DNA from: a virus
Taxonomy: Duplodnaviria; Heunggongvirae; Uroviricota; Caudoviricetes
DNA: 64,000 nt
Reading direction: 5' to 3' (one strand)
Virus record (IMG/VR): IMGVR_UViG_3300010429_001737
Part shown: one piece after another, positions 1 to 64,000 of the stretch
How positions within the stretch are numbered: position 1 is the stretch's first letter
Layout of the letters: every line of letters starts with the position of its first letter
Made by a program: the position numbers and the translations under genes
The notes under the pieces: generated by a model
What the model saw: the letters and a program-made list of their open reading frames with translations, nothing else
Database searches by the model: none
What the model was told of the DNA's origin: nothing

Positions 1-1
1 A

Positions 2-172
2 TCAATAATAAACGATTTAGATTTTGAAAATGAAGCAAAAGCTCATGGAATGACAGTAAAAGAATATCGTCGGTATTTAGAATTTGGAACAATTGAATTT
101 CCATTATTTTTGTTAAAAAGAAAATTAAAATTAATCGAAGAAGAGGAAGACGAAAAACTACCTTGGGACTAA
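2..172 (+). CDS. 3' end of an upstream gene (partial; open from the window edge to the stop at 170-172)
   Basis: Frame 2 is open from position 2 to TAA at 170-172, encoding ...EEEEDEKLPWD*. No start codon lies in the window. Confidence 0.35.
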   Translation, partial: SIINDLDFENEAKAHGMTVKEYRRYLEFGTIEFPLFLLKRKLKLIEEEEDEKLPWD

Positions 173-225
173 CATTTATATAGTATATAATGTATCATAT
201 TAAAATAAATATCAAATAAACAAAA

Positions 226-1500
226 ATGAGTGAAGAATATATGAACAGAGATGATGATTTTGAAGATGAAGACGAAGTTTCGAATGCTGTAAACGATATT
301 TCAAATCTTATGAATAATAACCAAACTCCTCCTGTTCCTAACGCATTTACTCGAAACTTTTTCGTTCCTGGTAGTGAAACAATAACTCCCCAAAGAATAA
401 GAGAATCACGACGAAGAGGCAGAAGAACTTCAACTGTTACACAAGTTCAACCTTCCGCATATTTAACGGGTGAAGCTTTTAGATATGGAAGATGGTTGGC
501 CCCTAGTTCACAAGATAGATGTGAAAGAATCATTGAAGAATTAAAAAAGAAGAATATTGATAAAGTGATTAATAGTGTGAAGCATTTTGCTTTTGTTGAT
601 TTAACGTTTTTTGAATTAACTATGATTATTAATCCTGTAATATCTGATGGTAGAAAGGGGCCTGGTGAAGGCGATACTATTCAGAGTAACGGCTATAAGA
701 TTGTTCTTCAAAAACCATACGATGCTTTTAACGAATCATGTGAAAGAATAAAATTTAAAGAAAAGGTAATTGCTGATTATTACAGAGCAAAGAATCTGAT
801 TATTTTATATTATAATCCATTTCCTTTTAGACCAAGGATAAAGGAATGTATAAACAATATAAATTTATTACCAACATTTACTAAGGTAGATAATTCTAAA
901 GAGTTTCAAAAAGTATTACTTCAGAAGAATGCATCTATGTTTGTTAATACTTTGAAAAAGAATTTAGATAGGCTTTCAACAGACCAAGAAAATTTAAGAA
1001 ACGAAATTGATAACTTTTCTAGAAGAATATTAGTTAATCATCAGACTATAAGAATGAATGTTAAATTAATAGAATCTACTGCTCAGATGATAAGCAATTT
1101 TACAGAAACATTCTTGAAAAATGTTGATGAAATAAAAGAATTACCATTTATTGAAAAAGTTGAAATAACTCAAGACGGTATTAAAGTAACATATGGCGAT
1201 ATTTATATTCATTATATGAATCATGATTATTACATTGGAAATTTTTATGTTCTTATTAAGCCAGATAGAATCGAATTTTATAACACTAACAACGCGAAAG
1301 ATAATTATGACCACCCTCATGTCACAAGACACAGCCCTTGTTTTGGTTCATATAATGAAGATGTTTATAAATTACTGGGAAATCTAGATTTAAAAAGACT
1401 ATGTTTTCTCTTGTATCAATATTTAAAATCATATAATCCACAGTCACCTTATCGTCAAATAACTTCATGGAAAGAAAAAACTAATAGAGGTGAAAAATGA
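226..1500 (+). CDS. hypothetical protein (424 aa), acidic N-terminus
   Basis: Long ORF whose stop overlaps the next gene's start (ATGA). No family recognised by eye. Confidence 0.6.
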   Translation: MSEEYMNRDDDFEDEDEVSNAVNDISNLMNNNQTPPVPNAFTRNFFVPGSETITPQRIRESRRRGRRTSTVTQVQPSAYLTGEAFRYGRWLAPSSQDRCERIIEELKKKNIDKVINSVKHFAFVDLTFFELTMIINPVISDGRKGPGEGDTIQSNGYKIVLQKPYDAFNESCERIKFKEKVIADYYRAKNLIILYYNPFPFRPRIKECINNINLLPTFTKVDNSKEFQKVLLQKNASMFVNTLKKNLDRLSTDQENLRNEIDNFSRRILVNHQTIRMNVKLIESTAQMISNFTETFLKNVDEIKELPFIEKVEITQDGIKVTYGDIYIHYMNHDYYIGNFYVLIKPDRIEFYNTNNAKDNYDHPHVTRHSPCFGSYNEDVYKLLGNLDLKRLCFLLYQYLKSYNPQSPYRQITSWKEKTNRGEK

Positions 1501-1715
1501 CTGAATTACAATTTGAATTTGATACAATGGAAGAGTTACAAGAAGCACAGAAACATTTAGAAGATTATCATGATTGTGAAAAATGTCATGGAAAAATAGT
1601 CGCTATAACAAGTGACCCGTTGGGCAATACTCATTGTGCATATTGTGGAGCAAAAGTTAAATATCCAAAAATGAAAAAAGAGGCATTCGAAAAATGGTTA
1701 AAGGAACTGAAATGA
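1497..1715 (+). CDS. small zinc-ribbon protein (2x CxxC)
   Basis: CEKCHGK...CAYCG gives a four-Cys zinc-ribbon. It is start/stop coupled to both neighbours and heads the Ubl/E1/JAB cassette. Confidence 0.5.
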   Translation: MTELQFEFDTMEELQEAQKHLEDYHDCEKCHGKIVAITSDPLGNTHCAYCGAKVKYPKMKKEAFEKWLKELK

Positions 1716-1945
1716 AAAACACTAAAGTTGAAATAAACGGAAAAGATGTAACAGAAGCAAAATGGTATGAAAAGTTGTTAATAGCATTAGCTATACCTTT
1801 TGTTATATTTTTCTTTCTAGCAATAGTTTTCTTAATATTAGGCATTGTTGTCGTTGTTATGGCTTTCTTAATAATTTTAGCATTTATTTTAATTCCAATT
1901 GCAATTATAGCAGCTCTATTGGGAGGTAAACGTGAAAAACATTAA
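1712..1945 (+). CDS. small membrane protein with two hydrophobic helices
   Basis: ATGA overlap with the preceding gene. Long hydrophobic core IALAIPFVIFFFLAIVFLILGIVVVVMAFLIILAFILIPIAIIAALLGG. Start chosen at the coupled ATG (1712) instead of the track start (1694). Confidence 0.45.
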   Translation: MKNTKVEINGKDVTEAKWYEKLLIALAIPFVIFFFLAIVFLILGIVVVVMAFLIILAFILIPIAIIAALLGGKREKH

Positions 1946-2558
1946 AGTATTTATTAGGCCATCTTTGTATCAGAAGTTAGATTTTATAGCGAAAAATTAT
2001 AAAATAGAGTTAGGTGGTTATTTAACCGGTGAAACTAAAAATGGTAACGTTTACTTATACGATATATTATTACCCGAACAGGCTATTTCAACCGTTCATG
2101 TTAATATTACACCTAGAGACCAAGTACTATTACGAAAGAAATATGGAGACAAGTGCAAGAAAATAATTGGTCATTGGCATTCACATCACGAAATGATGCC
2201 TCATTGGTCGAGTGAAGACGAAAGTAATATGCGTGAGATTATGGAAAATCAGAAATTCTTTGTTTTTATAGTATCAAGCGTTCATGGACATACTATTAGA
2301 TTAAGTATACGTGACCCTATAAATATTGATTTAGAGAACTGTGAATTGTGTCTAAAGTCGTTGTCTTGGGATATGTTTATGAATTCAGTAAATAAAATAC
2401 TCGGGAAGAACGATAGTAAATACACAGATAAAATGTTAACTGATTTTTCGTATGACGACTCATTCTCTGATGAAAAAGACGGATATTCCGAATATTGTAA
2501 CTCAGAAGAAACACCAAATTCAGAGAACAATTTAAATAGTAATAAGGATTATATGTAA
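1932..2558 (+). CDS. JAB/MPN+ (JAMM) zinc metalloprotease, a deubiquitinase-like peptidase
   Basis: E...GGYLTGE followed by HWHSHHEMMPHWSSED fits the JAMM signature E-x(n)-H-x-H-x7-S-x2-D. Confidence 0.7.
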   Translation: MKNIKVFIRPSLYQKLDFIAKNYKIELGGYLTGETKNGNVYLYDILLPEQAISTVHVNITPRDQVLLRKKYGDKCKKIIGHWHSHHEMMPHWSSEDESNMREIMENQKFFVFIVSSVHGHTIRLSIRDPINIDLENCELCLKSLSWDMFMNSVNKILGKNDSKYTDKMLTDFSYDDSFSDEKDGYSEYCNSEETPNSENNLNSNKDYM

Positions 2559-2559
2559 C

Positions 2560-3246
2560 ATGAAAAATGAGATAAGTTTTATGAGACAGAAAGATTTGTT
2601 CGACCCCGTTAATCAAAGATTTAAAATAGTTGTCTTTGGTGCTGGAAGTTTGGGTTCATTTATTACTCTAAATTTAGCTAAATTAGGTTTTAATGACATT
2701 GAAGTGTTTGATTTTGATACAGTTGAAAGCCATAATATTCCAAATCAGTTTTATAAATCTAGTAGCATAGGAGAATTTAAAGTCGAAGCATTAAAAGAAA
2801 TAGTAAAAGATTTTACAGACGTAGAAATAACTACCCATAATGTTAAAGTTGATGAAAAAACAGAAATTCCAATTGGCGAAGTTGTTTATATTATAACATT
2901 TGATACATTAGAAGCAAGAAAGTTGATTTATGAAAAAGTTAAAGATTTTAAGTGTATAGTTTTAGATGTAAGAGTTGGAGGGGAAGAATATGAGATAAAC
3001 ATTGTTGACACAATGAAAGAAAACGAATTATCAGCATGGAAAAAAAGATTTGACATTGAAGTAACAGATTTACCATGTGGGGCACGCTCTATTATTTATA
3101 CGGTAGTTAATATTGCATCTGAAGTAAGTAACATAGTTAAAAAAATAAATAACAATGAAAATTATCCAGGTCGTCTTTTAAGAACTATGAAAAATTACAA
3201 TATTTTAAACAATCTAAATCAAAAGGGAGGTAAAACATATGAGTAA
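2560..3246 (+). CDS. E1-like ThiF/MoeB/UbaA-family adenylyltransferase
   Basis: Rossmann motif VVFGAGSLGSFITLNLAKLG followed by DFDTVESHNIPNQF, which matches the ThiF consensus G-x-G-x-x-G...D-x-D-x-V-x-x-S-N-L-x-R-Q. A candidate catalytic Cys sits in DLPCGAR. Confidence 0.7.
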   Translation: MKNEISFMRQKDLFDPVNQRFKIVVFGAGSLGSFITLNLAKLGFNDIEVFDFDTVESHNIPNQFYKSSSIGEFKVEALKEIVKDFTDVEITTHNVKVDEKTEIPIGEVVYIITFDTLEARKLIYEKVKDFKCIVLDVRVGGEEYEINIVDTMKENELSAWKKRFDIEVTDLPCGARSIIYTVVNIASEVSNIVKKINNNENYPGRLLRTMKNYNILNNLNQKGGKTYE

Positions 3247-3460
3247 ACAAATAACAATCGTCGAAGGCTTGAACGGTGAAGAAAAAAGACTTACAGTGCC
3301 AGATAATTCACTTGTTTCAGACGCTTTAAGAGCTGCTGGTATAAGTGTTGGCAGTGGACGGTCAATTACTTCATTTAGTGATGCCGGTAACATAGAAGCT
3401 GGTGAGCTAGTTAGAGATGGGGAAACTTATCTTTTAACATCAAATCATCATAGCGGATAA
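3239..3460 (+). CDS. small beta-grasp ubiquitin-like protein (ThiS/MoaD/SAMP-like) ending in Gly
   Basis: 73 aa, overlapping the E1 gene. C-terminus ...NHHSG* ends in glycine. Its position right after E1 and JAB matches Ubl operon architecture. Confidence 0.5.
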   Translation: MSKQITIVEGLNGEEKRLTVPDNSLVSDALRAAGISVGSGRSITSFSDAGNIEAGELVRDGETYLLTSNHHSG

Positions 3461-3559
3461 AACTATTTAAACTTTTATTTTTTAAGTTAATTGAAGTAAG
3501 TTAAAGTAATTATTAAGTATTATTAAGACAATAAGTAAATCAAAGAAATAAGAAGAAAA

Positions 3560-3937
3560 ATGAAGAAACACAAGTATCAACTATGGAATAGAATACATAA
3601 TTCTTATAATAATTCGAAGAAGCAAACTCATATTAAAATTGATGATTCTGAAGTTGCTGGTTTTCCTTTTTCTGTATACGTAGTCTCTTCTTTTATTATT
3701 TTACTGGGAATCTTAGTCGTCGTAACTTTTAATATTAACTTAAACGGTATGACAGGTCATTCTGTTTTTTATGAACAGAATCAAGACTTAAATACTAGAG
3801 CTCATAATGTCATAGGTGTTTTGGTTAGTATGTTGTTTTGTGTTACTATAGTTTCCTTTTCTTTTGCTAAATTCTATAAAGATAAGTATAAAAAAGAAAA
3901 TTATAAACTCATGAAATTAAAAAAGAGGTTACAATGA
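3560..3937 (+). CDS. membrane protein (125 aa)
   Basis: Two hydrophobic segments. Coupled to the downstream gene by an ATGA overlap. Confidence 0.45.
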   Translation: MKKHKYQLWNRIHNSYNNSKKQTHIKIDDSEVAGFPFSVYVVSSFIILLGILVVVTFNINLNGMTGHSVFYEQNQDLNTRAHNVIGVLVSMLFCVTIVSFSFAKFYKDKYKKENYKLMKLKKRLQ

Positions 3938-4557
3938 AAAAAAATATTAAAAAAATAAATAACTTGGAAAAGGTTTTATATGGAAAAACTTATGCAAAAG
4001 AAAAATTGTATTTTAATAAAAATAAAATTCTACGACGACAGTGGTTTTCATTATTATTTTGTAATTTAATTTTATTAGTTTCTATAATAGTATTAATGCT
4101 GCATACGTATTACCAGCCTGCTACAGATGGCGTGGTTGTTGATTATGACGGGTTAACAATAAAAGAAAAGCAACATGTTCAAGATATCATGGCCGATGTA
4201 AAAAAAGAGTACTTAGAATATCAGAAGTCTATTATTTTTACAGATGATTTGATTAAACATATGAATTTTGTTCAAAAAACGGAATTATATCTTGATAGAG
4301 TTGATGGTTCTGATGTCTTAGGGTTTAACGGTAATGGTCATATTGTCGTTTTATACACTAATGACACTTTAGCATTAAAGAGAACAATATGTCATGAGTT
4401 ATTACACACTTTTTTTAAAACTTCTGATGGGGCCCACAAGATAATTTATGACGAAGAATATCTAATTCCATGTTTTAAAGAATCTGATTATTTTGCTGCT
4501 GCGCTAAATTTATATTATTACAAGAATAATAACGAGGGGCAAGAAGATGGAAGTTAG
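3934..4557 (+). CDS. membrane-anchored putative HExxH zinc metallopeptidase
   Basis: N-terminal TM helix LLFCNLILLVSIIVLML. HELLH motif at TICHELLHTFF. Confidence 0.4.
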   Translation: MKKNIKKINNLEKVLYGKTYAKEKLYFNKNKILRRQWFSLLFCNLILLVSIIVLMLHTYYQPATDGVVVDYDGLTIKEKQHVQDIMADVKKEYLEYQKSIIFTDDLIKHMNFVQKTELYLDRVDGSDVLGFNGNGHIVVLYTNDTLALKRTICHELLHTFFKTSDGAHKIIYDEEYLIPCFKESDYFAAALNLYYYKNNNEGQEDGS

Positions 4558-4714
4558 CGGTAAAGTTAAATTGTTGCGCGTTAAAGATAGTAACGGTGAA
4601 ATTATAGAAGCTATAGCTCTAGATGATTTGTTTGATTTTATTACAGAATTAAACATAAAAATTCCAGATGTTTATCAAAAATGGGAAGTATTAATGGGGG
4701 TAATTGGTAGATGA
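4547..4714 (+). CDS. small hypothetical protein (55 aa)
   Basis: ORF preceded by a GAGGGG ribosome-binding site. Its stop overlaps the start of the HNH gene (ATGA). Below the size cut-off of the ORF track. Confidence 0.25.
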   Translation: MEVSGKVKLLRVKDSNGEIIEAIALDDLFDFITELNIKIPDVYQKWEVLMGVIGR

Positions 4715-5049
4715 CTACTTATAATGTTAAAATTTTTACTAGAGAGTATGGTGTAGAATTACATGTTAGCGATAGTATATGTTTTCTATGTGGAGAACCT
4801 TTTAATTCTACAACACACAAAAAGACAAAACATCATTCTATTCCAAAGTTTCTAAAACCAAAATTTAATGTTGTTGTTCCAATAGGCAAATCGTGTCATC
4901 ATGAAATGAATAAAATCTTCGAACCTAAATTATTATATCACAAGAACAGTGTAAAAATGTTGATGGATAGTTTAACAAAAAATCATCTTAAAGTTATGAA
5001 TAAAGTTAAAAAAATTCATGACAATATTGACACAGAGGTGAAAAAATAA
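4711..5049 (+). CDS. HNH endonuclease
   Basis: CFLCGEP...TKHHSIPKF...GKSCHHEMN gives a CxxC...HH...CxxH arrangement typical of the HNH zinc-finger nuclease. Confidence 0.55.
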   Translation: MTTYNVKIFTREYGVELHVSDSICFLCGEPFNSTTHKKTKHHSIPKFLKPKFNVVVPIGKSCHHEMNKIFEPKLLYHKNSVKMLMDSLTKNHLKVMNKVKKIHDNIDTEVKK

Positions 5050-5050
5050 A

Positions 5051-5257
5051 ATGGACATCGACGTTATAAAAAGAAACATTGGAAAGCATTGTAAAATTAT
5101 TTTAAAAAATAATTATGAATACACAGCAGTGATACCAGACTTCAATGGTACTTCGTTTGAAATAAAGGATAAGTTTAATAAAACCACTATCATTGAATGT
5201 TCTTTCATTGCGTTTATACAAGTGCAAGATGAAAATCAGGAGGATTATAAACAATGA
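5051..5257 (+). CDS. hypothetical protein (68 aa)
   Basis: ORF coupled to the primase gene by an ATGA overlap. Confidence 0.4.
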   Translation: MDIDVIKRNIGKHCKIILKNNYEYTAVIPDFNGTSFEIKDKFNKTTIIECSFIAFIQVQDENQEDYKQ

Positions 5258-8200
5258 TTGATATTCCTGAAAATTTGAGAAAGGGTACTTATCGATTCGT
5301 TAGACTTGAGAAGGAAACCAAGCGGCCTGTTGACAAAAACTGGACTACTGAAAATAATTATGCATTCGATAGTCCTATTATAATTGACTGGATTGCTAAT
5401 GGCAATAATTATGGCTGTTGTGGAGGATTCGGAGGTTTAGTGATTTTAGATTTAGATAATATGGATTTTGTATATGAGATAGAAGATTTGTTACCATCAA
5501 CCTTTACAGTAGAAACTGGTTCTTCAAAAAGACATTATTATTTTGAAGTTGATAATCCTGAAAAGATAATTTTGGATAAAGACGGAAAACACATTGGAGA
5601 AATACAAGGTGCTGGCGCTCAATGTGTTGGGCCGGGTAGTATCCATCCTGTTACAAAAAAAGAATATAAGGTTATTAATGATATTCCAATAGCTAAGCTA
5701 GATACCCCTTTGATTAATTATATTAAGGAAAATTATTCAATAATGAAGAATTTTGAAACAAAAAGCCCGATGTGGAATAAATACCAGACGAATAGTATTT
5801 CTGACCAAATACGTTTAACTGATTTAATTGATACTAGTAAATTTAAAAAGACACCTGCCGGTGAATTGTATGGCAGTCATCCTATTCATGGTAGTTCTAC
5901 CGGGATGAACTTTTTTATTAATCCTGATAAGAATCTCTGGCACTGCTTTACAGGAAACCAAATTATTTTTACAGAGGCGGGAATGAAGAAAATAAAAGAT
6001 GTTGCTGTCGGTGAGAAAATATGGGGAACTAATAAAAGAATACAAAAAGTGAAGACGAAGTTTGCGAGGAAGTTTACTGGAAAAATGTATACAATTGATA
6101 CCAGTTATATACATCCGGCGATTAGAGTTACTGAAGGTCATCCGTTTTTAGTTGGAAGTTTGACATATAAACATCGTCGTTATTACAAAGATGATTTACA
6201 AAATGTAAAAATAAATTGGAAAAACGTTGAAAATATTGTTCCCGGAAAAGACTATTTAATGATAAAGAAAAGCTTTGGTAATTTGAATCAAATTGATATG
6301 AGACCGTTTAAGAATAAGAATCATCCATCTAGAGTTTCTGATGTTCTTTTATTAGACAAGGAGCTTGGCGAATTAATCGGATGGTGGCTAGCGGAAGGTA
6401 GCATTACAAAAACTAGTCATGGCTATCCTCGAATAAACTTTACACTATCATATTATGAAACAGAAAATATAAAAAGATTGCAATATTTATTGCAAAAAAA
6501 ATTAAAAGTTAAAGCGACGATTCGTAGATATAAGGACAGGGGAACCTCGATTATTCGAATAGGATGTGGTCCCTTTGCAAGATTTTTAGAACATTATTTT
6601 AGAAAAGGCGCTAAAAATAAACAACTTGGGATATTTGTTAATGCTAATCGTGATTTTCTTGATGGACTGACACAAAGTTATATTAAGGGTGATGGTCATG
6701 AATCTGTTAATAAACGCTCAGTTAGTTCTGTTTCGGAAAAATTGTGTCGTGAAATTCAGTTTGTTCTTTTACGACTCGGGTATAATTATAGAATGCCGAC
6801 TCCTCGACCAGCAAAGCAAAAGTTCGATAAAAAAAGAAACGTGTATTATAATTCAGCCCTAACGTGGCGAATTAATTATAATAAAGTAAAAAAACAAGAT
6901 AAGTTTTTTCAAAACGACGAATATATGTTTTTAGGTATAAATAAAATTACACATAGAACATGTCGTGAAATGGTATATAACCTAGAAACAGAAGACCATA
7001 CTTATCTTTTACCATTTATTACTCATAATTGTTTTCGTGATATGTCAGGGGGCGACTCTCTCGCGTGGATTGCGATTCAGGAAGGAATATGTCAATGTCA
7101 TGATTTTTCCGATGGTGGAAAAAAACTAAGAGGTAAAGATTTCTTAGATGTAATTAAAATAGCAAAAGAAAAGTATAACTTAAAAATCGATATGGACAAA
7201 GTCGCTAAGATGCCTCTAAAAACATGGGAGGATTACCAAATTTCACCAGTATTATTAGATAATTTATCTCTTGACGGTTTGGAATTAGTTTATTCTGAAG
7301 ATGTTAAGAATCTTAATGTTCCCGATGTTGAGTGGTTAGTTGATGAAATTATACCTATTAATTCATTTTATGTCTTTGCCGGAAGAAGCGGAGCATATAA
7401 AACATTGTCATCATTGCATATGGCTTTTTGTATTTCAGAAGGACTTCCTGTGTATGGGAAATATAAGACAAAACAAATGCCAGTTTTATATCTTAATGAA
7501 GAAAACACATGGGAAATATTTAAACCGATGGTTGAAAATGCTAGGAATGGGTTACGAACACAAGGGTCGAAGGAATTATCTTTTTCAACATTTCAGAATT
7601 TATCATTAGATATGGTTGATGTAAGTGGACGGGCAAAATTAGAGAAAATGATAATTAAATCTGGAGCCAAGGTAATATTTTTTGATTCTTTTAAGAGATA
7701 TATTAGGTTTGATGAAAATGATGCCAATAAAGTAAATGAATTTTTTAATTTTATACTTAAACCTCTTAGAATAAAATATGGATTAACAATTATAGTTCTA
7801 CATCATACAAAGAAAGAAAATCCTAACTCAAAATATACTGTAGATAAAAAGGACTTAATAAGGGGGTCTAGCGACTTAGTTAATATAGCTGATGGAATTT
7901 TATTTTTTGAAAAAGGAGTAAGACCTTTAACATATACTTTATATCAACTTAAATCTAGAGTATCAGAGGAATTCGACCCGAAGATGATAAAAATAATGTA
8001 TGATAAGGATGGGGGATTTGGTTTTGAAGAACTAACAAGTGCATCTAAAGATGTTGAAAAGTTAGCTACAGATGCCTGTGCAAATGAAATGTTTGAACAT
8101 ATTATGGCAACTAGTATGGGTGAGTTTAAAGCTGAAGTTATGCACGAAAGGTATGATGCAAAGTATAAAAAAGGCCCCGTAACAAGTGCGCTAAATAAAC

Positions 8201-8343
8201 TTCAGACTCAAGAAATATTGTTAAAGTCATCAAGAGGTATGCTTAAAGTAAATAAATTACATCCAACAGTTCAAGATTATGAAAACGGAAGAATAGATTT
8301 AGATAAATGTCAAAGGCTGTTAGATTCTGAAAATCCAGATTAA
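5254..8343 (+). CDS. DNA primase-polymerase fused to a RecA-family (AAA_25/DnaB-like) replicative helicase; intein-containing precursor
   Basis: The N-terminal prim-pol-like region (GCCGGFGGLVILDLD, HYYFEVDN) is followed by a zinc motif, HPIHGSSTG...NLWH-C. After intein removal this motif reads NLWHCFRDMSGGD. The C-terminus carries Walker A VFAGRSGAYKT, Walker B VIFFDSF and the RepA/DnaB-type IIVLHHTKK motif. Confidence 0.85.
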   Translation: MIDIPENLRKGTYRFVRLEKETKRPVDKNWTTENNYAFDSPIIIDWIANGNNYGCCGGFGGLVILDLDNMDFVYEIEDLLPSTFTVETGSSKRHYYFEVDNPEKIILDKDGKHIGEIQGAGAQCVGPGSIHPVTKKEYKVINDIPIAKLDTPLINYIKENYSIMKNFETKSPMWNKYQTNSISDQIRLTDLIDTSKFKKTPAGELYGSHPIHGSSTGMNFFINPDKNLWHCFTGNQIIFTEAGMKKIKDVAVGEKIWGTNKRIQKVKTKFARKFTGKMYTIDTSYIHPAIRVTEGHPFLVGSLTYKHRRYYKDDLQNVKINWKNVENIVPGKDYLMIKKSFGNLNQIDMRPFKNKNHPSRVSDVLLLDKELGELIGWWLAEGSITKTSHGYPRINFTLSYYETENIKRLQYLLQKKLKVKATIRRYKDRGTSIIRIGCGPFARFLEHYFRKGAKNKQLGIFVNANRDFLDGLTQSYIKGDGHESVNKRSVSSVSEKLCREIQFVLLRLGYNYRMPTPRPAKQKFDKKRNVYYNSALTWRINYNKVKKQDKFFQNDEYMFLGINKITHRTCREMVYNLETEDHTYLLPFITHNCFRDMSGGDSLAWIAIQEGICQCHDFSDGGKKLRGKDFLDVIKIAKEKYNLKIDMDKVAKMPLKTWEDYQISPVLLDNLSLDGLELVYSEDVKNLNVPDVEWLVDEIIPINSFYVFAGRSGAYKTLSSLHMAFCISEGLPVYGKYKTKQMPVLYLNEENTWEIFKPMVENARNGLRTQGSKELSFSTFQNLSLDMVDVSGRAKLEKMIIKSGAKVIFFDSFKRYIRFDENDANKVNEFFNFILKPLRIKYGLTIIVLHHTKKENPNSKYTVDKKDLIRGSSDLVNIADGILFFEKGVRPLTYTLYQLKSRVSEEFDPKMIKIMYDKDGGFGFEELTSASKDVEKLATDACANEMFEHIMATSMGEFKAEVMHERYDAKYKKGPVTSALNKLQTQEILLKSSRGMLKVNKLHPTVQDYENGRIDLDKCQRLLDSENPD
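5944..7029 (+). mobile_element. intein (about 362 aa) with a LAGLIDADG homing-endonuclease domain, inserted in the primase zinc motif
   Basis: Starts with CFTGNQIIFTE...VTEGHPFLV (N-terminal Hint blocks). Two LAGLIDADG-like motifs (LGELIGWWLAEGS and FLDGLTQSYIKGDGH). Ends with ITHN, and the next extein residue is Cys (CFRDM). In frame with the host ORF. Confidence 0.8.
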
Positions 8344-8345
8344 AT

Positions 8346-9143
8346 ATGAACCAAAAGAAGAACGAAGATAAAGCATATAGAAGAAAACGAAGGCAAATGT
8401 CACGCCACGGGAATCCCATTACTTATGCAGAACAATATCCGTACCCATGGAATAAAGGATTAACAATGGCTGATGACGAAAGATTGAAAGAACAAAGCAA
8501 ACGATTGAAAGAAACGGGAACGTGGAATAAAGGTTTAAAAAAACAAAATGATAAAAGAATAAAGAAAATTGCATTGGCATCAAGCGGAAAAAAGAATCAT
8601 TGGTTTGGAACACATGGGCCAAATTATGGTAATACAGGAAAAAAGAGTTTTATGTATGGAAAACGAAGACCCATAAACGTAAGAGAGAAAATAAGTAGAA
8701 GTTTAGTGGGTCGGTTTACTGGTCGAAATAGTCCGAATTTCGGTAGAGTACCGTCTCATGGAAAATCAGAATATGTAAAGACGTTAGGGCATTATGTTAG
8801 AAGCACATGGGAAAGAAATATTTGCTTACTTTTAAAGAATAATAAAATTACATATAGATATGAACCTGAGGTTTTCGATTTAGGATGTTTTTCATATTGC
8901 CCCGATATAATTTGTAAAAACAAAATTGTTATCGAAGTCAAAGGTTATTTTAGAAGAAATACTGACATTGAAAAGTTACGATTATTTAAAAAACAATTTC
9001 CTGGTTATCGGTTAATTCTTATCACATCAAAATCAATTCTAAAAAACAACGAAAGGGGTTTAGAGTTTATTGACCATCTTGTTAAATATGATGATTTTCT
9101 GGGATATACAAAAAACGATTTGAAAAAAATGCTAAGATGGTAA
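8346..9143 (+). CDS. putative PD-(D/E)xK nuclease with an N-terminal basic repeat (NUMOD-like) DNA-binding region; possibly a free-standing homing endonuclease
   Basis: The N-terminal half carries repeated basic G/K/N-rich modules (WNKGL...GKKNHWFG...GKKSFMYGKRRP...). The C-terminal half carries CPDIICKNKIVIEVKGY, consistent with a PD...E-x-K catalytic core. Confidence 0.4.
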   Translation: MNQKKNEDKAYRRKRRQMSRHGNPITYAEQYPYPWNKGLTMADDERLKEQSKRLKETGTWNKGLKKQNDKRIKKIALASSGKKNHWFGTHGPNYGNTGKKSFMYGKRRPINVREKISRSLVGRFTGRNSPNFGRVPSHGKSEYVKTLGHYVRSTWERNICLLLKNNKITYRYEPEVFDLGCFSYCPDIICKNKIVIEVKGYFRRNTDIEKLRLFKKQFPGYRLILITSKSILKNNERGLEFIDHLVKYDDFLGYTKNDLKKMLRW

Positions 9144-10531
9144 ACATAAACGATTTTCCGTTTTTATATGAATACCAAAAGGAAGGTGTGCTAGCTTTGC
9201 TTAACGGAAAACAATTGCTTTTAGATTCTGTCGGATTGGGAAAAAGCGTGCAATCTTTAGTATATTGTGAAATAATGAATTATCCAAAAGTTCTTATTGT
9301 TTGTCCAAGTCCGTTGAAAGAGAATTTTGCGAATGAAATTGCGAAATTTTTAAAAAAAGAATGTTTAATATTGGATGGAAATCTAGAAGAAAGGAAATCA
9401 ATATTCGAGAATTATAAGAAAAGTAATATTAGATATTTAATATGTAATTATGAAAAACTTCTTTCTCGAAACGAGTTTTTGTTTGATTTCTTTTTTCATT
9501 GTATAATATTAGACGAAATTCATAGGATAAAAAATTATAAAAGTAAAACTTATAAAAATGCCATAAAGTTAAAAACAGGATATAGAATCGGATTAACAGC
9601 TACCATGATAACTAATACTCCAATTGAAGCTTATGCCATTGTTAATTTTCTAAAACCTTATTATTTTAAATATAATGAATTTATGAATAAATATGCTGTT
9701 ATGGGGATTATATATCATGACTTTCGTCGTGACAGAGATGTTATCGGACCCGTTGCATGGAAAAATTTGGACGATTTATATGAAAAAATAAAACCATTGA
9801 TGATTAAAAGAAAAGCAGAAGATGTATTACCACAATTACCAGAAACGATTTATAAAAATTATTATGTCACTCTTTCATCTTATGAACAGGAAATTCATGA
9901 TTTCTACTTTAAGAAAATGAAAGAATGTTATGAAAAACGTGATGACCAAATGTTCTCGTATTTATCTCTAATGCAACAAGTGGCATGTGGATGCCGGATG
10001 ATAAAGGGAAGTTTGAGTGAGAATTTAATAAATATCGAAAAAGATGAAAATTCTAAGTTAAAAGTTTTAAAAGAAATATTGGAGGATTTGGGTGATGAAA
10101 GAGTTTTAATGTTTACGAAGTTTGAAAGAGTAACTAGAATTATCGCGGAAGAGATTGGAACAGATAAATGTTATGTAGTAACGGGTGATACAAAAAATAA
10201 AATTGCTGCAATCGAGGAATTCAAAAACAGTGATAAAAAATATCTTATTGCGACAGATTGTTTAGGTATGGGTGTAAATTTGGAATTCTTGCATATTCTG
10301 ATAAATTATGACTTGGGTTTTACCCCTGCAAAAATGATTCAACGTAGTGGGCGACTACAGCGTCTAACTCAAGTGAACAAAATGCTTGTAATTAATTTAA
10401 TTGCTCGTAACACATATGAGGATAAGATAGTTAAAATATTAGAGGGTAAACAGCGGTTGATAAACGAGTCTATAGAAGGGATATCATATGGATTAAGTGA
10501 CAAAGAAGTGATAAGAGAACTAGTAGGATAA
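9137..10531 (+). CDS. SNF2/SWI2-family (SF2) helicase
   Basis: Motif I LLLDSVGLGKSVQSL, DExH box ILDEIHRIKN, motif III GLTATMITN, and the C-terminal helicase motif MIQRSGRLQRLTQ. Confidence 0.8.
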   Translation: MVNINDFPFLYEYQKEGVLALLNGKQLLLDSVGLGKSVQSLVYCEIMNYPKVLIVCPSPLKENFANEIAKFLKKECLILDGNLEERKSIFENYKKSNIRYLICNYEKLLSRNEFLFDFFFHCIILDEIHRIKNYKSKTYKNAIKLKTGYRIGLTATMITNTPIEAYAIVNFLKPYYFKYNEFMNKYAVMGIIYHDFRRDRDVIGPVAWKNLDDLYEKIKPLMIKRKAEDVLPQLPETIYKNYYVTLSSYEQEIHDFYFKKMKECYEKRDDQMFSYLSLMQQVACGCRMIKGSLSENLINIEKDENSKLKVLKEILEDLGDERVLMFTKFERVTRIIAEEIGTDKCYVVTGDTKNKIAAIEEFKNSDKKYLIATDCLGMGVNLEFLHILINYDLGFTPAKMIQRSGRLQRLTQVNKMLVINLIARNTYEDKIVKILEGKQRLINESIEGISYGLSDKEVIRELVG

Positions 10532-10612
10532 TTTATGTGATAAAAGTAATAACATTTATAAAGATTAAAATTGTTAATTATTTAACATAAAAACACAAGG
10601 AGGAAAAAACAA

Positions 10613-10762
10613 ATGGTAGCAACTGAATGGCAAGCACACTTAAAGAAGACATATGCTGAAATGAAAAAGAAGAATAAAAATGTTAAATTAAGTGATGCAA
10701 TGAAGGCAGCAAAAAAGACCTATTGCCCAAAAAATAAGGATAAGAAGAAAAAGAAGAAGTAA
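10613..10762 (+). CDS. small lysine-rich basic protein (49 aa)
   Basis: AAGGAGG ribosome-binding site 8 nt upstream of the ATG. Lys-rich tail KNKDKKKKKK. Confidence 0.3.
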   Translation: MVATEWQAHLKKTYAEMKKKNKNVKLSDAMKAAKKTYCPKNKDKKKKKK

Positions 10763-10810
10763 TTTTTCGTTAATAACAATATTTAAATATTTAGCTTTTT
10801 TATTTTATTT

Positions 10811-10972
10811 ATGAAAATCGCAATAATCACAACGGAGAGAGGTTATCCAATCTTCGCAGTGAAGGGCGCGACGATTAATGCTGTGATTAAACGTTTCTTA
10901 CTTCGTTTTCCAGATTTTACAGAACGAGAATTTAAGAAACTTTATTCGATATCGTTTATCGATTTAATCTAA
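10811..10972 (+). CDS. small hypothetical protein (53 aa)
   Basis: ORF in the gene-poor spacer. No recognisable motif. Confidence 0.2.
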   Translation: MKIAIITTERGYPIFAVKGATINAVIKRFLLRFPDFTEREFKKLYSISFIDLI

Positions 10973-10991
10973 ACTGATGGTGGAAAAAGAA

Positions 10992-11141
10992 ATGAGTGAT
11001 ATACAAGAAACAGAAAAGAAAGAGATAAAGAGGACAAAATGTGAAAGATATTCAAGAATCGTAGGATATCTAAGGCCTTTAGAACAATGGAATGTGGGAA
11101 AACAAGCAGAGTGGCATGACAGAGTGATGTTTTCTGTTTAA
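10992..11141 (+). CDS. 49 aa protein resembling the C-terminal glycyl-radical domain of anaerobic ribonucleotide reductase (NrdD)
   Basis: TKCERYSRIVGYLRPLEQWNVGKQAEWHDRV mirrors the NrdD C-terminus (Cys of the zinc ribbon, an R-[IV]-x-G-Y-L glycyl-radical motif, W-N-x-G-K-Q-x-E). Far too short to be a complete NrdD. Confidence 0.4.
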   Translation: MSDIQETEKKEIKRTKCERYSRIVGYLRPLEQWNVGKQAEWHDRVMFSV

Positions 11142-11142
11142 A

Positions 11143-11167
11143 AATTAATAATAATATTTATAAACTC
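11143..11167 (+). promoter_or_regulatory. promoter variant AATTAATAATAATATTTATAAACTC
   Basis: Upstream of 11186. The TTTATAAACTCT core recurs at 63664 before the 63693 gene. Confidence 0.45.
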
Positions 11168-11185
11168 TGATTATTTAATTCATAT

Positions 11186-11410
11186 ATGAAATATGAAATA
11201 GTTGTATTTACAAAAAATAATAGAAAGAATTTTGAACTGATGCGTGGCGTAAGTAATGCCGTTGGAGAGATGTTTGTTGCAACTGGAACAAGAAGTACTC
11301 CTCTTGGATACATTATTTATGTTAATGGGACGCAGAATAATTATTTACAATTCAAAAGAAGGTATTTCAGAGAGATAAACAACCGTGAGTTAAGGATACG
11401 TGAAGTGTAG
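11186..11410 (+). CDS. hypothetical protein (74 aa)
   Basis: ORF preceded by a TTTATAAACTCTGATT promoter variant. Confidence 0.4.
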   Translation: MKYEIVVFTKNNRKNFELMRGVSNAVGEMFVATGTRSTPLGYIIYVNGTQNNYLQFKRRYFREINNRELRIREV

Positions 11411-11449
11411 AAATGTTTAAATATATTAAATTTATAATTTTATAGTAAA

Positions 11450-11689
11450 ATGGGCCACAAATTAAAAATTGCAGTTTTGGCAACGATTGTGTCATGGTTG
11501 ACGTTAGGTACTCTTGGTATTTGGACTAAAGTTCTGTTAATGAAGTATGATGCATTTTTTGTTGAATACATGAATATTATTTTCATCGTTTCGTCTATTC
11601 TTTTATTCATCTTTATTATTATATCGTTAATATCGATTAGGCTTCTGGTTAAAAATAATATAGCTGGAATTCCGTCTGCAATAAAATGA
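11450..11689 (+). CDS. small membrane protein
   Basis: Two hydrophobic helices. Coupled to the next ORF. Confidence 0.4.
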   Translation: MGHKLKIAVLATIVSWLTLGTLGIWTKVLLMKYDAFFVEYMNIIFIVSSILLFIFIIISLISIRLLVKNNIAGIPSAIK

Positions 11690-11913
11690 TAACGAAAACA
11701 AAATATCCTAAGGTATATGTTGCAAATGGCGTTTTACGAGTTGCTACGATGGATATTAATATTCATAATCAGGAAATAACTGCATATTCGGATAGACAAG
11801 CTAGGTTTCTTTTGGCGAAAGAAATAAAAGAATCTACTTTAAAGAAAATGGCTATACCCGGTATTATGGGCGCAATAACTCGTTCTAAAATAGATATTAG
11901 ATTAAAAAGATAA
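11686..11913 (+). CDS. hypothetical protein (75 aa)
   Basis: ORF with an ATGA overlap to the previous gene. Confidence 0.35.
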   Translation: MITKTKYPKVYVANGVLRVATMDINIHNQEITAYSDRQARFLLAKEIKESTLKKMAIPGIMGAITRSKIDIRLKR

Positions 11914-11943
11914 TTTTATATACTATATTCTAGTATCATTTTT

Positions 11944-12486
11944 ATGAAACAATTAGTCATTTTGTTAATGGTCTTTATGACTTTGACGACTGTTACTGCG
12001 AATACGATAAAGATGGATTCGTTTAATGTTTCTCTTGAGAATACTTGGGACTTAAACACGGAATACTCTTTGTTTATTTATACATACGGCATTAATGGTT
12101 CTAATGTCGATATCACGGATTTAAAAATAAGTATTTATGGAAACGTCTCTCTAGAGGAAAGTGATTTATATCGAAAAGACGTTGGTATATATTTTAAGAA
12201 TTATATTATTAATGCATCAAATAGCACTTCGTTCATGATAAATGTTACAGCTTACGATGGAAGTAAAGTATTAGAATTAACTAGAAACGTCTCGGTTTCT
12301 CAGAAGTCGTCTTTGGAGAGTGTTTATGAAACTACAAAGAAATATTTATATAATACTTATGATAAATTCATTAATAATATTCAAGAATTTTGGTTGGTAT
12401 GGGTGATTGTTATAATGGTCATGTTGACTGTTATCGTCTTTATCGATATGTTTTTAAAAGATAGGAAGAAGAACAATGAAAACTAA
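11944..12486 (+). CDS. secreted/anchored glycoprotein-like protein (signal peptide, C-terminal TM)
   Basis: N-terminal signal sequence MKQLVILLMVFMTLTTVTA, multiple NxS/T sequons and a C-terminal hydrophobic anchor. Confidence 0.5.
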   Translation: MKQLVILLMVFMTLTTVTANTIKMDSFNVSLENTWDLNTEYSLFIYTYGINGSNVDITDLKISIYGNVSLEESDLYRKDVGIYFKNYIINASNSTSFMINVTAYDGSKVLELTRNVSVSQKSSLESVYETTKKYLYNTYDKFINNIQEFWLVWVIVIMVMLTVIVFIDMFLKDRKKNNEN

Positions 12487-12865
12487 AAACTATTCATTGA
12501 TTATCATCGGAACTTTAGTGTTTTTAGTACTATATATGTTTGTTATAAATACGTTTTCATTGTACAGTTTTTCAGATATCTCAAGCGACGATTTGAGTAT
12601 TTCAAACAGCGCAGATATAAAAATAGGCGTTAGTGATAAAGTGGATATTAGTGTTAAACGGGAAAGATTTTATGGATATTACATTGAGAACACAGTCGGT
12701 AATAGATATTCAAAGGATTTATATTTATTCCGTTTGTTTAAAATTCCACTAGTTATGAACTCGTTTCAATTTATTTATGCTCATGTTATTGTATTAGTTT
12801 TAGTTTTAGTGTCACTTGTATTATCATCGGTAATATATTTTTCTGAAAGGAGGTATGAGAAATGA
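12476..12865 (+). CDS. membrane protein (129 aa)
   Basis: N- and C-terminal hydrophobic helices. Confidence 0.4.
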   Translation: MKTKNYSLIIIGTLVFLVLYMFVINTFSLYSFSDISSDDLSISNSADIKIGVSDKVDISVKRERFYGYYIENTVGNRYSKDLYLFRLFKIPLVMNSFQFIYAHVIVLVLVLVSLVLSSVIYFSERRYEK

Positions 12866-13014
12866 ACATCTATTTAAAAGTAGTTTTGGAAGTTTTAGGG
12901 GCATTTGGTTTTTATTTGATAACTGGAGATGGTAGTGAAAGTATAGCATTATTAACAATTATGCTATTTTTGACTTTTCAACACCCATTCGAGAAAAAGT
13001 CGAAAAACTAGTGA

Positions 13015-13038
13015 GATTAATAACAATATTTATAAACC
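13015..13038 (+). promoter_or_regulatory. class A promoter variant (GATTAATAACAATATTTATAAACC)
   Basis: Upstream of 13058. Confidence 0.5.
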
Positions 13039-13057
13039 CCAGATACTTATAACTAAT

Positions 13058-13603
13058 ATGGAACAAAAACATCAAGTTGTATTAGGCGTTCTTTTATTAA
13101 TGTTCAGTATCGGGGCTTTTGCATATGTTATTAATATTCCTGTTTCGGGTGATGCTAATTCTCAACCTATTAATTATCATGCTAATGTATGTGTATATAA
13201 AAATGGTGAATTATTAGAATGTAATCATAATCTTTTATATAATACTGGAAAAGAATCGATTGAACAAGTGTTAGGAAATGCTGGAAACCCAGGTCCTTTT
13301 CAAAATATCACATTATGTAATGCTACAGCTGGTTGTGGAACACCAGTAGCTGCTGGGAATGAGGATTTCACTGCATATACTAACTGCGGATTGGCAGCAG
13401 GGACAGGTGGTACTTATGCTTCTTTAGGAACTGGAAATTGGAGTATCTATAAAACTTTTACTTCGACATGTGATAATATAATAACAAATTCAACACGATT
13501 AACCAATTCATCTGGGTCTAGTTTTGCTGGTAATACGTTTACTCTAGTTACATTGCAATCGTCAGATTCTTTAACTATAAACTGGACAATATATGTTCAA
13601 TAA
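13058..13603 (+). CDS. secreted protein (181 aa)
   Basis: Signal peptide. Gly/Thr/Asn-rich with several NxT sequons. Preceded by the GATTAATAACAATATTTATAAACC promoter variant. Confidence 0.5.
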   Translation: MEQKHQVVLGVLLLMFSIGAFAYVINIPVSGDANSQPINYHANVCVYKNGELLECNHNLLYNTGKESIEQVLGNAGNPGPFQNITLCNATAGCGTPVAAGNEDFTAYTNCGLAAGTGGTYASLGTGNWSIYKTFTSTCDNIITNSTRLTNSSGSSFAGNTFTLVTLQSSDSLTINWTIYVQ

Positions 13604-13656
13604 GCATAATTATTAATTTAGGATACTTATTTAAATATGCTTTTATTAACTAATCT

Positions 13657-16600
13657 ATGGTTAAAAAACGTAGCTTATTATCACTAGTATTCTTATTTGT
13701 GCTTTCGTTAGTATTATTAGCTACAACGATATATTCTGACGATATTTCTATTGACAAAACGCCTAGAGAAATAAAATTTGATTATAATTCAATCACATAT
13801 AAAAATCCTGATAATACATATACATCGTCAATATATTTTGATGCAATAAATCTTGACAAAATTGTTAATGTTACAAATAAAGGTGATGATATAAACATTA
13901 AATGGAAGAATTATGAGGTTGATATTATATTAAACGTTAAAGAAAAAAATAAGGAAAAGATTAAAATTGGTGATTTAAAGAATTCAAATCTTGAGTATGT
14001 GAAAACGATAAAGGCTAAGGGCGATGAATATGAATTCTTTTGGTTGTTAAATGATACATCGAAGAAAAGTTTTGATTTAGAATATGTAACAATAGAAGTT
14101 GTAAATAAAACTCCAATGACTATAATAGCTGAAAATACTCAGATAATAATGGGAGATGGGTTATATATTGATTTAAACGATTTAGTCGATTCTAATTATA
14201 CGCTTTCAAAACTGAATGAGAAAGAGATTAAGGTTGAGTCTAATGCAATACTTGGTTCTACATTTGATACAGATTCAATATTATTAGACCCGACTGTTAG
14301 AATAAATGTGTCGATGGATAACTATATTAGGGGTGATACCGAGCAATTTAAATCATATAATTATGGAGCTGCAACTTCTGTTTCGATTAATTATCCTGGA
14401 ACACTAAGAACTTTAATGTATTTCCCGCTAACATCGATACCTGCTAATGCTTCTATTTCTGAAGCTTTATTATACTTAAGAGCTATTAACGGGCCAACAA
14501 CATCTGCTAATATTTCCACATACCCATTACTAAAATCTTGGAACGAAGGGACTTCTTCTGCCGGCGCTAATTCAGCATTTATAAATGGGTCTACTTGGAT
14601 GGAGAGATGGTATGGTGATAATAAAAATGATGGTTGTAGTGGAAGTACTGACCCGGACTGGTGTACAAACGGAACTGGTGTTTCTGACTATAATGCTTCG
14701 TTGCAAGTTAATAATGTTATTAGGGCAAATGCAGGAGGAACATGGGTAAATTTGTCGATGCTTACATATGTTAATAAATCAGTTCATGGAGAAATGGAAT
14801 GGTATGGGATTGTCTTTTGGACAAATACTTCTGCATCATCAGGATATCAGTTTGCTTCAAGACAATATACAACTGTAACGACATATAGGCCATATGTTAA
14901 TATTACTTATAGTTTACCAAGTCCAATAACTAATTTAATTTTTCCAGTTAATAATACTAATACATCTAATGGATTATTTAATTTTACATGTAATGCGTCG
15001 ATAGATTCTTCTTTACCAGGAACCAATATTACTAAGTTAGTTATTTTTTATTCTAATGATTCAGCCGGGGTAAATTGGAAAGGAAATATGACGTTTAATG
15101 AAACGAGTGGTATAACTGCTCCGAACAAAACAATTCAACAGAACTGGAGTACTACTTTAACGACAAATGGAGTATATTATTGGGGTTGCGCCGTGAATGT
15201 TTCGTATGGCGGCACAGATTCTAGTGGTCTTGTTCAACCAACAGCTCCGCTAAGATTCATCTTTGATAATATAGGTCCAAATGTAACATATCAAGCTCCA
15301 ACACCAGATGGTGGATATGTGTCGAGCGTTGTAATTAATGTTTCAGTTAATGATAGCTTGAATGCTATAGATACTTGTATATTACAATGGAATTCGACAA
15401 CAGCATTAACAAATTACACAATGACAAAGTCGACGGGATATTGTAATTATACAATGTCTGTTACAACAGGAACATATTATTTTAAAGTTTATGCTAATGA
15501 TTCACTTGGTAATTTAGGAAACGCAAGTCTAAGAAATTTTACGTTTGATAATACACCGCCTAGTATTAACGTTACTTATCCATTAAGTCGTGTTTACATG
15601 GATTTATATAGTTATTCTCTTGGATTAAATGTGACAGCATCTGATGTTGGTTCAAGTTTGCAGACATTTAAGTATTCTTTAAATGGAGCGGCTAATACAA
15701 CATTTACTCCTAATATAACATTAACAACATTAGTTCCTGGGTTAAATAACTTAACTGTCTATGTTAACGATTCAGCTGGAAATATTAATTCATCCTCTGT
15801 TAATTTTACTTTACGTTTTACTCCTAAGATAAATAATACAATAATTGGTAACAGTTCTACAAATTATTCACGATACAATTTAACAAACGGTTTAGTTGGA
15901 TGGTGGAAGTTTGATGAGATAACAAATAATATTGCTTATGATACAAGTTTATATAGAAATAATGCTACGTTATTTCAGAGTATGCAAAATTTGTTAGTTA
16001 ACGGTGATTTTGAAAGTGGAACATGGGCAAATGCCGGCGACTGTTGTTGTGCTTCTTGTTCATGTGTTGCCGGGTCAAATTGTTCTGCAGGCGGAGGTGG
16101 CAGTAATTGTACTTGTGCAAACGGCGGTACTTGTTATTATTTAGCTAATGTCGCGACAGATAAAATCAATGGTGATTATTCACTTAATCTTACTGGAAAT
16201 AAATCATGTGCCTGTAATAATAAAGCTATGAGTAGTTTTACAATTAATAAAACTTATACATTAAGTTTTTGGTATAAAGATGTTTCTGGTCCAGATAGTC
16301 CAAGATATTGTATGTGGATTTCGGGGAGAAATGTATGCGACCCTGCAGAGACGATTTCTGTGTCAGATAACAATTGGCATTATTATCAGAAATCGTTTAA
16401 AATTTTAGATGGCACTACTGCTGCAGCTTTGTATTTATATGGCGGTAATGGTGCAACAACAGAATCTACTAATTTGTATGATGATGTTAGAATTGTTGAA
16501 GGTCCTGGTTGGGACATTAATGGCAAAATTGGAAATGCATTATTTGTTGCTGTAAATAATGCAACAATACCACATATACCTGCGTATAATTTTACAGGTG

Positions 16601-19600
16601 GTTTTTCAATGTCATATTGGGTTAAATTTAATATGGATATGACCTCTTCAAATCCATCAGTTGCTCAAAGATTAGTTAATAAGAATAACCAATGGATTAA
16701 TTACATTGGCACAGATTCCCGTAACTTAAGATTTTATTTGAATAATGGTACAACATGGGAAGATATGTCTTTATGGTCAAGTAAAACAAGTTGGAATAAG
16801 GGCCAATGGTATTTAGTAACATATACAGTTAGTGCAAGAACAAATCCAACAATAACTCTTTATATTGATGGTTCACAAGATAGTACAACATCAAAAACAG
16901 GAACTTGGCAAACATCAAGAGGTAATATTACAATAGGGTATGCATCTGAATTTACCACAGGTGAATTAAATGGTACAATTGATGAATTAAGGTTTTATAA
17001 TTATTCGTTGACAGCAACACAAGTTAGAGATTTATACCAAGTTACAAATCCAACTTTTCAAGAGTCTTCAAATACAACCATTACAGTAACAATAATAGAT
17101 GAAGATTCACCGGCATCTAGTTTATACTACCAATGGTTTGTCGGTCCAGTTTCTGTATTATCTGGTTTAGCTCAGAGCGTATTTAATTATGTTTTCACTC
17201 AACCGAGTACTAATGTTTATTTGATAATAAACGATTCCAATAATTATCAAGTTTTTCAGAATTGGACAATAAATACAACTTACGATAATCCAACAATATC
17301 TTATGTTTTACCAACACCAAGTGATAGTAGTGTACAAACTGGCACAACTGTTACAATAAATGTTTCAGCAAATGATACATCAGGTATTGATAAATGTATA
17401 TTACAATGGAATTCAACTAGTTCGATAAACAATTATACGATGACCCGGAGTGGAATATATTGCAATTACACAGTTTCAATTGCTACACCCGGTTATTACT
17501 ACTTTAAGGTTTATGCTAATGATACACTAGGAAACTGGTTTAATGAATCGTTAAGAACTATTTTAAAAAATAGTCCTCCTGTACAACCAACTGTTACTAT
17601 TATCCCTGCTACTGCGTATAAAAATTCAACATTAAATTGTACAGCTAATACAACAGATGTGGACGGACACACAATATCATATTTTTATCAATTTCTAACA
17701 ACTAATGGTACTATTGTGCAAGATTATGGATATACTGCACCAACAGAATATTGTTATCAAGAAACAGCAAATATTTCGACAGCATGTGGTGGATTAGACA
17801 CTGGAAAATATTGGTATACTACAGACACCACAACTAATTATAATTATATTAATTATTCTAAGCCGTCTTTTGCTTCAAACAATAGCCTTTGGCATGTTAA
17901 ATATTCAAGAACGGCTAATGTTACAGTTAACTATACAATTCCATCAAGTTGTTGGGAACAAAGCACTTTAACAATGTATTTCTATCTGTCCGGAACATCG
18001 GGGTCTGCATCTAATATGCAATTTGGTTGTAAGAATGCAACGGGACTTGTTGCTATAGAAGGACCTTTTTCGTCAACGACTATTACTCGTACAACAACCG
18101 GTAGTCAGAGCGAATTATATGATGGCAATTGGGATAATGCGATAAGTTATTATAGTAATGTATGGTATCGGAACGCCGTTACAGCTGGGGGTGGCGTACC
18201 ACACGGAGTCTTTGAAGAAGCAATGTATTGGGCAAGAGAAGGAAGTTCTAATCTCTTTGATTGTAATGCCAGTTCACTGTGTGTCGCGGGTGAAAATATT
18301 ACATGTAATGTTAAAGCATATGATGGTTATGAAAATAGTACTGTAAATAATGCAACAAGACAGATTTCAGCATATGGAGCAACAACATCAACGTATGTCA
18401 TCGACCAAGCGTTAAACACTAATGTTGGTATAAATAGACGAGGTTCATATGGAAGAAGTAACTCTAATGCTTTAACTCTTATTATTAACATAAACAGGAA
18501 ATTACAAGATTTAACACAGTTTGTCGATTATTTTATTGTTTCTGTAACCATTGAGAACTCAGAAAATATGTTTAGAAGATTGAGTCAATCTATAAATATT
18601 AATGTTTTAACGAGTAGAATGTTAAACTTACAGAAAATTGTATCACAATCATTCTCGATTGATAACTTTGTTAATAAATTAAGAAGTGTTTTCAGTATGA
18701 CAACTCAATCAATTGCTCTTACAGAGAATATCGATTCAATCTTATCAGGTAAAAGGTTTACTACGCAGAATATTAATGTCGTGGATGATGTTGGTATAAA
18801 ATCAAATTTTAAGAGAAGTAATTTTTTATCAATGACAATAAACAATTTTGCTAATCGACTATTAAAATTATTTAGAATTGAAACACAAAGTATTTTATTA
18901 TATGAAAACGAATCAGATATTTTCTCTGGAAAAAGATTAGTTAATCAAAGTATTAATATTACAGATTCGACTTTCGACGTTTATTCTGGAAAAAGAATGA
19001 CATTTACTCAATTATCGGTTACAGCTTTGTCATCAGAATTTTCAAAATTCTTTAGAGTTTCTGATGATGAGGTTTCATTCTTTGATGATGTTACGTATAA
19101 TTTATTAAGGAGGAGGTTTGTGTATCAAAATTTGTCGTTTTTGGATACAACCGGTCGAGAGTATTTCGGAATTAGAAATATTGACCAAATTATCGTCTTT
19201 TCGTTGTCTTCATATAAGCCGTCGAGTCTTTACAATTCCGTGTCTTTAATGATAGGAGTGTCTGAATCGATTTATGAAAAAACAGCTATGAAAAGAGTTC
19301 TTGAGGATTTATTGGAATTCATAGACTCTATTAATAGAAAATTGTTTGGCAGTCGAGTTATAAACGATGTGATTAATGTTAATGAAGATATGTCAAGAAG
19401 AACACTATTATTAAGGTTACTTACTAATGGTATTTCAGTTGGAGATAGTGTTAATATTAGATTATTCGGAAGTCGGGTTATTAGTCAGGAAGTAAATATT
19501 AATGATGACATTTTTAGACAAAGTATAGTTTCAAAAGATATTACCGAACGGGTTAATATTTCTATCGTTAATAACAGAACATATTTAGGAAATAGAATAA

Positions 19601-21159
19601 CTATTGACTTTTTCTCAATAGACGATTTAATAAGATTGCGATTCATGGGTATCAGATATTTAAATCAAGATATAAATATATTCGCAATTAAGTTAACAGG
19701 AGGTTCGTCTATATTTCAGAGTATTATTGAATTACTTGAATTTAATGATTATGTTTCAAGAACAGCGATGTTGTCAAGAGTCTCACAAATTTCTTTGTTG
19801 TTTAACGATATTACTAATCGTATAGCATATATGTTTTTAGGACAGACTGTCACGATAGATTTTTCTGATTCTGTTGTTAGACAGGGGGACGTTCATGTTT
19901 TAATGAGTGACAACATTGAATTTGATGATTTTCTTTCACGAAGTCTAAATTTAATTAGAAATAGTTATAATGGGATTTATATAAATAATATTGTTAATCG
20001 TATAACTTACTTATTTGTCGATAACGGATTGGGCATAAATTTTTATGATAGCATCGAAAGACTCATTACAAGAAATGTCTTTGTTTCCCAAGATATAACA
20101 TTTTATGATAGTGTTGCAAGATTAAATGCATTTGTTCGAAATTTGTACCAAATCTTAGTCTTTAACGAAAATATCCCGGGGATTGATGTTCTATATCAAT
20201 TTTATCTTGAAGTGCGACAAGATATCTTTTTTACAGCTAACGCACAGACAATAAGTGATATTTCAAAAGAGTTTTATGATATAATTACGTTAAATAATGA
20301 TGTTGTCAGATTTGCTTTCGTTTCAAGAGGGGCTAGTGATTCAGTAGAAATCTTTGATAATATTGATACTATGTTAGACATATTTAGAAAACCAAATGAG
20401 ATTGTTTCTTTTAGTATTATTACGAACAGACTTTCAAGTATGACACTACATATTAATATCATTCTTGATATAAATGAGCTTAGTGATAGAATAGCTGAAA
20501 TATATCGTATAGTTTCCGTACCTTTTAATATCTTTGACTATAGAATTCGTACTTTTTTTGGGTTATCAAGTTTAAACGATTCATTTATTATTACAAGTGA
20601 AAACGGCAGGACATATTTCGGCAATAGGATAGTCGACGAAACATTTGACGTTGATATAATGACTTTGCGTATTGCAACTTTGTCAAGATTGATTGTTGAT
20701 AGTATTACAATCGTCACCGCAACAACTGTTACTGCGGTTTATGTTGTGTCTGAGTTTTTTGTAACAATTGTTCAACAAATAACTATTAATGATATTGTAT
20801 CTCGAGCGACAAATTTATATGTTATATTCATTGATGTTATTTCTGTTATTATATCTGTCGTGTCAGGAGGCGGTGGTATAATTGGGCCCGGAGGAGGGGG
20901 CGGCGGATTAGAGGTTTTAAAGAACATACCCGAAAAAATAATAGAAATAATTTCTAGTATTACCTTTTTCACTAGAGGCAACACAATGTTAGTTTTGGCT
21001 CTCTTGAGCGTAATGACTTTCATTTTGGTTCTTTCGTATTATAAATACGAGAAGAGAACCAAAAATAAGAAATATAGAGCGATTGTTATTATAATAATGG
21101 GGCTGTTAGTGATATCTATCGTCTTATGTTTAATATATTTGCTATACTATGTCACATGA
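13657..21159 (+). CDS. giant surface protein (2500 aa): signal peptide, Ig-like (DxAGN-type) domains, LamG/ConA-like domain, Cys-rich segment, about 40 degenerate 19-20 aa repeats, poly-Gly linker, two C-terminal TM helices
   Basis: Signal peptide MVKKRSLLSLVFLFVLSLVLLA. Repeated units of the form ...NYT.S.D...C...VYANDSLGN.... LamG hallmarks LVGWWKFDE ... DELRFYNYSLTATQVRDLY. GGGGIIGPGGGGGG is followed by hydrophobic helices. Extremely dense in NxS/T. Paralogous to the 38424 gene. Confidence 0.8.
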   Translation: MVKKRSLLSLVFLFVLSLVLLATTIYSDDISIDKTPREIKFDYNSITYKNPDNTYTSSIYFDAINLDKIVNVTNKGDDINIKWKNYEVDIILNVKEKNKEKIKIGDLKNSNLEYVKTIKAKGDEYEFFWLLNDTSKKSFDLEYVTIEVVNKTPMTIIAENTQIIMGDGLYIDLNDLVDSNYTLSKLNEKEIKVESNAILGSTFDTDSILLDPTVRINVSMDNYIRGDTEQFKSYNYGAATSVSINYPGTLRTLMYFPLTSIPANASISEALLYLRAINGPTTSANISTYPLLKSWNEGTSSAGANSAFINGSTWMERWYGDNKNDGCSGSTDPDWCTNGTGVSDYNASLQVNNVIRANAGGTWVNLSMLTYVNKSVHGEMEWYGIVFWTNTSASSGYQFASRQYTTVTTYRPYVNITYSLPSPITNLIFPVNNTNTSNGLFNFTCNASIDSSLPGTNITKLVIFYSNDSAGVNWKGNMTFNETSGITAPNKTIQQNWSTTLTTNGVYYWGCAVNVSYGGTDSSGLVQPTAPLRFIFDNIGPNVTYQAPTPDGGYVSSVVINVSVNDSLNAIDTCILQWNSTTALTNYTMTKSTGYCNYTMSVTTGTYYFKVYANDSLGNLGNASLRNFTFDNTPPSINVTYPLSRVYMDLYSYSLGLNVTASDVGSSLQTFKYSLNGAANTTFTPNITLTTLVPGLNNLTVYVNDSAGNINSSSVNFTLRFTPKINNTIIGNSSTNYSRYNLTNGLVGWWKFDEITNNIAYDTSLYRNNATLFQSMQNLLVNGDFESGTWANAGDCCCASCSCVAGSNCSAGGGGSNCTCANGGTCYYLANVATDKINGDYSLNLTGNKSCACNNKAMSSFTINKTYTLSFWYKDVSGPDSPRYCMWISGRNVCDPAETISVSDNNWHYYQKSFKILDGTTAAALYLYGGNGATTESTNLYDDVRIVEGPGWDINGKIGNALFVAVNNATIPHIPAYNFTGGFSMSYWVKFNMDMTSSNPSVAQRLVNKNNQWINYIGTDSRNLRFYLNNGTTWEDMSLWSSKTSWNKGQWYLVTYTVSARTNPTITLYIDGSQDSTTSKTGTWQTSRGNITIGYASEFTTGELNGTIDELRFYNYSLTATQVRDLYQVTNPTFQESSNTTITVTIIDEDSPASSLYYQWFVGPVSVLSGLAQSVFNYVFTQPSTNVYLIINDSNNYQVFQNWTINTTYDNPTISYVLPTPSDSSVQTGTTVTINVSANDTSGIDKCILQWNSTSSINNYTMTRSGIYCNYTVSIATPGYYYFKVYANDTLGNWFNESLRTILKNSPPVQPTVTIIPATAYKNSTLNCTANTTDVDGHTISYFYQFLTTNGTIVQDYGYTAPTEYCYQETANISTACGGLDTGKYWYTTDTTTNYNYINYSKPSFASNNSLWHVKYSRTANVTVNYTIPSSCWEQSTLTMYFYLSGTSGSASNMQFGCKNATGLVAIEGPFSSTTITRTTTGSQSELYDGNWDNAISYYSNVWYRNAVTAGGGVPHGVFEEAMYWAREGSSNLFDCNASSLCVAGENITCNVKAYDGYENSTVNNATRQISAYGATTSTYVIDQALNTNVGINRRGSYGRSNSNALTLIININRKLQDLTQFVDYFIVSVTIENSENMFRRLSQSININVLTSRMLNLQKIVSQSFSIDNFVNKLRSVFSMTTQSIALTENIDSILSGKRFTTQNINVVDDVGIKSNFKRSNFLSMTINNFANRLLKLFRIETQSILLYENESDIFSGKRLVNQSINITDSTFDVYSGKRMTFTQLSVTALSSEFSKFFRVSDDEVSFFDDVTYNLLRRRFVYQNLSFLDTTGREYFGIRNIDQIIVFSLSSYKPSSLYNSVSLMIGVSESIYEKTAMKRVLEDLLEFIDSINRKLFGSRVINDVINVNEDMSRRTLLLRLLTNGISVGDSVNIRLFGSRVISQEVNINDDIFRQSIVSKDITERVNISIVNNRTYLGNRITIDFFSIDDLIRLRFMGIRYLNQDINIFAIKLTGGSSIFQSIIELLEFNDYVSRTAMLSRVSQISLLFNDITNRIAYMFLGQTVTIDFSDSVVRQGDVHVLMSDNIEFDDFLSRSLNLIRNSYNGIYINNIVNRITYLFVDNGLGINFYDSIERLITRNVFVSQDITFYDSVARLNAFVRNLYQILVFNENIPGIDVLYQFYLEVRQDIFFTANAQTISDISKEFYDIITLNNDVVRFAFVSRGASDSVEIFDNIDTMLDIFRKPNEIVSFSIITNRLSSMTLHINIILDINELSDRIAEIYRIVSVPFNIFDYRIRTFFGLSSLNDSFIITSENGRTYFGNRIVDETFDVDIMTLRIATLSRLIVDSITIVTATTVTAVYVVSEFFVTIVQQITINDIVSRATNLYVIFIDVISVIISVVSGGGGIIGPGGGGGGLEVLKNIPEKIIEIISSITFFTRGNTMLVLALLSVMTFILVLSYYKYEKRTKNKKYRAIVIIIMGLLVISIVLCLIYLLYYVT
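18400..20800 (+). repeat. degenerate array of about 19-20 aa repeats (around 40 units) in the C-terminal third of the 13657 gene
   Basis: Recurring units of the form F.R...Q.I.I.D.....R, for example FRRLSQSININVLTSRMLN / LQKIVSQSFSIDNFVNKLR / SGKRLVNQSINITDSTFDVY. This segment is depleted in NxS/T compared with the rest of the protein. Confidence 0.45.
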
Positions 21160-21166
21160 AGTTTAA

Positions 21167-21203
21167 CAACAATATTTATATACGAGATTTTGTTATAAAA
21201 AAT
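21167..21203 (+). promoter_or_regulatory. leader/promoter shared by the giant-gene paralogs (..ATATTTATATACGAGATTTTGTTATAAAAAAT-ATG)
   Basis: Near-identical to 38393..38423 (AAATTTTATATACTGGGTTTTGTTATAAAGAAT-ATG). Both are followed by ATGAGAA and a signal peptide. Confidence 0.5.
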
Positions 21204-24200
21204 ATGAGAATAAGATACATTTTACTAGTTTTAATTATTTCTATTAACTTATGTTATTTTGTTAATGCGGCTGCAGTTCAGGATATTTTACACCTTTCTA
21301 TTCAAGTAGAAAATGAAAGTCATAGTGGATTGCTTGCTGGGACGTATAATTTTACTTTTAATATTACTTCTGACTCTGGATGTAATACTGTCGTGTATTC
21401 TAACAAAACTCAACTTACTACTAATGGTTTGGCTAAGGTATCATATTTTCTAGAAAACGTTACTTTAGATTTTCAGGACCAGTATTGGCTTTGTGTATAT
21501 AGAGATGGAGTTTTAACAAATGTTTCAAGAGTTGCGAGGGCTCCATATTCTTTTATGGCTAAAAATGTTACTTGGTCGGGCGTAATTGGAAAACCTAGTA
21601 ATTTGTCTCAATTTACAAATGATTTAGTGTTTGACCACAATGTTGATTTAACAGGTTTACAGGGGGGCTCGGCTGGTGAATATTATCATTTAACATCTGT
21701 TGAGGCACAAGCTGTCGTCGATAATTGGGATTTATGGGTCACAACTTCGACGAGTTCTCTTATTAATTATTATCTTAAAACAGATGTCTATAACAAAACA
21801 GAGGTGTATAACTCTACTTCAATTGATAATTTATTAACTAGTTATTTAACATCCACTTCGATTATTTCAAGTGACTATGTTAATAAAACATCCGGGACAT
21901 TTTTTGAAGGTTGGGACTTAACATCTATTATCGACGACATCAAGACATTAGTAGATGACCACACTACAGATATTGGTACTTTAGATACCAATAAATTAGA
22001 TATTACGGACCAAAGATATAATGATACTAATCTAATTAATAATGTAAACAGTTCAGTTTATTCAGATTTATATAATCATACTACTAATTATTCAAATCCT
22101 CATAATGTAACTGCCATACAAGTTGGTGCTGTCGATTTAACAAGTGACCAAGATATAAATGGGACTAAGAATTTTTTAAATATTCCTCTATTACCCGATT
22201 TAAACCCAACTCTTGATAATGAAGCTGTAAGAAAAGCTTACGTTGATGCTTTAGTCTTCGGGTTAATTTGGCAAGAAGAAATTAGCGGGAGAAACACAAC
22301 AGAACCTGTTTCACCAACATCAGGGGAGCGTTGGAGAGTATTGACCGGGGCAACTGGCAACTGGACCGGTTATGACGATAGATTAGCTGAATATAATGGC
22401 ACAACATGGGAATTTGATGGTGAACCCCAGGATGCATGGGCAGTATTAGATACTTCAGATAATACTCAGTGGAGATATAATGCATATGGAAGCGGTTGGA
22501 TTAAGATTGGGGCATCTTCTATTTATTCAACTGGTAATGGGTTGCAGTTAACAATTAATACATTTTCAATAAGATTAAGAACTGGAAATAGTGGGATGAA
22601 TTTTTCTGATTTAGGACTAGGAATAGATTTTGATTCTAATGTTTTACAGATAGTTGGTAATAAGTTAGGGATTTTACCGGGGGGTATTAACAACACTCAT
22701 CTTTCAGGTAATATTTCAAATGATAAATTGAATCAACTAACACAAAGTAATTTAGTTAATTATTCCGCTATAAATATGTCAGGTTCTGTTATATGTGACA
22801 TTGATGATGTAGATTGTATTACAACTCCTCCTGGTGACTGGATGGTTGCTACTTGGTATAATGGTTCAGTCGTCTGGGTTATTCCTAATTCAAGTGTAAG
22901 TAATCAAAGTCTTGGGTTCTTTGAATTAACTTTACATTCTCATCCTGCGTCGTCAGTTACATGGACTATTCCTACTACTGTTAGCGAATTTTATAACAAT
23001 GTAAAATATGCAAGAAGACAAGTAGATTTGTCATCTGCTTTAAATTATAGAATTTTTGTAAATCAATTAATAAATGGAAATGGAAATACAAGAGTTTGGG
23101 TTCAATATTCATTAAACAACGGAACGACTTGGGTAGATATGAATAATAGTGCAACATCAGGAGTGTTAAATATTTCTAAAATAAGTACTGCTAATTATAT
23201 TTTATATAACGGGTGGACGCCTGTGCCGCTAGGGGCAAAAAGAGATGTAACAGTAAGACTAGTTGGTACTGGAGGGTTTAATAATGCAACAACGGCTCCT
23301 ACTTTTAGACAAGTTGCAATTCAATTTCAAGTTCCGTTAGCTGGAGATTATAATATTACTTATAACACGATTTCAGGCGGTGGTGGAAGTGGAGTTTCGG
23401 CAATGATTAACTTAACAGACGTTAAGAACCAAAGTGGAAATTTTTATACAAATAAAAATATCCCAATTGCTAACGGAAGTACTTATGTTGTTAGACAATT
23501 AAATAGTTCTGATTTAGGTGATATCAATAATGTTGGAAAGAATGATGGCATGTGTTTGGTCTTTGATAATTCAACACAGAAGTTAATCTATTCTTATGTT
23601 TGCGGGGTTAATGGCTCTTCAACTGTTAATTTTTCTGTAACAGGATTTGACTTTGTTTCTTATCCCGGTGCACAATGGTCAAGTCAGCCTCTGGCTGAAA
23701 CAGAAGTATATGGCTCATCCGGTGTTTATATAAGACAGAAGAGAGATTTCACTAATGCAATTCAGTATAGAATTCATCTTTCTCTAAGTGTTTATGGTGC
23801 ACCTAACAGTACTATTTATTTGCAGTATAACAACTCAAATACAGGATACAAATGGTATAATTTGTCGACTACAACAGAAGCTAATCAGATTTCAGTTAAT
23901 GCTACAGGAACGACGTCACTTAGAACATCTGCATGGTATGATATACCAGTTGGGGCTAGAGCTGATACCAATATAAGAGTTGTGGGCAGAGGTGGGTTTG
24001 GGAATGCAACAAGTTCGCCATACTTTAGACAATTGAGAGTTGAATATAGAATACTCGGGCTTAATACATCAGTTATCTCGGGAAGTTCATATAATGAGAC
24101 TTATGACTCATGGTCATATAATCAAACGCTTGCGGCAAATACAACTATTTATAATGTTTATAACGATGTTTGGCGTTCAACATATAACGAAACTTATGCT

Positions 24201-24851
24201 ATATGGACATATAACCAAACTCTAGCTGGCAATAACATGTTCTTAAATCTCTCAGGAACTAATGCCAATCAGGATATTAATATTGGTTCTTACGCTATTT
24301 CAGCAAGTGGTAATAGTAAGTTTGGTGATTCTTTACGATATGCGACGTTTTCAGATTTAGATTTAACAGCATATGGTTATGGTCAATTTAAAACATTTAA
24401 AAGTGTTTCAGATTCCGCATTAGGAAATTTGTCGATATTCATGAATGGTCTTATCGTAGTTGGGGGAACTGAGAACGCCACAACTAATGAGGGTATGCCC
24501 TTTCTAACATTATTTGATGCATCATATGTTAATAGTGTTGATTTTATCTATAATGCGACTGAAAACTTCTTAACAATTACATCACCAATAGTCGTTGAAG
24601 GATATATTAATACATCAACTGGTAATGACATCTGCACTGGTGATGGAAAATGCTTAAGTCAATTAAATAATACTATTAATTATAGTTTATACGTTCCATA
24701 CGAAGGAGCTAATCAAAATGTTAATCTCTCTGGTTATAATGTAACAGCCTCAAACGTTAAACTTGTTGGAAACGGGACAATATCGAGGGAAGACGTTAAT
24801 ACGACAATGTTTATTTCGGATTCAGGAAATTTAATTATTCAATTTGCATAA
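21204..24851 (+). CDS. tail-fibre-like / receptor-binding protein (about 1215 aa)
   Basis: Start moved to MRIRYILLVLIISINLCYFVNAAAV, which is a signal peptide lying directly after the conserved leader TTTTGTTATAAAAAAT. NLSQFTNDLVFDHNVDLTGLQGGSAGEYYHLT and NYSNPHNVTAIQVGAV resemble conserved phage tail-fibre/collar motifs. Y/W-rich repeats YNETY..WSYNQTLA. Confidence 0.65.
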   Translation: MRIRYILLVLIISINLCYFVNAAAVQDILHLSIQVENESHSGLLAGTYNFTFNITSDSGCNTVVYSNKTQLTTNGLAKVSYFLENVTLDFQDQYWLCVYRDGVLTNVSRVARAPYSFMAKNVTWSGVIGKPSNLSQFTNDLVFDHNVDLTGLQGGSAGEYYHLTSVEAQAVVDNWDLWVTTSTSSLINYYLKTDVYNKTEVYNSTSIDNLLTSYLTSTSIISSDYVNKTSGTFFEGWDLTSIIDDIKTLVDDHTTDIGTLDTNKLDITDQRYNDTNLINNVNSSVYSDLYNHTTNYSNPHNVTAIQVGAVDLTSDQDINGTKNFLNIPLLPDLNPTLDNEAVRKAYVDALVFGLIWQEEISGRNTTEPVSPTSGERWRVLTGATGNWTGYDDRLAEYNGTTWEFDGEPQDAWAVLDTSDNTQWRYNAYGSGWIKIGASSIYSTGNGLQLTINTFSIRLRTGNSGMNFSDLGLGIDFDSNVLQIVGNKLGILPGGINNTHLSGNISNDKLNQLTQSNLVNYSAINMSGSVICDIDDVDCITTPPGDWMVATWYNGSVVWVIPNSSVSNQSLGFFELTLHSHPASSVTWTIPTTVSEFYNNVKYARRQVDLSSALNYRIFVNQLINGNGNTRVWVQYSLNNGTTWVDMNNSATSGVLNISKISTANYILYNGWTPVPLGAKRDVTVRLVGTGGFNNATTAPTFRQVAIQFQVPLAGDYNITYNTISGGGGSGVSAMINLTDVKNQSGNFYTNKNIPIANGSTYVVRQLNSSDLGDINNVGKNDGMCLVFDNSTQKLIYSYVCGVNGSSTVNFSVTGFDFVSYPGAQWSSQPLAETEVYGSSGVYIRQKRDFTNAIQYRIHLSLSVYGAPNSTIYLQYNNSNTGYKWYNLSTTTEANQISVNATGTTSLRTSAWYDIPVGARADTNIRVVGRGGFGNATSSPYFRQLRVEYRILGLNTSVISGSSYNETYDSWSYNQTLAANTTIYNVYNDVWRSTYNETYAIWTYNQTLAGNNMFLNLSGTNANQDINIGSYAISASGNSKFGDSLRYATFSDLDLTAYGYGQFKTFKSVSDSALGNLSIFMNGLIVVGGTENATTNEGMPFLTLFDASYVNSVDFIYNATENFLTITSPIVVEGYINTSTGNDICTGDGKCLSQLNNTINYSLYVPYEGANQNVNLSGYNVTASNVKLVGNGTISREDVNTTMFISDSGNLIIQFA

Positions 24852-24888
24852 TAGAATAATATATAAATAGTAAAGAATATAAGATAAT

Positions 24889-27723
24889 ATGGATGACATA
24901 AAAAAGAACAAAAAAACAAAACTCATTGTAATAAGTATGTTAGTAATATTATTAATAGGTATAAGTGTTTCTGTTTTTTATGTTTTTAATACTCAGAAAG
25001 ATACACAAGAACGGTTGTTGACAAATAACAGCGTTGTTGTTCAGAGTGTGATGAACAGTCAGACGACAAATGTTAATAAATCAGACGTTAAGAATGTTAT
25101 TAATACGATGAAAGTTCGAATACCAGACCCTCATATAAAAAACCCATTAACAAAGGTTAACCCTCGAACTTCATTTTTAAATAATACTGGACAAGAACAA
25201 GCTTATATAGACCATGAAGGTAATATTGGATTATTGCATAATTTAACTTCGACAAGTGGTTGGTTAAAAGGTTTCATTGAAGGTAAATATAATTCAACTT
25301 TTGGTGATAATATTTCTTATATGGAAATTAAACAACTGATGGGCGGGGATGGGGCATATTATACAGCAATTCATTCAAAATCTAATTCAACATTACCAGG
25401 CTTCGAAAATTTAACATCTATTCTTGGAAATTTTTTAATTTATGAAAATACTCCACAATTAATGTTCTGGGATTCTAGTAACCCGTCTGAACTTGGTAGA
25501 ATTATATATTCAAATAGCAATCTATTTACTATCGATAAAAGTTTACTTATCAATAATAATATTACTGTCTTGGGTAATAGTGGATTATTCGGGGCATCAG
25601 AACATACTATTTATTTAGATAATTATTTTTTTAACGGGTCATTAGTTTCTACACATGATGTATACACCAATGATTATTTTGAAATTGTGCCGGGTGTTGC
25701 TTCCGTGAATAAACTTAATGCTTTTGGCACAGAAATTTATGAAGAATCATCTAACCCGTATGATTTTATTTACGGTTTATCAAGTTCGGCAACTGTGCAT
25801 GGCGATTTAACTAATGATAATGTATATGGCATAATCGGCGAGGGTGTAGTCAGCGCGGGAGCAAACGTCTCAAATCTACATGGAATTGTGAGTTCAGTAA
25901 CTGTCGATGGCAATGCGACTAATGCTTATTCCCTAATAGTACAACGAAATATTGATGGCGGTGGAACAGTTGACAATAATTTATATGGGATATATCTCGA
26001 AGATTTTAGACCATCTGACTTAAGTGGAACCGTTAATCAAGGATATGCAATTTATTCAGCAGGTGGTGATGTCTATTTTGATGATACAGATGTGTTTACA
26101 ATATTAAATAGTTCTAATTCAGCTAACTTATGTTTAAACGGTGTTTGTTATTCTTCTCTGGCGAGTTCATCTTACAATGAAACTTATGCTCTTTATTCAT
26201 ATAATCAAACTACAGCTACATATAATCAATATGGACAGTGGTGGTATAATATGAGTGATGGTTCATATAACGAAACTTATGCTCTTTATTCATATAATCA
26301 AACTACTGGATATATACCATACACAGGCGCAAATCAGAACATAAATTTTGGAAATAATAATTTAACAGTTGGTTCCTCAAACACTTTATTTGTTAATGTT
26401 GATACAAATCAAGTTGGGATTGGGACAAACGTTATTAATGACACTTATATAATGAGAATCACAGGTAGCGTATTAATTGAAGGAAATTTAACTCTTTATG
26501 GCAATTCTTCACAGTTAAGTTTTCAAAATTTGTCAACTAATGGTTCTATAATTCCAGGGACTGATGATGCTTTTAATTTAGGTGATGTTGCAGCTCGTTG
26601 GAAGAATGGATATTTTAGTACTGATGTTTTTATAGCCGGAAACTCTGTTAAACAATGGATGTATAACCAAACATACTCTGGTTCGACTTACAATGCAACT
26701 TATGCAACATGGTTGCCAAATTATACAGCCTTTTCAAAATATTGGTATAATATGACTTATTCAGGAAGTACATACAATGCAACTTATGCTCTTTATTCAT
26801 ATAATCAAACAACACCAGCAATAACTTCTCTTAATTCTACATATGGAAAATGGTGGTATAATCAAACTATAGCTGCTAATACTTCAATAGTTAGTACATA
26901 TGGGAAGTGGTGGTATAATCAAACTATTGCTGCAAATACTTCAATTTATGGAGCTTATGGGAAGTGGTGGTATAATCAAACTATAGCTGCTAATACAAGT
27001 ATATTTAACGCTTACGGACGATGGTGGTATAATCAAACATCTGCAAATCAATATTGGAATGTAAGCGGTTCTAATATATTCCCACAAAGTTTGGGATATA
27101 ATGTTGGAATTGGGACAACAACACCTTCCTCAAAATTATCTGTCGTTGGAAATATAACTTCTTCAGATAGTATAAATGCATCTAAATTATGCATTGGTAG
27201 TGATTGTAGAACATCTTGGGCATCTGCCGGTGGAGCAAATAATACTTATATTAATCTTCCTGTTCAGTCAGCTAAGATTGGTCACATTGCTAATTCGGCA
27301 AGAATCAACGGCGGGACAAATAGATGGAGACTTGTGTATCAAAACGATACTGGACGAGCTGCTGAATGGCAATTTCAAATGCCAGATTCTTATAGTGCAT
27401 CTAGCACACTTAAGGCAGATATTATCTGGATAGAAAATACTAACACAGCAGGTAATGTTGTTTGGAATGTTAGTGTTATGGCATTAACAGCAGGAGATTC
27501 TGCTTCTATCGAAACCGATTCTTTTGATACTGCTAATACAGCAACAACTGCTGCTTCCGGAACAGCAAATTATCCAACTTTAACTACAATTACTTTAACA
27601 AATAAAGATAGTGTTGCAGCAAGTGATTTGGTAATCGTTAAACTTGTGAGAGATGGAAGTAGTGCAAGTGATACATTAAATGCTAATGCTGGAGTTATTA
27701 CATTCAGATTATATTGGAGTTAA
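24889..27723 (+). CDS. tail-fibre-like protein (944 aa) with 19-aa tandem repeats
   Basis: N-terminal TM. FNLGDVAARWKNGYFS resembles the tail-fibre ...G-x-x-x-x-RW-x-x-x-Y... motif. YNETYALYSYNQTT occurs three times. A 57-bp tandem repeat encodes YGKWWYNQTIAANTSI four times. Shares repeat cassettes with the preceding gene. Confidence 0.6.
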   Translation: MDDIKKNKKTKLIVISMLVILLIGISVSVFYVFNTQKDTQERLLTNNSVVVQSVMNSQTTNVNKSDVKNVINTMKVRIPDPHIKNPLTKVNPRTSFLNNTGQEQAYIDHEGNIGLLHNLTSTSGWLKGFIEGKYNSTFGDNISYMEIKQLMGGDGAYYTAIHSKSNSTLPGFENLTSILGNFLIYENTPQLMFWDSSNPSELGRIIYSNSNLFTIDKSLLINNNITVLGNSGLFGASEHTIYLDNYFFNGSLVSTHDVYTNDYFEIVPGVASVNKLNAFGTEIYEESSNPYDFIYGLSSSATVHGDLTNDNVYGIIGEGVVSAGANVSNLHGIVSSVTVDGNATNAYSLIVQRNIDGGGTVDNNLYGIYLEDFRPSDLSGTVNQGYAIYSAGGDVYFDDTDVFTILNSSNSANLCLNGVCYSSLASSSYNETYALYSYNQTTATYNQYGQWWYNMSDGSYNETYALYSYNQTTGYIPYTGANQNINFGNNNLTVGSSNTLFVNVDTNQVGIGTNVINDTYIMRITGSVLIEGNLTLYGNSSQLSFQNLSTNGSIIPGTDDAFNLGDVAARWKNGYFSTDVFIAGNSVKQWMYNQTYSGSTYNATYATWLPNYTAFSKYWYNMTYSGSTYNATYALYSYNQTTPAITSLNSTYGKWWYNQTIAANTSIVSTYGKWWYNQTIAANTSIYGAYGKWWYNQTIAANTSIFNAYGRWWYNQTSANQYWNVSGSNIFPQSLGYNVGIGTTTPSSKLSVVGNITSSDSINASKLCIGSDCRTSWASAGGANNTYINLPVQSAKIGHIANSARINGGTNRWRLVYQNDTGRAAEWQFQMPDSYSASSTLKADIIWIENTNTAGNVVWNVSVMALTAGDSASIETDSFDTANTATTAASGTANYPTLTTITLTNKDSVAASDLVIVKLVRDGSSASDTLNANAGVITFRLYWS
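26818..27045 (+). repeat. 57-bp (19-aa) tandem repeat, about 4 copies, inside the 24889 gene
   Basis: TATGG(A/G)AA(A/G)TGGTGGTATAATCAAACTAT(A/T)GCTGC(T/A)AATAC(T/A)...; it encodes YGKWWYNQTIAANTSI four times. Confidence 0.65.
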
Positions 27724-27724
27724 T

Positions 27725-29005
27725 ATGAAAAATAAATACTTAAGTTTTTGTATTATAAGTTTATTTTTAATATTAGCATTTAATAATGTCTCAGCAATGA
27801 TTCGGTTTCATGGTAATGATATGATGGATAGTAATTATGAATTAAGTGATTATGGAGTATCGTTAACTTATGAAACGACATCTTTCTATTTTTACGCATT
27901 TGATAATATAACTAGACAAACGTTACTGGTGTATAAGCCTCAGTTAGTTGCCTTTTATGATGGTGTTCATGAAATGTCTATCTATAACGGTTATTTTTAT
28001 ATATCTCATGAAGGTAATATTTTTGGAGGTGATGGTGAGTGGCGAACTCCAATTTCTGCTAACACAAGTTATTATATTGCTTGTGAGTATAATTTAAATT
28101 CAGCCGAAAGCTATAATCCAACATGTTATTTTAACGGTGGTGAAGTCACGATGACAGAAGTTTCTTCTCCAAGTGGATTATTAACATATCAGGGCGGGGG
28201 CATTCGTATTGGGTCTTCTAATAATATTAATCCATCGATAGGAAGTAATTATTTTAATGGTTATATGTCTGAACTTGCTATATGGAATACTACATTATCG
28301 GATGAAAACATGTTTAAATTAACATGGGGACGAGTTAAAGGAATGGCTTTAGACATTAACTCATCTAATTTGATTTTATATGCTCCGATGGATGAAGCAG
28401 AAGATGAAGGATATTTCAGTAATCAAGTTACTAATCTATTTCCTGATTCTGACGTTACAACGGATTGGAGTTATCCAGCGAGTCCAACATCACATGTTGC
28501 TCAGTTGGTCGACGGAAATATAAATACTTTTATACGTGCTAATTTTTCTGATGTGAATCAGTCTGATGTGTTTGGTGTTGATGATGTGATGTTTAATTCT
28601 AATTATGATTATGTTGGTGTTAAAGTAGAATTTGCCGGTAACGGGACATCAGGGACTGTTTTAGCGCAGTGGCTAATGCGTGTAAAAAAAGGAGCATCAT
28701 GGTTATCTTATGTAACAACTCCATACATGGGCATTGGCACCAGAACATATACAGCAATGAGTTTTTTTAGTAGTTCACCATGGACACAGAGTGAAGGTGA
28801 TGCCTTGCAGATTGAGGTTAATGCTTCTAATATGGATACCGGAGGTAGATGGCATATTAATGAAATGAATGTTACATGGTATCTTGAAAACGCTACTATA
28901 AAAGATTACATTTATGGAAATAATTTTCATAATGTAGTATTACCCGGGACACAAGGTTATGGCGAAATATATTTAAGTTATCCACAAGAGGTTGGTGTAT
29001 GGTAA
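27725..29005 (+). CDS. secreted LamG/ConA-like lectin-fold protein
   Basis: Start placed at MKNKYLSFCIISLFLILAFNNVSA, a signal peptide lying right after the previous stop. GGIRIGSS...FNGYMSELAIWNTTLSDENMFKL resembles the laminin-G hallmark. Confidence 0.55.
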   Translation: MKNKYLSFCIISLFLILAFNNVSAMIRFHGNDMMDSNYELSDYGVSLTYETTSFYFYAFDNITRQTLLVYKPQLVAFYDGVHEMSIYNGYFYISHEGNIFGGDGEWRTPISANTSYYIACEYNLNSAESYNPTCYFNGGEVTMTEVSSPSGLLTYQGGGIRIGSSNNINPSIGSNYFNGYMSELAIWNTTLSDENMFKLTWGRVKGMALDINSSNLILYAPMDEAEDEGYFSNQVTNLFPDSDVTTDWSYPASPTSHVAQLVDGNINTFIRANFSDVNQSDVFGVDDVMFNSNYDYVGVKVEFAGNGTSGTVLAQWLMRVKKGASWLSYVTTPYMGIGTRTYTAMSFFSSSPWTQSEGDALQIEVNASNMDTGGRWHINEMNVTWYLENATIKDYIYGNNFHNVVLPGTQGYGEIYLSYPQEVGVW

Positions 29006-29367
29006 TGGATTCCGAAGAATATATTAAAATGATAGTAGCAATATTTTTGTTAATTGTTGCTGCTGTTGCAATTATATTTCAGATTTATGGAGTCAGTGCA
29101 GACACGGTGTATGTAACATATGGTGGTGATACAGAAACGGTTATTACATCAAGCCAATATCTTGTTGACCCTTTTTCTAGTTTCATTCCTACTGGTGAAG
29201 CTATTAATATAAGTGAGATTATTCAGGAAGGTGGGACAACATTTATACCTTTTTTTCCACCTGAGTTTGATTATAGAATTTTTATGTATTTTCTAGTTGC
29301 TATGTTGTCTGTAGTTGTGTTTTTAATAGTTCTCTTCGGGTATAGAAAACGAGGCTCTAAGAAATAG
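28999..29367 (+). CDS. membrane protein (122 aa)
   Basis: Hydrophobic helices at both ends. Confidence 0.45.
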   Translation: MVMDSEEYIKMIVAIFLLIVAAVAIIFQIYGVSADTVYVTYGGDTETVITSSQYLVDPFSSFIPTGEAINISEIIQEGGTTFIPFFPPEFDYRIFMYFLVAMLSVVVFLIVLFGYRKRGSKK

Positions 29368-29413
29368 AAACCTTTATATATTATTAATTATTGTTTATTA
29401 TTAATTAACAAAA

Positions 29414-29596
29414 ATGCCAAGACGAAAATTACCAGGCGAAGAGAAAAAACGACCAGTAACTGTTTCTGTTGACCCGTCGATTAAATATGAATATGAAATG
29501 ATAGCAGTGAAATTAGGGTCCAGTTTTTCAAAGGAGATTCAGAAACATATGATTAGATTTATAAAAAAACATAAGAACGACAATGATAAAAAATAA
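29414..29596 (+). CDS. putative ribbon-helix-helix (CopG/Arc-like) DNA-binding protein
   Basis: RPVTVSVDPSIKYEYEMIAVKLGSSFSKEIQKHMIRFIKK fits a beta-strand then two helices. Small and basic. Confidence 0.4.
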   Translation: MPRRKLPGEEKKRPVTVSVDPSIKYEYEMIAVKLGSSFSKEIQKHMIRFIKKHKNDNDKK

Positions 29597-31043
29597 ATTA
29601 TTAATTTTTGTAATGGTGTTTGTGTTTGCTATAACACTCATAAATGCAAACGGTTTGCGGGTAATCGAATCTAGTGTATACGTTAACAAAACCATAGGAC
29701 AAGACAAAAATATTACGATTACAATTGCTAATGAAGAACCCGTGAATTTTCTTAATTTAACTCTTGAAGATTCGTCGATTGTTAAGATGCCGATGATTGC
29801 ATCGATTGCAAGTGGCACAAACATGAGTGTTACTTTAACAGTAAAAACAGATGAAGATATTGTATCTAGTTTTAGAATAAAAGGATTTTACGAAACGAAT
29901 ATTGGAGAAACAAATGCTTTATATGAAGTTAACTTTTCTAAACCTCTTCCTGATTTGAACGGTATGAGTCGATGCGACTTTAGTATTATTAAAAGTGACA
30001 GTGTTAAGTGGTATAACTATGCATTTTCAACTGCTTGTATGAGACAGTTACCAGGAGAACATCCTGTAGACGGAGGCGATATTGCAAGGGGAAATTCGTT
30101 TACTAAGAAATTTACTGAAGCTGGTTCTTTTTCTTATGCCTTTTATATGTGTAATTTAGCAAATATTCCTATTTCTAATACATGCACAATAACAATTTTG
30201 CCAACTACAGGTTTAATAAATGACCCCAATAAAGATGCCATATTGAATTTGAATATTAAGGTAAGTTATGAACCTACAATTATTAATTATTCTTTTTCAA
30301 ATACTAATATGCGGATGGGCTTTTTAGATACTCAAGAAGGAGTTATTTCGATTACTAATATTGGAAATAAAGTAGCAAGAAACATTAAGCTGACCGGTGA
30401 TTCATGGTTTACATTTTCTGCTAACAATTTTGATTTAAGCCCGGGTGTAACTAAACCAATCTTATATACAATCACTCCTCAGATATACATGACTATTGAT
30501 ACTAACAAGACATATAATAAGACGGTAACTATAACAGGAAACTTTCCTACTGCTTCGCAGGACTTTCAAGTATATGTTGATTATGCGTTAATCGGGTCCG
30601 GGGATAACTCGACAGGTGATTTACAAACATTATTAGAAAAGTTCTGTAAAGACCATCCTAAAAGTCAATTTTGTGACCCCGAACCACAAATTGTATATCG
30701 AGATACAAACCGTTCTGATTATGCTTCTAACGTAACAATTACTCAAGCTCAATTTAGAGATATATGGATTCATTTATTTGAATCAGATGAAGCTCGACAA
30801 ACACTAGATAATTATATTAAAGAAAATATCGATTTACTTAGAAATCAGTCTAATAGTAATACAGAAATAATCGCAAGGGTCGATTCAACAATGACTCAAC
30901 AGAAAGAAGACCAAGAAACAGCATTAAAGGGTGTTATTATATTTGTCATCATTGTTTTAATTTTAGTATGCTGTGGTGTCATTGGAATGTTGATTTATAT
31001 CAAAAGAAAACAAAATAGAGCCGAAGGGCTACGGAGATTTTAA
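29583..31043 (+). CDS. secreted protein with C-terminal TM anchor (486 aa)
   Basis: Signal peptide MIKNKLLIFVMVFVFAITLINA. C-terminal helix VIIFVIIVLILVCCGVIGMLIYI followed by KRKQNR. Confidence 0.55.
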   Translation: MIKNKLLIFVMVFVFAITLINANGLRVIESSVYVNKTIGQDKNITITIANEEPVNFLNLTLEDSSIVKMPMIASIASGTNMSVTLTVKTDEDIVSSFRIKGFYETNIGETNALYEVNFSKPLPDLNGMSRCDFSIIKSDSVKWYNYAFSTACMRQLPGEHPVDGGDIARGNSFTKKFTEAGSFSYAFYMCNLANIPISNTCTITILPTTGLINDPNKDAILNLNIKVSYEPTIINYSFSNTNMRMGFLDTQEGVISITNIGNKVARNIKLTGDSWFTFSANNFDLSPGVTKPILYTITPQIYMTIDTNKTYNKTVTITGNFPTASQDFQVYVDYALIGSGDNSTGDLQTLLEKFCKDHPKSQFCDPEPQIVYRDTNRSDYASNVTITQAQFRDIWIHLFESDEARQTLDNYIKENIDLLRNQSNSNTEIIARVDSTMTQQKEDQETALKGVIIFVIIVLILVCCGVIGMLIYIKRKQNRAEGLRRF

Positions 31044-31691
31044 ATGAAAGAAGAATTAGCGCGTAGTGAAAAATTGGTAAGGATTTTTTCCGCAATCTTA
31101 GCTGTGTTTTTTATTATAGTATTGGTTATGATAAAAATAGCTAACCCCGAGTTTAAACTAGGGTTAATGTTATTAATATGTGGGATTATAATCGTTTTCT
31201 TCTTATCGATAATTATTGGTTATCATTTTTTACAAAAAAGAAAAAACAGAGATGTTGTAAAAGAACCTGGTTTAACAGATAAAATGCCACAACCGATAAC
31301 TTTAGGCCAGTGTCATTCTTTGGTAAAAGAAATATTGGAAGACCCAAAATATGCTGAGTATGTGCCATGTCCTGATTCTGAAACATGTGAATTGTGGGGA
31401 AAATCTCTGAAATCGAATATTTATACGTATATCGGGTCTGGCATATATAGTGGAGACAAGTATTGTGTTGTTATAAATAGACATTACCCGAACGAATTAA
31501 CTTCGGTTTTGATTAACCCGACAAAACATGAAATCCATAGAGCAAAGAATTATTGTGCAAAAAGCCCAACTGATGAACCTGAATTTGAAGAAACTCTAAG
31601 ACGAAACCCGTTATTAGGAACTGAAGAAGTTATTAGACGTCCTGTAAAGAAAGAAGAAGAATCTAAAGAAAAGAAAAAGGAGGAATTATAA
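31044..31691 (+). CDS. membrane protein (215 aa)
   Basis: Two N-terminal TM helices. Lys/Glu-rich C-terminal tail. Confidence 0.5.
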   Translation: MKEELARSEKLVRIFSAILAVFFIIVLVMIKIANPEFKLGLMLLICGIIIVFFLSIIIGYHFLQKRKNRDVVKEPGLTDKMPQPITLGQCHSLVKEILEDPKYAEYVPCPDSETCELWGKSLKSNIYTYIGSGIYSGDKYCVVINRHYPNELTSVLINPTKHEIHRAKNYCAKSPTDEPEFEETLRRNPLLGTEEVIRRPVKKEEESKEKKKEEL

Positions 31692-31692
31692 A

Positions 31693-32349
31693 ATGGCAAT
31701 AAGCGCAGGATGGTACTTTGTTATGGGTATCGCGTTTGTATTATTAACAGGATTAGTATTATGGTTAGTCATTGAAATATATAGGACTAAGAAACAATTA
31801 GTTGACACTCCTCTAGCTTTGAACTTTGTTGCTCATTTGTCTGACGGAAGATTCATTGGAAACGAAGAAAAAGTTAGTAAAGGAAGAAATGGTAGATACG
31901 TTATTTCATTAGACCCTAAAGATATAGATATAAGAAATGAGAAAGAAGTTAAGCCTGTTACAGTAATAGTAGATAATAATAAATTAATTTCAGTTCCGCG
32001 TGGGTCATTATCAAGAGAACGAAATGTTAATTTTTATTTACCACCTAACGCAAATGATATTCCTGATGCACTAAAAGACACACTGATTGGACGAGCAATG
32101 ATGTGGGCAACTGAACTTAAGAATTACGAAAAAACAGTTATCGAGATTTTAAGAGAAGGTGGTGAAAGGAAGGACTTAATGTTAAAGAAGATTGGTGATG
32201 GAGAAATTTCAAAAGAATTTATTAGTTTTCAAGAAGGCCTTGTTTCTGATTATTTACAGAAAGTTGTTAGCCCAAAAGACGTTAAGGGGGAAAGAGCTGG
32301 TAATATTAGCTTAAGTGCTGGTGCTTCTCCTAGCTCTAATATGCCATGA
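31693..32349 (+). CDS. N-terminally anchored protein (218 aa)
   Basis: Single N-terminal TM helix. Coupled to neighbours. Confidence 0.5.
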   Translation: MAISAGWYFVMGIAFVLLTGLVLWLVIEIYRTKKQLVDTPLALNFVAHLSDGRFIGNEEKVSKGRNGRYVISLDPKDIDIRNEKEVKPVTVIVDNNKLISVPRGSLSRERNVNFYLPPNANDIPDALKDTLIGRAMMWATELKNYEKTVIEILREGGERKDLMLKKIGDGEISKEFISFQEGLVSDYLQKVVSPKDVKGERAGNISLSAGASPSSNMP

Positions 32350-33131
32350 ATAAATATGTTATAATATTCGGAGTATTAATTGTTATTACGGCAGCTATTA
32401 TAATCGGTTTATATTTTTTCTATGAAAAACCTGAACAAGAAAAGCCTCCTGAGATGCATAATCTAAGTATTCGTTTTTATAACAATGTAACAAAAAGTCA
32501 AGTTGATTCTGATTATATTATTTCTAGAATTTCATTAAGTGATATTTATAAACAAGGTCGCAGTACTAAAAACGATTTCGTTCGAGAATTAATACCTGTT
32601 AACACTACTTTTAGAGTTTTAAATAATAATAAAAATAATCAGTCATATTATACAAATTATCAAGATTTTTATGATGTTCTTGGTGTTGGGAAGATATTTA
32701 GAATTGAAATCCCATTAACGAAAGTTGGTGAATTGACAATTGAAAAAAATAGTGTTTGGAACATCGAAAATCCAGATAATCCATTTGTTTTATTTGTTAA
32801 ATCGACAGGTGAAGTTAGAAACATTGGTTTTTGTCTTCGATGGTCTGACAACATTGTTAGTGTGACTGAAGACCATTATAAAGTTTCAGAAGTTCCAACA
32901 AGATACAAAGATAAAGTAGACAGATGTTATGATACTAGTCAAACTCTTAATAATAATAGTTTAGCGATTTTTTTAAAATATAAAACATTTGGCAACTTGG
33001 ATATTGACGATTATATAAAGGTTATTGTCATCGACGGTGATGTTCAATATGGTAACGTTAATGAGGTTGTAAGAGAGGATGGCGATGGCAACGATATTGC
33101 ATTGCCGGATGTTGAGTATATTATAAAATAA
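32346..33131 (+). CDS. N-terminally anchored protein (261 aa)
   Basis: N-terminal TM helix. ATGA overlap. Confidence 0.5.
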   Translation: MNKYVIIFGVLIVITAAIIIGLYFFYEKPEQEKPPEMHNLSIRFYNNVTKSQVDSDYIISRISLSDIYKQGRSTKNDFVRELIPVNTTFRVLNNNKNNQSYYTNYQDFYDVLGVGKIFRIEIPLTKVGELTIEKNSVWNIENPDNPFVLFVKSTGEVRNIGFCLRWSDNIVSVTEDHYKVSEVPTRYKDKVDRCYDTSQTLNNNSLAIFLKYKTFGNLDIDDYIKVIVIDGDVQYGNVNEVVREDGDGNDIALPDVEYIIK

Positions 33132-33174
33132 AATTAACAATAAACTATATAAACCATAAAAACATCAGAATAAT

Positions 33175-34068
33175 ATGAAGTTTACAAAGTTGAAATTCTC
33201 ACCTGACCAGAGAAATGTTTTTAGAACATTTATGTTAGCTGCAGTGTTAACGTTTATTATGGTTTCTGTTTCTCAAACAATTGGTCTTGCTGGCACAGGA
33301 TTTACTGAAGATGCTGTTCAGAGACAATTTTTCTTTTATGTTGCTCCTGGCATTGGGTTTTTAATAGGAATAATTTTGTTAATGATTATCGAAGTTATGA
33401 TTAAGAAAGGTGATGACAAATATGGAGATTCGTTGTGTTTTAACTCTCCTGGTGAAACACCGGGTCTGCCATTTAAAATATTCGAAAATCCATTTAAGTT
33501 GTTTTTAATTTCAATGATATTGTTTAGTATTTTAGGAATATATAGTGCAGTTACAAAACAATCGTTTACAGGTATGGGCGTTTTAAGACAACAATTTACA
33601 GTTGTTGGCAGTGTATTATATAATTTTGCGTTAATCCCAGCATCTGAAAACCTAGGAGCAGCTTTCTTCTTTGCATTTACTTTATTCTTATGGCGATACA
33701 CTTGTAGAAAGTTCAATGTAAGTGATATCAGTTTTATGTTAGTTGCAATGTTAATCGCTGTAATAACATTCGGCGCTTATGGATATGCAAATCATTTACT
33801 TAGGTACGGAGCATCTGATGTTTCAATTAAGACTGTTATATTTTTCTGGTCTGCTGGCGGATTGATAACAGTATTAACGGGGTCATTTATACCTTTTTGG
33901 GTAATGCATGCTGATAATAACCTTTTTGTTGATTTAGGTAGACATTTTTCAAGTGACTTAGTAGTATATTATACAATAGCTGGAATCGTTGTTATGATTA
34001 TAACATATGTATTGTTGTTTATTAGAAGAAACGGAAAGAAACATCGTAGATGGACAGTTACAAATTAA
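33175..34068 (+). CDS. polytopic integral membrane protein (297 aa, at least 7 TM)
   Basis: Multiple hydrophobic helices across its whole length. Confidence 0.5.
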   Translation: MKFTKLKFSPDQRNVFRTFMLAAVLTFIMVSVSQTIGLAGTGFTEDAVQRQFFFYVAPGIGFLIGIILLMIIEVMIKKGDDKYGDSLCFNSPGETPGLPFKIFENPFKLFLISMILFSILGIYSAVTKQSFTGMGVLRQQFTVVGSVLYNFALIPASENLGAAFFFAFTLFLWRYTCRKFNVSDISFMLVAMLIAVITFGAYGYANHLLRYGASDVSIKTVIFFWSAGGLITVLTGSFIPFWVMHADNNLFVDLGRHFSSDLVVYYTIAGIVVMIITYVLLFIRRNGKKHRRWTVTN

Positions 34069-34085
34069 CAATAATATTTAAATAG
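34063..34085 (+). promoter_or_regulatory. class A promoter variant (AATTAACAATAATATTTAAATAG)
   Basis: Upstream of 34106. Confidence 0.5.
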
Positions 34086-34105
34086 TCTGGTTTATTAAGT
34101 AAACT

Positions 34106-34993
34106 ATGAAAAAGGCTAAGAAGAAAAAACTATATGTAATTACCTCTGTTGTATTAGTTTTGTTAACATTTATAATTATATTTTCATATTCAATGGGCAC
34201 TAGAGAAACATCGTTCGGTGGTGAAGTCGCTGTTTATCTTGATTGTGATTCTGCAATTCAAAAATATACGCACGGTGCAAACATCGGTGAATGTTTTGTC
34301 TATGTATTAAATAATCAAGAAACATTATATTATGTTAAGAATATTGTTGAAAAAACAAATTCTAGAGGAGAGACTTCATGTCAGATTGAATCATCAGGAA
34401 GTTCTTCATTAATATATACATGCGATGTTGCTTATAAAAAAGATGGTTCGACGGTTCAAATATGTAAAAATGATTTAGAATGTCCTAGTCAGAATTGTGT
34501 TAATTGGATGTGTAAAGCTGGTGAACCTAGAACATGTAATGTTTTTAATTCAACTAAATGTATTTCAGATACTGAATACGAGACATGTTTAAAGAGTGGA
34601 ATGTGGAGTGGGATATTACATTGTAGAAGTGATGAGAAATGTGTTAATAGTAAATGTCAGAAACCTATATGCACAGTTGGCGAAGAAAAATGTTTAAATG
34701 GTATTGGGTTTGAATGCATTGACGATGGGTGGACTTGGCAACAAATCGAGAAGCCGGAATGTGTAGTAGAAGACACTGGAAGTGGTGATACTAAAGATTC
34801 TCCCGAAGAGGATTCTTGTCCAGGAGACAAAATTCAATGTTCAGATGGTTCATGCCTGGATTCATGTACTCAAACTGGAGCAAGTCTACAATCATCATTG
34901 ATAGCTGGTAGCATCGGGGCTGGCATTGTTGCTATAATAATATTAATAGTTTGGTTAGTGAGAAAGAAAATGTTACTTAGGTCGTTTAAATAA
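34106..34993 (+). CDS. Cys-rich secreted protein with C-terminal TM anchor
   Basis: Signal anchor, about 30 Cys in CxxxC/CxC patterns, C-terminal helix GSIGAGIVAIIILIVWLV. Canonical class A promoter variant upstream. Confidence 0.55.
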   Translation: MKKAKKKKLYVITSVVLVLLTFIIIFSYSMGTRETSFGGEVAVYLDCDSAIQKYTHGANIGECFVYVLNNQETLYYVKNIVEKTNSRGETSCQIESSGSSSLIYTCDVAYKKDGSTVQICKNDLECPSQNCVNWMCKAGEPRTCNVFNSTKCISDTEYETCLKSGMWSGILHCRSDEKCVNSKCQKPICTVGEEKCLNGIGFECIDDGWTWQQIEKPECVVEDTGSGDTKDSPEEDSCPGDKIQCSDGSCLDSCTQTGASLQSSLIAGSIGAGIVAIIILIVWLVRKKMLLRSFK

Positions 34994-35002
34994 ATGTTTT
35001 AT

Positions 35003-35026
35003 AATTAACAATAATATTTATAAAGG
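35003..35026 (+). promoter_or_regulatory. class A promoter-like motif AATTAACAATAATATTTATAAAGG
   Basis: One of at least seven near-identical copies, all 20-30 nt upstream of a start codon (or of a ribosome-binding site plus start). The TTTATAAA core is TATA-box-like, with an A-rich BRE-like element 5' of it. Confidence 0.6.
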
Positions 35027-35053
35027 ATTAATTCTTATACTTAATATTTAAAA

Positions 35054-37258
35054 ATGACGAAAAGATTATCAAAGAAACAGAGAAAAAATATTATCTATGG
35101 CGGAATCGGACTTGGTGCAATTTTGATATTAGTCATTGGGTTTTTTCTTATGGGTGGCTCTACTGGATTTATTTTGTTATGGGGTTCATTATCACAAACA
35201 CAATTGACTGGTGCAGATTCATGTTACGTTACTGATAGTGGGTCGACAACTACTGCAAAAGTTTGTTCTGGTGAATGTACGATGTCAGCACAATTAAATT
35301 GTAATACTATTACAGAAACGAATTTACGTGTAGTATTTAGAACAAATGCTCAGTATGGGAAGTATAATCAAAATGGAGTTTGGATTGCATTTGATAGAAA
35401 CGGTGACGGTGCATTAGAATCTTATACTTGGGGTGAAGCGCGGTTAATTTCTTATGATGGCTGGGAAGGAAATTATAAGACTGTTAAGAAATATGATGCG
35501 TTTGACCCAATAGTAACATTTCCGAAAGACGGTATACATGTTGGATATGATACTGTTAACAAAGTTGTGTATGTATGGAAAGATGGAGAAACTCAACAGA
35601 TAGCTGATACTTGTTGTCGTCAAATGTGTGAAGGTCCGTCTGGTCCAAGATGTTGTGCTGGTGCAGGGTATACTTGTTATAAGTCTCTATATACGTATTA
35701 TGTATATAAAATATCAGACGATGGTGTTACTTCTATTTACCCAACAGACCCATATAAATCAAATAATCAAGAAATGACAGAGGGTGATGTTAATACTTAT
35801 AAATGTGATGTTCCTGTTTACATAAATAATGTTGAAAAAGAAAGATTGTCCTATAGTGATAAAGTTCCTGGTATTAGAACTTCGTCAACATATTCTTTAA
35901 CAACAGGACAAGAGTTCAAATTTGATGGTAAGATTTTTTATACAATGAAGGATACGTCTAGGGCATGTAGTGTTGATGTATGTAATCCAGAAAAAACCGG
36001 AGTCATTAGTTGTAAAACTGATAGCAATGGATGTAAAGTTAAAAGTTCAACTGTAGAGTTGTGTTCAGGGGGCGCGAAATGTTTTGATTCACCAACTGGA
36101 GCATCATGTGAGTCTCCTATTTCAACAACTGTTGTTTTCTTAGCTGACAATGGTGAACAAACTACTGGGTTTGCCTCTGGACAAAACATTCATACTCAAG
36201 TGTCTGTATCTTCATCTAAAATTTCAAGTGCTACTGGAACATACGTTATAGTTGATTCTGATGGTAATGCTGTTTCTCCTGTTCAAAATAAGATTTTAGA
36301 TTTCAGTAAACCGAATAATTTTAAATTAGATTTTTCTCCTATTTCGACTAACGGAGAATATTATCTTAAAGTAACTTATACATATAGCGGACAGGAGAGT
36401 TCGACAAAGAAGTTCAGATTCAACATTGCTAATCAATTGTATGTTAATATTAAAACTTCTTCAATAGGTTCAAAGTTACAAGTTGGCTCTCCAATAACAA
36501 TCGAAATCAGAACTTCATCAGACGAAGAGGGTCGAGTAGCTGTTGCTGCTACAACAACTCCTACTGCCACAGCTACTATTAATGGTAAAGCTGTTAGCGT
36601 AAGTGATTGTAAACAAGAAACTACTGGTATTTATACATGTGTAACTACTGTTAACGAGGCCGGAACTCTATCAATAAAAGCTAGAGCCGAAAGATTTGGA
36701 TATATAGCTGAAAAAACAATTTCAGTTGGTGTTGATACTGCAGAAATATTCATTGAATTTTTAAATATAGATAATTATAAAAGAGGAGTTGATATTAACT
36801 CAAATAATATTATAGAATTTACAACTAAGAATTTAGCGCAGCAGCTGTTAGCTACGACAAATGAAGTTGAAATAATAAGACCGGGGCAAGCAATCGGAAG
36901 TGGGACTAAATTAACACCTAGCGGTTCAAACGGAAATTACAAGTTTACATTTTCTCCAACTTCAGAAGAAGGTGGATGGACAATTTATGTAAGAAGTGAA
37001 GCTCCAGGTTATGATAAGAAAGAAACTTTGCCTCAAATAATTAACGTTGCTCCTGGCAATATTCCAACTGAATGTGCATCAGATGATGAATGTTCATCCG
37101 GACAATTATGTATAAACGGTAGTTGTAGTGACCCAACTCCTAATTATCTGAAATATATCTTAATTGTAATAGGTATAATAGTTGTTGTAATAATAATTAT
37201 ATTAGTATTCAGATTCATTAAAAATAAAAAAACATCGACCGAGATGATTCCAATTTAA
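35054..37258 (+). CDS. large membrane-anchored surface protein (734 aa)
   Basis: N-terminal TM, Cys-rich modules, Thr/Ser-rich stalk, C-terminal helix IVIGIIVVVIIIILVF. Class A promoter 28 nt upstream of the ATG. Confidence 0.6.
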   Translation: MTKRLSKKQRKNIIYGGIGLGAILILVIGFFLMGGSTGFILLWGSLSQTQLTGADSCYVTDSGSTTTAKVCSGECTMSAQLNCNTITETNLRVVFRTNAQYGKYNQNGVWIAFDRNGDGALESYTWGEARLISYDGWEGNYKTVKKYDAFDPIVTFPKDGIHVGYDTVNKVVYVWKDGETQQIADTCCRQMCEGPSGPRCCAGAGYTCYKSLYTYYVYKISDDGVTSIYPTDPYKSNNQEMTEGDVNTYKCDVPVYINNVEKERLSYSDKVPGIRTSSTYSLTTGQEFKFDGKIFYTMKDTSRACSVDVCNPEKTGVISCKTDSNGCKVKSSTVELCSGGAKCFDSPTGASCESPISTTVVFLADNGEQTTGFASGQNIHTQVSVSSSKISSATGTYVIVDSDGNAVSPVQNKILDFSKPNNFKLDFSPISTNGEYYLKVTYTYSGQESSTKKFRFNIANQLYVNIKTSSIGSKLQVGSPITIEIRTSSDEEGRVAVAATTTPTATATINGKAVSVSDCKQETTGIYTCVTTVNEAGTLSIKARAERFGYIAEKTISVGVDTAEIFIEFLNIDNYKRGVDINSNNIIEFTTKNLAQQLLATTNEVEIIRPGQAIGSGTKLTPSGSNGNYKFTFSPTSEEGGWTIYVRSEAPGYDKKETLPQIINVAPGNIPTECASDDECSSGQLCINGSCSDPTPNYLKYILIVIGIIVVVIIIILVFRFIKNKKTSTEMIPI

Positions 37259-37260
37259 AA

Positions 37261-38376
37261 ATGAATAATAAGATTTTGCCTCTAATATTTATATCTTTGT
37301 TATTAGTTTTTACTGTATCTGCTCATATGCCTTTAACACATTGGGTTGATTTAGAGAAAGCCATTGATAAGGCGAGTGGGTCAACATTAGATTTATATGA
37401 TGCTTGTAAGAACCATCTTGATTTATGTTATGCCGGAGACACGTTAACAGATGTTTCTGTTATGTATTATTATACTTATTTTAAAAGATATTCTATAACA
37501 CATAGTCCAACTTTCTGTAGAGCATTAATTGACCAAGCAAGAGGAGAAGAAGAATTAGCATGTGCAGTTGGAGCTTGCATACATCAGGCCCAAGATTTAC
37601 CTTCGCATACACAAATGGTACCTTATGCAATCGAACATACATTTTTACCAAATCAAATCATACATCCGTTTGCAGAACAACATGAAGATAATATAGTAAA
37701 TAAACAAAACCCCGGTGCAAATGCAATTGCAATGGGAAAACTTGAAAGTTATAAAACATGTTCAGATTTATATAAAAGAGTGTTATCAGGAGAAAAAGAT
37801 TATAAAGGTATAGATTTAGATTCATTATTTGAAGCTTTCATTGCTCAGGTCCAAACGTCAGGATATAAAGGCATTTCATTTGGTAGAATTATGACAATTC
37901 CTTTCGCAATAGTAGCTGCGTATTTTGCCTTTATGGCGTTCTTTTTAACATTAATGATATTGATAGTTTTCAAGAAACTTGTTTATAGTGATAGAAGAAA
38001 GTGGTATCATTGGTTAACAGTGTCTGGTATTTTAATAGTCTTATTAATCATGGGAGGATTAGCGTTCGCATTTGCAGCTGGAGCTGGAATGACAACATTC
38101 CAATGGTTGATTTCACCAATAAGTAATTTTGTCCCAATCGGCGACGTTTCAAGTATTCAACAACAGACAATCGATAATACAGCTAATGTTCTGATTTATG
38201 GAGAAGCTTTCTTAGAGGGAAAAGACGCTTCCGGTATAAAATATCTCGAGGCTTCGAATGCTAAGATTATGACTCCATTGGTTGTAATATTAACAATTTT
38301 GATAGTTGCAACAATTTTACTGATATGGTTAAATTTAAGAACGCCGAAAAAACAGACCTCGTCATTTAGTATCTAG
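37261..38376 (+). CDS. membrane-anchored protein with a possible zinc-dependent phospholipase C / S1-P1 nuclease-like N-terminal domain
   Basis: After the signal peptide, H-x-x-THW...AIDKA and IHQAQDLPSH (H-x3-D-x3-H) loosely resemble the zinc-ligand motifs of PLC/P1 nuclease (HLWIVNRAIDI ... H-x3-D-x5-H). At least three C-terminal TM helices. Confidence 0.35.
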   Translation: MNNKILPLIFISLLLVFTVSAHMPLTHWVDLEKAIDKASGSTLDLYDACKNHLDLCYAGDTLTDVSVMYYYTYFKRYSITHSPTFCRALIDQARGEEELACAVGACIHQAQDLPSHTQMVPYAIEHTFLPNQIIHPFAEQHEDNIVNKQNPGANAIAMGKLESYKTCSDLYKRVLSGEKDYKGIDLDSLFEAFIAQVQTSGYKGISFGRIMTIPFAIVAAYFAFMAFFLTLMILIVFKKLVYSDRRKWYHWLTVSGILIVLLIMGGLAFAFAAGAGMTTFQWLISPISNFVPIGDVSSIQQQTIDNTANVLIYGEAFLEGKDASGIKYLEASNAKIMTPLVVILTILIVATILLIWLNLRTPKKQTSSFSI

Positions 38377-38392
38377 TGATATTATGTGACAA

Positions 38393-38423
38393 ATTTTATA
38401 TACTGGGTTTTGTTATAAAGAAT
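38393..38423 (+). promoter_or_regulatory. leader/promoter of the second giant gene (paralogous to 21167..21203)
   Basis: See the 21167 entry. Confidence 0.5.
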
Positions 38424-41400
38424 ATGAGAAATATATTTAAAAGTAATAAGATTTTCATATTCACGTTATTAATAATAACGATTTTTCTGATGACTGTTGT
38501 TTATGCTCTGAATAATTATGCTGTTTTTTATGTACCAAACAGTGCGAATGATACTTATATATCTAGCGTTTTATCAGAGAGGAATGATAATTTTGGGACA
38601 GAATCTTTGTTATGTATAAGTGGTCAGTCAGCGTCGATTCAAAACGCAATGATATATTTTAATTTTTCGGGTTTACCCGCTAATGCAACTATTACTAGTG
38701 CATCATTAAGTCTTTATGGCTCATCGGGTTCAACTGGTAGAAATGTTTTTATTTATTATGCATCTAATGACTGGGATGGTAGTGCAGCAACTTGGTTTTT
38801 AAGAAAACCCGGTGTTAATTGGACGACAGCCGGTGGAGACTATGACACACTAATATCTACAGGGACATATGTCAGTGGAAGAAAAAATTATGATGTTACA
38901 AACGCTATTAGAAATTTTGTTAATGGCACAAGAACTAATTATGGATTTTTTTTAACATCAGATTATAATCTTGGCGATTTGTGTTTTAATCAAATGGATT
39001 CTTTGGGTAGTAATTATGACCCGATTCTAAATGTAACCTGGGATTATCCATATCCTGCAACTGCTTTGATTACACCAGCTAATGGGTCAACTCAATCTTC
39101 TAGAACTGTAAACTTTGCTTGTAACATAACATTCAACGGGATAGATTCTAATGCAAATATAACTCAGGCTGATATTATGTATTTTAATGATTCAAGTATG
39201 GATGGTGACTCTCTAGTTGATTATATTAGTTTTAATACTACAAACGGGATTACTCCTCCTAATAAAACACTATATACTAATTGGACAACAACAGTGCCAT
39301 ATGATGGTACTTTTTATTGGTCTTGTTACTATGATATTGTATATGAAAATGGAAATGGATTTGGACTCTGGGCAGATAAAGATGCTCAATTCACTGTTGA
39401 CTCAGTGCCTCCTACAGTTACTTTTCAAACACCTACTCCTGTAAATGGTTCACGAAATATAACTAATTCAGCTACTATCAATGTAACAGTTTCTAGTGCA
39501 TCGTCGTTGGATACTTGCACTTTACAATGGAACGCAACTACAACGTTAACAAATTATACTATGACTAAAAGTGGAACGACATGTAATTACACAATTGCTA
39601 CTACTGATGGAACCACATATTATTTTAAAGTATTTGCTAATACATCAATTGGTAATTTGGGAAACACTAGTTTGAGAACCTTTAGAGAAAACGCAGAGCC
39701 AACAAATCCTAATATCGCGTTAACTCCATCCACAGCATATAAGAATACAACGTTAACATGTTCGGGCTCAGCAAGTTCAGATGCAGACGGTGACTCTGTA
39801 TCTTATTATTATCAATTTAATGATACAACTAGTATCATACAAGCTTATTCTACTACTAATACTTTTAATTGTAGTGCTTATGCAGCTTGTGCTAAGGGCG
39901 ACACAATATATTGTAATGTTAAAGCGTATGATTCATATGAATATAGTAACATTAATACAACAAGTGTTACTATATCAAACTCTCCTCCTGTTATTGTATC
40001 TTGGAATGTTTCTAATTCAACATGGAGTATATCCAGCGGGACAAACTTTTCTCTATATGAGAATGCAACTAACGGGACATATATTTTTAATGTAACTAGT
40101 GTTTCTGATGGTGATAGTGATACTGTTTTGTATGATTTTTACATCGACGGTTCGAGAAAATCTACTAGTTATACTCAGATATGGTATTCTTGGGTTCTTG
40201 GGTCTTATGCTGTTGGATATCATAATGTAACTGTATATGTTAACGACTCGTCAAATGCAATAACTAGTAAATATTGGAACGTGACTATTGTCGATAGTAT
40301 TAAACCATCTGTTACTGTCACGTCACCTATTATAAATAAATATTATAATTATAATACATCAATCAATCTTAACTACACAGCCACAGACACTCATAAACAA
40401 GCATGTTGGTTTAATATTGATAATGGAGCTAATACAACTATAACAAATTGTCTAAATACAACTTTTAATGTTTCTCAGGGTTCTCATACTGTAAAATTAT
40501 ATGTTAATGATACTTCTAACAACGTTAATATAACAAGTATCTCATTTACTGCTGATTCTATAAATCCTCAAGTAGCAATTGTTTATCCTACAAATATAAC
40601 ATATCAAACTGCCGTAACAGCAATAAATTACACAGTAAGTGATACTAATATACAAGCTTGTAAATATTCGACTAATGGTGGTATAACAAATACAACTATA
40701 ACATGTGGCACTAATATTACTGGCTTATCAGCATCACAAGGTTCAAACACATGGACAGTTTATGTTAATGACTCCGCTGGTAATAGTAATTCTTCTAGTA
40801 TTACTTTTTCTATGGACACACAAGCACCAACTATAACAATATCAATTCCACCATCCGATAATATTTGGTATAATTATAACACTAATGTTAACTTTACTGC
40901 TACGGATACTAATTTACAAGCATGTTGGTGGACAAATAACAGTGGAGTGAGTAATCATACTTTAGCAACGTGCGGAACTAATGTTACAGGACAGGTTTGG
41001 GATTCTGGAACTAATACTGTAAAAGTATATGCAAATGATTCCTTTGGTAATGTTAATTCAGCAACAAGAATTTTTAAGATAGATATGATAAAACCACAGA
41101 TAAATGTAACATATCCAGTGAACGGAAGCAACTTATTAACAGCATCTCTCACTCTGAATTACACAGTAAGTGATACTAATATACAAGCTTGTAAATATTC
41201 TTTAAATAGTGGTTTAACTAACACAACTATAACATGTGGAAATAATGTTAGTGGTTTAACTGCTGCTCAAGGTACTAACATCTGGACGGTTTATGTTAAT
41301 GATTCAGCTGGGAATGTGAATTCGTCGAGTACAACATTTTCTGTTGATAGTCAAGTTCCAACTGTATCTATTGTAATTCCGACAGCAAATGGGTTATGGT

Positions 41401-44400
41401 TTAATTATCAAACTAATGTTAATTATACAGCTTCTGATGTAAACCTTCAAGCATGTTGGTATACAAATGATAGTGGTTTAATAAATACTACTGTTACATG
41501 TGGAACTAATATAACAGGTAAAACTTGGCCACAAGGATTAAATACTGTAACTGTTTATGCAAACGACTCTTATGGTGGGATAGGTTCAGCAACAAGAACG
41601 TTTAACATTGATACTATTAACCCGTTATTATCAATTGTTTATCCGCTAAGTGGAGCAAACTTCTCTACTACTACAATTGGTGTTAACTATACAGTAAGTG
41701 ATACTAATCTGAACACTTGTAAATGGACTAAAAACGGAGGTTCAACTAATACAACATTAACGTGTGGAACTAATATTACTTCTACGTTTACTGAAGGATT
41801 AAATACTGTAATAATATATGTGAATGACAGTGCAAACAATCAAAATTCTACTAATGTAACTTTTAGAGTTGATACAATCGGACCTATTTTAAATGTAACT
41901 TCACCTGGCAATAATCTTAGATTTAGAGACCAATACGATTATAAAGTTTTATTAAATGTTAGTGCAGCAGACGCCGGAGTCGGTGTAATTGGAAGTTATT
42001 GGTATTCTTTAAATGGAGCAACGAATGTTACATTTACGTCACCTACATATGTAACAGCTCAACTGAACAATAATACTATAAAGATATATGTAAACGATTC
42101 TCTAGGAAACACAGTAAATTCTTCTTTAATATTATTTAATTTGACTTTTACACCAACAATCACGGATATCAATATTTCTAATGCAAGCAATAGTTATTCT
42201 AGAAACTCAACGCTAGCTAATTTGATAGGTTGGTGGAAATTTGATGAAAACCATTTAAATATTTCGTATGATAGTTCTAGTAACAGAATAAACGGGTCAT
42301 TAGTTGGCGGGAATATATTAGCTTCCTTTGAAAATGGAGTAGATGGTTTTGCATTAGATTGTGGTGGTAGTCCAACATATACAAATGTTACAGGGTTAAT
42401 AGGCGACAGAGGTGTTTTATTATATTCAACGGGTGGAGATGGATTAGCATGTATGAACTCACCATATATAACTGATAAACCTGTTGCTCCGAATTATACT
42501 ATATTTTATTATGGAAAAGGCTGGGCTCGTGTCGGAATTTGGAACGGAAGTAAATATGTTTCTTATGTTGAAGATGTTGAAACTGGTTGTAGAACAAATT
42601 GCGGAGCCAACGACATTCCTACTACATGTAATGGTGGAGCGGCTTATACAGATTGGAAATTATTTAAAGTTGTAGCTTGTGAAAATGCATCTACATCACC
42701 TCAGCTTTGGGCATATGCTCGGCATGCTTCAAGAGGTATTGAAAATGGGTCATATTTTGATTTTATAACAGAAGGGCCAATTTGGTATAGCAAAGGTAAA
42801 ATCGGGAATGCAATTGTATTTGACGGGCATCAAAATTATGTAAGTATGCCGATGAGTGTAACAAGTCCTTATAGTTTTGCTACTAATAATTTTTCGATAT
42901 CTTTATGGTTTAAAACTAATCAGTCAACTGGCACTTTATTTATGGTTGGAAATAATAGTCAAGATTATTATTCTATGTATATGAACGGGGGTAGATTATA
43001 TTTTAACTATTCTACAGGGGATGTTCAAAGTATGAATTCTTCTACATTATATAATGATAACAGATGGCATCATGCCGTAGGAATTAGAAATGGTGTTAGA
43101 ACTGGTTTACTTTATGTCGATAATGTATTAGTTGCTGAAGATTCAGATAATGGTGGAAGCTTAACAGGGATAGATATTTTATCTAACACATTTTACATTG
43201 GACGAGATTATTCGGGAACCAGTTATTACAACGGGATGGTTGATGAGTTTAGAATATATAATACTAATCTAAGTGTCACAGACGTTAGTAATATATATTT
43301 AGCAACAAATCCAACATTCGAAGAATATTCAACTCTTGATGTTTCTGTAACTACGGCTGATACTGATACTAGTTTAGGTTCATTGTTTTATTCTTGGTAT
43401 GTAGAAGGAGTTAGTGTTTTAACAGGCACTGCTGAGACCCTTTTAACTTGGATATTTGATAAAAGAAGTTCAGTGGTTGAAGTTTATATAAATGACACCA
43501 ATGGGTATCAAACATATCAATCGTGGAACGTTAGTACTACTTTTATAAACCCAACGATTAATTTTACTTCGCCAACACCTGACAATAACACAATAACACG
43601 AACAACTAGTTTTATCGTTAATTTTACAGGAACTGAAGCTAATCGGAACTCTGGTTGGATTACAATGAATAATGTAAATTACACTGCAACTTGTACAGGA
43701 ACTTCTCCGTATGTTTGCAATAGAACGTTTACTGGATTAACTGAAGGAATGTATAATTATACAGCTTACGTAAACGATAGTGTCGGTAATCAAAATAATA
43801 CAGAAACTCGAAGATATGTCGTTGATTTAAGCGGTCCGAATTTTGTATTTAATTGGCAATCACCCGCTGATATAACAACTAATAACACCTTCGGTAGATA
43901 CATTAACATATCATACAATATAACAGACGCATGGTCTAATATTAATGCATCTACTGTTATTTTTTATTATAAAGGCAATTCCAGTTCAAGTAATGTTCAG
44001 TATTATCAAAACGGCTCAGCTCATAGTGGCTGGTTTTCTCCTGCGGAGTTTACTTCAAACGTAAGTAACACATGGCGATTTGATTTAAGTGACAATTATA
44101 TTTTGCCTGCTACTTATAATTTCGGTGAAGTGACTATGGAGAACACAGTTCATAGTGTTAATACTCTTTCTGGAAGTAATAATTACGTATGGATTGAATT
44201 ATTAAATGTTTCGAACACAAAGAATTATTCATTCTTCGAAGTAATGGCAAATTCTACGGCAGTAGCTGGAAACCTTAGAGTTTATTATTGTAATTCATCT
44301 TATTCAACGGGCAATCCTGTATTAAGTAGTAACTGTATTCAATTTAATACTTTGTCTGCAACACAAACATTTAATCATGTTCATACAACAAATTCAGCTC

Positions 44401-47400
44401 ATCAGATTATCTCGATGCCTATTAATATTGCATCTGGAAGTATTGGTTCGGTTAGAGTAACTTCGACGTCATATTTTTTATTACGAGGAACATTCGGAAC
44501 ATGGTATGTATATAACATTGCGAATACTTCAAGAACAAATGCTATAAAAACAACTGCAAATAATGGAAATGCATGGACTTCACAAACATATACTGTTGAT
44601 TCTCACCTGCATCAGTTTGACGGGAGTGATGCATTTAGATATTATGTATGTGCAAATGATACATCGGGAAATACCAATTGTTCAAGCGAAAGAAGTGATA
44701 TTTTCGATTACGCTAATTTACCGCCCTCAGCCCCTGTCATAATTAATCCACAACAAGGAAACTACAGTGGAAATATCACTATTAATTACACAGCCGCTGT
44801 TTCGCCTAATGCTTATGCTATTAGTTTTTATAATATTACATTATATAATGCTACAGATGAAACACTAGTTACAACTATCAGAACTAATAATTCAAATAAT
44901 CTAAGTTATATTTGGAATAGTGCTGGTGTTGGTGATTGGAATTATACTATTCATGTAAAGGCATGTGATATCAACGGATATTGTTCAATTGGAATGAGTG
45001 AAGAATTAGTTATAGAAAATACCGCGCCGAATGGCACGTTATTAACTCCATTAAATGATTCCATTACTTCTAATGTCTCAGTTAATTTTACAGCAAACGT
45101 TAGTGACAGTTTAACCGGAGTTAAAAATGCAACATTGAATGTTTATAAAAGTGGAACTCTATTTAATCAAAGTACCATAACATTATCAAGTGAACTTCAA
45201 GCAACAATTGGAATAATTGTTACATTAGTCGACGGCGTATATGATTGGTTTTATACTATATTTGATATGGCTGGAAATTCTTTTACAACTACAAACAATA
45301 CATTAACAATTGATACAATTTCTCCAGTAATAACAATTCATGCTCCAATTTCTAAAAACTATAATGTTAATGTTAGTTTGCCATTGAATTATAGTGTATC
45401 TGATTTGCATACACAAGCGTGTTGGTGGAATCTTGATGGTGATAGTAACAATACTATAACATGTGGAACTAATACGACATTTAATACGTCTTCTGGTGAA
45501 GAACATATATTATATTTTTACGCAAACGATTCAGCCGGAAATGTTGGTGTTAGTAATGTATCATTTACTACAAATCTTGGTCCACCATCCATTTCACTTG
45601 ATTATCCAACTGATGCTCAATGGGTCAATTCGGGCCTTAATTTGTTATTAAAGTACACGGCAGTAGATGAAGATGGCATTAGTGAATGTCAGTTGTGGTT
45701 GAAAAATGGAGTATGGCATTTGAATAATACCCAATATTCTCCGACTTCGGGACAACAGTACAATTTCACTCTTAATTTAACAGATAGTAGTTATGAATGG
45801 AACGTATGGTGTAATGATAGTGGAAACAATGGAGGATGGGGAAATCCATTATCAAATAACTCATTTATTATTGACTCAGCATATCCACAAATTTCGTTTG
45901 GAGATAATGTGTTAGCTAGTGAGTCAAATGTCTCAGCAGATTCAATATTTGTTAATGTTAGTGTAGTAGAAATAAATGAAGCTAATATTACATTTTATTT
46001 ATATAATGAAAGTTATTATCCAATAAATGTAACTACATCAACATCTAATTTAAGATATATTAATTACACTAGTTTGGATGATGGGTTATATAGATATAAC
46101 GTTACAATTACTGATTTAGCAAATAATAGAAATTCAACAGAGACTCGTGTTATACGATTAGATAATGAAGCTCCTACTTTCATTATTGATTCACCCGGAG
46201 CATTTACTGCATATCCATACAACAACAGCATTGGTTTAAATGTATCTGTAACAGATAATTACATAGGGACTGATACTTGTTTTTATAATATTTACGACGA
46301 GTTTGGATTATTAACAATTGACAATTCAACAATTCCTTGTATTAGTAATACTACATTTAGTTTACCAGACGGAGATGTTGACTATTTTATTACATTATAT
46401 GCAAATGATACAATAGGTAATTCGTTTGACACATCGTTTATGTTTAGAATAAGAACTGTTAAACCAGCTGTTAACTTGCAAAACCCATCGCTTAATCAAT
46501 ATATTAATAGAACAACAAATATTCAATTCAACTTCACCGTTAGTAATAGAGATATTGCATTTGATACCTGTCAACTCTGGGGAAATTGGACAGACATTTG
46601 GCATTTAAACCAAAGCGTAAATAGTATAACAAAGGATGTCGTTAAGAATTTTCCATCGTTACTTAATTTAAGTGAAGCTTCTTACAGTTATAATGTATGG
46701 TGTAATGATACTCTTAATAATAGTGATTTCGGAGCTAGCAACTATACATTTACACTAGATGTAACTTATCCAAGTGTTAATATTACAACAGTGAGCGGGA
46801 CAACATTTTCGTCTACTACATTTTCTCTTGGTTACAATATTAGTGATTTACATATGGGAACATGTGGTTATAAAATTGACGATGGTAGTTGGGTAGATAC
46901 TTTAACATGTAACGAATCATCAAAATCATTAACGTTAACAGCGGGAACATATAATATCTCTGTTAGAGGAATAGATTTAGCCGGAAATACAAACTCTAGC
47001 ACAATAACAATTACAACAACAGCTCCATCTGGACAACAAGGCGGTGGTGGAGGTGGAACTACTACACCGAAAGGAAACCGAAGTTGGGAAATGACTACCG
47101 AAACAGGAACACAGAAATATGAGTTAACAATGGTTAAGGGTGGTATCAGAAATCGAGAAATACATTTTACAAATAGTGAAGCAAACGAAACATTCGTTAA
47201 AGTTTCTTGTGAAGGAGATTTGTGTAAGTATATAACGTTAAGTGATACGGATATCACATTACCCGTTGGAATGGATATCGTGACAGTAATCGATATGACT
47301 ATAAAATTACCAGTCGACTTGGATGACGGTACATATGTTAATAATATTCGTGGGATTGACCAAGATAATCAAAACAAGATAGTTACTGTAGAAATAACAA

Positions 47401-47621
47401 TAGGCAAATCGGGATTACCTATCGAGGTATTTTCTAAATTAGGGGCAACAAAGAATATTGCCGGATTGAAAGTTCCATATATCCTATTTTCTATATTATC
47501 AGCAGCTTTAGTGTTTATAGCTTGTAACTTTTTCTTATTCAGAAAATTGAGAATTGGATTAGCTCTTGCGATAGTATTTGCAATAATCGCTTTCTTTGGT
47601 ATTTTATTAGTGATTCCATAA
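38424..47621 (+). CDS. giant surface protein (about 3065 aa): paralog of the 13657 gene with more than 10 Ig-like repeats, LamG domain, poly-Gly linker and C-terminal TM helices
   Basis: Start set at MRNIFKSNKIFIFTLLIITIFLMTVVYA, directly after the shared leader TTTTGTTATAAAGAAT. Tandem units of the form ...NYTVSDTN.QACK....TCGTNITG...VYVNDSAGN..... LIGWWKFDE ... DEFRIYNTNLSVTDVSNIY (LamG). QQGGGGGGTTTP and a C-terminal hydrophobic tail. Confidence 0.8.
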   Translation: MRNIFKSNKIFIFTLLIITIFLMTVVYALNNYAVFYVPNSANDTYISSVLSERNDNFGTESLLCISGQSASIQNAMIYFNFSGLPANATITSASLSLYGSSGSTGRNVFIYYASNDWDGSAATWFLRKPGVNWTTAGGDYDTLISTGTYVSGRKNYDVTNAIRNFVNGTRTNYGFFLTSDYNLGDLCFNQMDSLGSNYDPILNVTWDYPYPATALITPANGSTQSSRTVNFACNITFNGIDSNANITQADIMYFNDSSMDGDSLVDYISFNTTNGITPPNKTLYTNWTTTVPYDGTFYWSCYYDIVYENGNGFGLWADKDAQFTVDSVPPTVTFQTPTPVNGSRNITNSATINVTVSSASSLDTCTLQWNATTTLTNYTMTKSGTTCNYTIATTDGTTYYFKVFANTSIGNLGNTSLRTFRENAEPTNPNIALTPSTAYKNTTLTCSGSASSDADGDSVSYYYQFNDTTSIIQAYSTTNTFNCSAYAACAKGDTIYCNVKAYDSYEYSNINTTSVTISNSPPVIVSWNVSNSTWSISSGTNFSLYENATNGTYIFNVTSVSDGDSDTVLYDFYIDGSRKSTSYTQIWYSWVLGSYAVGYHNVTVYVNDSSNAITSKYWNVTIVDSIKPSVTVTSPIINKYYNYNTSINLNYTATDTHKQACWFNIDNGANTTITNCLNTTFNVSQGSHTVKLYVNDTSNNVNITSISFTADSINPQVAIVYPTNITYQTAVTAINYTVSDTNIQACKYSTNGGITNTTITCGTNITGLSASQGSNTWTVYVNDSAGNSNSSSITFSMDTQAPTITISIPPSDNIWYNYNTNVNFTATDTNLQACWWTNNSGVSNHTLATCGTNVTGQVWDSGTNTVKVYANDSFGNVNSATRIFKIDMIKPQINVTYPVNGSNLLTASLTLNYTVSDTNIQACKYSLNSGLTNTTITCGNNVSGLTAAQGTNIWTVYVNDSAGNVNSSSTTFSVDSQVPTVSIVIPTANGLWFNYQTNVNYTASDVNLQACWYTNDSGLINTTVTCGTNITGKTWPQGLNTVTVYANDSYGGIGSATRTFNIDTINPLLSIVYPLSGANFSTTTIGVNYTVSDTNLNTCKWTKNGGSTNTTLTCGTNITSTFTEGLNTVIIYVNDSANNQNSTNVTFRVDTIGPILNVTSPGNNLRFRDQYDYKVLLNVSAADAGVGVIGSYWYSLNGATNVTFTSPTYVTAQLNNNTIKIYVNDSLGNTVNSSLILFNLTFTPTITDINISNASNSYSRNSTLANLIGWWKFDENHLNISYDSSSNRINGSLVGGNILASFENGVDGFALDCGGSPTYTNVTGLIGDRGVLLYSTGGDGLACMNSPYITDKPVAPNYTIFYYGKGWARVGIWNGSKYVSYVEDVETGCRTNCGANDIPTTCNGGAAYTDWKLFKVVACENASTSPQLWAYARHASRGIENGSYFDFITEGPIWYSKGKIGNAIVFDGHQNYVSMPMSVTSPYSFATNNFSISLWFKTNQSTGTLFMVGNNSQDYYSMYMNGGRLYFNYSTGDVQSMNSSTLYNDNRWHHAVGIRNGVRTGLLYVDNVLVAEDSDNGGSLTGIDILSNTFYIGRDYSGTSYYNGMVDEFRIYNTNLSVTDVSNIYLATNPTFEEYSTLDVSVTTADTDTSLGSLFYSWYVEGVSVLTGTAETLLTWIFDKRSSVVEVYINDTNGYQTYQSWNVSTTFINPTINFTSPTPDNNTITRTTSFIVNFTGTEANRNSGWITMNNVNYTATCTGTSPYVCNRTFTGLTEGMYNYTAYVNDSVGNQNNTETRRYVVDLSGPNFVFNWQSPADITTNNTFGRYINISYNITDAWSNINASTVIFYYKGNSSSSNVQYYQNGSAHSGWFSPAEFTSNVSNTWRFDLSDNYILPATYNFGEVTMENTVHSVNTLSGSNNYVWIELLNVSNTKNYSFFEVMANSTAVAGNLRVYYCNSSYSTGNPVLSSNCIQFNTLSATQTFNHVHTTNSAHQIISMPINIASGSIGSVRVTSTSYFLLRGTFGTWYVYNIANTSRTNAIKTTANNGNAWTSQTYTVDSHLHQFDGSDAFRYYVCANDTSGNTNCSSERSDIFDYANLPPSAPVIINPQQGNYSGNITINYTAAVSPNAYAISFYNITLYNATDETLVTTIRTNNSNNLSYIWNSAGVGDWNYTIHVKACDINGYCSIGMSEELVIENTAPNGTLLTPLNDSITSNVSVNFTANVSDSLTGVKNATLNVYKSGTLFNQSTITLSSELQATIGIIVTLVDGVYDWFYTIFDMAGNSFTTTNNTLTIDTISPVITIHAPISKNYNVNVSLPLNYSVSDLHTQACWWNLDGDSNNTITCGTNTTFNTSSGEEHILYFYANDSAGNVGVSNVSFTTNLGPPSISLDYPTDAQWVNSGLNLLLKYTAVDEDGISECQLWLKNGVWHLNNTQYSPTSGQQYNFTLNLTDSSYEWNVWCNDSGNNGGWGNPLSNNSFIIDSAYPQISFGDNVLASESNVSADSIFVNVSVVEINEANITFYLYNESYYPINVTTSTSNLRYINYTSLDDGLYRYNVTITDLANNRNSTETRVIRLDNEAPTFIIDSPGAFTAYPYNNSIGLNVSVTDNYIGTDTCFYNIYDEFGLLTIDNSTIPCISNTTFSLPDGDVDYFITLYANDTIGNSFDTSFMFRIRTVKPAVNLQNPSLNQYINRTTNIQFNFTVSNRDIAFDTCQLWGNWTDIWHLNQSVNSITKDVVKNFPSLLNLSEASYSYNVWCNDTLNNSDFGASNYTFTLDVTYPSVNITTVSGTTFSSTTFSLGYNISDLHMGTCGYKIDDGSWVDTLTCNESSKSLTLTAGTYNISVRGIDLAGNTNSSTITITTTAPSGQQGGGGGGTTTPKGNRSWEMTTETGTQKYELTMVKGGIRNREIHFTNSEANETFVKVSCEGDLCKYITLSDTDITLPVGMDIVTVIDMTIKLPVDLDDGTYVNNIRGIDQDNQNKIVTVEITIGKSGLPIEVFSKLGATKNIAGLKVPYILFSILSAALVFIACNFFLFRKLRIGLALAIVFAIIAFFGILLVIP
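40300..41910 (+). repeat. in-frame tandem array of Ig-like domain repeats (about 264 bp units in an alternating A/B pattern, giving a super-period of about 530 bp) inside the 38424 gene
   Basis: DNA-level recurrence: ACAGTAAGTGATACTAATATACAAGCTTGTAAATATTC appears at about 40630 and again at about 41160, with a diverged copy at about 41690. Protein-level recurrence: NYTVSDTN.QAC...TCGTN.TG...VYVNDSAGN. Confidence 0.6.
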
Positions 47622-47644
47622 ATTAATAATAATATTTATAAAGA
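47621..47644 (+). promoter_or_regulatory. class A promoter-like motif (AATTAATAATAATATTTATAAAGA)
   Basis: Copy upstream of the 47664 gene. Confidence 0.55.
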
Positions 47645-47663
47645 CTTAATGCGTTGTTTATCT

Positions 47664-48881
47664 ATGAAAAAAGCTATTATAATAAGCGTAATACTCGGTA
47701 TAATAGTATTATTGATAATCGGTGTTATGATGTATAGTTCGACTTCTAATATTGTTCAACAAAGTAGTTTTTCATCTGGAGTAAGTCTTGGAAATATTAA
47801 TGCTAAGTTTACTATTCCAACATCATATTCAGTTACTCAAACTGTTTTAACTGGAACAGGTGAATGTCGAAATATGCCAGGTGGAGGTCAGGTTTGTTGT
47901 GATAACGATGGATGGGTGTTGTGCGACGACGGTAGTGGTGGATATGATTGTCATTATGGTAGTTGTAGTAACACAGATAATTTTCGATGTGATGTTCCTG
48001 GTCATGTTAGATGTGGAAACACTAATACGTGTGGGCCGAGTCATGAATTCTGTGAAAATTGGTTAAACGGGGATAAATCTTGTAATTCAGATAGGAGTAG
48101 ATGTTGTAATAATGGCGGCTGGATAATTGATTATAGTGCGATGTTGTGTTGTCCACCTGCGGTACCTTTTTATGCTGGAGCAAATTCATGTGTAGAATAT
48201 CCTACTCAAAATAGTGATAATTTCTATACTCGTAACTCAGAATGTAAAGCTTATGCTGTAGAAGACCCAAATACTCATAATCGACAAAGTATTTACACTG
48301 AAGAAGTTTGTAGTGGAACAACTTATAAAAAATGTGCAATAGGCAGTGTTTCTTCAAATCCACAATTTTATAATAAATGGTATATTAATGCTGTTACAGT
48401 TGGAAAATGTGGGATAGATTGTTTAAAAAATTCTGATTGCCCAGACACAGGACCAGACAGTATTATTAGTATAAATGGAGAAAAGCATTGTAATGGCGTT
48501 GTTTTGATGCAAAAATCAGAAAGAGGAATATGTAATAATAACAAATGTTCTACTCAGATATTCGATGAGATTTTAGAAACATGTGACTATCAATGTGGAG
48601 AACTTTGTACTCCAGATGACGAAGTCTGTTTGGACAGTGGCGTTGGTTGTATTTCATTTTCATGTGTTCAAAATTCAACTATGTGTTCATCAAACAATCA
48701 AAGTGTTTTAATGTGTGATAATAATTCTTATGTCACTAAAGAATTATGTAATAATGGTTGTGAGGCTGGTAAATGTAAACCTGATAAACGAATTTACTTG
48801 TATGCTGGAATATTCTTTTTCATAGTTGCAGCATTAATCTTTGGAGTCATAGGTTATAAGTTTTTGTTTAAGAGAAAATGA
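47664..48881 (+). CDS. Cys-rich membrane-anchored protein
   Basis: Start chosen at MKKAIIISV, 20 nt after the class A promoter (the track ORF begins 15 nt earlier). More than 45 Cys. C-terminal TM helix. Confidence 0.55.
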   Translation: MKKAIIISVILGIIVLLIIGVMMYSSTSNIVQQSSFSSGVSLGNINAKFTIPTSYSVTQTVLTGTGECRNMPGGGQVCCDNDGWVLCDDGSGGYDCHYGSCSNTDNFRCDVPGHVRCGNTNTCGPSHEFCENWLNGDKSCNSDRSRCCNNGGWIIDYSAMLCCPPAVPFYAGANSCVEYPTQNSDNFYTRNSECKAYAVEDPNTHNRQSIYTEEVCSGTTYKKCAIGSVSSNPQFYNKWYINAVTVGKCGIDCLKNSDCPDTGPDSIISINGEKHCNGVVLMQKSERGICNNNKCSTQIFDEILETCDYQCGELCTPDDEVCLDSGVGCISFSCVQNSTMCSSNNQSVLMCDNNSYVTKELCNNGCEAGKCKPDKRIYLYAGIFFFIVAALIFGVIGYKFLFKRK

Positions 48882-50050
48882 AAAAACGAAAGAAAAAAGA
48901 TAAAAAAATATATTACATCATAGCTGTTGTATCAATATTACTCATTAGCATTTTATCTTTTTATTTTGCATATAATAGTGGAGTATTACAAGCTTATTTT
49001 CTTAATGAAGAAGATGGATTATTTCACTACACAGATAATCCGCCATTAAATCCTGATTGTCGAACAGAAACATGGGTAACAGAAAATGGATATTTGTTTA
49101 GCCAAGAATCTACTCTTAAGACAGCAAAAAGTGATTTTAAAATCATTTCACACGCTCAACAATATCAAACATGTGGAGGTGGAACCGCTATTATTACTTA
49201 TTCATTTGACGTATATTGTAATAATAAATTAATTGACTCTATGTCTTTAATTCCTAACGCAGCTTACTGTGGAGCAAATCCGGCTATAGACCAAAGAAAA
49301 TATCGAGCATATGATGATTCATGTAATGTTTATAAAACACCAGATGCTTTTATAACTAAGTTTCCCGGCACGGACATCGTTATTAAAGAAGAGAACCCTG
49401 GAAATTTATTACCCGGGGGAAAAAGCGGGTTAATTGCTAATTTCGGTATAGGTGGAACTGAACCTACAGATTTTAGCGTTAGATGTCCTTCATATCATAA
49501 GGTTCATAATTATCGAATAGTGTATCCTGAAGATTTAATTGTTATTAGAGCAAGTGAACTAGAATCATTATACACTGACACTAATAATATAAGTTTTAAA
49601 GTTAAAATTGAAAATAAAGATAATAAAAATGTCATTGGAAAATTAAAAGTACTATATTCTACTGACACATTGTTAGGCGAAAAATTAAGTGACCAGAATT
49701 ATACATTAACTCTTCCACCCGGTGAAAGTTCAATTAACATTGAAATCTTATTGAATAGTAAGGTAACCGGGACTGTAAAGATAACTCCTGTTTTTCAGGT
49801 ATTAAGAAGTACTAATGACTTTACAAATTTAAACGGAGATAAAATATTTGAAGATAAAAATAAATTAAAGGGTATTACTTCACATAAATATGTCATCATG
49901 TCTGAGTATTCAGGTGAAACATATAACGTTAAAATCGATAATAATACTTGGGATTTACAAATAATTAAATACGGTATTATATTTATATTAGGTATAACTG
50001 CTATTTCTATAGTCGTTATAGTCTTCGTTTTAAAGAAATTAATAGGCTAA
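48878..50050 (+). CDS. membrane-anchored secreted protein (390 aa)
   Basis: N- and C-terminal TM helices. ATGA overlap with the previous gene. Confidence 0.55.
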   Translation: MKKRKKKDKKIYYIIAVVSILLISILSFYFAYNSGVLQAYFLNEEDGLFHYTDNPPLNPDCRTETWVTENGYLFSQESTLKTAKSDFKIISHAQQYQTCGGGTAIITYSFDVYCNNKLIDSMSLIPNAAYCGANPAIDQRKYRAYDDSCNVYKTPDAFITKFPGTDIVIKEENPGNLLPGGKSGLIANFGIGGTEPTDFSVRCPSYHKVHNYRIVYPEDLIVIRASELESLYTDTNNISFKVKIENKDNKNVIGKLKVLYSTDTLLGEKLSDQNYTLTLPPGESSINIEILLNSKVTGTVKITPVFQVLRSTNDFTNLNGDKIFEDKNKLKGITSHKYVIMSEYSGETYNVKIDNNTWDLQIIKYGIIFILGITAISIVVIVFVLKKLIG

Positions 50051-50066
50051 CCATAGTGATTTAAAT

Positions 50067-50090
50067 AATTAACAATAATATTTATAAAGG
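50067..50090 (+). promoter_or_regulatory. class A promoter-like motif
   Basis: Exact copy upstream of 50110. Confidence 0.6.
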
Positions 50091-50109
50091 CTTAAATTGT
50101 AGTATATGT

Positions 50110-51801
50110 ATGAGAAATAAAGATAAGAAGAAGCTGATGTATGTTGGGTTATTTTCAATTGGAATTCTGTTAGTTTTGGGTGTTATAATTTTTGCTATGT
50201 CAAAAATTGAACAACATTCTTACACGACAGGAGCTGTTGAATATATAGAATCTCCAGTATTTGGATATTATGAGTGCAGTGCAGCTGGTAAGTCTATTAA
50301 AAGTAATCCTGTTACTATATATAATACGCAAGGAACTTATGATGTTTTACGTTGTTCTCCTTATACAGAAGAATGTACATTTTCTATTATCGGCGAATCA
50401 ACTAGTATTTTAGGAAGAAGAGTTGCTTATCGAATTTGTCCTTCTTATGATACTTCTACGAATATGTGTGATTTAGAAAGATATCTCGGGGCCGGAGATG
50501 TTCCTTGGTTTAGTGACGGCGGTGTTAATAGGATTAATATTCCTGGCACATATACTTATCAAAACAAAATCTTAGTTAAATATCAAGAATGTTTAGGTAT
50601 TTCTTATGGAACTACTTGTGCAGGTGTTTGGAAAGAGAAAGGTAGTGTTGCAAAATGGTATCAAACATATACCCCTTTCATTTTATGGTATACTTCTCCG
50701 TTAACAGGAAGACATGAGTATACTTCATTAATTGAAGGTTGTAAGTTCCCAGCAAGTGATACTTATGCTAATGGCTATTTGATGCCTGGTGTAGACAAGT
50801 TAATAAATGCTTTGACAGATGTTAAGGGTCAGTCATTGACACAGACTTCAACATCCTTAACAGAATTAGAACCACATAAAACTAGAAACGTCATTGAAGC
50901 ATTTATTCCTCTTAATGTAAATAATGTTCAGTTTGTAACTTATAATGGACAACAAGGATATTGTTTAAATAGAAATATTTATAAAATTGCAACAGTAACT
51001 ACTAAAACGGGCACTTCTAAAATAGTTGATACAACTTATAACAATATTATAGCTGGTCCTTCAAATGGAATAGAATGTTGTCCACAAGATAAAGAACCAA
51101 CAAGAAAGTGCTCGACTGATTATAAATGGCATCCAATTGACAATGCAGAATGTAGCTATTATAATCCATGTCAAGGTGTTGATTGGTATCCAGGTGGTCC
51201 AAAAACATTGATTAAGTATAATTGTATAAGTGGTAAGTGTGTAAAAGATAGTAAAGTTGTAGAATGTACAAATAATGATGATTGCATCGGCAATCCAAAC
51301 GGAGGCGTTTGTGATACATTATTATGGAAATGTAGTAGTATTACACCACCATTACCAAATGGCACATGTCCTGATTTTTGTAAAAAAGACTTGGATTGTT
51401 TTAATTGTGGAGATAACTTTAAATGTAGTGGAGCTGGTTGGTTTTCAGATGGAGTATGCAAAAAAACAGATAATAACGGGAAACTACCTTGCGAATCTTG
51501 TACTAAGTGGGCGATGAATATATTTAAGAGTGATGCTGATAAATGTGAAGCTCAGAGTATTATTCGAACTACTTATAATGGATTTTGGGACTACATTAAC
51601 CCGTTAAATTGGATTAAAAGTGGGATTGATATTACAGGAATAACAAATATGAACATTATGTGTCCAATATTCTTCTTAATCGTTGGAATATTACTATTTA
51701 TATTATTCCTAATAACTATGATTGCTATATTATTAATTACCGGTAGTGCACTTTTAGTAAAAAAATTATTTTCTCGAAGCTCTAACAAACGAAAAAAATG
51801 A
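50110..51801 (+). CDS. Cys-rich membrane-anchored protein (563 aa)
   Basis: Class A promoter 20 nt upstream. N-terminal TM, Cys-rich C-terminal half, C-terminal TM. Confidence 0.55.
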   Translation: MRNKDKKKLMYVGLFSIGILLVLGVIIFAMSKIEQHSYTTGAVEYIESPVFGYYECSAAGKSIKSNPVTIYNTQGTYDVLRCSPYTEECTFSIIGESTSILGRRVAYRICPSYDTSTNMCDLERYLGAGDVPWFSDGGVNRINIPGTYTYQNKILVKYQECLGISYGTTCAGVWKEKGSVAKWYQTYTPFILWYTSPLTGRHEYTSLIEGCKFPASDTYANGYLMPGVDKLINALTDVKGQSLTQTSTSLTELEPHKTRNVIEAFIPLNVNNVQFVTYNGQQGYCLNRNIYKIATVTTKTGTSKIVDTTYNNIIAGPSNGIECCPQDKEPTRKCSTDYKWHPIDNAECSYYNPCQGVDWYPGGPKTLIKYNCISGKCVKDSKVVECTNNDDCIGNPNGGVCDTLLWKCSSITPPLPNGTCPDFCKKDLDCFNCGDNFKCSGAGWFSDGVCKKTDNNGKLPCESCTKWAMNIFKSDADKCEAQSIIRTTYNGFWDYINPLNWIKSGIDITGITNMNIMCPIFFLIVGILLFILFLITMIAILLITGSALLVKKLFSRSSNKRKK

Positions 51802-52103
51802 AAAAAAAATATATTGAATTTATGAAAAAACATTGGGACATAATACTATCATATGTTGCACCATTAGTTGGATTTTTGTTTACAATAATCGCGGCCAAAA
51901 ACTGTACTGCTGGCTTAGCTTGTCTGGGCACATTAGTTTTTGCTGTCATTGGTATTATCATAGGCGGAAGTTGTTTAATTATCTCAATCGCAAGAACATT
52001 AGTCATTAAGAAAATGAGAAAAAACATCGGAAGATGGGTTGCAATAATAATTCCAATCATCATTTACTTAATTATATATGGAATTGGTGGTGCTATTCAC
52101 TAA
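51798..52103 (+). CDS. small polytopic membrane protein
   Basis: Three hydrophobic helices. ATGA overlap. Confidence 0.45.
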   Translation: MKKKYIEFMKKHWDIILSYVAPLVGFLFTIIAAKNCTAGLACLGTLVFAVIGIIIGGSCLIISIARTLVIKKMRKNIGRWVAIIIPIIIYLIIYGIGGAIH

Positions 52104-52104
52104 C

Positions 52105-53280
52105 ATGAAAAAATATATTTTAATATTATTAGGAATATTATTAATTAGCTCTGTCTTTGCTTATACAACTGTTAATACAATACCAAAAGATATGACCTGG
52201 GAGCAATATAAACAGGCAGTTGAAGACGGAAACAGAGAAAACATTGTCCAAACAATGTTAACAGGTGGTATATTATTAACGGGTTCAGGTTACAAATCTT
52301 GTGAAAAAACATGCACAAGTAATGTTATTCAATATGAATGTAATCCGTGTTCATCTGGCGAAGTGTCATCCGGTTGTGGAATATTTGCAGATTCAATCGG
52401 GGGCGGGACTAATTATCAGTCGGCGACTTCATATTGTAGTACTCCCTTTCTAAAATACAACTGGTATAACAAACAATGTTATTGCACTAGTCCTAATCCA
52501 ACTTGCTCAGGTGGAGCTAGTCCAGGAACTTATAAGTGTGAAAGCAGCACAAGATATTTATGTTCATCAGGCGGCGTCTGGAATGTTGTTGAATCATGTA
52601 CTTATGGCTGTAGTGGCAGTAATTGTGGACAGCAACAATGTCAATCTCATGCATCCAAACAATGTTCTAACGGCCAAGTTTATTGGTATAATTCATGTAA
52701 CCAAAGAGAAGAAATTGCTATACAATGTAATGCAAACGAAAAATGTGAAAACGCTCAATGTGTTGGCAATTGTAATGAAGGGTGGATTGGCAGTAAAACA
52801 TGTGAAGGATTAGAAGTAAAACAACAATTTCAACTAATCGATTGCACATCTGAAAAAAGAACAGTTGTCGTTTGTGATGTTGCACAAAATCAAAAGTGTG
52901 ATAACGGCGAATGTGTTTCGAATGTTTGCAATTGCCCAGACCCAACTCCATGGTCTGATTGTTTAAATGGTAAGATGACCAGAACTATTTACGAATGCAG
53001 TGCATCTTGTTCATCAAAATTAGAAGAGAAACCATGTGGCTGTAATATTAATGACCAATGTGACGAAAACCAAGTTTGTACAGAAGGCACATGTACCGCT
53101 TTAAAATGTAATTCTGATGAAGTAATAAGTAATCATGAATGTATAAAGGTGAATCCAATTAACTGGTGGGTTGTTATCGGTATCATAGTTGGCGGACTCA
53201 TAATATTTGGTATTCTTTTCATGCTTGTTATAACGGTAGGAGCTATGTTTTTTAAGAAGAAAAAATCTAAAAATAGATAA
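52105..53280 (+). CDS. Cys-rich membrane-anchored protein
   Basis: Start at MKKYILILLGILLISSVFA, immediately after the previous stop. Many CxxxxC modules. C-terminal TM helix. Confidence 0.55.
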   Translation: MKKYILILLGILLISSVFAYTTVNTIPKDMTWEQYKQAVEDGNRENIVQTMLTGGILLTGSGYKSCEKTCTSNVIQYECNPCSSGEVSSGCGIFADSIGGGTNYQSATSYCSTPFLKYNWYNKQCYCTSPNPTCSGGASPGTYKCESSTRYLCSSGGVWNVVESCTYGCSGSNCGQQQCQSHASKQCSNGQVYWYNSCNQREEIAIQCNANEKCENAQCVGNCNEGWIGSKTCEGLEVKQQFQLIDCTSEKRTVVVCDVAQNQKCDNGECVSNVCNCPDPTPWSDCLNGKMTRTIYECSASCSSKLEEKPCGCNINDQCDENQVCTEGTCTALKCNSDEVISNHECIKVNPINWWVVIGIIVGGLIIFGILFMLVITVGAMFFKKKKSKNR

Positions 53281-53491
53281 ATAATTACAATGGATATATC
53301 ACTAGCATTAATGGTTGTTAATGTTGTAAGAAATAGTTTATACTGTGTCATAAACTATCTAAAAGAAATTATCTAAATGTTGTCTAAGCTTCTATAACAA
53401 AGTTTAAATACTAGGTTTTATATTATTCTTAATCTAAATAAAACAAAGTAGTTACAAAAATGCTTATACAATTGAAAGGAGGTAACATAAA

Positions 53492-54589
53492 ATGAGGCAG
53501 TTATTAGCAATATCGTTAATTGCAGCTTTGGTGATTTCTAGTGTTAGTTTTGCGTTTGCAGGACCTGTGCAACAGATACCATTAATAGGCGGCGGAAACG
53601 GCCCTATTTACACAGAAGACAAGTTTACTCCATTAGTATTTCTTAACCAGGACGGTGGAAGAGTTTTGATTGATGACCCATATGGATTTATGAATAATGG
53701 TAATATCGAAACAAGAGAGAATAACTATGCTTTTACTGGTGAACAGATTTCATGGAGAGTATTGGTTTGGGATAAAAACGGCGTTCCTGAAAAAATAGAA
53801 GATGTTTTCAGTGGGTGGACTAATCAAACTAATGGACCAGCTGACCCTGAGATACAGAGTAATTGTTTCTATTCAGATGAACAATTACAAGATGGTCAAA
53901 ATTTAGCTCAAGCTGGTTATTCTAACGTAAGAAGACCTGGCGACCAAGAATCTCAAATATCATTTAATGATGATACAATGGGAATATATGACTGTGTTTT
54001 AACAATTGAACCAACATGTCATGGACAAAAATGGTTAGGAGTTAAAGCAGTTGATATAGATGGTTATTCGAGCACAATGCAAGAGGCAGAATCTTGGTTC
54101 TGTAACCCAGCTTTAGATTTGACAGTTAGTGGGACAATCGATTTTGGAATCTTAGGACCGGGTGAACAAGGAGCATCAACAGTAAGCGTTGAGAATTCAG
54201 CTGAAGATGGCAGTGGAACTCAAGTAGTTTTGTCTATCTCAGGAACTGATTTCTATGACTCTTCATCAAGCGGAGGCGTTTGTCCAACAACAAACCAACT
54301 TAGCTTACATGGAGACGAAGATGCATTTACTTATGGGTTCTGGTATTCAGCAGTTCAAGGTGCTAATATAATTGGTAACAAAAGAATTCCATACGGAACA
54401 TCTTTTGTAAATTCAGACCCTGTTTTTAGTCAGTCAACATCTGCTGTGGACTGGAGAGATTGGGGCGGACCATTTGTATTAATGTCACCGGGTGCAGAAA
54501 CATCTTTAACATTACACCTAGGTTTACCACAACCATGTAATGGTCAGTTTGATACAGGAAGAATCGACCTTTGGGCATTAGCTATTTAA
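53492..54589 (+). CDS. highly expressed secreted protein (365 aa)
   Basis: Strong GAAAGGAGGT ribosome-binding site 8 nt upstream. Signal peptide. Lower Asn/sequon content than its neighbours. An oligo-T tract follows the stop. Confidence 0.65.
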   Translation: MRQLLAISLIAALVISSVSFAFAGPVQQIPLIGGGNGPIYTEDKFTPLVFLNQDGGRVLIDDPYGFMNNGNIETRENNYAFTGEQISWRVLVWDKNGVPEKIEDVFSGWTNQTNGPADPEIQSNCFYSDEQLQDGQNLAQAGYSNVRRPGDQESQISFNDDTMGIYDCVLTIEPTCHGQKWLGVKAVDIDGYSSTMQEAESWFCNPALDLTVSGTIDFGILGPGEQGASTVSVENSAEDGSGTQVVLSISGTDFYDSSSSGGVCPTTNQLSLHGDEDAFTYGFWYSAVQGANIIGNKRIPYGTSFVNSDPVFSQSTSAVDWRDWGGPFVLMSPGAETSLTLHLGLPQPCNGQFDTGRIDLWALAI

Positions 54590-54598
54590 AATAAAGAC

Positions 54599-54632
54599 AT
54601 TTTTAATTTTTTATTTTCCTTTATTTTTGTTA
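54599..54632 (+). terminator. oligo-T tract downstream of the highly expressed 53492 gene (archaeal-type intrinsic terminator candidate)
   Basis: TTTTTAATTTTTTATTTTCCTTTATTTTTGTT immediately after the stop codon. Confidence 0.4.
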
Positions 54633-54664
54633 TCATAAATAAGTTACACTAAGGAATAGAAACA

Positions 54665-54689
54665 TTTATATACTAGATTATGTTATATA
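54665..54689 (+). promoter_or_regulatory. class B promoter-like motif TTTATATACTAGATTATGTTATATA
   Basis: Near-identical copy at 61651..61675. A perfect palindromic relative lies at 61916..61938. Confidence 0.5.
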
Positions 54690-54705
54690 ATTTATCATAA
54701 ATACA

Positions 54706-55509
54706 ATGAAACGAACAATAACATTAATAATACTGAGTATTTTCTTACTAAGTTTAGTAAGCGCTGAATTAAGAGTATATGTCGGTAATCCACAAATGAC
54801 TTTTAATAATCCAGAAACTACTATTATACCTAATTATATTGAACTATCCAATAAAAACGATTTCTCTATAAACATTGAAATAGCATTCCCTGAAAATGTA
54901 ACGTTTTTTGAAAATAATATATCAATGTTGCCAGGTGAAAATGTTTCAATAGACTATGCTATTATGCTTAATGACGATAAACAAAACGTAACATTTACAA
55001 TCCCTGTGACATTTAACGGTGAAAATCAGTCGTTTACTGTGCCTCAAACAATAATAGTAAAATATTTCAATGATACTGTTATTAATACTACTAACCACAC
55101 ACAACAAAATAATTCTGTTCCTAACTCGGGCGGCGGCACTTCAGCATCAGTTGGAGTATCTGATTCTGTGTCCGTAACATATATAAATAATTCACATAAT
55201 GTAACAACATCAGTATCTAACGAATCTATAACTACATTAACAACTGAAGCTAGTGATACTCAAGATACAAACTCTTCAGTTGATGAAACATATACACCAG
55301 AATATCCAATTGTTAATTGGTTAACTGTAACAGTGTTTACAATCATAGTTATCTTAGTAATTGCGTATTTAATATATCATTTCAGAAAAAAGAAAAGACT
55401 TGAGAAAGAACAAGATGAGAAACTTAGAGAAAACGAAAGAGAAGTTAATAATTCAGAATTCTTTGATGAAAAAGAAGAACCTAATGAAAGTGATAAATCC
55501 ATAAATTAA
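54706..55509 (+). CDS. secreted protein with C-terminal TM and acidic tail
   Basis: Class B promoter upstream. Signal peptide. NxS/T-rich. TM followed by a KKKRLEKEQDEK tail. Confidence 0.55.
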   Translation: MKRTITLIILSIFLLSLVSAELRVYVGNPQMTFNNPETTIIPNYIELSNKNDFSINIEIAFPENVTFFENNISMLPGENVSIDYAIMLNDDKQNVTFTIPVTFNGENQSFTVPQTIIVKYFNDTVINTTNHTQQNNSVPNSGGGTSASVGVSDSVSVTYINNSHNVTTSVSNESITTLTTEASDTQDTNSSVDETYTPEYPIVNWLTVTVFTIIVILVIAYLIYHFRKKKRLEKEQDEKLRENEREVNNSEFFDEKEEPNESDKSIN

Positions 55510-55527
55510 CAATAATATTTATAAAGG
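55504..55527 (+). promoter_or_regulatory. class A promoter-like motif
   Basis: Exact copy upstream of 55548. Confidence 0.6.
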
Positions 55528-55547
55528 GTAAATTCGTATATATTTTA

Positions 55548-56279
55548 ATGAAAACTATCTTATCACTGAGTATAGCATTATTATTAATCATAGGTTCGTT
55601 ATCATTTGTAAATGCCGCATCATCTAATATCATAGAAGACAAAAAATGCTCTGAACTAGGTGGTACTTGTATACAAGGCATCGTAGCAGATGATTCTTTT
55701 TGTAAATACAGAATATTATCCGTCTTTTCTAAAACACCTTTATGTAAAAAACAACCACAATATTCATGTAATGGAGAAATCAAATATACAGCAGATTGCC
55801 GAGGTTATTGTTGTGTTCCAACAACACCTTCTGATGAATTAATTACTTGTTCGACAAACCAAGAATGCTATGATGAATATAAAAGTTGTTATTATCATTG
55901 TACAAATAACAAATGTGCTCAAATATTCACTATAGCACCATTGCCTAATTACCCTAACTGTGAAAATGAAGTTAAATGCACAACACCGGGTGAAAGAAAA
56001 TGCCAAAATAACGTCGTTATGGAATGTCAAACCCTTCCCTGTGCAACATTATGGTGTGCAGCAAAAGGTAATTGTAATTGTCCAATGCAATGGAAAAACA
56101 TAGAAGTATGTAAAGATGCTAACGTATGTAAAGATGGCCGATGCGTTCCAACAACACCTTCTGGTGAATGCGAATCATATGAAAAAGCTTTTTCAGTAGA
56201 AGGGAATAAATATTGTGTTAAAACAGATGCTGTTCAACAAATCTTATACTTATTAGATAAATTCGGAAGAAAGATATAA
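55548..56279 (+). CDS. Cys-rich secreted protein (243 aa)
   Basis: Class A promoter 21 nt upstream. Signal peptide. About 36 Cys. Confidence 0.55.
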   Translation: MKTILSLSIALLLIIGSLSFVNAASSNIIEDKKCSELGGTCIQGIVADDSFCKYRILSVFSKTPLCKKQPQYSCNGEIKYTADCRGYCCVPTTPSDELITCSTNQECYDEYKSCYYHCTNNKCAQIFTIAPLPNYPNCENEVKCTTPGERKCQNNVVMECQTLPCATLWCAAKGNCNCPMQWKNIEVCKDANVCKDGRCVPTTPSGECESYEKAFSVEGNKYCVKTDAVQQILYLLDKFGRKI

Positions 56280-57097
56280 TGAAAAACAAATTAATATTAG
56301 TCGGTGTCGTAGTAATGTTATTAATAGCTTTAGTCGGAGGAATCGTTTATTTGGCATTCCATAATAATTCTGCAATTGCTATTGAGGGTTATTATGATGC
56401 GAATGGAAACAGAATAGATAAGTCACAAGTTATGATTAACGGACAAAGCGGGGTCCAATATATCAAATTAAAAGTTATGGCTACTAATAAAGATAATATA
56501 AATCTTGATTTTGAAATAATAGAAGCTTCACCTGCTGAATTTGAAGACGTTTTAACTCTTAATTCTAAACAAACAGCTAATCCTGGTAATTCAGTAACCT
56601 GGGTTTCTGGATTAATTGATTTAAATCCGTTTGCCGACACAACAACTGATTTCTGTGCTAATGTTAGAGCATCTGCAACTGGAAGACAAAGTGCAGATAA
56701 AAATAATTGTTTATCATTAACAATTGCACAAGACCCAACATCTAACTTTGAAGTATCTGTCGGACCAGAAAGTACTTCTAATGACCCTGAAACACCACCT
56801 CTACCACCGGAAGAAGACGAGACTCCAGAAGAACCTAATGTAGACTTTCAAACTAACGCTGTCTTTGGTTCATATAGTAATTATAAAAGTGGAACATGGG
56901 TAAGGGTAGATGCTAATAACGATAATGTCTTAGAACAGTTCACATATTCATCTTTAATAACAGCAGGAGCTTGTCCTGGAACAGCTAAAACAACAACACC
57001 AGAAGGATACGTTGTTAAAATCTATACAGGTTCATCTGGAACTAATAGTGTCACAATATGTAACCCATCTGGAGCTGGTTACAAGAGGTATGCTTAA
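56279..57097 (+). CDS. N-terminally anchored protein (272 aa)
   Basis: TM helix. Pro/Glu-rich linker PETPPLPPEEDETPEEP. Confidence 0.5.
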   Translation: MKNKLILVGVVVMLLIALVGGIVYLAFHNNSAIAIEGYYDANGNRIDKSQVMINGQSGVQYIKLKVMATNKDNINLDFEIIEASPAEFEDVLTLNSKQTANPGNSVTWVSGLIDLNPFADTTTDFCANVRASATGRQSADKNNCLSLTIAQDPTSNFEVSVGPESTSNDPETPPLPPEEDETPEEPNVDFQTNAVFGSYSNYKSGTWVRVDANNDNVLEQFTYSSLITAGACPGTAKTTTPEGYVVKIYTGSSGTNSVTICNPSGAGYKRYA

Positions 57098-57316
57098 ATG
57101 AAAAACAAATTTATGAAATATTTGAAAACAGGATTTAAATTAGCTTTAGTTCTATTCCTAGGGTCACTTATTATGTTTATTCCTTTGTTAATACTTAAAG
57201 TTATATTTATTGTCTCTATTTTAACATACGTATTATTAATGATTCCCTTCGTTATAATAAGTCTTATTGTCGACGGATGGCTAATAATTAAATATAAAAA
57301 CTGGATATTCAAATGA
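57098..57316 (+). CDS. small membrane protein
   Basis: Two TM helices. Coupled. Confidence 0.4.
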   Translation: MKNKFMKYLKTGFKLALVLFLGSLIMFIPLLILKVIFIVSILTYVLLMIPFVIISLIVDGWLIIKYKNWIFK

Positions 57317-57501
57317 AAACTAAAACAAGAAACTTAATTGGTAGTGTATTAATTTATTTAGGTTTACTTGTTATCTTTTTAAGTAACTTATATGGATATT
57401 TTATATCACCGTCAGTTTCAACACTTAAAGGCATATTGATTATAAACATCTTATCTGCTTCTATTATATTATTTGGCGGATTATGGGGAATGAGAAGATG
57501 A
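57313..57501 (+). CDS. small membrane protein
   Basis: Two TM helices. Coupled. Confidence 0.4.
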   Translation: MKTKTRNLIGSVLIYLGLLVIFLSNLYGYFISPSVSTLKGILIINILSASIILFGGLWGMRR

Positions 57502-57887
57502 AACTTAAAAAATATTTTAAAAAAGTAGACATAAGCAAGGTATTAGTTGCAGCATTGTTTGCTGGCGCTTTCACATTTGTTTACAATTTAATAATGCTAT
57601 TTATCAATGGTTCTAGTAATCCAGCTTTTGTTTTAGCAACTGGGTTTTTTGTTGACGGAGTATTTATTTCATTTTTAGCTTTAATCTTAGTTAACTTATT
57701 TATCAAATTTAAATTTGGATTAAATAGTTATACTATTTTAGCTGTAATAGGAGGTATGATATTAGAAGTCGTCGGATTCTTAATATTTAGCACATTAACC
57801 TCACCAATATTATTGTTATCAGTTGCTATGATTAAACTTATTATCATGGTTCTCGCAATCTACGCTTCTGATAAGATAATAAAATGA
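57483..57887 (+). CDS. polytopic membrane protein (134 aa)
   Basis: Four hydrophobic helices. Confidence 0.4.
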   Translation: MGNEKMKLKKYFKKVDISKVLVAALFAGAFTFVYNLIMLFINGSSNPAFVLATGFFVDGVFISFLALILVNLFIKFKFGLNSYTILAVIGGMILEVVGFLIFSTLTSPILLLSVAMIKLIIMVLAIYASDKIIK

Positions 57888-58126
57888 AAAAGAAGAAATG
57901 GATAAGAAAGGCATTGAGTAATAAAAAACAAGGAGCATTATCTCGTCAACTTGGCATTCCAGTAGAGGAAAATATACCAATTAGCGTTCTTACAGTAATT
58001 AGAGACTCACCTATTAACAGCGAAGCATATATTACTTATAAGGGAAAAACAAAAAAGATGAAGGTTACACCTCTCTTAAAAAGAAGAGCTGTTTTAGCTT
58101 TAACATTAAAAAGGATAAGAAAATGA
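57884..58126 (+). CDS. small basic protein with a possible helix-turn-helix
   Basis: KQGALSRQLGIPV resembles an HTH. Highly basic. Confidence 0.35.
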   Translation: MKKKKWIRKALSNKKQGALSRQLGIPVEENIPISVLTVIRDSPINSEAYITYKGKTKKMKVTPLLKRRAVLALTLKRIRK

Positions 58127-60228
58127 AAAAACGAAATAAACTAATAATCGCAGGAACAACATTATCAGTATTATCGATAATAATCTTTATTTTGTTATAT
58201 ACTACATTTTCTACAAGTATTTCTCAAGGAATCTACGTTCAAACATATTCTCAAGCCGAAATTGATGACTTTTGTTCAGGAACTAATGAGTTTTGGTCTG
58301 TTAATTCAATAACAGTCAATTCACCAGCTATGTCAAGTTTACCTAGTAATTCGATAATATGTAATGTTCAATCACAATCTGGTAATGCATATTTCTATTA
58401 TTATCTTAAAGGTGTCGGTTCAGTAAATAATGATATTCATGTAAATAAATTTTACAAGGGTACAACTCCTTCAGTTATAAGTGGTATGCCTTTTAAATGT
58501 TCAAAAGGTTTATATGATAACATGTGTATTGTTTTACGAGAAGACGGAAACTATTTAACTTCAACATCTCAATATACTTCAGCTAATACAGAATTCGGAA
58601 CATTTGTCGTAGTATCAGAAATGCAAGGGACTTCTTCGACATTAACCTATTCAACACCTCTTAATCAGGATGCAGTATTAGAACAAAAAATTAAACAAAT
58701 TGAATCACTAACAACTACGATTAATGAAAAAACATCTATTATTAATACATTAAGTGCTACTGTAACTGAAAAAGCTAATATTATAAGTGGTTTGCAAGTT
58801 TCTCTAGAAGAAAAAGCTAATATTATCGAAGGCTTAAACATGAATTTAGCAGATAAGGCAAAAATTATAGACGAATTAAACTTAAACTTAGTTGACCAAG
58901 CAAGAACAATATCCCAATTAGAGTCAAACATTGCTAATCAGGCAACATTAATAAACAATCTTAATCTTAAGGTTTCTGACCAGGCTACATTAATAAATAA
59001 CTTAAATCTTAATATTGCTCAACAAGCGGATTTGATAAACCACTTAAACGTTACGTTACAAGAAAAAGCTCAATTAATAACTCAATTGAATCTTAATATA
59101 AACGAACAGAAAGCTATTATTGACAAATTAAACTTAAAAACAAATGAACTAGGAGTTATGATAAACAATTTAAATCTTAAATTATCAGACCAAGTAAACT
59201 ATATTAAGCAGTTAGAACTCAATATACAAGAACAAGGTGATATCATTAACCAGTTAGAATTAACAGTAGCCGAAAAAGCAAGTTTAATCAATCAACTAAA
59301 TCTTAACATAAACGAACAGGCTAAATTAATTAACAACTTAAATCTAAGGCTAGAAGAGAAAATAGCACTAGTAAAACAATTAAATATTACTAATGAAGAA
59401 CAAGCTCAGTTAATAGAACAAATGAAAGACAGTTTTTCTGAGCAGGCTAATGTAATTAGTTCACTTCAACAAACTATCCAAGAAGATGCTCAAGATATAA
59501 AAGCATTAGAATTAAGTCTTTATAATGAAGGACAGATTATCACACAATTGAAACTGGCTAACGATAAACAAGCTCAACTTGTAATAGCATTAACAAATAA
59601 GGTTAATGAACAAGCCCAGATTATCAATGGGATGAATATTACATTACAACAACAAGCAGAAATCATTAAGAATATGGGACTAAATGTTGGAGACCAAATC
59701 GAATTAGTAAAGCAATTAACTAGTAAAGTTAGTGAGCAAGGAGTAATAATAGCTAATCTTAATTTAAAAATTGATGATGATGTTAAAACCATAAAGCAGT
59801 TACAATTATCTATCGCAGACCAAGCTCAGATTATAAAAGCATTAAATTTAAATATTAATGAACAAGCACAAATAATTAAACAATTACAATTGTCTAATGA
59901 AGACTCTATTAAACTAATAAATGAATTAAAACTTAAGGCTGATGATTATGCTAAATTAATCGATGAACTGAATTTAACATTAGAAGATAAGAATCAAATA
60001 ATCACTGGATTACAACTAACATTAGAAGAGAAAGAAGCTTTAATTAACTCATTAAATATATCACAAACAGAAAAGGATGAGTTAATAGCACAGTTAAGAG
60101 GTGAAGTTATTAGATATCCATATTATTTATGGGGAATAATCGCTGTATTAGGTATTGCATTTTTGATAATTTTAGTTTACACCATTAAACTATCGAGAAC
60201 TAAAAAGAATACTGTTTGGAACATATAA
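58123..60228 (+). CDS. membrane-anchored coiled-coil protein built from about 30 tandem 14-residue (two-heptad) repeats
   Basis: N-terminal TM, a globular domain, then the repeat [LI]I(N/T)(N/Q)LNL.(I/L)..Q(A)x with a 42-bp DNA period from about 58700 to 60100. C-terminal TM helix WGIIAVLGIAFLIILVY. Confidence 0.6.
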   Translation: MKKRNKLIIAGTTLSVLSIIIFILLYTTFSTSISQGIYVQTYSQAEIDDFCSGTNEFWSVNSITVNSPAMSSLPSNSIICNVQSQSGNAYFYYYLKGVGSVNNDIHVNKFYKGTTPSVISGMPFKCSKGLYDNMCIVLREDGNYLTSTSQYTSANTEFGTFVVVSEMQGTSSTLTYSTPLNQDAVLEQKIKQIESLTTTINEKTSIINTLSATVTEKANIISGLQVSLEEKANIIEGLNMNLADKAKIIDELNLNLVDQARTISQLESNIANQATLINNLNLKVSDQATLINNLNLNIAQQADLINHLNVTLQEKAQLITQLNLNINEQKAIIDKLNLKTNELGVMINNLNLKLSDQVNYIKQLELNIQEQGDIINQLELTVAEKASLINQLNLNINEQAKLINNLNLRLEEKIALVKQLNITNEEQAQLIEQMKDSFSEQANVISSLQQTIQEDAQDIKALELSLYNEGQIITQLKLANDKQAQLVIALTNKVNEQAQIINGMNITLQQQAEIIKNMGLNVGDQIELVKQLTSKVSEQGVIIANLNLKIDDDVKTIKQLQLSIADQAQIIKALNLNINEQAQIIKQLQLSNEDSIKLINELKLKADDYAKLIDELNLTLEDKNQIITGLQLTLEEKEALINSLNISQTEKDELIAQLRGEVIRYPYYLWGIIAVLGIAFLIILVYTIKLSRTKKNTVWNI
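58700..60100 (+). repeat. 42-bp (14-aa) tandem repeat array encoding the coiled-coil region of the 58123 gene
   Basis: LINNLNLKVSDQAT / LINNLNLNIAQQAD / LINQLNLNINEQAK and similar, about 30 units. Confidence 0.6.
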
Positions 60229-60229
60229 A

Positions 60230-60475
60230 ATGAAAAAACAGACTAAAAGAAGATTAATTTATTTTGGTGTTGGGTTAACAGTAGCGTTAATCGTATTCTT
60301 TATTTATAATTACTTTTTTCCAATTGAGATATCAATGACCGAGATGTCCGCAATAGGAACAGGAACGGAGACTCAAGCTGTCTCACCAGAGATTGTCAGT
60401 AGTATAATCGGCGCTTTAGGTGGAATAGTTGGCGTTGTTATTGAAAGTATGATATATACCAAACATCGAAGATAA
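60230..60475 (+). CDS. small membrane protein
   Basis: TM helices at both ends. Confidence 0.4.
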   Translation: MKKQTKRRLIYFGVGLTVALIVFFIYNYFFPIEISMTEMSAIGTGTETQAVSPEIVSSIIGALGGIVGVVIESMIYTKHRR

Positions 60476-60505
60476 TTTTATATACTTATTATTATTATAC
60501 TATTC

Positions 60506-60817
60506 ATGAACTTTAAAGAGAAAATCAAAAAGAATTGGGATGTATATATTCTAATCGGGTTATTAGGAAGTATTTTCTTGTTCTATTTAGCATTAGAATT
60601 ATGTACCGCTGATGTATCATGTTTAGGTTATATTATACCGATACTTATTTCCTTTCAAGTAACTATGCCGTTCTTTGTCATAGCTATAATTAGAAACATC
60701 AGAAATAAAACATTAGGCCATTGGAGATGGATTGTTATAGGTATAATTGTGATTTTATATATCTATGTTTTCTTAGCAGATTTTCGGGTATATAATCCGC
60801 TAATATGGTTCAAATAA
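60506..60817 (+). CDS. small polytopic membrane protein
   Basis: Three TM helices. Confidence 0.4.
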   Translation: MNFKEKIKKNWDVYILIGLLGSIFLFYLALELCTADVSCLGYIIPILISFQVTMPFFVIAIIRNIRNKTLGHWRWIVIGIIVILYIYVFLADFRVYNPLIWFK

Positions 60818-60851
60818 CAAAGTTTATATATTTCTTTTTGTTACATAGTTT

Positions 60852-61130
60852 ATGACATTATTAGACCTAGACAAGATAAGCAACATGACCGAAGCTCAAT
60901 TTGTTTCATATGCTCATAATGCTACTGCATTCCCATCATTATTGATTTTATGGTTCTTTACAATGTTAGTTCTATTCTTAGTAGGTTTCTTCAGTGTTAG
61001 TAACAAAGAAAAGTTTTTAACTATATTCTTTTTTACATTCATTGCAAGTGGAATAGTGTTATGTTTTCTGTTATTTTTGCCAAACACGACTCAAGTAGTT
61101 ATTACCTTCTTTAAAGATTTGTTTTTCTGA
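60852..61130 (+). CDS. small membrane protein
   Basis: Two TM helices. Confidence 0.4.
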   Translation: MTLLDLDKISNMTEAQFVSYAHNATAFPSLLILWFFTMLVLFLVGFFSVSNKEKFLTIFFFTFIASGIVLCFLLFLPNTTQVVITFFKDLFF

Positions 61131-61135
61131 AATAA

Positions 61136-61159
61136 AATTAACAATAATATTTATAAAGG
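61136..61159 (+). promoter_or_regulatory. class A promoter-like motif
   Basis: Exact copy upstream of the ribosome-binding site and start at 61214. Confidence 0.6.
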
Positions 61160-61213
61160 TCTAATTCTTTGTATACTTATGACATTTATACAAGTGAAAG
61201 GAGGTATCGTATA

Positions 61214-61567
61214 ATGGCAAAGAAAAATCAAATTGGAGCAATATTAGCAGTAATTGCTCTATTGGCAGTATTGCTGTTAGGAATCGTAGAAGCCTCTGGT
61301 ATAATCTCAGTATCAAGTTTCAATACGTGGATTGTTTTAGCAATCATCGCTGTTGGTGCTGTACTAGGATTTTTGAACGTTAAAGACGGCGAATCTCTAC
61401 CATTCATGGTTGCTGCATTAGTAATTGCATCAGCTTTAACAGGATTAGCTGCATTACCATTTGTAGGAGACTGGTTACAAGTAATCTTCGGAAGATTAGC
61501 ATTGTTAATCTGGCCTGCTGCATTAGTCGTAGCTGGTATGGTATTCTGGAAAAAAATAAAGAATTAA
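61214..61567 (+). CDS. highly expressed small polytopic membrane protein (117 aa, Ala/Leu/Val-rich)
   Basis: Class A promoter followed by a perfect GAAAGGAGGT ribosome-binding site 8 nt before ATG 61214. The upstream extension in the ORF track is probably not translated. Four hydrophobic helices. Locally higher GC. Oligo-T tract after the stop. Confidence 0.6.
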   Translation: MAKKNQIGAILAVIALLAVLLLGIVEASGIISVSSFNTWIVLAIIAVGAVLGFLNVKDGESLPFMVAALVIASALTGLAALPFVGDWLQVIFGRLALLIWPAALVVAGMVFWKKIKN

Positions 61568-61607
61568 TTGTTATATTTTTTCTATTTTTTATTTTCTTTA
61601 TTTTCAG
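61568..61607 (+). terminator. oligo-T tract downstream of the 61214 gene
   Basis: TTGTTATATTTTTTCTATTTTTTATTTTCTTTATTTTCAG. Confidence 0.4.
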
Positions 61608-61614
61608 TATAAGT

Positions 61615-61634
61615 GTGTAACTAGCTAGTTACAC
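61615..61634 (+). promoter_or_regulatory. perfect 20-bp palindrome GTGTAACTAGCTAGTTACAC
   Basis: Lies between the oligo-T tract after the 61214 gene and the class B promoter. A half-site, GTTACAC, recurs at about 54643 in the equivalent position before the other class B copy. Confidence 0.4.
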
Positions 61635-61650
61635 TAATTCTATAGCAATG

Positions 61651-61675
61651 TTTATATACTAGATTATGTTATATA
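61651..61675 (+). promoter_or_regulatory. class B promoter-like motif, followed by the AAAAGGAGGT ribosome-binding site
   Basis: Same 25-mer as at 54665. Drives the 61711 gene. Confidence 0.5.
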
Positions 61676-61710
61676 TTTTATGATATATAACATAAAAGGA
61701 GGTTTTATCA

Positions 61711-61902
61711 ATGGGTATAAAATTTAAGTGCAATGATTGTGGAAAGACTGTTGAATTTCCAGACACTCCAAACGCTGACACAGACCCCTACCAAAAGATA
61801 GCTTTTGGTATATATTCGACACTAGCAAATATTGGTCTTTGTCAAGAATGCGAAAAAGCAAGAAAAGAGAACAAGGAAGAATTAGTCCACAATTACGCAT
61901 AA
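61711..61902 (+). CDS. small zinc-ribbon protein (CxxC...CxxC)
   Basis: CNDCGKT ... CQECEKA. Class B promoter and AAAAGGAGGT ribosome-binding site upstream. Confidence 0.5.
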   Translation: MGIKFKCNDCGKTVEFPDTPNADTDPYQKIAFGIYSTLANIGLCQECEKARKENKEELVHNYA

Positions 61903-61915
61903 ACAAAGAAACCTT

Positions 61916-61938
61916 TATATACTAGAATCTAGTATATA
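61916..61938 (+). promoter_or_regulatory. perfect 23-bp palindrome TATATACTAGA-A-TCTAGTATATA (class B core; candidate operator/TATA)
   Basis: 11-nt arms around a central A. Followed by the GAAAGGAGGT ribosome-binding site and ATG 61971. Confidence 0.5.
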
Positions 61939-61970
61939 TTTTATGATAAAACAAATGAAAGGAGGTCACA

Positions 61971-62204
61971 ATGAATAAGTATTTTAAGTATGGATTATAT
62001 ATGCAAATACCGACAGCCGGCATATTAGGCGCATTTGTCCTATATTGGCTAATTAATAACGTTAATCTATTATCGCTATTAAGTGGTATATTTTTTGCTG
62101 CAATAGCTCTATACTTTATAGCTTCGTTCGTTCTATTAATAGTTGGTGCATTCGTAGAGGCTGATAGAAAGAAGAAGGAAGCAGAAAACGGTGAATATTA
62201 TTAA
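61971..62204 (+). CDS. small membrane protein, possible partner of the SPFH protein
   Basis: Palindromic class B promoter and GAAAGGAGGT ribosome-binding site. Two TM helices. Overlaps the SPFH gene start. Confidence 0.45.
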   Translation: MNKYFKYGLYMQIPTAGILGAFVLYWLINNVNLLSLLSGIFFAAIALYFIASFVLLIVGAFVEADRKKKEAENGEYY

Positions 62205-63081
62205 AATGGAACAAATTACTTTACTAATAATAATCGCCTGTGCTTTCTTTGGTGTTATAGTAGCCTTATTAGCCTTTCTCAGAGTTGTTCCTCAATATAC
62301 ACGAGGAGTTAAATTAACATTCGGACGATATAGTGGATTAATGGAACCAGGTCTTAATTTCATAGTTCCTATTGTTCAAACATATGAACTTGTCGATATA
62401 AGACAGCGAACAATTGATATGCCACCTCAAGAAGTTATGACAAAGGATAATGTAAACTTGAAAATAGACGGAGTTGTTTTCTATAACGTAATTAACCCAA
62501 AGGATGCTTTCTTAAATGTATCTGATTTGCGTTCTCAGATAGAGGACAAAGCAACTTCTGAACTAAAGGAAGTTCTTAGCACTAGAACAATGTCAGAAGC
62601 TTTATCCCAGAGAGAAAACATTGCTAACGAATTAATGAAAAAACTAGAAGGAGCTGTAAACGACGAAGATGCACCTAATGATAAGACAAAGGCATGGGGC
62701 GTTACTATAAAAAGTGTTCAGATAAACAATATAGAATTGCCAAAGGAATTAACTCGAGCTATGGCTAAACAAGCTGAAGCAGAGAGAGAGAAAGAAGCTA
62801 GAAAGACTAAAGCTGTTGGAGAAGAAGAAGCTTCAAAGAAGTTCGAAGAAGCTGCTCAAATTTATAACAGAAACCCAGCTGCGTTAAGACTAAGAGAGTT
62901 ACAAACATTCCAAGAAATCGGTGTAGAACATAACAGTTTAATGATTGTAATCCCATCTAGTATGTCAAGTGGTAATGCGAACTGGACAATCCCGTTAGGA
63001 AGACAAGAGATGACAGAGCAAGAAAATAAAGCCAGAAAAGAGCAACTCCAGAAGAATAGAAACCGGCTAGAATGTAAGTAA
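62191..63081 (+). CDS. SPFH/band-7 (stomatin/prohibitin/HflKC-like) domain protein
   Basis: N-terminal TM. RGVKLTFGRYSGLMEPGLNFIVPIVQTYELVDIRQRTIDMPPQEVMTKDNVNLKIDGVVFYNV...WGVTIKSVQINNIELPKELTRAMAKQAEAEREKEA is a classic stomatin core with a coiled-coil tail. Confidence 0.8.
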   Translation: MNIIKMEQITLLIIIACAFFGVIVALLAFLRVVPQYTRGVKLTFGRYSGLMEPGLNFIVPIVQTYELVDIRQRTIDMPPQEVMTKDNVNLKIDGVVFYNVINPKDAFLNVSDLRSQIEDKATSELKEVLSTRTMSEALSQRENIANELMKKLEGAVNDEDAPNDKTKAWGVTIKSVQINNIELPKELTRAMAKQAEAEREKEARKTKAVGEEEASKKFEEAAQIYNRNPAALRLRELQTFQEIGVEHNSLMIVIPSSMSSGNANWTIPLGRQEMTEQENKARKEQLQKNRNRLECK

Positions 63082-63082
63082 A

Positions 63083-63121
63083 TTTTTATTTTTTCCTTTT
63101 TATTTTTATTTTTTCTTTATT
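63083..63121 (+). terminator. oligo-T tract downstream of the SPFH gene
   Basis: AATTTTTATTTTTTCCTTTTTATTTTTATTTTTTCTTTATT, followed directly by a class A promoter. Confidence 0.4.
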
Positions 63122-63124
63122 AAA

Positions 63125-63148
63125 AATTAACAATAATATTTATAAAGG
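63125..63148 (+). promoter_or_regulatory. class A promoter-like motif
   Basis: Exact copy upstream of the 63176 mini-gene. Confidence 0.6.
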
Positions 63149-63175
63149 ATGATTTCTTAATACTAATAAGAAAAA

Positions 63176-63295
63176 ATGGCTGGAAAAATAATTGTTAAGA
63201 ACGCAGTAAGAAGAGAACCTGGATTTCTCTATTATGTCGACGGTAGTGGTAATGTTTGTAAAGCCAAAATGAAACGAGGTAGAAAGAAAAAATGA
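63176..63295 (+). CDS. small basic protein (39 aa)
   Basis: Class A promoter 28 nt upstream. MAGKIIVKNAVRREPGFLYYVDGSGNVCKAKMKRGRKKK. Below the track size cut-off. Confidence 0.35.
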   Translation: MAGKIIVKNAVRREPGFLYYVDGSGNVCKAKMKRGRKKK

Positions 63296-63384
63296 AAAGA
63301 AGATTTTTAAAAAAATACAAACCCGGAAAAGCAGCCAAAAAAAGAAAGGCTTTAGATGAATTAAAACGAAGGAGAAAACAATGA
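63292..63384 (+). CDS. tiny basic protein (30 aa)
   Basis: ATGA-coupled to the preceding mini-gene. Extremely Lys/Arg-rich. Confidence 0.2.
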   Translation: MKRRFLKKYKPGKAAKKRKALDELKRRRKQ

Positions 63385-63509
63385 GTAAAAAAATGGATTG
63401 GGTTAATGCAGAAATGAAAAGACAACTTAGTGGCAAGTCTCTTACTCCTAAGCAAAGACAAAAAATCATGAAAGTTATATGGAAGGAGGCTAGGAGAAAA
63501 TTTGATTAA
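63381..63509 (+). CDS. small basic protein (42 aa)
   Basis: ATGA-coupled. MSKKMDWVNAEMKRQLSGKSLTPKQRQKIMKVIWKEARRKFD. Confidence 0.25.
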   Translation: MSKKMDWVNAEMKRQLSGKSLTPKQRQKIMKVIWKEARRKFD

Positions 63510-63585
63510 AATGACTTTTTATATCATAATAAAAAATATTCATGGAGGTTTGAAAAATGGCTAAGAAAAAGAAAAAAAGATAAAA

Positions 63586-63602
63586 GCAGAGAATCCCTCT
63601 GC
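63586..63602 (+). terminator. short hairpin GCAGAG-aatcc-CTCTGC followed by a T-rich stretch
   Basis: 6-bp stem and 5-nt loop after the basic mini-gene cluster. A weak terminator candidate. Confidence 0.25.
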
Positions 63603-63692
63603 CTTTATCGACAAACCTCATTATTTAATCTTTTAAAATTATTTATTTTTAATTATAGTAAAATTTATAAACTCTAATTCTATTATATTTTA

Positions 63693-63908
63693 ATGAAAAC
63701 GCATATCACTCATTTATACAATACTTTATACCGAGATGCTCAGAATGCGTCTAATCTAAAGGCTTTAAAAATCATAGAATACCGAAGTAAAAACTACATT
63801 AAAAACGCAGAAAACAGCGGTATATCATCTTCTAATAAGAAGTTTTTACTAAGAAAACACAAGCGATTATTAAAGATACTAAGTGAGAAAAGGAAATCAA
63901 TTTCTTAA
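63693..63908 (+). CDS. hypothetical basic protein (71 aa)
   Basis: Preceded by a TTTATAAACTCTAATT promoter variant, which is also found at 11155. Confidence 0.4.
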   Translation: MKTHITHLYNTLYRDAQNASNLKALKIIEYRSKNYIKNAENSGISSSNKKFLLRKHKRLLKILSEKRKSIS

Positions 63909-64000
63909 GTATACCTAAAATAAGACCATTTAATAGCTCAAAATTAAGCCATAAATGCCTTATAATGAAGATTTTTTATTCACCCTTAGGTTTTCTATGG

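What the first reader, a model, noticed from the sequence alone, without database searches (positions are those of the whole stretch)
13657..47621. Two paralogous giant surface proteins (2500 aa and about 3065 aa) sharing leader, Ig-like repeats, LamG domains and C-terminal anchors
The 13657 and 38424 genes share nearly identical 5' leader/promoter sequences (TTTTGTTATAAA[A/G]AATATGAGAA) and signal peptides. They also share homologous Ig-like units (CILQWNSTTALTNYTMTKSTGYCNYTMS / CTLQWNATTTLTNYTMTKSGTTCNYTIA), LamG domains (GWWKFDE ... DE[LF]R[FI]YN), poly-Gly linkers and C-terminal TM helices. Both are saturated with NxS/T sequons, which suggests heavy N-glycosylation, typical of archaeal surface proteins. 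Proteins of this size are rare on viruses. They might be virion-associated adhesins or fibres, or host-range determinants. Alternatively the region could be a host surface-protein island captured by the element. The paralogy and the internal tandem repeats (40300-41910) suggest rapid diversification by recombination.
Basis: seen in the sequence. Interest (0 to 1): 0.65.

Follow-up and report, generated by a model that had tools for sequence, protein, structure and literature searches.

The report
Giant lectin adhesins on archaeal replicon
Two huge membrane-anchored proteins, rich in N-glycosylation motifs and carrying several carbohydrate-binding heads, are conserved genes of a circular ~108.5-kb mobile element of (probably DPANN) archaea and most likely act as long adhesion fibres; similar proteins are known from DPANN cells, but their location on such an element and one of their stalk modules are new.

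Summary
The two giant genes are real: A is 13657-21159 (2500 aa) and B is 38424-47621 (3065 aa). They are true paralogues (BLASTP E=7e-70; shared modules 44-45% identical). Both have a signal peptide, a CBM96/disaggregatase-like domain, Ig-like units, a LamG domain, a poly-Gly hinge and a C-terminal two-helix membrane anchor. N-x-S/T sequons are enriched (z=6.9 and 12.9).

One detail is wrong. The near-identical leader belongs to gene B and to the 21204 gene, not to gene A. It is an archaeal TATA promoter fixed at -29, shared by about a dozen genes.

Gene A's last third is not Ig-like. It is about 39 in-register 20-residue repeats, sequon-poor, with no Pfam family but about 150 related protein clusters.

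The replicon is a circular ~108.5-kb element with archaeal expression signals. Two related elements carry positional orthologues of A and B with swapped heads. Only module-level relatives occur in cellular genomes, and all six are DPANN MAGs. A more distant relative carries a fusexin (Fsx1).

Best reading: membrane-tethered, glycan-binding adhesion fibres of an archaeal mobile element or virus. Whether they sit on virions or on cells is unresolved.

The parts
13058..13603 (+). Small secreted protein (181 aa) directly upstream of gene A; conserved partner of giant genes
   Evidence: 57% identical orthologue directly upstream of P0052 in L017. A second copy (41.5% identical) precedes another giant gene there. 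TATA box at -29.
13657..21159 (+). Gene A, 2500-aa giant surface protein
   Evidence: ORF. The exact protein is found on 5 contigs of 50-200 kb across three sources. TATA-like TTTAAATA at -27.
13657..13737 (+). A: N-terminal signal-like hydrophobic segment
   Evidence: KD hydropathy peak at aa 7-25.
14281..14967 (+). A: CBM96/disaggregatase-like domain (aa 209-437)
   Evidence: Custom HMM built from B, P0002, P0052 and three DPANN MAG proteins: 70.1 bits, E=1e-23. Not detected by Pfam directly.
15295..15822 (+). A: two Ig-like ~88-aa units (aa 547-722); a third lies at 17314-17580
   Evidence: Unit HMM, 76-83 bits.
15988..16446 (+). A: CBM_4_9 carbohydrate-binding domain with a Cys/Gly-rich insert (aa 778-930)
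   Evidence: Pfam PF02018, 30.8 bits against a cut-off of 25.9.
16561..17025 (+). A: Laminin_G_3 / ConA-like lectin domain (aa 969-1123)
   Evidence: Pfam PF13385, 72.8 bits.
18457..20796 (+). A: about 39 in-register 20-residue repeats (aa 1601-2380), rough consensus h-h-x-Q-x-I-x-I-x-D-D-I-x-R-R-x-x-G-x-R; sequon-poor and nearly Cys-free
   Evidence: Autocorrelation peaks at lags 20, 40 and 60. The register holds without indels. 151 related clusters at E<=1e-3. No Pfam family in nine relatives scanned. AF2 model has low confidence (pLDDT 42) but shows two strands per repeat.
20866..20907 (+). A: poly-Gly hinge (GGGGIIGPGGGGGG)
20983..21135 (+). A: C-terminal two-helix membrane anchor
   Evidence: Hydropathy peaks at aa 2443-2461 and 2475-2493. 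Conserved in P0052, 26% identity over A2257-2499.
21169..21210 (+). Promoter and start of the 21204 gene; the true partner of gene B's leader motif
   Evidence: 86% identical to 38389-38430 over 42 nt (family D13). Exact motif match.
21204..29005 (+). Three further sequon-rich secreted proteins: C 21204-24851 (DUF2793), D 24889-27723 and E 27725-29005 (Laminin_G_3)
   Evidence: Pfam and PHROG hits. DUF2793 region matches phage and Halorubrum tailed virus proteins. Sequon z-scores are 8.3 (C), 6.1 (D) and 2.1 (E).
35054..38376 (+). Conserved pair directly upstream of B: a 734-aa Cys-rich membrane protein and a 371-aa Zn-PLC-like multi-TM protein
   Evidence: Orthologues in L005-L009. 18 relatives found. 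Weak PF00882 hit; the same family is precomputed for several relatives.
38389..38430 (+). Gene B promoter (TATA at -29) and start codon
38424..47621 (+). Gene B, 3065-aa giant surface protein
   Evidence: ORF. Positional orthologue P0002 (4072 aa) in the syntenic locus L005.
38541..38990 (+). B: CBM96 / disaggregatase-related domain (aa 40-189) at the membrane-distal tip
   Evidence: Pfam PF24517, 56.8 bits (cut-off 26); PF06848, 36.1 bits (cut-off 33.9). 27-29% identical to the N-termini of ~1150-aa DPANN MAG proteins.
40062..42146 (+). B: eight consecutive Ig-like ~88-aa units (aa 547-1241) with a two-unit higher-order repeat
   Evidence: Unit HMM, 57-105 bits. DNA repeats with 264/531-nt spacing and 64-88% identity.
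42825..43289 (+). B: Laminin_G_3 domain (aa 1468-1622)
   Evidence: Pfam, 83.3 bits. Weak laminin and pikachurin LG matches in PDB.
45330..47018 (+). B: C-terminal Ig-like array (aa 2303-2865), including a Big_13 match
   Evidence: 41.5% identical to P0002 3263-4071.
47040..47057 (+). B: poly-Gly hinge (GGGGGG)
   Evidence: Conserved as G8 in P0002.
47457..47615 (+). B: C-terminal two-helix membrane anchor, preceded by a ~130-aa conserved domain
   Evidence: Hydropathy. Conserved in P0002.

Best explanation
A and B are paralogous, membrane-tethered, multi-lectin adhesion fibres. They are core genes of a circular ~108.5-kb archaeal mobile element or virus whose host is probably a low-GC DPANN archaeon.

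Proposed mechanism:
1. Each gene is transcribed from an archaeal TATA promoter, probably as a nearly leaderless mRNA.
2. The protein is exported through its N-terminal signal sequence and probably N-glycosylated at many sequons.
3. It is held in a lipid membrane by a C-terminal helical hairpin behind a flexible poly-Gly hinge.
4. The stalk is an array of Ig-like beta-sandwich units (B), or a few Ig-like units plus a rod of ~39 twenty-residue repeats next to the membrane (A).
5. The stalk holds carbohydrate-binding heads (CBM96/disaggregatase-like, CBM_4_9, LamG) far from the membrane, where they bind glycans on another cell's surface.
6. Two paralogues with different stalks and heads, together with head-swapping between related elements, give different binding specificities.

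Shown: the domain composition, paralogy, sequon enrichment, conservation and mosaicism in related elements, circularity, and archaeal-type expression signals.

Inferred: export, glycosylation, topology, glycan binding, the adhesin role, and the identity of the membrane (virion envelope or element-bearing cell).
For: - Paralogy.
- Domains: Laminin_G_3 in both; CBM96 and Disaggr_repeat in B and CBM_4_9 in A; CBM96-like domain in A; at least 16 Ig-like units in B and 3 in A.
- Topology features: signal-like N-terminus, Gly runs and two C-terminal hydrophobic helices in A, B, P0002 and P0052.
- Sequon enrichment is confined to A, B, C, D and W_54706. Neighbouring Cys-rich membrane proteins are depleted.
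- Conserved position in related elements, with mosaic heads. P0002 has an N-terminus like A's and B's, and a C-terminus like B's. P0052 has B-like heads and an A-type repeat-plus-anchor tail.
- Circular genome: the end of NODE_92 overlaps its start by ~55 bp.
- Archaeal promoter at a fixed -29, with Shine-Dalgarno sequences only before internal operon genes.
- The nearest cellular relatives are all in DPANN MAGs.
- Large LamG/ConA lectin-like, sequon-rich proteins of DPANN archaea are already interpreted as host-attachment systems (PMC7443923).
Against: - No binding, localisation or expression data exist.
- Host assignment rests only on module-level similarity, GC content and promoter type.
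- The fold of the 20-residue repeat is unknown (pLDDT 33 and 42).
- CBM-type domains can serve enzymes rather than adhesins, although no catalytic domain was detected in A or B.
- About 28 kb of the genome was not seen, so the nature of the element is open.
Confidence: 0.6

Rival explanations
1. Virion proteins: A and B are spikes or fibres on a membrane-containing virion of a large archaeal virus, and they set host range.
For: - The genome is circular, ~108.5 kb, densely packed and almost unidirectional. It encodes a primase-helicase with an intein, an SNF2 helicase, an endonuclease I-like protein and HNH.
- Neighbouring gene C carries DUF2793 and matches phage and haloarchaeal tailed-virus proteins.
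- Some relatives of the 20-residue repeat match phrog_12240.
- A distant relative of the element encodes a class II fusogen homologue, Fsx1.
Against: - No capsid, portal or terminase was detected among the window and L003 proteins scanned.
- IMG/VR and the phage collection hold no relatives.
- Anchoring 2500-3065-aa proteins in a virion would need an envelope, for which there is no direct evidence.
Confidence: 0.3
2. Cell-surface proteins of a plasmid-like element: A and B are displayed on the carrier cell, where they glue it to a partner cell so that the element can spread. Spread could involve membrane fusion using the co-conserved Cys-rich membrane proteins (and fusexin in relatives). Alternatively, A and B could retarget the DPANN cell's attachment to its own host.
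For: - A, B and a conserved block of about a dozen type-I and multi-pass membrane proteins form one module that is syntenic in L005-L009.
- L006 carries Fsx1 (E=2.3e-5 to PDB 7P4L).
- Published Fsx1 genes lie in integrated mobile elements and are proposed to mediate fusion-dependent DNA exchange (PMC9259645).
- DPANN cellular genomes use the same modules in surface proteins.
Against: - No fusexin is detectable in the window itself.
- No conjugation genes (VirB4, TraG or a relaxase) were recognised.
- The only candidate ATPase (L003, 546 aa) is unclassified.
Confidence: 0.3
3. Ordinary cellular DPANN surface proteins: the region is part of a DPANN chromosome, and the element context is an artefact.
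For: Domain modules and the overall kind of protein match DPANN cellular proteins.
Against: - The circular 108.5-kb assembly has a 55-bp end overlap. Two assemblies give contigs of almost the same length, 108,568 and 108,654 bp.
- No tRNA genes occur in the 64-kb window. None of the window, L003 or L016 proteins scanned or carrying precomputed Pfam hits is a recognisable housekeeping gene.
- The replication genes are of mobile-element type.
- The conserved partner gene W_37261 has no relative in 185,579 representative genomes.
Confidence: 0.07
4. Glycan shield or exclusion coat: the giant proteins mainly mask the carrier's surface, for superinfection exclusion or protection, rather than bind a partner.
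For: Very high sequon density and large extended size.
Against: Three to four distinct carbohydrate-binding modules per protein, and head-swapping between orthologues, are better explained by ligand recognition.
Confidence: 0.05

Closest known systems
Large LamG/ConA-like lectin surface proteins of DPANN archaea (e.g. nanohaloarchaeal strain-specific secreted proteins; PMC7443923)
   Same: Secreted, very large, with LamG/ConA-like and PKD/Ig-like domains and many N-glycosylation sequons; predicted role in cell attachment. The nearest cellular relatives of the A/B modules are in DPANN MAGs.
   Different: A and B are encoded on a circular ~108.5-kb extrachromosomal element. They have a Gly-hinge plus two-helix C-terminal anchor. 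A carries an unclassified 20-residue repeat rod. No close full-length cellular homologue was found.
SPEARE proteins of Nanohaloarchaeota (recalled from the literature; named in PMC7443923)
   Same: Giant DPANN proteins thought to mediate attachment to a host.
   Different: The name stands for serine protease, adhesion and restriction endonuclease domains (from memory). No protease or nuclease domain was detected in A or B.
Bacterial giant repeat adhesins built from Ig-like arrays (Bap, SiiE and LapA types; from general knowledge)
   Same: Long tandem Ig-like stalks that present distal binding domains; Big_13 match in B.
   Different: Different export and anchoring: Sec signal plus a C-terminal TM hairpin, rather than T1SS secretion or cell-wall anchoring. 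Archaeal N-glycosylation sequons and different unit sequences.
Fsx1 fusexin-carrying mobile elements of archaea (PMC9259645)
   Same: A distant relative of this element family (L006) encodes an Fsx1 homologue next to orthologues of W_35054, W_37261 and W_52078. In both cases a mobile element carries a surface and membrane-protein module.
   Different: No Fsx1 is detectable in the window. The published elements are integrated, haloarchaeal or metagenomic, and carry XerC/D, HerA and VirB4 genes, none of which was seen here.
Phage tail fibres and Ig-decorated virion proteins
   Same: Long repeat-built fibres with distal carbohydrate-binding domains. Neighbouring gene C has the phage-associated DUF2793 domain.
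   Different: A and B have signal peptides and TM anchors. tblastn of A's shared core (aa 410-1308) and of A's 20-residue repeat region against the phage collection found nothing; B was not searched there.
Beta-solenoid repeat proteins (curli CsgA, ice-binding proteins), as an analogue for A's 20-residue repeats
   Same: Strict short period without indels and an alternating hydrophobic pattern. The low-confidence model has two strands per repeat, and its non-significant fold matches are dominated by beta-solenoids.
   Different: No significant structural or sequence match (best Foldseek E=0.49, TM<=0.24). The fold is not established.

Membership tests
Laminin_G_3 / ConA-like lectin domain (PF13385) | Profile match above Pfam's gathering score | tested here: met
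   A scores 72.8 bits and B 83.3 bits against a cut-off of 27.6.
CBM96 / disaggregatase-related repeat (PF24517, PF06848) | Profile match above the gathering score | tested here: met
   B aa 40-189: CBM96 56.8 bits (cut-off 26) and Disaggr_repeat 36.1 bits (cut-off 33.9). A aa 209-437 matches only a custom profile of relatives (70 bits), not Pfam directly.
CBM_4_9 (PF02018) | Profile match above the gathering score | tested here: met
   A aa 778-930: 30.8 bits against 25.9. Not found in B.
Bacterial Ig-like domain Big_13 (PF19077) | Profile match above the gathering score | tested here: met
   B: 31.8 bits against 27 for one unit. The other units were recognised only by an in-house unit HMM. 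A has no Big_13 hit.
DPANN giant lectin-like attachment proteins | Secreted, large, LamG/ConA-like plus Ig/PKD-like domains, many N-glycosylation sequons | tested here: met
   description in PMC7443923.
DPANN giant lectin-like attachment proteins | Encoded in the chromosome of a DPANN cell | tested here: not met
   The genes lie on a circular ~108.5-kb element. Host taxonomy could not be tested directly.
SPEARE proteins | Serine protease and restriction-endonuclease domains within the giant protein (definition from memory) | tested here: not met
   No such domains in the Pfam or NCBIfam scans of A and B. In relative L005 a Peptidase_S8 gene is a separate neighbour.
Fusexin (Fsx1/HAP2 class II fusogen) | Sequence or profile similarity to Fsx1 (PDB 7P4L) | tested here: not met
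   A and B show none. No window protein is found by jackhmmer from the L006 Fsx1. The W_50110 family shows only a 33-column membrane-proximal motif at 19% probability.
Phage tail fibre / virion fibre | Homology to annotated virion fibre proteins, or presence in particles | tested here: inconclusive
   A's C-terminal region has no PHROG hit. tblastn of A's shared core and of A's repeat region against 50,697 phage records found nothing. Full-length A and B were not scanned against PHROGs. Presence in particles cannot be tested here.
Archaeal N-glycoproteins | Glycans attached at N-x-S/T | not testable with these tools
   Only the enrichment of sequons over shuffles is shown.
PGF-CTERM / archaeosortase-anchored surface proteins | C-terminal PGF motif, a single TM helix and a basic tail | tested here: not met
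   The C-termini read directly: no PGF motif, and two hydrophobic helices instead.
Pentapeptide or canonical LRR repeats (20 residues per turn), for A's repeat array | 5-residue sub-period, or the LxxLxLxxNxL pattern | tested here: not met
   Autocorrelation peaks only at 20, 40 and 60. The spacing of conserved hydrophobic positions (2, 6, 8, 12, 16, 19) differs from LRR.

The most novel reading that the evidence does not exclude
The giant lectin fibres, the co-conserved block of Cys-rich membrane proteins and the Zn-PLC-like protein (plus a fusexin in relatives) together form an adhesion-and-membrane-fusion apparatus. It would belong to a previously undescribed family of ~100-kb circular elements of DPANN archaea. 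These would be either the first large enveloped DPANN viruses or plasmids that spread by induced cell-cell fusion.
Probability: 0.2. Interest if true: 0.85.

Novelty: new variant of a known kind. Interest (0 to 1): 0.58.

Why it matters
DPANN archaea live attached to other cells. Their giant lectin-like surface proteins are thought to decide whom they attach to, but almost nothing is known about mobile elements or viruses of these organisms.

Here such proteins are core, head-swapping genes of a complete ~108.5-kb circular element with no relatives in virus, phage or reference-genome collections. They take up about 15% of its genome. If the element is a virus, these are candidate host-range determinants of a new virus group. 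If it is a plasmid, attachment specificity in DPANN archaea can be horizontally transferred.

The link to a fusexin-bearing relative gives a concrete place to look for prokaryotic membrane-fusion machinery. The 20-residue repeat array defines an unclassified but widespread fibrous module, with about 150 protein clusters.

Tried and rejected
- **Exact 41-mer of gene A in IMG/VR:** no match.
- **The search for related loci with W_37261, alone and as alignment A1:** nothing in IMG/VR, GTDB genomes or JGI metagenomes.
- **Word-indexed homologue searches:** full-length A returned only itself and P0002.
- **AF2 of the 20-residue repeat region:** single sequence gave pLDDT 33; a 12-row alignment gave pLDDT 42. 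Both are too poor to use. A pseudo-alignment of non-overlapping repeat blocks was misaligned by MAFFT and abandoned.
- **Foldseek of the poor model against PDB:** no significant match.
- **Fusexin in the window:** jackhmmer from the L006 Fsx1, a profile of the W_50110 family against PDB, and hhalign were all negative or marginal. Rejected as unproven.
- **Virus hallmark search:** PHROGs, Pfam, NCBIfam or PDB searches on candidate structural and ATPase proteins (L003 546-aa ATPase; 305- and 321-aa secreted proteins; W_53492) gave nothing usable.
- **tblastn against the phage collection:** the primase-helicase hit only inteins. The A core, the A repeats and relative P0014 gave nothing.
- **Repeat identity:** LRR and pentapeptide identities for the 20-residue repeat were rejected from the spacing of conserved positions.
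- **Gene B start:** the GTG at 38376 was rejected in favour of the ATG at 38424, because the TATA box lies inside the GTG extension.
- **tRNA scan of the window:** none found.
- **Literature searches for a described DPANN or anaerobic-digester element of this kind:** none found.
Full report

The window is ~31% G+C, and every ORF of at least 150 aa is on the + strand. Gene A (13657-21159, 2500 aa) and gene B (GTG 38376 or ATG 38424 to 47621) are intact ORFs.

A and B are true paralogues. BLASTP aligns A417-1308 with B971-1805 at 31% identity (E=7e-70). Shorter modules are 44-45% identical: A410-649 with B198-441, and A1212-1360 with B330-478.

Both proteins match Laminin_G_3 above Pfam's threshold. 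Both have a hydrophobic N-terminal signal-like segment, a poly-Gly run (A aa 2404-2417, B aa 2873-2878) and two C-terminal hydrophobic helices.

N-x-S/T sequons are about twice as frequent as in composition-matched shuffles: A has 90 against 49.8 expected (z=6.9), and B has 174 against 84.4 (z=12.9).

The repeats at 40300-41910 belong to eight consecutive ~88-aa Ig-like units (aa 547-1241). They show a two-unit higher-order period (264/531 nt) and 64-88% DNA identity.

**2.

The motif TTTTGTTATAAARAATATGAGAA occurs exactly twice, at 21188 and 38408 (0.02 expected by chance). It therefore precedes the 21204 gene (gene C) and gene B, not gene A, whose upstream sequence is different.

The motif is the tail of a promoter, not a private leader. 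A TATA box (TTTATAWA) preceded by AACAATA starts exactly 29 nt before the ATG of about a dozen genes, among them 11186, 11944, 13058, 21204, 24889, 33175, 34106, 38424, 50110, 60506 and 60852. Gene A has TTTAAATA at -27. Genes internal to operons carry GGAGG-type Shine-Dalgarno sequences instead. This is the archaeal pattern of leaderless first cistrons. It also fixes B's start at 38424, giving 3065 aa.

The signal peptides are analogous but not similar in sequence.

Gene A is not sequon-saturated throughout. Its last ~1000 residues hold 11 sequons and 4 cysteines.

**3. Anatomy of the two proteins.**

B, from N- to C-terminus:
- signal segment;
- CBM96/disaggregatase-related domain at aa 40-189 (56.8 and 36.1 bits, both above cut-off);
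- a 'CTLQWN' Ig unit;
- a weak, sub-threshold PKD-like segment;
- eight tandem Ig-like units;
- LamG at aa 1468-1622;
- a ~680-aa region with few recognisable domains;
- a second Ig-like array, including a Big_13 match;
- a G6 hinge;
- a ~130-aa conserved domain;
- a two-helix anchor.

A, from N- to C-terminus:
- signal segment;
- a ~180-aa domain shared only with P0002;
- a CBM96-like domain at aa 209-437 (70 bits with a profile built from B, P0002, P0052 and three DPANN MAG proteins);
- Ig-like units;
- CBM_4_9 with a Cys/Gly-rich insert at aa 778-930;
- LamG at aa 969-1123;
- another 'CILQWN' Ig unit;
- a ~780-aa array of about 39 repeats of exactly 20 residues.

The 20-residue array keeps its register without a single indel. 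Autocorrelation peaks lie at lags 20, 40 and 60. Conserved positions include Q4, I6, I/V8, D10-11, I12, R14-15, G18 and R20. It is followed by the Gly hinge and the two-helix anchor.

The exhaustive representative search found 151 clusters with this repeat (23 at E<=1e-10). They occur in proteins of about 290-3254 aa. A minority have N-terminal hydrophobic segments and C-terminal anchors like A. Most have neither, and some match phrog_12240, a family of unknown function. Nine relatives scanned against Pfam showed no family covering the repeat.

Structure prediction failed to reach usable confidence (pLDDT 33 and 42). The better model does show two short strands per repeat. Its fold matches are non-significant but are mostly beta-solenoids. 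I take this only as a hint of a beta-rich rod.

**4. What replicon is this?**

The exact gene A protein lies on ENA contig ERZ795055 NODE_92 (108,568 bp), which starts at window position ~5862, inside the primase gene. The same contig carries the window's ThiF gene (2560-3246) at 105,212-105,898 and ends at window position ~5916. Its two ends therefore overlap by ~55 bp, which makes the sequence a circle of ~108.5 kb. A second contig of 108,654 bp is on record.

Recognisable genes are of mobile-element type:
- a Prim-Pol/AAA_25 primase-helicase split by a LAGLIDADG intein;
- an SNF2 helicase;
- an endonuclease I-like protein and an HNH endonuclease;
- UDG;
- a JAB/ThiF(E1)/small-protein triad;
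- an SPFH (Band 7) protein.

The window has no tRNA genes. None of the window, L003 or L016 proteins scanned or carrying precomputed Pfam hits is a recognisable housekeeping gene.

No capsid, portal or terminase was detected among the proteins scanned. IMG/VR, the phage collection and 185,579 reference genomes hold no relative of the element. About 28 kb of the circle could not be retrieved. Virus versus plasmid is therefore open.

**5. Relatives and what they show.**

P0002 (4072 aa) lies on a 39.7-kb contig (L005) that is syntenic with window 29.5-57 kb (about 14 genes, 28-47% identical). It sits exactly where B sits. Its C-terminal 800 aa are 41.5% identical to B's. Its N-terminal 700 aa resemble both A's N-terminus (33%) and B's (43%), and it has at least 16 Ig units in a different arrangement.

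P0052 (2733 aa) lies on a 92-kb contig (L017) that is syntenic with window 11.4-21 kb. The 181-aa protein W_13058 is 57% identical to its L017 orthologue, which lies directly upstream of P0052. P0052 thus occupies A's position. It keeps A's 20-residue repeats, Gly run and anchor, but carries B-like CBM96 and LamG heads. A second copy of the W_13058-like gene followed by another giant gene (at least 1683 aa) comes next.

Both giant genes are thus conserved positional components of an element family. Stalk and anchor are kept while heads are exchanged. That argues against a recently captured host island and for long-term cassette shuffling.

A genome-wide scan with the most distinctive shared module (the 'CxLQWN' Ig unit) found six loci, all in DPANN MAGs (Aenigmatarchaeota, Pacearchaeota, Nanoarchaeota and an uncultured archaeon). 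Identity was 29-46% at module level only. Three ~1150-aa MAG proteins share B's N-terminal CBM96/disaggregatase-like domain (27-29% identical), and one of them lies next to a DRG-type GTPase, so it is chromosomal. With 26-30% G+C in three of those loci, against ~31% here, a Nanoarchaeota- or Pacearchaeota-like host is the best guess. This is inference.

**6. The surrounding module.**

Between and after A and B lie further sequon-rich secreted proteins:
- C, with the phage-associated DUF2793 domain;
- D, with 19-aa tandem repeats;
- E, with LamG.

There are also about a dozen membrane proteins. Several are Cys-rich and significantly depleted in sequons: W_35054 z=-3.4, W_52078 z=-2.9, W_50110 z=-2.3.

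The pair W_35054 and W_37261 (the latter Zn-PLC-like) directly upstream of B is conserved in 18 relatives. One of these contigs, L006, encodes a 658-aa protein annotated Fsx1. It aligns with the crystallised archaeal fusexin 7P4L over aa 59-510 (E=2.3e-5).

Published Fsx1 genes sit in mobile elements and are proposed to drive fusion-dependent DNA exchange (PMC9259645). No fusexin is detectable in the window. W_50110 shares only a short membrane-proximal CxSC motif with it, at 19% probability.

**7. Mechanism and rivals.**

The best-supported reading (confidence 0.6) is that A and B are exported, probably heavily N-glycosylated, C-terminally tethered fibres. Their distal CBM96, CBM_4_9 and LamG heads would bind surface glycans of another cell.

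Which membrane carries them is unresolved. A virion envelope (0.3) and the carrier cell's membrane (0.3), where they would serve element transfer or retarget DPANN attachment, are about equally likely. A purely chromosomal origin (0.07) and a passive glycan shield (0.05) are unlikely.

**8. Comparison with known systems, and novelty.**

The proteins are the same kind as the large LamG/ConA lectin-like, sequon-rich surface proteins that DPANN archaea are thought to use for host attachment (PMC7443923).

They are not SPEARE proteins, since no protease or nuclease domain was found. They are not fusexins. They are not PGF-CTERM proteins.

Three things are new:
- the carrier, a complete circular ~108.5-kb element with no database relatives outside a handful of metagenomic contigs;
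- the cassette-like head exchange between positional orthologues;
- the unclassified 20-residue repeat stalk.

I rate this a new variant of a known kind, with interest 0.58. The most novel reading not excluded is that the whole module is an adhesion-fusion apparatus of a new DPANN virus or fusion-transmitted plasmid family (probability ~0.2).

Noticed in passing
window 1-64000 plus L016/L001 (ENA ERZ795055 NODE_92): The source is a complete circular genome of ~108.5 kb. NODE_92 starts at window ~5862 and ends at window ~5916, a ~55-bp end overlap. A second contig of 108,654 bp is on record.
   Followed up: yes
window, about a dozen sites, e.g. 13029-13036, 21175-21182, 38395-38402, 50081-50088: A highly regular promoter: AACAATA + TTTATAWA, with the TATA box starting exactly 29 nt before the ATG. 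This implies leaderless transcripts. Genes inside operons have GGAGG Shine-Dalgarno sites instead.
   Followed up: partly
L006 4227-6203 (Logan SRR10018917 contig, 23 kb): A distant relative of the element family encodes an Fsx1 fusexin homologue (PDB 7P4L, E=2.3e-5). It lies next to orthologues of W_35054, W_37261 and W_52078.
   Followed up: partly
window 50110-51801: 563-aa Cys-rich membrane protein, conserved in L005 and L008. Its membrane-proximal 'CESCTKWAMNIF' motif resembles the L006 Fsx1 stem 'CESCKSFAVSTLF'. Profile comparison gives only 19% probability, so it is a candidate divergent fusogen and remains unproven.
   Followed up: partly
window 29583-57097: There are two classes of surface proteins. 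A, B, C, D and W_54706 are sequon-rich (z=4 to 13). The Cys-rich membrane proteins W_35054, W_50110 and W_52078 are significantly sequon-depleted (z=-2.3 to -3.4).
   Followed up: partly
window 5254-8343: Prim-Pol plus AAA_25 primase-helicase, interrupted by an intein with a LAGLIDADG homing endonuclease (aa ~237-591).
   Followed up: no
window 1932-3460: Adjacent JAB/MPN peptidase, ThiF/E1-like enzyme and a 73-aa protein. This looks like a ubiquitin-like conjugation or deconjugation triad; the small protein ends in ...HHSG, not GG.
   Followed up: no
window 10992-11141: 49-aa ORF with a precomputed NRDD hit (anaerobic ribonucleotide reductase family) in L001 and L002; sequence ...CERYSRIVGYLRPLEQWNVGK....
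   Followed up: no
window 21204-27723: Gene C has DUF2793 and matches phage and Halorubrum tailed-virus proteins. C and D share 'YNETYA(L/I)(Y/W)(S/T)YNQT' motifs. D has 3.5 tandem copies of a 57-nt unit (YGKWWYNQTIAANTSI...) at 26842-27038.
   Followed up: partly
window 13058-13603; L017 9429-9995 and 19058-19663: A ~180-200-aa secreted protein precedes a giant gene three times, once here and twice in L017. This suggests a two-gene 'small partner + giant' cassette.
   Followed up: partly
L005 8178-9992; L017 18242-18988: Protease genes (Peptidase_S8; weak Peptidase_M10) lie immediately next to the giant genes in the relatives. They may process the giant proteins. No equivalent was recognised next to A or B in the window.
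   Followed up: no
window 58123-60228: 701-aa protein with hydrophobic segments at both ends and about 30 copies of a ~14-aa coiled-coil-like repeat (LNLNIxEQAxLIxx); weak SMC-like matches.
   Followed up: no
window 37261-38376: Protein with a Zn-dependent phospholipase C-like N-terminal domain followed by several TM helices. It is conserved directly upstream of the giant gene or its position in 18 relatives.
   Followed up: partly
L003 17343-18983 (- strand; about 8 kb beyond the window's end): 546-aa P-loop ATPase (GRIGSGKST) with a highly charged C-terminal tail. It has no usable match in Pfam, PHROGs, NCBIfam, PDB or the phage collection. It is a candidate packaging or transfer ATPase.
   Followed up: partly

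What the first reader, a model, noticed from the sequence alone, without database searches (positions are those of the whole stretch)
21204..27723. Two tail-fibre-like genes sharing swappable Y/W-rich repeat cassettes, including a 57-bp tandem repeat
The 21204 gene contains NLSQFTNDLVFDHNVDLTGLQGG...EYYHLT and NPHNVTAIQVGAV, which resemble conserved N-terminal and collar motifs of caudoviral tail fibres. The 24889 gene contains FNLGDVAARWKNGYFS, like the G....RW...Y motif. Both genes carry YNETYA[LI][YW][ST]YNQT[LT] cassettes, and 24889 adds four 57-bp copies of YGKWWYNQTIAANTSI. Shared short cassettes between adjacent fibre genes are a signature of host-range modules that evolve by recombination. 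This is also the best evidence that the element is a tailed virus, even though no capsid, portal or terminase gene falls in this window.
Basis: partly seen in the sequence, partly recalled or inferred. Interest (0 to 1): 0.55.

Follow-up and report, generated by a model that had tools for sequence, protein, structure and literature searches.

The report
Exported mosaic fibre adhesins, DPANN element
Two neighbouring genes on a ~109-kb circular element of tiny symbiotic archaea (Pacearchaeota) encode exported, sugar-site-rich fibre proteins that join phage tail-fibre modules to archaeal surface-protein modules, so they look like surface adhesins and not like parts of a phage tail.

Summary
Both ORFs, all quoted motifs, the shared Y/W-rich NxT cassettes and the 57-bp array are present; the array has three exact 16-aa cores plus one degenerate copy.

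Gene 1 (21204-24851) does contain a phage-fibre core: DUF2793, and relatives that fall in tail-fibre and virion PHROGs. That core lies behind a Sec signal peptide and an N-terminal domain typical of secreted DPANN proteins.

Gene 2 (24889-27723) has an N-terminal membrane anchor. Its 520-aa core is 44% identical to chromosomal, syntenic surface proteins of Pacearchaeota. Its family profile matches the Bdellovibrio "mosaic adhesive trimer" fibres. It matches none of 50,697 phage records.

N-glycosylation sequons are about 2-fold enriched in both genes. The cassettes occur across the whole DPANN family, and DNA shows no recent exchange between the two genes.

The two genes lie in a run of 31 consecutive ORFs of >=100 aa (11944-63081) that all carry N-terminal export or anchor segments. 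No capsid, portal or terminase was found in ~97.5 of ~108.6 kb. The tailed-virus inference is therefore unsupported.

Best reading: exported, probably trimeric, N-glycosylated fibre adhesins on a virus-like or plasmid-like element of a DPANN archaeon.

The parts
21204..24851 (+). Gene 1: 1215-aa exported mosaic fibre protein. The ORF could begin at 21126, but the signal peptide begins at Met 21204.
   Evidence: The orthologue P0009 starts directly with a signal peptide.
21204..21275 (+). Gene 1 Sec-type signal peptide, MRIRYILLVLIISINLCYFVNAAA.
   Evidence: Hydrophobic segment at residues 1-26. 92 of 121 relatives ranked from P0061 on, most of them matching this N-terminal domain, also have an N-terminal hydrophobic leader.
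21276..21626 (+). Gene 1 N-terminal beta-rich domain (residues 25-141), of a type found in secreted DPANN proteins.
   Evidence: 45-59% identical to the N-termini (about residues 25-140) of more than 100 proteins. One of them, P0113, lies on a 601-kb Nanoarchaeia contig. This is the only part of the AF2 model with pLDDT 54-73, and it is all-beta.
21600..21695 (+). Motif NLSQF...GLQGG..EYYHLT.
   Evidence: The same GLQGG..YYHLT motif follows DUF2793 in P0010 and P0011 and occurs twice in P0012.
22023..23375 (+). Gene 1 phage-fibre-like core (residues ~274-724). It holds the NPHNVT motif (22095-22133), DUF2793 (22278-22484) and a sigma-1-like repeat stretch.
   Evidence: Pfam DUF2793, E 9.8e-8, 32.2 bits against a cut-off of 27. 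phrog_15388 and phrog_5363, plus weak phrog_25620 'tail collar fiber'. Relatives at 30-37% identity, E 1e-30 to 3e-66, fall in tail-fibre and virion PHROGs and BppL_N. Their profile hits 9efk orf22, 9nx3 decoration protein and reovirus sigma-1. tblastn hits Halorubrum tailed virus ORF25 and Paracoccus and Rhodobacter phages.
22971..23333 (+). Gene 1 jelly-roll / CBM-like domain, copy 1 (residues ~590-710).
   Evidence: 29% identical to copy 2, E 7e-22. Weak Pfam Reelin_subrepeat-B hit. Weak Foldseek hits to reelin repeats and CBMs, from a low-confidence model.
23688..24053 (+). Gene 1 jelly-roll / CBM-like domain, copy 2 (residues ~829-950).
24087..24221 (+). Gene 1 Y/W-rich NxT cassettes: SYNETYDSWSYNQT and TYNETYAIWTYNQT.
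24889..27723 (+). Gene 2: 944-aa membrane-anchored mosaic fibre protein.
24907..24996 (+). Gene 2 N-terminal signal-anchor / TM helix (residues 7-36).
   Evidence: The AF2 helix at residues 8-45 is the only segment with pLDDT above 60. P0005 has the same type of N-terminus.
25633..27195 (+). Gene 2 core (residues 249-769), homologous to chromosomal Pacearchaeota surface proteins.
   Evidence: 44% identity over 528 alignment columns to P0002, E 2e-108; 43% to P0003. Relatives in GTDB genomes are DPANN, with one weak exception.
26170..26304 (+). Gene 2 cassettes: two copies of SYNETYALYSYNQT, 93% identical in DNA with only synonymous differences.
26572..26619 (+). Motif FNLGDVAARWKNGYFS.
   Evidence: It is conserved as FDLG...WR.GYF in P0002, P0003, P0005 and P0007.
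26770..26811 (+). Gene 2 third cassette, TYNATYALYSYNQT.
26842..27038 (+). 57-bp tandem array: three copies of YGKWWYNQTIAANTSI plus three variable residues, then one degenerate copy.
   Evidence: TRF. Across the 57-bp unit each pair of the three exact copies differs at 5-7 synonymous and 4-6 non-synonymous positions; the 16-aa core peptide is identical in all three and the last three residues vary. P0002 has two such units at the same place.
27097..27153 (+). MAT-like fibre unit YNVGIGTTTPSSKLSVVGN. A second GIGT lies at 26416-26427.
   Evidence: The family profile hits Bd2133 (8ond, E 3e-11), Bd3182 (8ojn, E 1e-3) and Bd2439 (8ol4, E 0.026) through this unit.
27196..27720 (+). Gene 2 unique C-terminal beta-rich domain (residues 770-944), the candidate tip / binding domain.
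   Evidence: Not covered by the alignments to P0002 or P0003. All-beta in the low-confidence AF2 model. No Pfam, PHROG or PDB match.

Best explanation
Both genes encode exported, N-glycosylated, probably trimeric fibre adhesins. Each protein is a mosaic of modules.

Gene 1 has, in order: a cleavable signal peptide; an N-terminal beta domain common in secreted DPANN proteins; a phage side-fibre core (GLQGG..YYHLT, NPHxVT, DUF2793, sigma-1-like repeats); two duplicated jelly-roll (lectin-like) domains; Y/W-NxT cassettes; and a C-terminal domain.

Gene 2 has, in order: an N-terminal membrane anchor; a beta-rich core shared with chromosomal Pacearchaeota surface proteins; Y/W-NxT cassettes; MAT-like 'VGIGTxxPxxKLxV' units; a 57-bp tandem array; and a private C-terminal tip.

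Proposed mechanism. The proteins are translocated by Sec and glycosylated at the many NxS/T sites on the outer face of the membrane. They are then displayed as fibres whose distal lectin-like or tip domains bind surface glycans of a partner cell. The aromatic NxT cassettes act as glycosylated spacer modules. Their number and position change by duplication and indel, which alters fibre length and composition.

The display surface is most likely the cell that carries the element, a Pacearchaeota episymbiont (my estimate ~0.45). Alternatively it is the envelope of a non-tailed virion (~0.3).

Shown: the domain composition, the export signals, the sequon enrichment, the homologies, the genomic contexts and the absence of recent exchange between the two genes. 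Inferred: trimerisation, glycosylation, surface display, glycan binding and the host.
For: Export signals and sequons:
- N-terminal hydrophobic segments in both proteins, and in all 31 ORFs of >=100 aa from 11944 to 63081.
- Sequons 62 observed against 26 expected in gene 1, and 44 against 23 in gene 2, beyond all 2000 shuffles.
- The cytoplasmic replication proteins of the same element are at or below expectation.

Gene 2:
- 44% identity over 528 alignment columns to P0002, E 2e-108.
- P0002 and P0003 sit in the same chromosomal slot (PheRS alpha and beta, TYW2, XPD-like helicase) in two Pacearchaeota genomes of 0.44-0.76 Mb.
- 10 of the 11 relatives in the GTDB genome scan are in MAGs labelled Pacearchaeota, Woesearchaeota, Nanoarchaeota, Nanoarchaeia or 'archaeon', or in the P0002 genome (deposited as 'Paceibacterota bacterium'); the eleventh is a weak hit in a MAG labelled bacterium.
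- The family profile hits the Bdellovibrio MAT fibres Bd2133, Bd3182 and Bd2439. These are surface-displayed, phage-like trimeric adhesins with swapped tips (PMC10769870).

Gene 1:
- DUF2793. Relatives fall in tail-fibre and virion PHROGs and BppL_N. PDB profile hits go to virion fibres.
- The N-terminal domain is shared with more than 100 secreted, sequon-rich proteins.
- The jelly-roll domain is duplicated, E 7e-22.

Cassettes:
- They occur across the whole family.
- They sit at a different junction in the orthologue P0009.
- The 16-aa core is kept identical in three copies although each pair of 57-bp units differs at 5-7 synonymous positions.

Host link:
- The P0002 contig (coverage 9.9) and the element (coverage 82) are in the same assembly, ERZ795055.
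- GC is 28-31% and the tetranucleotide correlation is 0.91-0.95.

Literature: LamG/concanavalin adhesion genes have been reported on CPR and DPANN viruses (PMC11310336).
Against: - No structural confirmation. Both AF2 models failed (mean pLDDT 33.4 and 32.3), so trimeric fibre architecture and the tip folds are inferred from sequence only.
- The MAT match comes from the family profile, mainly the C-terminal repeats of P0002, P0003, P0006 and P0007. Gene 2 itself has only one clear unit plus one partial unit.
- In phages DUF2793 is an N-terminal virion-attachment domain. Its presence could mean that gene 1 docks onto a particle.
- The element has a virus-like replication set: PolB, ThyA, dUTPase-like, UDG, endonuclease I, PrimPol-helicase. 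A virion role therefore cannot be dismissed.
- Signal peptides were called with a hydropathy rule, not a trained predictor.
Confidence: 0.65

Rival explanations
1. One reading: the two genes are tail fibres of a tailed (caudoviral) archaeal virus. Their shared cassettes are host-range modules exchanged by recombination between the two neighbours.
For: - DUF2793 in gene 1. DUF2793 proteins are tail fibres in RcGTA, DMS3 and JBD26. One sits in the tail region of Halorubrum tailed virus DL1, downstream of a 1135-aa FN3 protein.
- Relatives of gene 1 match tail-fibre PHROGs.
- The element has virus-like replication genes and about 8-fold the coverage of the candidate host.
- 11.1 kb of the element were not seen.
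Against: - Signal peptide or membrane anchor, and 2-fold sequon enrichment.
- DUF2793 is internal (residues 359-427), not N-terminal.
- All ORFs of >=100 aa from 11944 to 63081 carry an N-terminal hydrophobic segment, so they are predicted exported or membrane proteins.
- No capsid, portal, terminase, tape measure or tube by Pfam or PHROGs in ~97.5 kb.
- A search of IMG/VR with gene 2 found no relative.
- Gene 2 matches no phage record and is homologous to chromosomal, syntenic cellular genes.
- No DNA signal of exchange between the two genes.
Confidence: 0.1
2. The two proteins are spikes or fibres anchored in the lipid envelope of a non-tailed, membrane-containing archaeal virus (pleomorphic, spindle-shaped or a new morphotype). 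The ~50-kb block of exported proteins would then be its structural module.
For: - Export signals and TM anchors throughout the block. Several small proteins with 2-4 TM segments (12476, 28999, 51798, 57483, 60506, 61169) resemble, in size and hydropathy only, the capsid proteins of spindle-shaped or pleomorphic viruses (the resemblance is my own knowledge and was not tested).
- Virus-like replication genes, an integrase and high coverage.
- An uncharacterised 546-aa P-loop ATPase.
- The phage-fibre core in gene 1.
Against: - No known archaeal virus structural family was detected.
- Two exported proteins of 2500 and 3081 aa with LamG domains are typical of DPANN cell surfaces, not of known archaeal virions (PMC11310336).
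- The core of gene 2 is a cellular, syntenic gene family.
- A search of IMG/VR with gene 2 found no relative.
Confidence: 0.25
3. The similarity between the two genes is a compositional by-product. In an AT-rich genome, Asn/Tyr/Thr-rich low-complexity sequence would arise anyway, and the repeats would have no function.
For: GC is 31-32%, and Asn makes up 11-11.5% of both proteins.
Against: - The cassettes are precise, in-frame peptides conserved across proteins that are 30-44% identical.
- The 16-aa core is identical in three copies although each pair of 57-bp units differs at 5-7 synonymous positions.
- Sequon counts exceed all 2000 composition-preserving shuffles.
- Equally Asn-rich neighbours lack the cassettes, for example the 3081-aa protein with 12% Asn.
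Confidence: 0.03

Closest known systems
Bdellovibrio bacteriovorus mosaic adhesive trimer (MAT) fibres: Bd2133, Bd3182, Bd2439, Bd1334 (PMC10769870; PDB 8OND, 8OJN, 8OL4)
   Same: - Exported, cell-surface fibres built from phage-tail-fibre-like units, with interchangeable C-terminal tips.
- Used by a small cell that must recognise and attach to other cells.
- The gene-2 family profile hits Bd2133 (E 3e-11), Bd3182 (E 1e-3) and Bd2439 (E 0.026) through the 'GxGTxxPxxKLxV' units.
- There are several paralogues per genome.
   Different: - The host is archaeal (DPANN), not a deltaproteobacterial predator.
- The proteins are heavily enriched in N-glycosylation sequons and carry Y/W-NxT cassettes that MAT proteins are not described as having.
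- Gene 2 itself has only one or two MAT-like units and no S74 chaperone domain.
- The genes lie on an extrachromosomal element.
- Trimer formation and surface location were not tested.
DUF2793 (PF10983) side or tail fibres of siphophages and gene transfer agents: RcGTA Rcc00171, Pseudomonas phages DMS3 gp49 and JBD26 gp59, Halorubrum tailed virus DL1 ORF25
   Same: - Gene 1 has a DUF2793 domain above Pfam's cut-off.
- It has a variable, lectin-like distal part, as described for DUF2793 proteins.
- tblastn hits exactly these phage genes.
   Different: - In phages the domain is N-terminal and docks the fibre onto the tail, and the gene follows the central-fibre gene.
- Here it is internal, preceded by a signal peptide and ~330 residues.
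- The gene follows a 2500-aa exported LamG protein, and no tail genes were found.
Chromosomal surface proteins of Pacearchaeota / Nanoarchaeia (P0002, P0003, P0004, P0113)
   Same: - 44% identity over 528 alignment columns with gene 2.
- Same cassettes, same YGKWWYNQT units, same RW..GYF and VGIGT motifs, signal peptides and sequon density.
   Different: - They are chromosomal and syntenic next to housekeeping genes.
- They have a different N-terminal domain (DFxALQGNV...) and longer C-terminal VGIGT arrays.
- Gene 2 has an uncleaved-looking anchor and a private C-terminal tip.
- None has been characterised experimentally.
LamG/concanavalin 'cell-adhesion' genes reported on CPR and DPANN viruses (PMC11310336)
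   Same: A mobile element of a DPANN archaeon carrying genes for surface adhesion proteins. The neighbours of the two genes are LamG proteins.
   Different: The two genes of this finding have no LamG domain. Tail-fibre/MAT-type fibres and NxT cassettes do not appear in the passages of that paper retrieved for 'LamG', 'concanavalin' and 'adhesion'; the rest of the paper was not read.

Membership tests
Caudoviral DUF2793-type tail fibre | DUF2793 (PF10983) domain present | tested here: met
   Gene 1, residues 359-427: E 9.8e-8, 32.2 bits against a cut-off of 27. Gene 2 has none.
Caudoviral DUF2793-type tail fibre | DUF2793 at the N-terminus, as the virion-attachment domain of a cytoplasmic protein | tested here: not met
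   The domain is internal. It is preceded by a signal peptide and ~330 residues.
Caudoviral DUF2793-type tail fibre | Encoded in a tail module, downstream of the central fibre, with tape measure, tube, portal, capsid and terminase on the same genome | tested here: not met
   No such family by Pfam or PHROGs in the 64-kb window or in 33.6 kb of flanks. The neighbours are exported proteins. 11.1 kb of the element remain unseen.
Caudoviral DUF2793-type tail fibre | Protein present in tailed virions | not testable with these tools
   Needs particle purification with proteomics or EM.
MAT (mosaic adhesive trimer) fibre superfamily | Sequence similarity to the beta-helix / beta-prism fibre units of solved MAT proteins | tested here: inconclusive
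   The family profile A1 hits Bd2133 (E 3e-11), Bd3182 (E 1e-3) and Bd2439 (E 0.026). The matched profile region derives mostly from the homologues. Gene 2 alone finds no PDB chain and has one clear unit, at 27097-27153.
MAT (mosaic adhesive trimer) fibre superfamily | N-terminal export signal and surface display | tested here: inconclusive
   Hydrophobic N-termini are present. Display itself cannot be tested here.
MAT (mosaic adhesive trimer) fibre superfamily | Variable C-terminal tip domain, or an S74 chaperone | tested here: inconclusive
   Gene 2 residues 770-944 are private and beta-rich. No Peptidase_S74 was detected. Distant relatives P0029-P0031 do carry PF13884.
MAT (mosaic adhesive trimer) fibre superfamily | Intertwined trimer | not tested
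   Only monomer AF2 models were run, and both had low confidence (pLDDT 33 and 32).
Pacearchaeota surface-protein family (P0002/P0003 type) | Homology over the central ~500 residues, including cassettes, the RW..GYF motif and the VGIGT motif | tested here: met
   Gene 2 residues 249-769 against P0002 residues 512-963: 44% identity, E 2e-108.
Pacearchaeota surface-protein family (P0002/P0003 type) | Conserved N-terminal domain (DFxALQGNV...YGKxYY...RQxFQSSVGN) | tested here: not met
   Absent from gene 2. Gene 1's N-terminal domain is not convincingly related to it (hhalign probability 23%).
Archaeal N-glycosylated surface protein | Export signal plus enrichment of NxS/T sequons | tested here: met
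Archaeal N-glycosylated surface protein | Glycans actually attached | not testable with these tools
   Needs glycoproteomics.

The most novel reading that the evidence does not exclude
The ~108.6-kb circle is a new kind of DPANN-associated element, either a non-tailed enveloped virus lineage or a 'host-range' plasmid. About half of its coding capacity is an exchangeable arsenal of exported adhesins. These include fibres in which phage tail-fibre modules (DUF2793, sigma-1-like repeats, MAT-like units) have been fused to archaeal glycoprotein modules. The element would thereby determine which partner cells the episymbiotic archaeon, or its virion, can attach to.
Probability: 0.3. Interest if true: 0.8.

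Novelty: new variant of a known kind. Interest (0 to 1): 0.55.

Why it matters
How DPANN archaea recognise and hold on to their host cells is largely unknown. These genes point to a concrete, testable class of candidates: phage-fibre/MAT-like, N-glycosylated fibres. They occur both in Pacearchaeota chromosomes and on a high-copy mobile element.

If the element delivers adhesins to its carrier cell, then mobile elements could reprogramme the partner range of an episymbiont. If the fibres instead sit on a virion envelope, this would be a large, non-tailed virus type of DPANN archaea.

The finding also shows that tail-fibre motifs alone are not safe evidence for a tailed virus.

Tried and rejected
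1. AF2 models of both proteins, using the few available homologues as alignment. Mean pLDDT was 33.4 and 32.3, so they are unusable. One Foldseek search with the gene-1 model gave nothing at E <= 0.001, only weak reelin-repeat and CBM hits.
2. Single-sequence PDB searches for both proteins found nothing. Only the profiles gave hits.
3. Walking the contig.
   - The element was not found in the metagenome collection, and a search of IMG/VR with gene 2 found no relative.
   - A chimeric query intended to recover flank proteins failed.
11.1 kb remain unseen.
4. Looking for capsid, portal or terminase with Pfam and PHROGs in the window and flanks found none. PDB searches of the 546-aa ATPase and of the 321- and 328-aa proteins found nothing significant.
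5. Homology between gene 1's N-terminal domain and the P0002-type N-terminal domain has only 23% hhalign probability and was not claimed.
6. Recent gene conversion between the two genes was rejected.
7. Purely compositional origin of the repeats was rejected.
It worked with a 3-sequence alignment.
Full report
**Observation**

The region holds two + strand ORFs: 21126/21204..24851 and 24889..27723.
- NLSQF...GLQGG..EYYHLT at gene-1 residues 133-164.
- NPHNVTAIQVGAV at gene-1 residues 298-310.
- FNLGDVAARWKNGYFS at gene-2 residues 562-577.

The [ST]YN[EA]TY..[YW][ST]YNQT cassettes start at nt 24087 and 24180 in gene 1, and at 26170, 26263 and 26770 in gene 2.

Tandem Repeats Finder reports a 57-bp array at 26842-27038, with 3.5 copies, 81% matches and score 245. 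One small correction applies. The array has three copies of the exact 16-residue core YGKWWYNQTIAANTSI, followed by one degenerate copy.

The cassette region is the only similarity between the two proteins (BLASTP E 1e-8). Among the + strand ORFs of >=80 aa scanned, none other than these two reaches two matches to the cassette pattern.

**The repeats are functional peptides**

- The 16-residue core peptide is identical in the three exact copies. Across the 57-bp unit each pair differs at 5-7 synonymous and 4-6 non-synonymous positions, and the last three residues of the unit vary (VST, YGA, FNA).
- Each cassette and each unit contains NxT sequons.
- Sequons number 62 in gene 1, against 26.0 +/- 4.4 in residue shuffles (maximum 44 of 2000). 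They number 44 in gene 2, against 22.7 +/- 4.1 (maximum 36).
- The cytoplasmic replication proteins of the same element are at or below expectation.

**Export signals**

Gene 1 begins, from Met 21204, with a typical signal peptide. Gene 2 begins with a charged stretch followed by a 30-residue hydrophobic helix (the AF2 helix at residues 8-45 agrees).

Every ORF of >=100 aa from 11944 to 63081 has an N-terminal hydrophobic segment: 31 in a row, all on the + strand. Many also have a C-terminal TM anchor. Two of them are paralogous LamG proteins of 2500 and 3081 aa.

**Gene 2**

- The word-indexed search found only about a dozen relatives. The best are P0002 and P0003, from Pacearchaeota contigs of 0.44-0.76 Mb.
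- Gene-2 residues 249-769 align to P0002 residues 512-963 at 44% identity, E 2e-108.
- Both homologues occupy the same chromosomal slot, next to PheRS alpha and beta, TYW2 and an XPD-like helicase, among other housekeeping genes. They are therefore cellular genes.
- All homologues carry the same cassettes (YNATYALWAYNQT, YGKWWYNQT, long STYNATYE arrays), the FDLG..WR.GYF motif and 'VGIGTxxPxxKLxV' units.
- A scan of GTDB species genomes found 11 loci. Ten are in MAGs labelled Pacearchaeota, Woesearchaeota, Nanoarchaeota, Nanoarchaeia or simply 'archaeon', or in the genome that carries P0002, which its record labels 'Candidatus Paceibacterota bacterium'. The eleventh is a weak hit (E 3e-5) in a MAG labelled 'uncultured bacterium'.
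- tblastn against 50,697 phage records found nothing.
- A profile of the family hits solved Bdellovibrio fibres: Bd2133 (8OND, E 3e-11), Bd3182 (8OJN, E 1e-3) and Bd2439 (8OL4, E 0.026). These are the 'mosaic adhesive trimer' proteins. They are phage-like, surface-displayed trimeric adhesins with exchanged tips, used to recognise prey (PMC10769870).
- Distant sequence relatives carry Peptidase_S74, and one is named 'tail fiber domain-containing'.
- Caveat: the PDB match rests mostly on repeats in the homologues. Gene 2 itself has one clear unit (27097-27153), followed by a private beta-rich C-terminal domain.

**Gene 1**

- Pfam finds DUF2793 at residues 359-427, above the gathering cut-off. 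PHROGs gives two unknown families plus a weak 'tail collar fiber' hit over the NPHNVT motif.
- DUF2793 is the conserved N-terminal domain of side fibres in non-contractile phages and of the RcGTA tail fibre (PMC5026251 and bioRxiv 10.1101/150227).
- An exhaustive HMMER search found 1584 relatives: 390 at E <= 1e-10 and 29 at E <= 1e-30. They fall into two classes.
  - The first class matches residues ~270-720 at 30-37% identity. Of the 38 relatives aligned in A5, most of which are of this class, 19 have DUF2793 and 7 have BppL_N. Many match PHROGs annotated as tail fibre, virion structural, head decoration or baseplate. Two-thirds of the 27 best-ranked (P0034-P0060) lack an N-terminal hydrophobic segment and show no sequon enrichment. 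A profile of the 38 hits PDB 9efk orf22 (E 5e-8), a capsid decoration protein (9nx3) and the reovirus sigma-1 fibre.
  - The second class, more than 100 proteins, matches only gene-1 residues 25-141 at 45-59% identity. The match always lies just behind a leader. These proteins are Asn-rich and sequon-rich. One is on a 601-kb Nanoarchaeia contig.
- Gene 1 is therefore a chimera: a DPANN-type secreted head fused to a phage-fibre core.
- After the core come two duplicated jelly-roll domains (29% identity, E 7e-22; weak reelin-subrepeat and CBM signals), then the cassettes, then a C-terminal domain.
- tblastn finds the DUF2793 stretch in Halorubrum tailed virus DL1 ORF25, downstream of a 1135-aa FN3 protein, and in Paracoccus and Rhodobacter phages.

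**Are the cassettes swapped between the neighbours?**

At DNA level the gene-1 and gene-2 cassettes are 71-83% identical. The longest shared exact word is 20 nt. Controls that keep both protein sequences but resample synonymous codons reach 20 nt in 18 of 200 trials. Recent exchange between the two genes is therefore not shown.

Within gene 2, two cassettes are 93% identical with only synonymous differences, which suggests a more recent duplication.

Modularity is nevertheless real on a longer time scale:
- In P0009, the only close orthologue of gene 1 (42-48% identity), the cassette lies between the NLSQF and GLxGG..YYHL motifs and not near the C-terminus.
- The equivalent of gene 1's C-terminal part is on the next gene in that contig.
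- P0002 has two YxKWWYNQ units where gene 2 has four.

**The element**

- Three independent assemblies give 108,568, 108,636 and 108,654 bp with different end points. The element is therefore circular, or circularly permuted.
- In ERZ795055 its coverage is 82, against 9.9 for the contig carrying P0002. Composition is similar: GC 28-31% and tetranucleotide r 0.91-0.95.
- The window and 33.6 kb of flanks encode PrimPol-helicase with a LAGLIDADG intein, a T7-endonuclease-I-like protein, an SNF2 helicase, a JAB + ThiF pair, UDG, PolB, thymidylate synthase, a dUTPase-like protein, a tyrosine integrase, a transglutaminase-core protein and a 546-aa P-loop ATPase.
- Pfam and PHROGs detect no capsid, portal, terminase or tail protein.
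- A search of IMG/VR with gene 2 found no relative.
- 11.1 kb (window-equivalent ~89.5-100.6 kb) could not be retrieved.
- A distantly related element (L009) shares gene 1, its C-terminal module, and homologues of the 486-aa and 563-aa exported proteins. It carries a serine recombinase.

**Conclusion**

The two genes are best read as exported, N-glycosylated, probably trimeric fibre adhesins of a mosaic family. That family is shared between Pacearchaeota chromosomes and this element. They work like Bdellovibrio MAT fibres and like phage receptor-binding fibres. They fail the tests for membership of a caudoviral tail module.

Whether they decorate the carrier cell (my preference) or an enveloped virion is unresolved. 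The statement that they are 'the best evidence that the element is a tailed virus' is not supported.

Structure prediction failed (pLDDT ~33). Fibre architecture, trimerisation, glycosylation and binding therefore remain inferences.

Noticed in passing
window 11944-63081: All 31 ORFs of >=100 aa in this stretch, all on the + strand, carry an N-terminal hydrophobic segment, and many also have a C-terminal TM anchor. This makes a ~50-kb block of exported or membrane proteins. Three of them are 9-11% cysteine (47649, 52078, 55548).
   Followed up: partly
window 13657-21159 and 38376-47621: Two giant exported LamG proteins (2500 and 3081 aa) are paralogous, at 31-45% identity over several hundred residues. 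The 2500-aa protein has a long C-terminal array of ~30-40-aa repeats, a Gly run and four TM segments.
   Followed up: partly
whole element (window plus L004, L006, L015, L018): The window is part of a ~108.6-kb circular, or circularly permuted, element. It was assembled three times with different end points, and its coverage is about 8-fold that of a Pacearchaeota contig in the same sample. A search of IMG/VR with gene 2 found no relative. 11.1 kb were not retrievable.
   Followed up: partly
window 5254-8343: A PrimPol plus AAA_25 helicase replication protein is interrupted by an intein with a LAGLIDADG homing-endonuclease domain.
   Followed up: no
window 1932-3246: Adjacent JAB-deubiquitinase-like and ThiF/E1-like genes, a pair known from ubiquitin-like conjugation and some defence or counter-defence systems.
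   Followed up: no
L015:8359-9999 (window-equivalent ~69.5-71.2 kb, minus strand): A 546-aa protein has Walker A (GRIGSGKST), a Walker-B-like ILIIQEAAEF and a long acidic, K/E-rich tail. It has no Pfam, PHROG or PDB match. It may be a packaging or transfer ATPase.
   Followed up: partly
L018:1-6000 (window-equivalent ~83.5-89.5 kb): A minus-strand arm encodes family B DNA polymerase, thymidylate synthase and a dUTPase-like protein. UDG lies on the other flank (L006:1102-1725), and a tyrosine integrase and a transglutaminase-core protein are on L015.
   Followed up: no
window 54706-55509: A small sequon-rich membrane protein scores exactly at Pfam's RIFIN gathering threshold (32.0 bits, E 1.6e-7). 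This is probably a compositional or TM artefact and not a Plasmodium relative.
   Followed up: no
L009 (Logan SRR22387926 contig, 25.7 kb): A distantly related element shares gene 1 (42% identity), a separate gene matching gene 1's C-terminal module, and homologues of window 29583 and 50110. It carries a serine recombinase.
   Followed up: partly
L010, L011, L021, L024, L027 (records titled 'Candidatus Paceibacterota bacterium'): The genome that carries P0002 is labelled as a bacterium (Paceibacterota). Its gene context (RNase P p30; synteny with a Pacearchaeota MAG) looks archaeal, so the label is probably wrong.
   Followed up: no
window 27680/27725-29005: The gene overlapping the end of gene 2 encodes another signal-peptide LamG protein (Laminin_G_3, E 2.7e-6). 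The adhesin-like cluster therefore continues downstream.
   Followed up: no

What the first reader, a model, noticed from the sequence alone, without database searches (positions are those of the whole stretch)
35003..63148. Highly conserved 24-nt promoter-like motif (AATTAACAATAATATTTATAAAGG) repeated before at least seven structural and membrane genes
Exact or near-exact copies lie at 35003, 47621, 50067, 55504, 61136 and 63125. Variants lie at 34063, 13015, 11143 and 10771. Each copy sits 20-30 nt upstream of a start codon or ribosome-binding site. The TTTATAAA core with an A-rich element 5' of it is what an archaeal TATA box plus BRE looks like. Spacing to the ATG fits short leaders. This level of conservation suggests one dedicated transcription factor or a viral programme, probably late genes, controlling the Cys-rich/membrane protein regulon.
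Basis: seen in the sequence. Interest (0 to 1): 0.55.

Follow-up and report, generated by a model that had tools for sequence, protein, structure and literature searches.

The report
Repeated archaeal-type promoter in mobile element
The repeated 24-base motif is real and is most likely a strong archaeal-style promoter (TATA box plus upstream element) that starts leaderless messages for a set of cysteine-rich membrane-protein genes in an uncharacterised ~108-kb virus- or plasmid-like element; it is a new example of a known kind of signal.

Summary
Confirmed. The window holds 12 copies of the motif: 5 exact and 7 variants. Four more lie in the same ~108.6-kb element outside the window. None is expected by chance. 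All are intergenic and point the same way as the gene downstream. The palindromic TTTATAAA octamer ends exactly 21 nt before the ATG in 9 of the 12 copies, and 22 or 29 nt before it in the others. No Shine-Dalgarno (SD) site lies between. This spacing holds across the element: 18 of 96 gene starts have a TATA-like octamer 21 nt upstream, against 0.2% of other ATGs. TATA-proximal genes and SD-bearing genes never overlap (0/22 vs 26/74). That is the geometry of an archaeal promoter with a leaderless mRNA. Sigma-70-type and phage-polymerase-type readings do not fit. A second, looser promoter class (AAACC-TTTATATA-CTAG) precedes the replication genes and other genes. The 24-nt class precedes the Cys-rich membrane proteins. 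Near-identical motifs with the same spacing occur in four distantly related elements, at syntenic positions where this could be checked. One family member was binned with a Woesearchaeota genome. Transcription start sites, timing (early or late) and any dedicated factor remain untested. Closest known analogues are the halovirus HF2 intergenic promoter repeats and the SIRV2 early-promoter consensus. It is a new member of a known kind, of moderate interest.

The parts
10768..10791 (+). Class A promoter, shifted variant (CGTTAATAACAATATTTAAATATT). TATA octamer 10782-10789, 21 nt before the ATG at 10811 (53-aa ORF).
11143..11166 (+). Class A promoter variant (AATTAATAATAATATTTATAAACT). TATA 11157-11164, 21 nt before the ATG at 11186.
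13015..13038 (+). Class A promoter variant (GATTAATAACAATATTTATAAACC). TATA 13029-13036, 21 nt before the ATG at 13058 (181-aa membrane protein, 3.3% Cys).
21161..21184 (+). 21 nt before the ATG at 21204, the likely true start of the ORF listed from 21126.
33132..33155 (+). 21 nt before the ATG at 33175 (multi-pass membrane protein).
34063..34086 (+). Class A promoter variant (TATA = TTTAAATA). It overlaps the stop codon of the upstream gene. 21 nt before the ATG at 34106 (295 aa, 7.5% Cys).
35003..35026 (+). Exact class A promoter. The ATG at 35054 lies 29 nt after the octamer, so the predicted leader is about 8 nt with no SD. Drives genes 35054-37258 (734 aa, Cys-rich) and 37261-38376.
47621..47644 (+). 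Class A promoter (2 mismatches), starting at the last base of the stop codon of the 3065-aa gene. 21 nt before the ATG at 47664, the likely true start rather than 47649. Drives a 405-aa protein (8.9% Cys) and a 390-aa protein.
50067..50090 (+). Exact class A promoter. 21 nt before the ATG at 50110 (P0001, 563 aa, 5.3% Cys), followed by genes at 51798 and 52078 (9.5% Cys). The motif holds the same position before the P0001 homologue in L096 and L104.
55504..55527 (+). Exact class A promoter containing the stop codon of the upstream gene. 22 nt before the ATG at 55548 (243 aa, 10.7% Cys). The unit runs on to about 60475.
61136..61159 (+). Exact class A promoter with a leader. An ATG at 61179 sits at the predicted start site, then the SD AAAGGAGGT, then the real ATG at 61214 (117-aa membrane protein).
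63125..63148 (+). Exact class A promoter preceded by five T5-T6 runs (63082-63120, a terminator-like tract). The ATG at 63176 (39-aa ORF) lies 29 nt after the octamer.
38387..38406 (+). Example of the second promoter class (class B): tgacaaat-TTTATATA-ctgg, 21 nt before the ATG at 38424 of the 3065-aa protein. Other class B octamers start at 175, 11915, 29373, 53403, 54665, 60477, 60823, 61651 and 61914.

Best explanation
The 24-nt motif is the upstream half of an archaeal-type core promoter. TTTATAAA (motif positions 15-22) would be the TATA box bound by TBP. The A-rich AATAATA directly 5' of it would be the BRE bound by TFB. Because the TATA octamer is a perfect palindrome, the flanks must set the direction: AATAATA upstream and GG downstream. 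The host RNA polymerase would then start about 22 nt after the octamer. In most copies that is the A of the ATG, with T at -1, giving a Py/Pu initiator. These mRNAs would be leaderless and translated without a Shine-Dalgarno site. Genes further down each unit use a strong SD (GAAAGGAGGT). A further conserved block, (A)AAATTAAy at about -45 to -37, lies beyond the usual BRE. It is inferred to be a site for an activator or a special TFB/TBP, or a strength-enhancing element. This block marks a separate promoter class for Cys-rich membrane and surface proteins, distinct from the element's more ordinary AAACC-TTTATATA-CTAG promoters. Shown: the sequence, copy number, placement, orientation, spacing, exclusivity with SD, and conservation in relatives. 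Inferred: start site at the ATG, binding by TBP/TFB, an archaeal host (possibly DPANN), high promoter strength, and any class-specific factor or timing.
For: 1. There are 8 matches at up to 3 mismatches against 0 in shuffles. In all, 16 copies occur in about 89 kb of the element, all intergenic and all oriented with the downstream gene, including three on the opposite strand.
2. The octamer-to-ATG spacing is exactly 21 nt in 9 of 12 window copies.
3. Across the element, 18 of 96 gene starts have a T[TA]TA[TA]A[TA]A octamer ending 21 nt upstream, against 2.2 per 1000 other ATGs.
4. The 22 genes with such an octamer 19-23 nt upstream and the 26 genes with an SD do not overlap (Fisher p = 0.0006).
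5. This matches published archaeal geometry: an 8-bp TATA box centred near -27, an A-rich BRE just upstream, an A/T-rich element near -10, Py/Pu at -1/+1, and leaderless first genes that lack an SD and start with AUG (PMC5316973).
6. An independent control used 76 chance genome hits to the 21-mer. In archaeal genomes 8 of 11 hits lie within 70 nt upstream of an ORF, and 4 of 11 lie at 21-23 nt. In bacterial genomes the figures are 10 of 65 and 0 of 65 (p = 0.0003 for each comparison).
7. Sigma-70-like sites are not enriched (126 against 110.6 +/- 9.8). No hairpin terminators end the + strand units; instead there are clusters of T runs.
8. The same motif with the same 21-nt rule occurs in four other elements: L096, L104/L109, L112 and L115. 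Their shared proteins are only 23-61% identical to those of this element. In L096 and L104 the motif sits at syntenic positions.
9. A homologue of the element's conserved ATPase was deposited under 'Candidatus Woesearchaeota archaeon'. The element's family-4 UDG matches the family-4 and archaeal type-4 UDG models about equally.
10. The motif region has no RNA structure (z from -0.65 to +2.15).
Against: No transcription start site or expression data exist, so the ATG is only a proxy for +1. The host is not identified: the Woesearchaeota link rests on one 4-kb binned contig. The long SD (TGAAAGGAGGT) resembles that of Firmicutes more than the short anti-SD tails I recall for model archaea (my own knowledge, not tested here). 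In a 31% GC genome, A/T-rich elements such as the -10 region are weakly diagnostic. The BRE assignment is by position only, since AATAATA is A-rich but not the GAAA type seen in the element's other promoters. Relatives L083-L086, which carry closer homologues of P0001 (33-52% identity), lack the motif, so its conservation does not simply follow that protein's phylogeny.
Confidence: 0.8

Rival explanations
1. The motif is a promoter for a polymerase encoded by the element itself, such as a T7/T3-like single-subunit enzyme. Under this reading the whole 24-mer is the recognition site and transcription starts at its 3' AAGG.
For: Near-perfect conservation over 24 nt is typical of such promoters. 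The ends resemble the T3 promoter (AATTAAC...TAAAGG), which I recall from memory. The reading would also explain why the motif is specific to one gene class.
Against: No RNA polymerase domain appeared in any of the roughly 50 proteins scanned with Pfam, PHROGs or NCBIfam, across about 89 of the 108.6 kb. Known archaeal viruses encode no RNA polymerase (PMC5569661 abstract). A start inside the motif would give a 19-nt leader of fixed length without an SD, in an element that uses strong SDs elsewhere. The same 21-nt TATA-to-ATG rule holds for unrelated promoters in the element and for archaeal chromosomal loci. About 20 kb of the element was not seen.
Confidence: 0.05
2. The motif is a bacterial promoter. 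Either TATAAA is a -10 box used with a phage sigma factor or activator (T4-late-like TATAAATA), or it is a sigma-70 promoter of an AT-rich bacterial host such as Patescibacteria or Firmicutes.
For: TATAAA resembles a -10 box. The SD GAAAGGAGGT is Firmicutes-like. The element is found in 0.1-0.2 um filtrates that also carry ultra-small bacteria.
Against: No -35 element lies at 16-18 nt: the conserved block directly abuts the octamer, where the sigma-70 spacer would be. Sigma-70-like sites are not enriched or placed before genes. A -10 reading leaves an SD-less leader of about 14 nt and does not explain the exact 21-nt spacing or the exclusivity with SD. None of 65 bacterial genome hits to the 21-mer has the ORF spacing, against 4 of 11 archaeal hits. 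There are no hairpin terminators. Almost no PHROG or phage similarity was found.
Confidence: 0.07
3. The repeats are primarily DNA-level sites, such as recombination or cassette-boundary sites, replication or packaging signals, or a miniature mobile repeat. Any promoter activity would be incidental.
For: The repeats are identical, dispersed and sit at gene boundaries. The element carries an integrase.
Against: Conservation stops sharply at the 24-mer and its flanks are unrelated. Orientation always follows the gene. The fixed distance to the ATG, the palindromic octamer without other dyad symmetry, and the lack of hairpin potential all fit a promoter. Syntenic retention in relatives whose proteins have diverged to 23-35% identity argues for a stable regulatory role rather than cassette shuffling.
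Confidence: 0.05

Closest known systems
Intergenic repeats (IRs) of halovirus HF2 and other haloferacalesviruses (Russ, Pfeiffer and Dyall-Smith 2021, PMC8707807)
   Same: Both are two classes of short, highly conserved intergenic repeats in a large archaeal virus genome. Each contains an AT-rich TATA box with a BRE position just upstream, and each is conserved in sequence and position among related viruses. In HF2, one class heads the long transcript that covers the morphogenesis genes.
   Different: HF2 repeats are 58 and 29 bp, unrelated in sequence, few in number (7 + 2) and sit in a GC-rich haloarchaeal context. Their promoter activity and start sites were shown experimentally. Here nothing is measured. 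There are 16 copies, most units appear leaderless, and the host lineage is different and unknown.
Consensus early-gene regulatory sequence of SIRV2 and other Sulfolobales viruses (Bhoobalan-Chitty et al. 2024, PMC11065993)
   Same: In both, a near-identical BRE + TATA (TTTAWATA) promoter is repeated before many otherwise unrelated small genes of one virus. The regulatory sequence is far better conserved than the genes it controls, and it can be used to define a regulon.
   Different: In SIRV2 the regulon is early anti-defence genes, and a wHTH protein (Aca8) is proposed as its repressor. Here the regulon is Cys-rich membrane and surface proteins, its timing is unknown, and no regulator was found.
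Generic archaeal core promoter with leaderless mRNA (e.g. Thermococcus onnurineus transcriptome, PMC5316973; Sulfolobus and Haloferax figures cited there)
   Same: The shared features are an 8-bp A/T TATA box about 27 nt upstream of +1, an A-rich BRE, an A/T-rich -10 region, Py/Pu at -1/+1, and leaderless first genes that start with AUG and lack an SD.
   Different: Ordinary cellular promoters are degenerate. Here 22-24 nt are nearly invariant, and conservation extends about 8 nt beyond the BRE.
T7/T3-type phage promoters
   Same: Both are about 23-24 nt, nearly invariant and repeated before gene blocks.
   Different: No cognate polymerase gene was found. The geometry relative to the ATG and the absence of an SD do not fit.

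Membership tests
Archaeal BRE/TATA core promoter | An 8-bp A/T-rich TATA box centred about 26-27 nt upstream of the transcription start | tested here: inconclusive
   The octamer ends 21 nt before the ATG in 9 of 12 copies, and in 18 of 96 genes across the element. This places it at -29 to -22 if +1 is the A of the ATG. The start site itself was not mapped.
Archaeal BRE/TATA core promoter | A purine/A-rich BRE immediately 5' of the TATA box | tested here: met
   AATAATA is invariant in 10 of 12 window copies and in the copies found in the relatives. It is A-rich but not the GAAA type found in the element's class B promoters.
Archaeal BRE/TATA core promoter | Pyrimidine/purine initiator at -1/+1, and a leaderless first gene with AUG and no SD | tested here: met
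   The base before the ATG is T in 9 of 12 copies. All downstream starts are ATG. None of the 22 TATA-proximal genes has an SD, against 26 of 74 others.
Archaeal BRE/TATA core promoter | Read by the TBP, TFB and RNA polymerase of an archaeal host | not testable with these tools
   Only indirect support exists: the archaeal-versus-bacterial placement control, a family member deposited as Woesearchaeota, oligo-T terminators without hairpins, and a family-4 UDG that matches the archaeal type-4 model about as well as the general family-4 model.
Virus or mobile-element intergenic promoter repeats (HF2 IR type) | A repeat specific to intergenic regions and conserved in sequence and genomic position among related elements | tested here: met
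   All 16 copies are intergenic. The same motif lies before the P0001 homologue and after the giant protein in L104/L109, and before the P0001 homologue in L096. It is also present in L112 and L115.
Virus or mobile-element intergenic promoter repeats (HF2 IR type) | Demonstrated promoter activity and a mapped start site | not testable with these tools
   This needs a reporter assay, primer extension or RNA-seq.
Bacterial sigma-70 promoter | -35 and -10 hexamers separated by 16-18 nt, with a start 6-8 nt after the -10 | tested here: not met
   TTAACA and TATAAA within the motif are only 8 nt apart, and there is no conserved -35 in the upstream flank. Sigma-70-like sites are at background level.
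Single-subunit phage RNA polymerase promoter (T7/T3/SP6 type) | A cognate polymerase gene in the same genome | tested here: not met
   No RNA_pol domain was found in any protein scanned across about 89 of the 108.6 kb. About 20 kb was not seen.

The most novel reading that the evidence does not exclude
The upstream (A)AAATTAAyAATAATA block may be the recognition site of a dedicated activator or an alternative TFB/TBP, either host-encoded or encoded by the element. This factor would switch on a conserved regulon of disulfide-rich surface and envelope proteins. The regulon would belong to a previously undescribed family of integrase-bearing, HerA-ATPase-encoding mobile elements of ultra-small (DPANN, possibly Woesearchaeota) archaea. 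If so, it would give the first defined promoter class and regulon for that group.
Probability: 0.25. Interest if true: 0.6.

Novelty: new member of a known kind. Interest (0 to 1): 0.4.

Why it matters
The motif gives a sequence-only handle on the transcription units of a large element that is almost entirely without annotation. The element is widespread: 99.9-100% identical copies occur in a New York sewage virome, activated sludge and other samples. The motif corrects several gene starts, splits the genes into at least two promoter classes, and marks out a regulon of Cys-rich membrane proteins. Because the motif and its 21-nt rule are shared by relatives from groundwater and wastewater, they could be used to find and annotate this family. 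This follows the approach used for SIRV2 early genes. If the host link to DPANN archaea holds, the motif would describe promoter and leaderless-mRNA architecture in a lineage with no experimental transcription data. The promoter mechanism itself is conventional.

Tried and rejected
- Megablast of 22 kb against phages found no match.
- PHROGs, Pfam and NCBIfam scans of about 50 proteins found no capsid, terminase, RNA polymerase or transcription factor.
- tblastn of the primase-helicase against phages hit only through its intein.
- Single-protein scans of IMG/VR found no close relatives.
- The exact motif in IMG/VR gave two unrelated chance hits, L001 and L002.
- The genome-collection scan gave only single hits. 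These were useless for finding relatives but served as the archaeal-versus-bacterial control.
- A profile search with the P0001 family found nothing new.
- The AlphaFold model of P0001 was too poor to use (pLDDT 47.6).
- PDB sequence searches of the 546-aa, 424-aa and 60-aa proteins were uninformative.
- Strain variants are 99.9-100% identical, so polymorphism-based footprinting was impossible.
- The Borg-like tandem-repeat idea was rejected: only 5 tandem-repeat rows were found, none Borg-like.
- No tRNA genes or Rfam families were found.
- The RNA-structure idea was rejected.
- P0012 is absent from the phage and plasmid collections.
- Literature searches for a description of this family found none.
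Full report
**Observation**

The consensus AATTAACAATAATATTTATAAAGG occurs exactly at 35003, 50067, 55504, 61136 and 63125. Copies with 2-3 mismatches lie at 11143, 34063 and 47621. That is 8 matches against 0.00 in 100 dinucleotide-preserving shuffles. All 12 window copies are on the + strand, as are essentially all genes of the window.

Flanking DNA of the same element was recovered from public assemblies. It holds one more exact copy (L089 15649) and three copies on the opposite strand, each facing its own gene (L110 1219, 1893, 2994). Every copy is intergenic, and only 4.5% of the sequence is non-coding. Conservation ends sharply at the motif edges.

**Context**

The window is part of a contig of about 108.6 kb. 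Copies 99.9-100% identical to it occur in a New York sewage virome (SRR5007150; PMC7300365), an activated-sludge assembly, a JGI metagenome and an NCBI MAG. GC content is about 31%.

The element encodes:
- a PrimPol/AAA_25 primase-helicase that carries a LAGLIDADG intein;
- an endonuclease I-like protein;
- an SNF2 helicase;
- a JAB/ThiF pair;
- a family-4 UDG;
- an SPFH protein;
- a tyrosine integrase.

From about 11.9 to 68.5 kb it carries a long run of genes, most of whose products have an N-terminal transmembrane or signal segment. These include 2500-aa and 3065-aa LamG-domain proteins and several proteins with 3-11% Cys.

It has no detectable similarity to known phages or plasmids. A conserved 546-aa protein (P0012) has 47 homologues, several of them interrupted by inteins. 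Its model is confident (pLDDT 85) and has a HerA/FtsK-type ATPase fold (Foldseek E = 2e-12). Whether the element is a virus or a conjugative or integrative element is therefore open.

**What the motif is**

The key feature is geometry. The palindromic octamer TTTATAAA (motif positions 15-22) ends exactly 21 nt before the ATG in 9 of the 12 window copies. The distance is 22 nt in one copy and 29 nt in two. No Shine-Dalgarno (SD) site lies between. The base before the ATG is T in 9 copies.

This rule is not peculiar to the motif. In an 80-kb composite of the element, 18 of 96 gene starts have a T[TA]TA[TA]A[TA]A octamer ending 21 nt upstream. No other distance scores more than 3, and the rate for the 3160 other ATGs is 2.2 per 1000. 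The 22 genes with such an octamer 19-23 nt upstream and the 26 genes with an SD do not overlap (p = 0.0006).

This is the published archaeal pattern (PMC5316973):
- an 8-bp TATA box centred near -27;
- an A-rich BRE (the TFB recognition element) just upstream;
- an A/T-rich -10 element;
- Py/Pu at -1/+1;
- leaderless first genes that use AUG and lack an SD, with SDs on leadered and internal genes.

In the few leadered units (61136, 61651, 61914) an ATG or A still sits 21 nt after the octamer, and it is followed by GAAAGGAGGT and the real start.

**Tests against bacterial readings**

- The two hexamer-like parts of the motif (TTAACA, TATAAA) are 8 nt apart. The position where a -35 would lie is not conserved.
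- Sigma-70-like sites are at background level (126 against 110.6 +/- 9.8). No hairpin terminators end the + strand units. Several units end instead in clusters of T5-T6 runs at 54590, 61568 and 63082.
- A scan of 185,579 genomes with the 21-mer ATTAAYAATAATATTTATAAA gave 76 single, apparently chance hits. I used these as a control. In the 11 archaeal loci, 8 hits lie within 70 nt upstream of an ORF of at least 60 aa, and 4 lie at 21-23 nt. Those four are Hydrothermarchaeota, Nanoarchaeota, Methanobacteriaceae and Woesearchaeota. In the 65 bacterial loci the figures are 10 and 0 (p = 0.0003 for each comparison).
- No RNA polymerase gene was found in about 89 of the 108.6 kb. Known archaeal viruses have none (PMC5569661 abstract).
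- The motif region has no RNA structure.

**Two promoter classes**

Besides the 24-mer class (class A), a looser class B precedes the genes of the replication module and many others. Its form is (a/g)AAAC(c/a)-TTTATATA-CTAG...GTAT, and it obeys the same 21-nt or SD-leader rules. It also serves the 3065-aa protein.

Class A units hold nearly all the Cys-rich proteins. Among proteins of at least 100 aa, 8 of 18 in class A units have at least 3% Cys, against 1 of 29 in other units (p = 0.001).

**Comparative evidence**

Homologues of P0001 (the gene after 50067) at 33-52% identity lack the motif (L083-L086). L083 instead has a palindrome, CTAAGATTAATCTTAG, three times, in at least one case directly abutting a TTTATAAA octamer.

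Four other elements carry the motif with the same 21-nt spacing:
- L096 has 3 copies in 6.6 kb. One lies directly before a P0001 homologue that is 23% identical.
- L104/L109, an IMG/VR contig, has 4 exact copies and 1 looser copy. The order is giant protein, motif, two genes, motif, P0001 homologue, as in the window.
- L112, a 69-kb groundwater contig, has at least 3 copies. Its P0012 homologue is 61% identical, and it also encodes DsbA and VKOR.
- L115, from a 0.1-um groundwater fraction, has about 3 copies. Its P0012 homologue is 50% identical.

The consensus across elements is (A)AAATTAAyAATAATA-TTTATAAA-(g), then 21 nt, then ATGAA. The signal is thus much better conserved than the proteins it precedes. 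That argues for function and for a conserved recognising factor.

The 47%-GC relative L116 has only an ordinary GAAACA-TTTAAATA promoter. One P0012 homologue is deposited as 'Candidatus Woesearchaeota archaeon'. Together with the small-filter sources, this makes a DPANN host plausible but unproven.

**Mechanism, and what is inferred**

Inferred: TBP binds TTTATAAA. TFB reads AATAATA and, with the downstream GG, sets direction on a symmetric TATA box. RNA polymerase starts at the ATG. The extra (A)AAATTAAy block at about -45 to -37 lies outside the usual BRE footprint. It is the best candidate for a class-specific factor site or a strength element. No regulator was found, and 'late' timing is untested.

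Caveats: there are no start-site data, the host is unknown, and the long SD resembles that of Firmicutes.

**Comparison and novelty**

The closest known cases are two. The halovirus HF2 intergenic repeats form two classes, have experimentally shown promoter activity, and are conserved in sequence and position across the genus (PMC8707807). The SIRV2 early-gene consensus is a repeated BRE + TATA sequence better conserved than its genes (PMC11065993). The present motif is a new member of that kind, in an undescribed family of elements. Searches for a prior description of this family found none.

Noticed in passing
window 167-186, 11907-11926, 29365-29384, 38387-38406, 53395-53414, 54657-54676, 60469-60488, 60815-60834, 61643-61662, 61906-61925: A second, looser promoter family: (a/g)AAAC(c/a)-TTTATATA-CTAG..GTAT. 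It follows the same 21-nt TATA-to-ATG rule or has an SD-bearing leader. It precedes the replication genes, the 3065-aa protein and several small genes. The ATAC...GTAT dyad after the TATA box could be an operator.
   Followed up: partly
L089 17563-19203 (-), equivalent to window coordinates 69533-71173, outside the window; L110: The element carries a tyrosine integrase and a conserved 546-aa HerA/FtsK-fold ATPase (AlphaFold pLDDT 85). The ATPase has 47 homologues in metagenomes, several interrupted by inteins and one deposited as Woesearchaeota. None occurs in the phage or plasmid collections. Virus versus conjugative element is unresolved.
   Followed up: partly
window 11944-63081: A long run of consecutive genes, most encoding proteins with an N-terminal transmembrane or signal segment. 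Several are type-I membrane proteins with 3-11% Cys, and two are giant LamG-domain proteins (2500 and 3065 aa). A relative (L112 11607-13520) encodes DsbA and VKOR, which points to extracytoplasmic disulfide formation.
   Followed up: partly
window 1497-3460: A cluster of small ORFs with a JAB deubiquitinase-like protein (1932-2558), a ThiF/E1-like protein (2560-3246) and a 73-aa ORF (3239-3460) that by eye looks ubiquitin- or ThiS-like, though it has no Pfam hit. The cluster resembles ubiquitin-like conjugation or Cap2/Cap3-type modules.
   Followed up: no
window 5254-8343: A PrimPol + AAA_25 primase-helicase is interrupted by a LAGLIDADG intein (residues ~237-591). The intein's only NCBIfam match besides the generic intein N-terminal domain is to the intein-containing model for archaeal RNA polymerase subunit A''.
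   Followed up: partly
window 61179, 61680, 61943: In the three units with SD-bearing leaders, an ATG sits exactly at the predicted start site, 21 nt after the TATA octamer. It is out of frame with, or terminates before, the real start. It may be an initiator preference or a tiny leaderless upstream ORF.
   Followed up: no
window 21126/21204, 38376/38424, 47649/47664, 61169/61214, 62191/62206: Mechanical ORF starts are probably too far upstream. Promoter or SD positions indicate the second coordinate of each pair as the true start.
   Followed up: partly
L092 3617-4239, equivalent to window coordinates -4452 to -3830, just upstream of the window: A 620-bp divergent intergenic region lies between the leftward and rightward gene blocks. 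It holds two tandem copies of AGTATATATTTTATATACT and outward-facing TATA boxes, and may be a control or origin region.
   Followed up: no
L083 3939-4075 and 86, 7775, 8912: A relative that lacks the motif has three 20-nt tandem repeats (ATTATAAATTCGGTATACCG). It also has the palindrome CTAAGATTAATCTTAG three times, at least once directly abutting a TTTATAAA octamer. This may be its own promoter-specific operator.
   Followed up: no
window 26842-27038 and 63579-63609: A 57-nt tandem repeat (3.5 copies) lies inside the 944-aa ORF. A strong 14-bp hairpin followed by a T run lies on the - strand in the 63296-63692 gap.
   Followed up: no
whole element and relatives (e.g. window 53470-53491, 61195-61213; L083, L085, L112): The Shine-Dalgarno sequence is unusually long and uniform (TGAAAGGAGGT) across the family. 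This implies a host 16S 3' tail that extends ...CCUCCUUUCA, and it could help identify the host.
   Followed up: no
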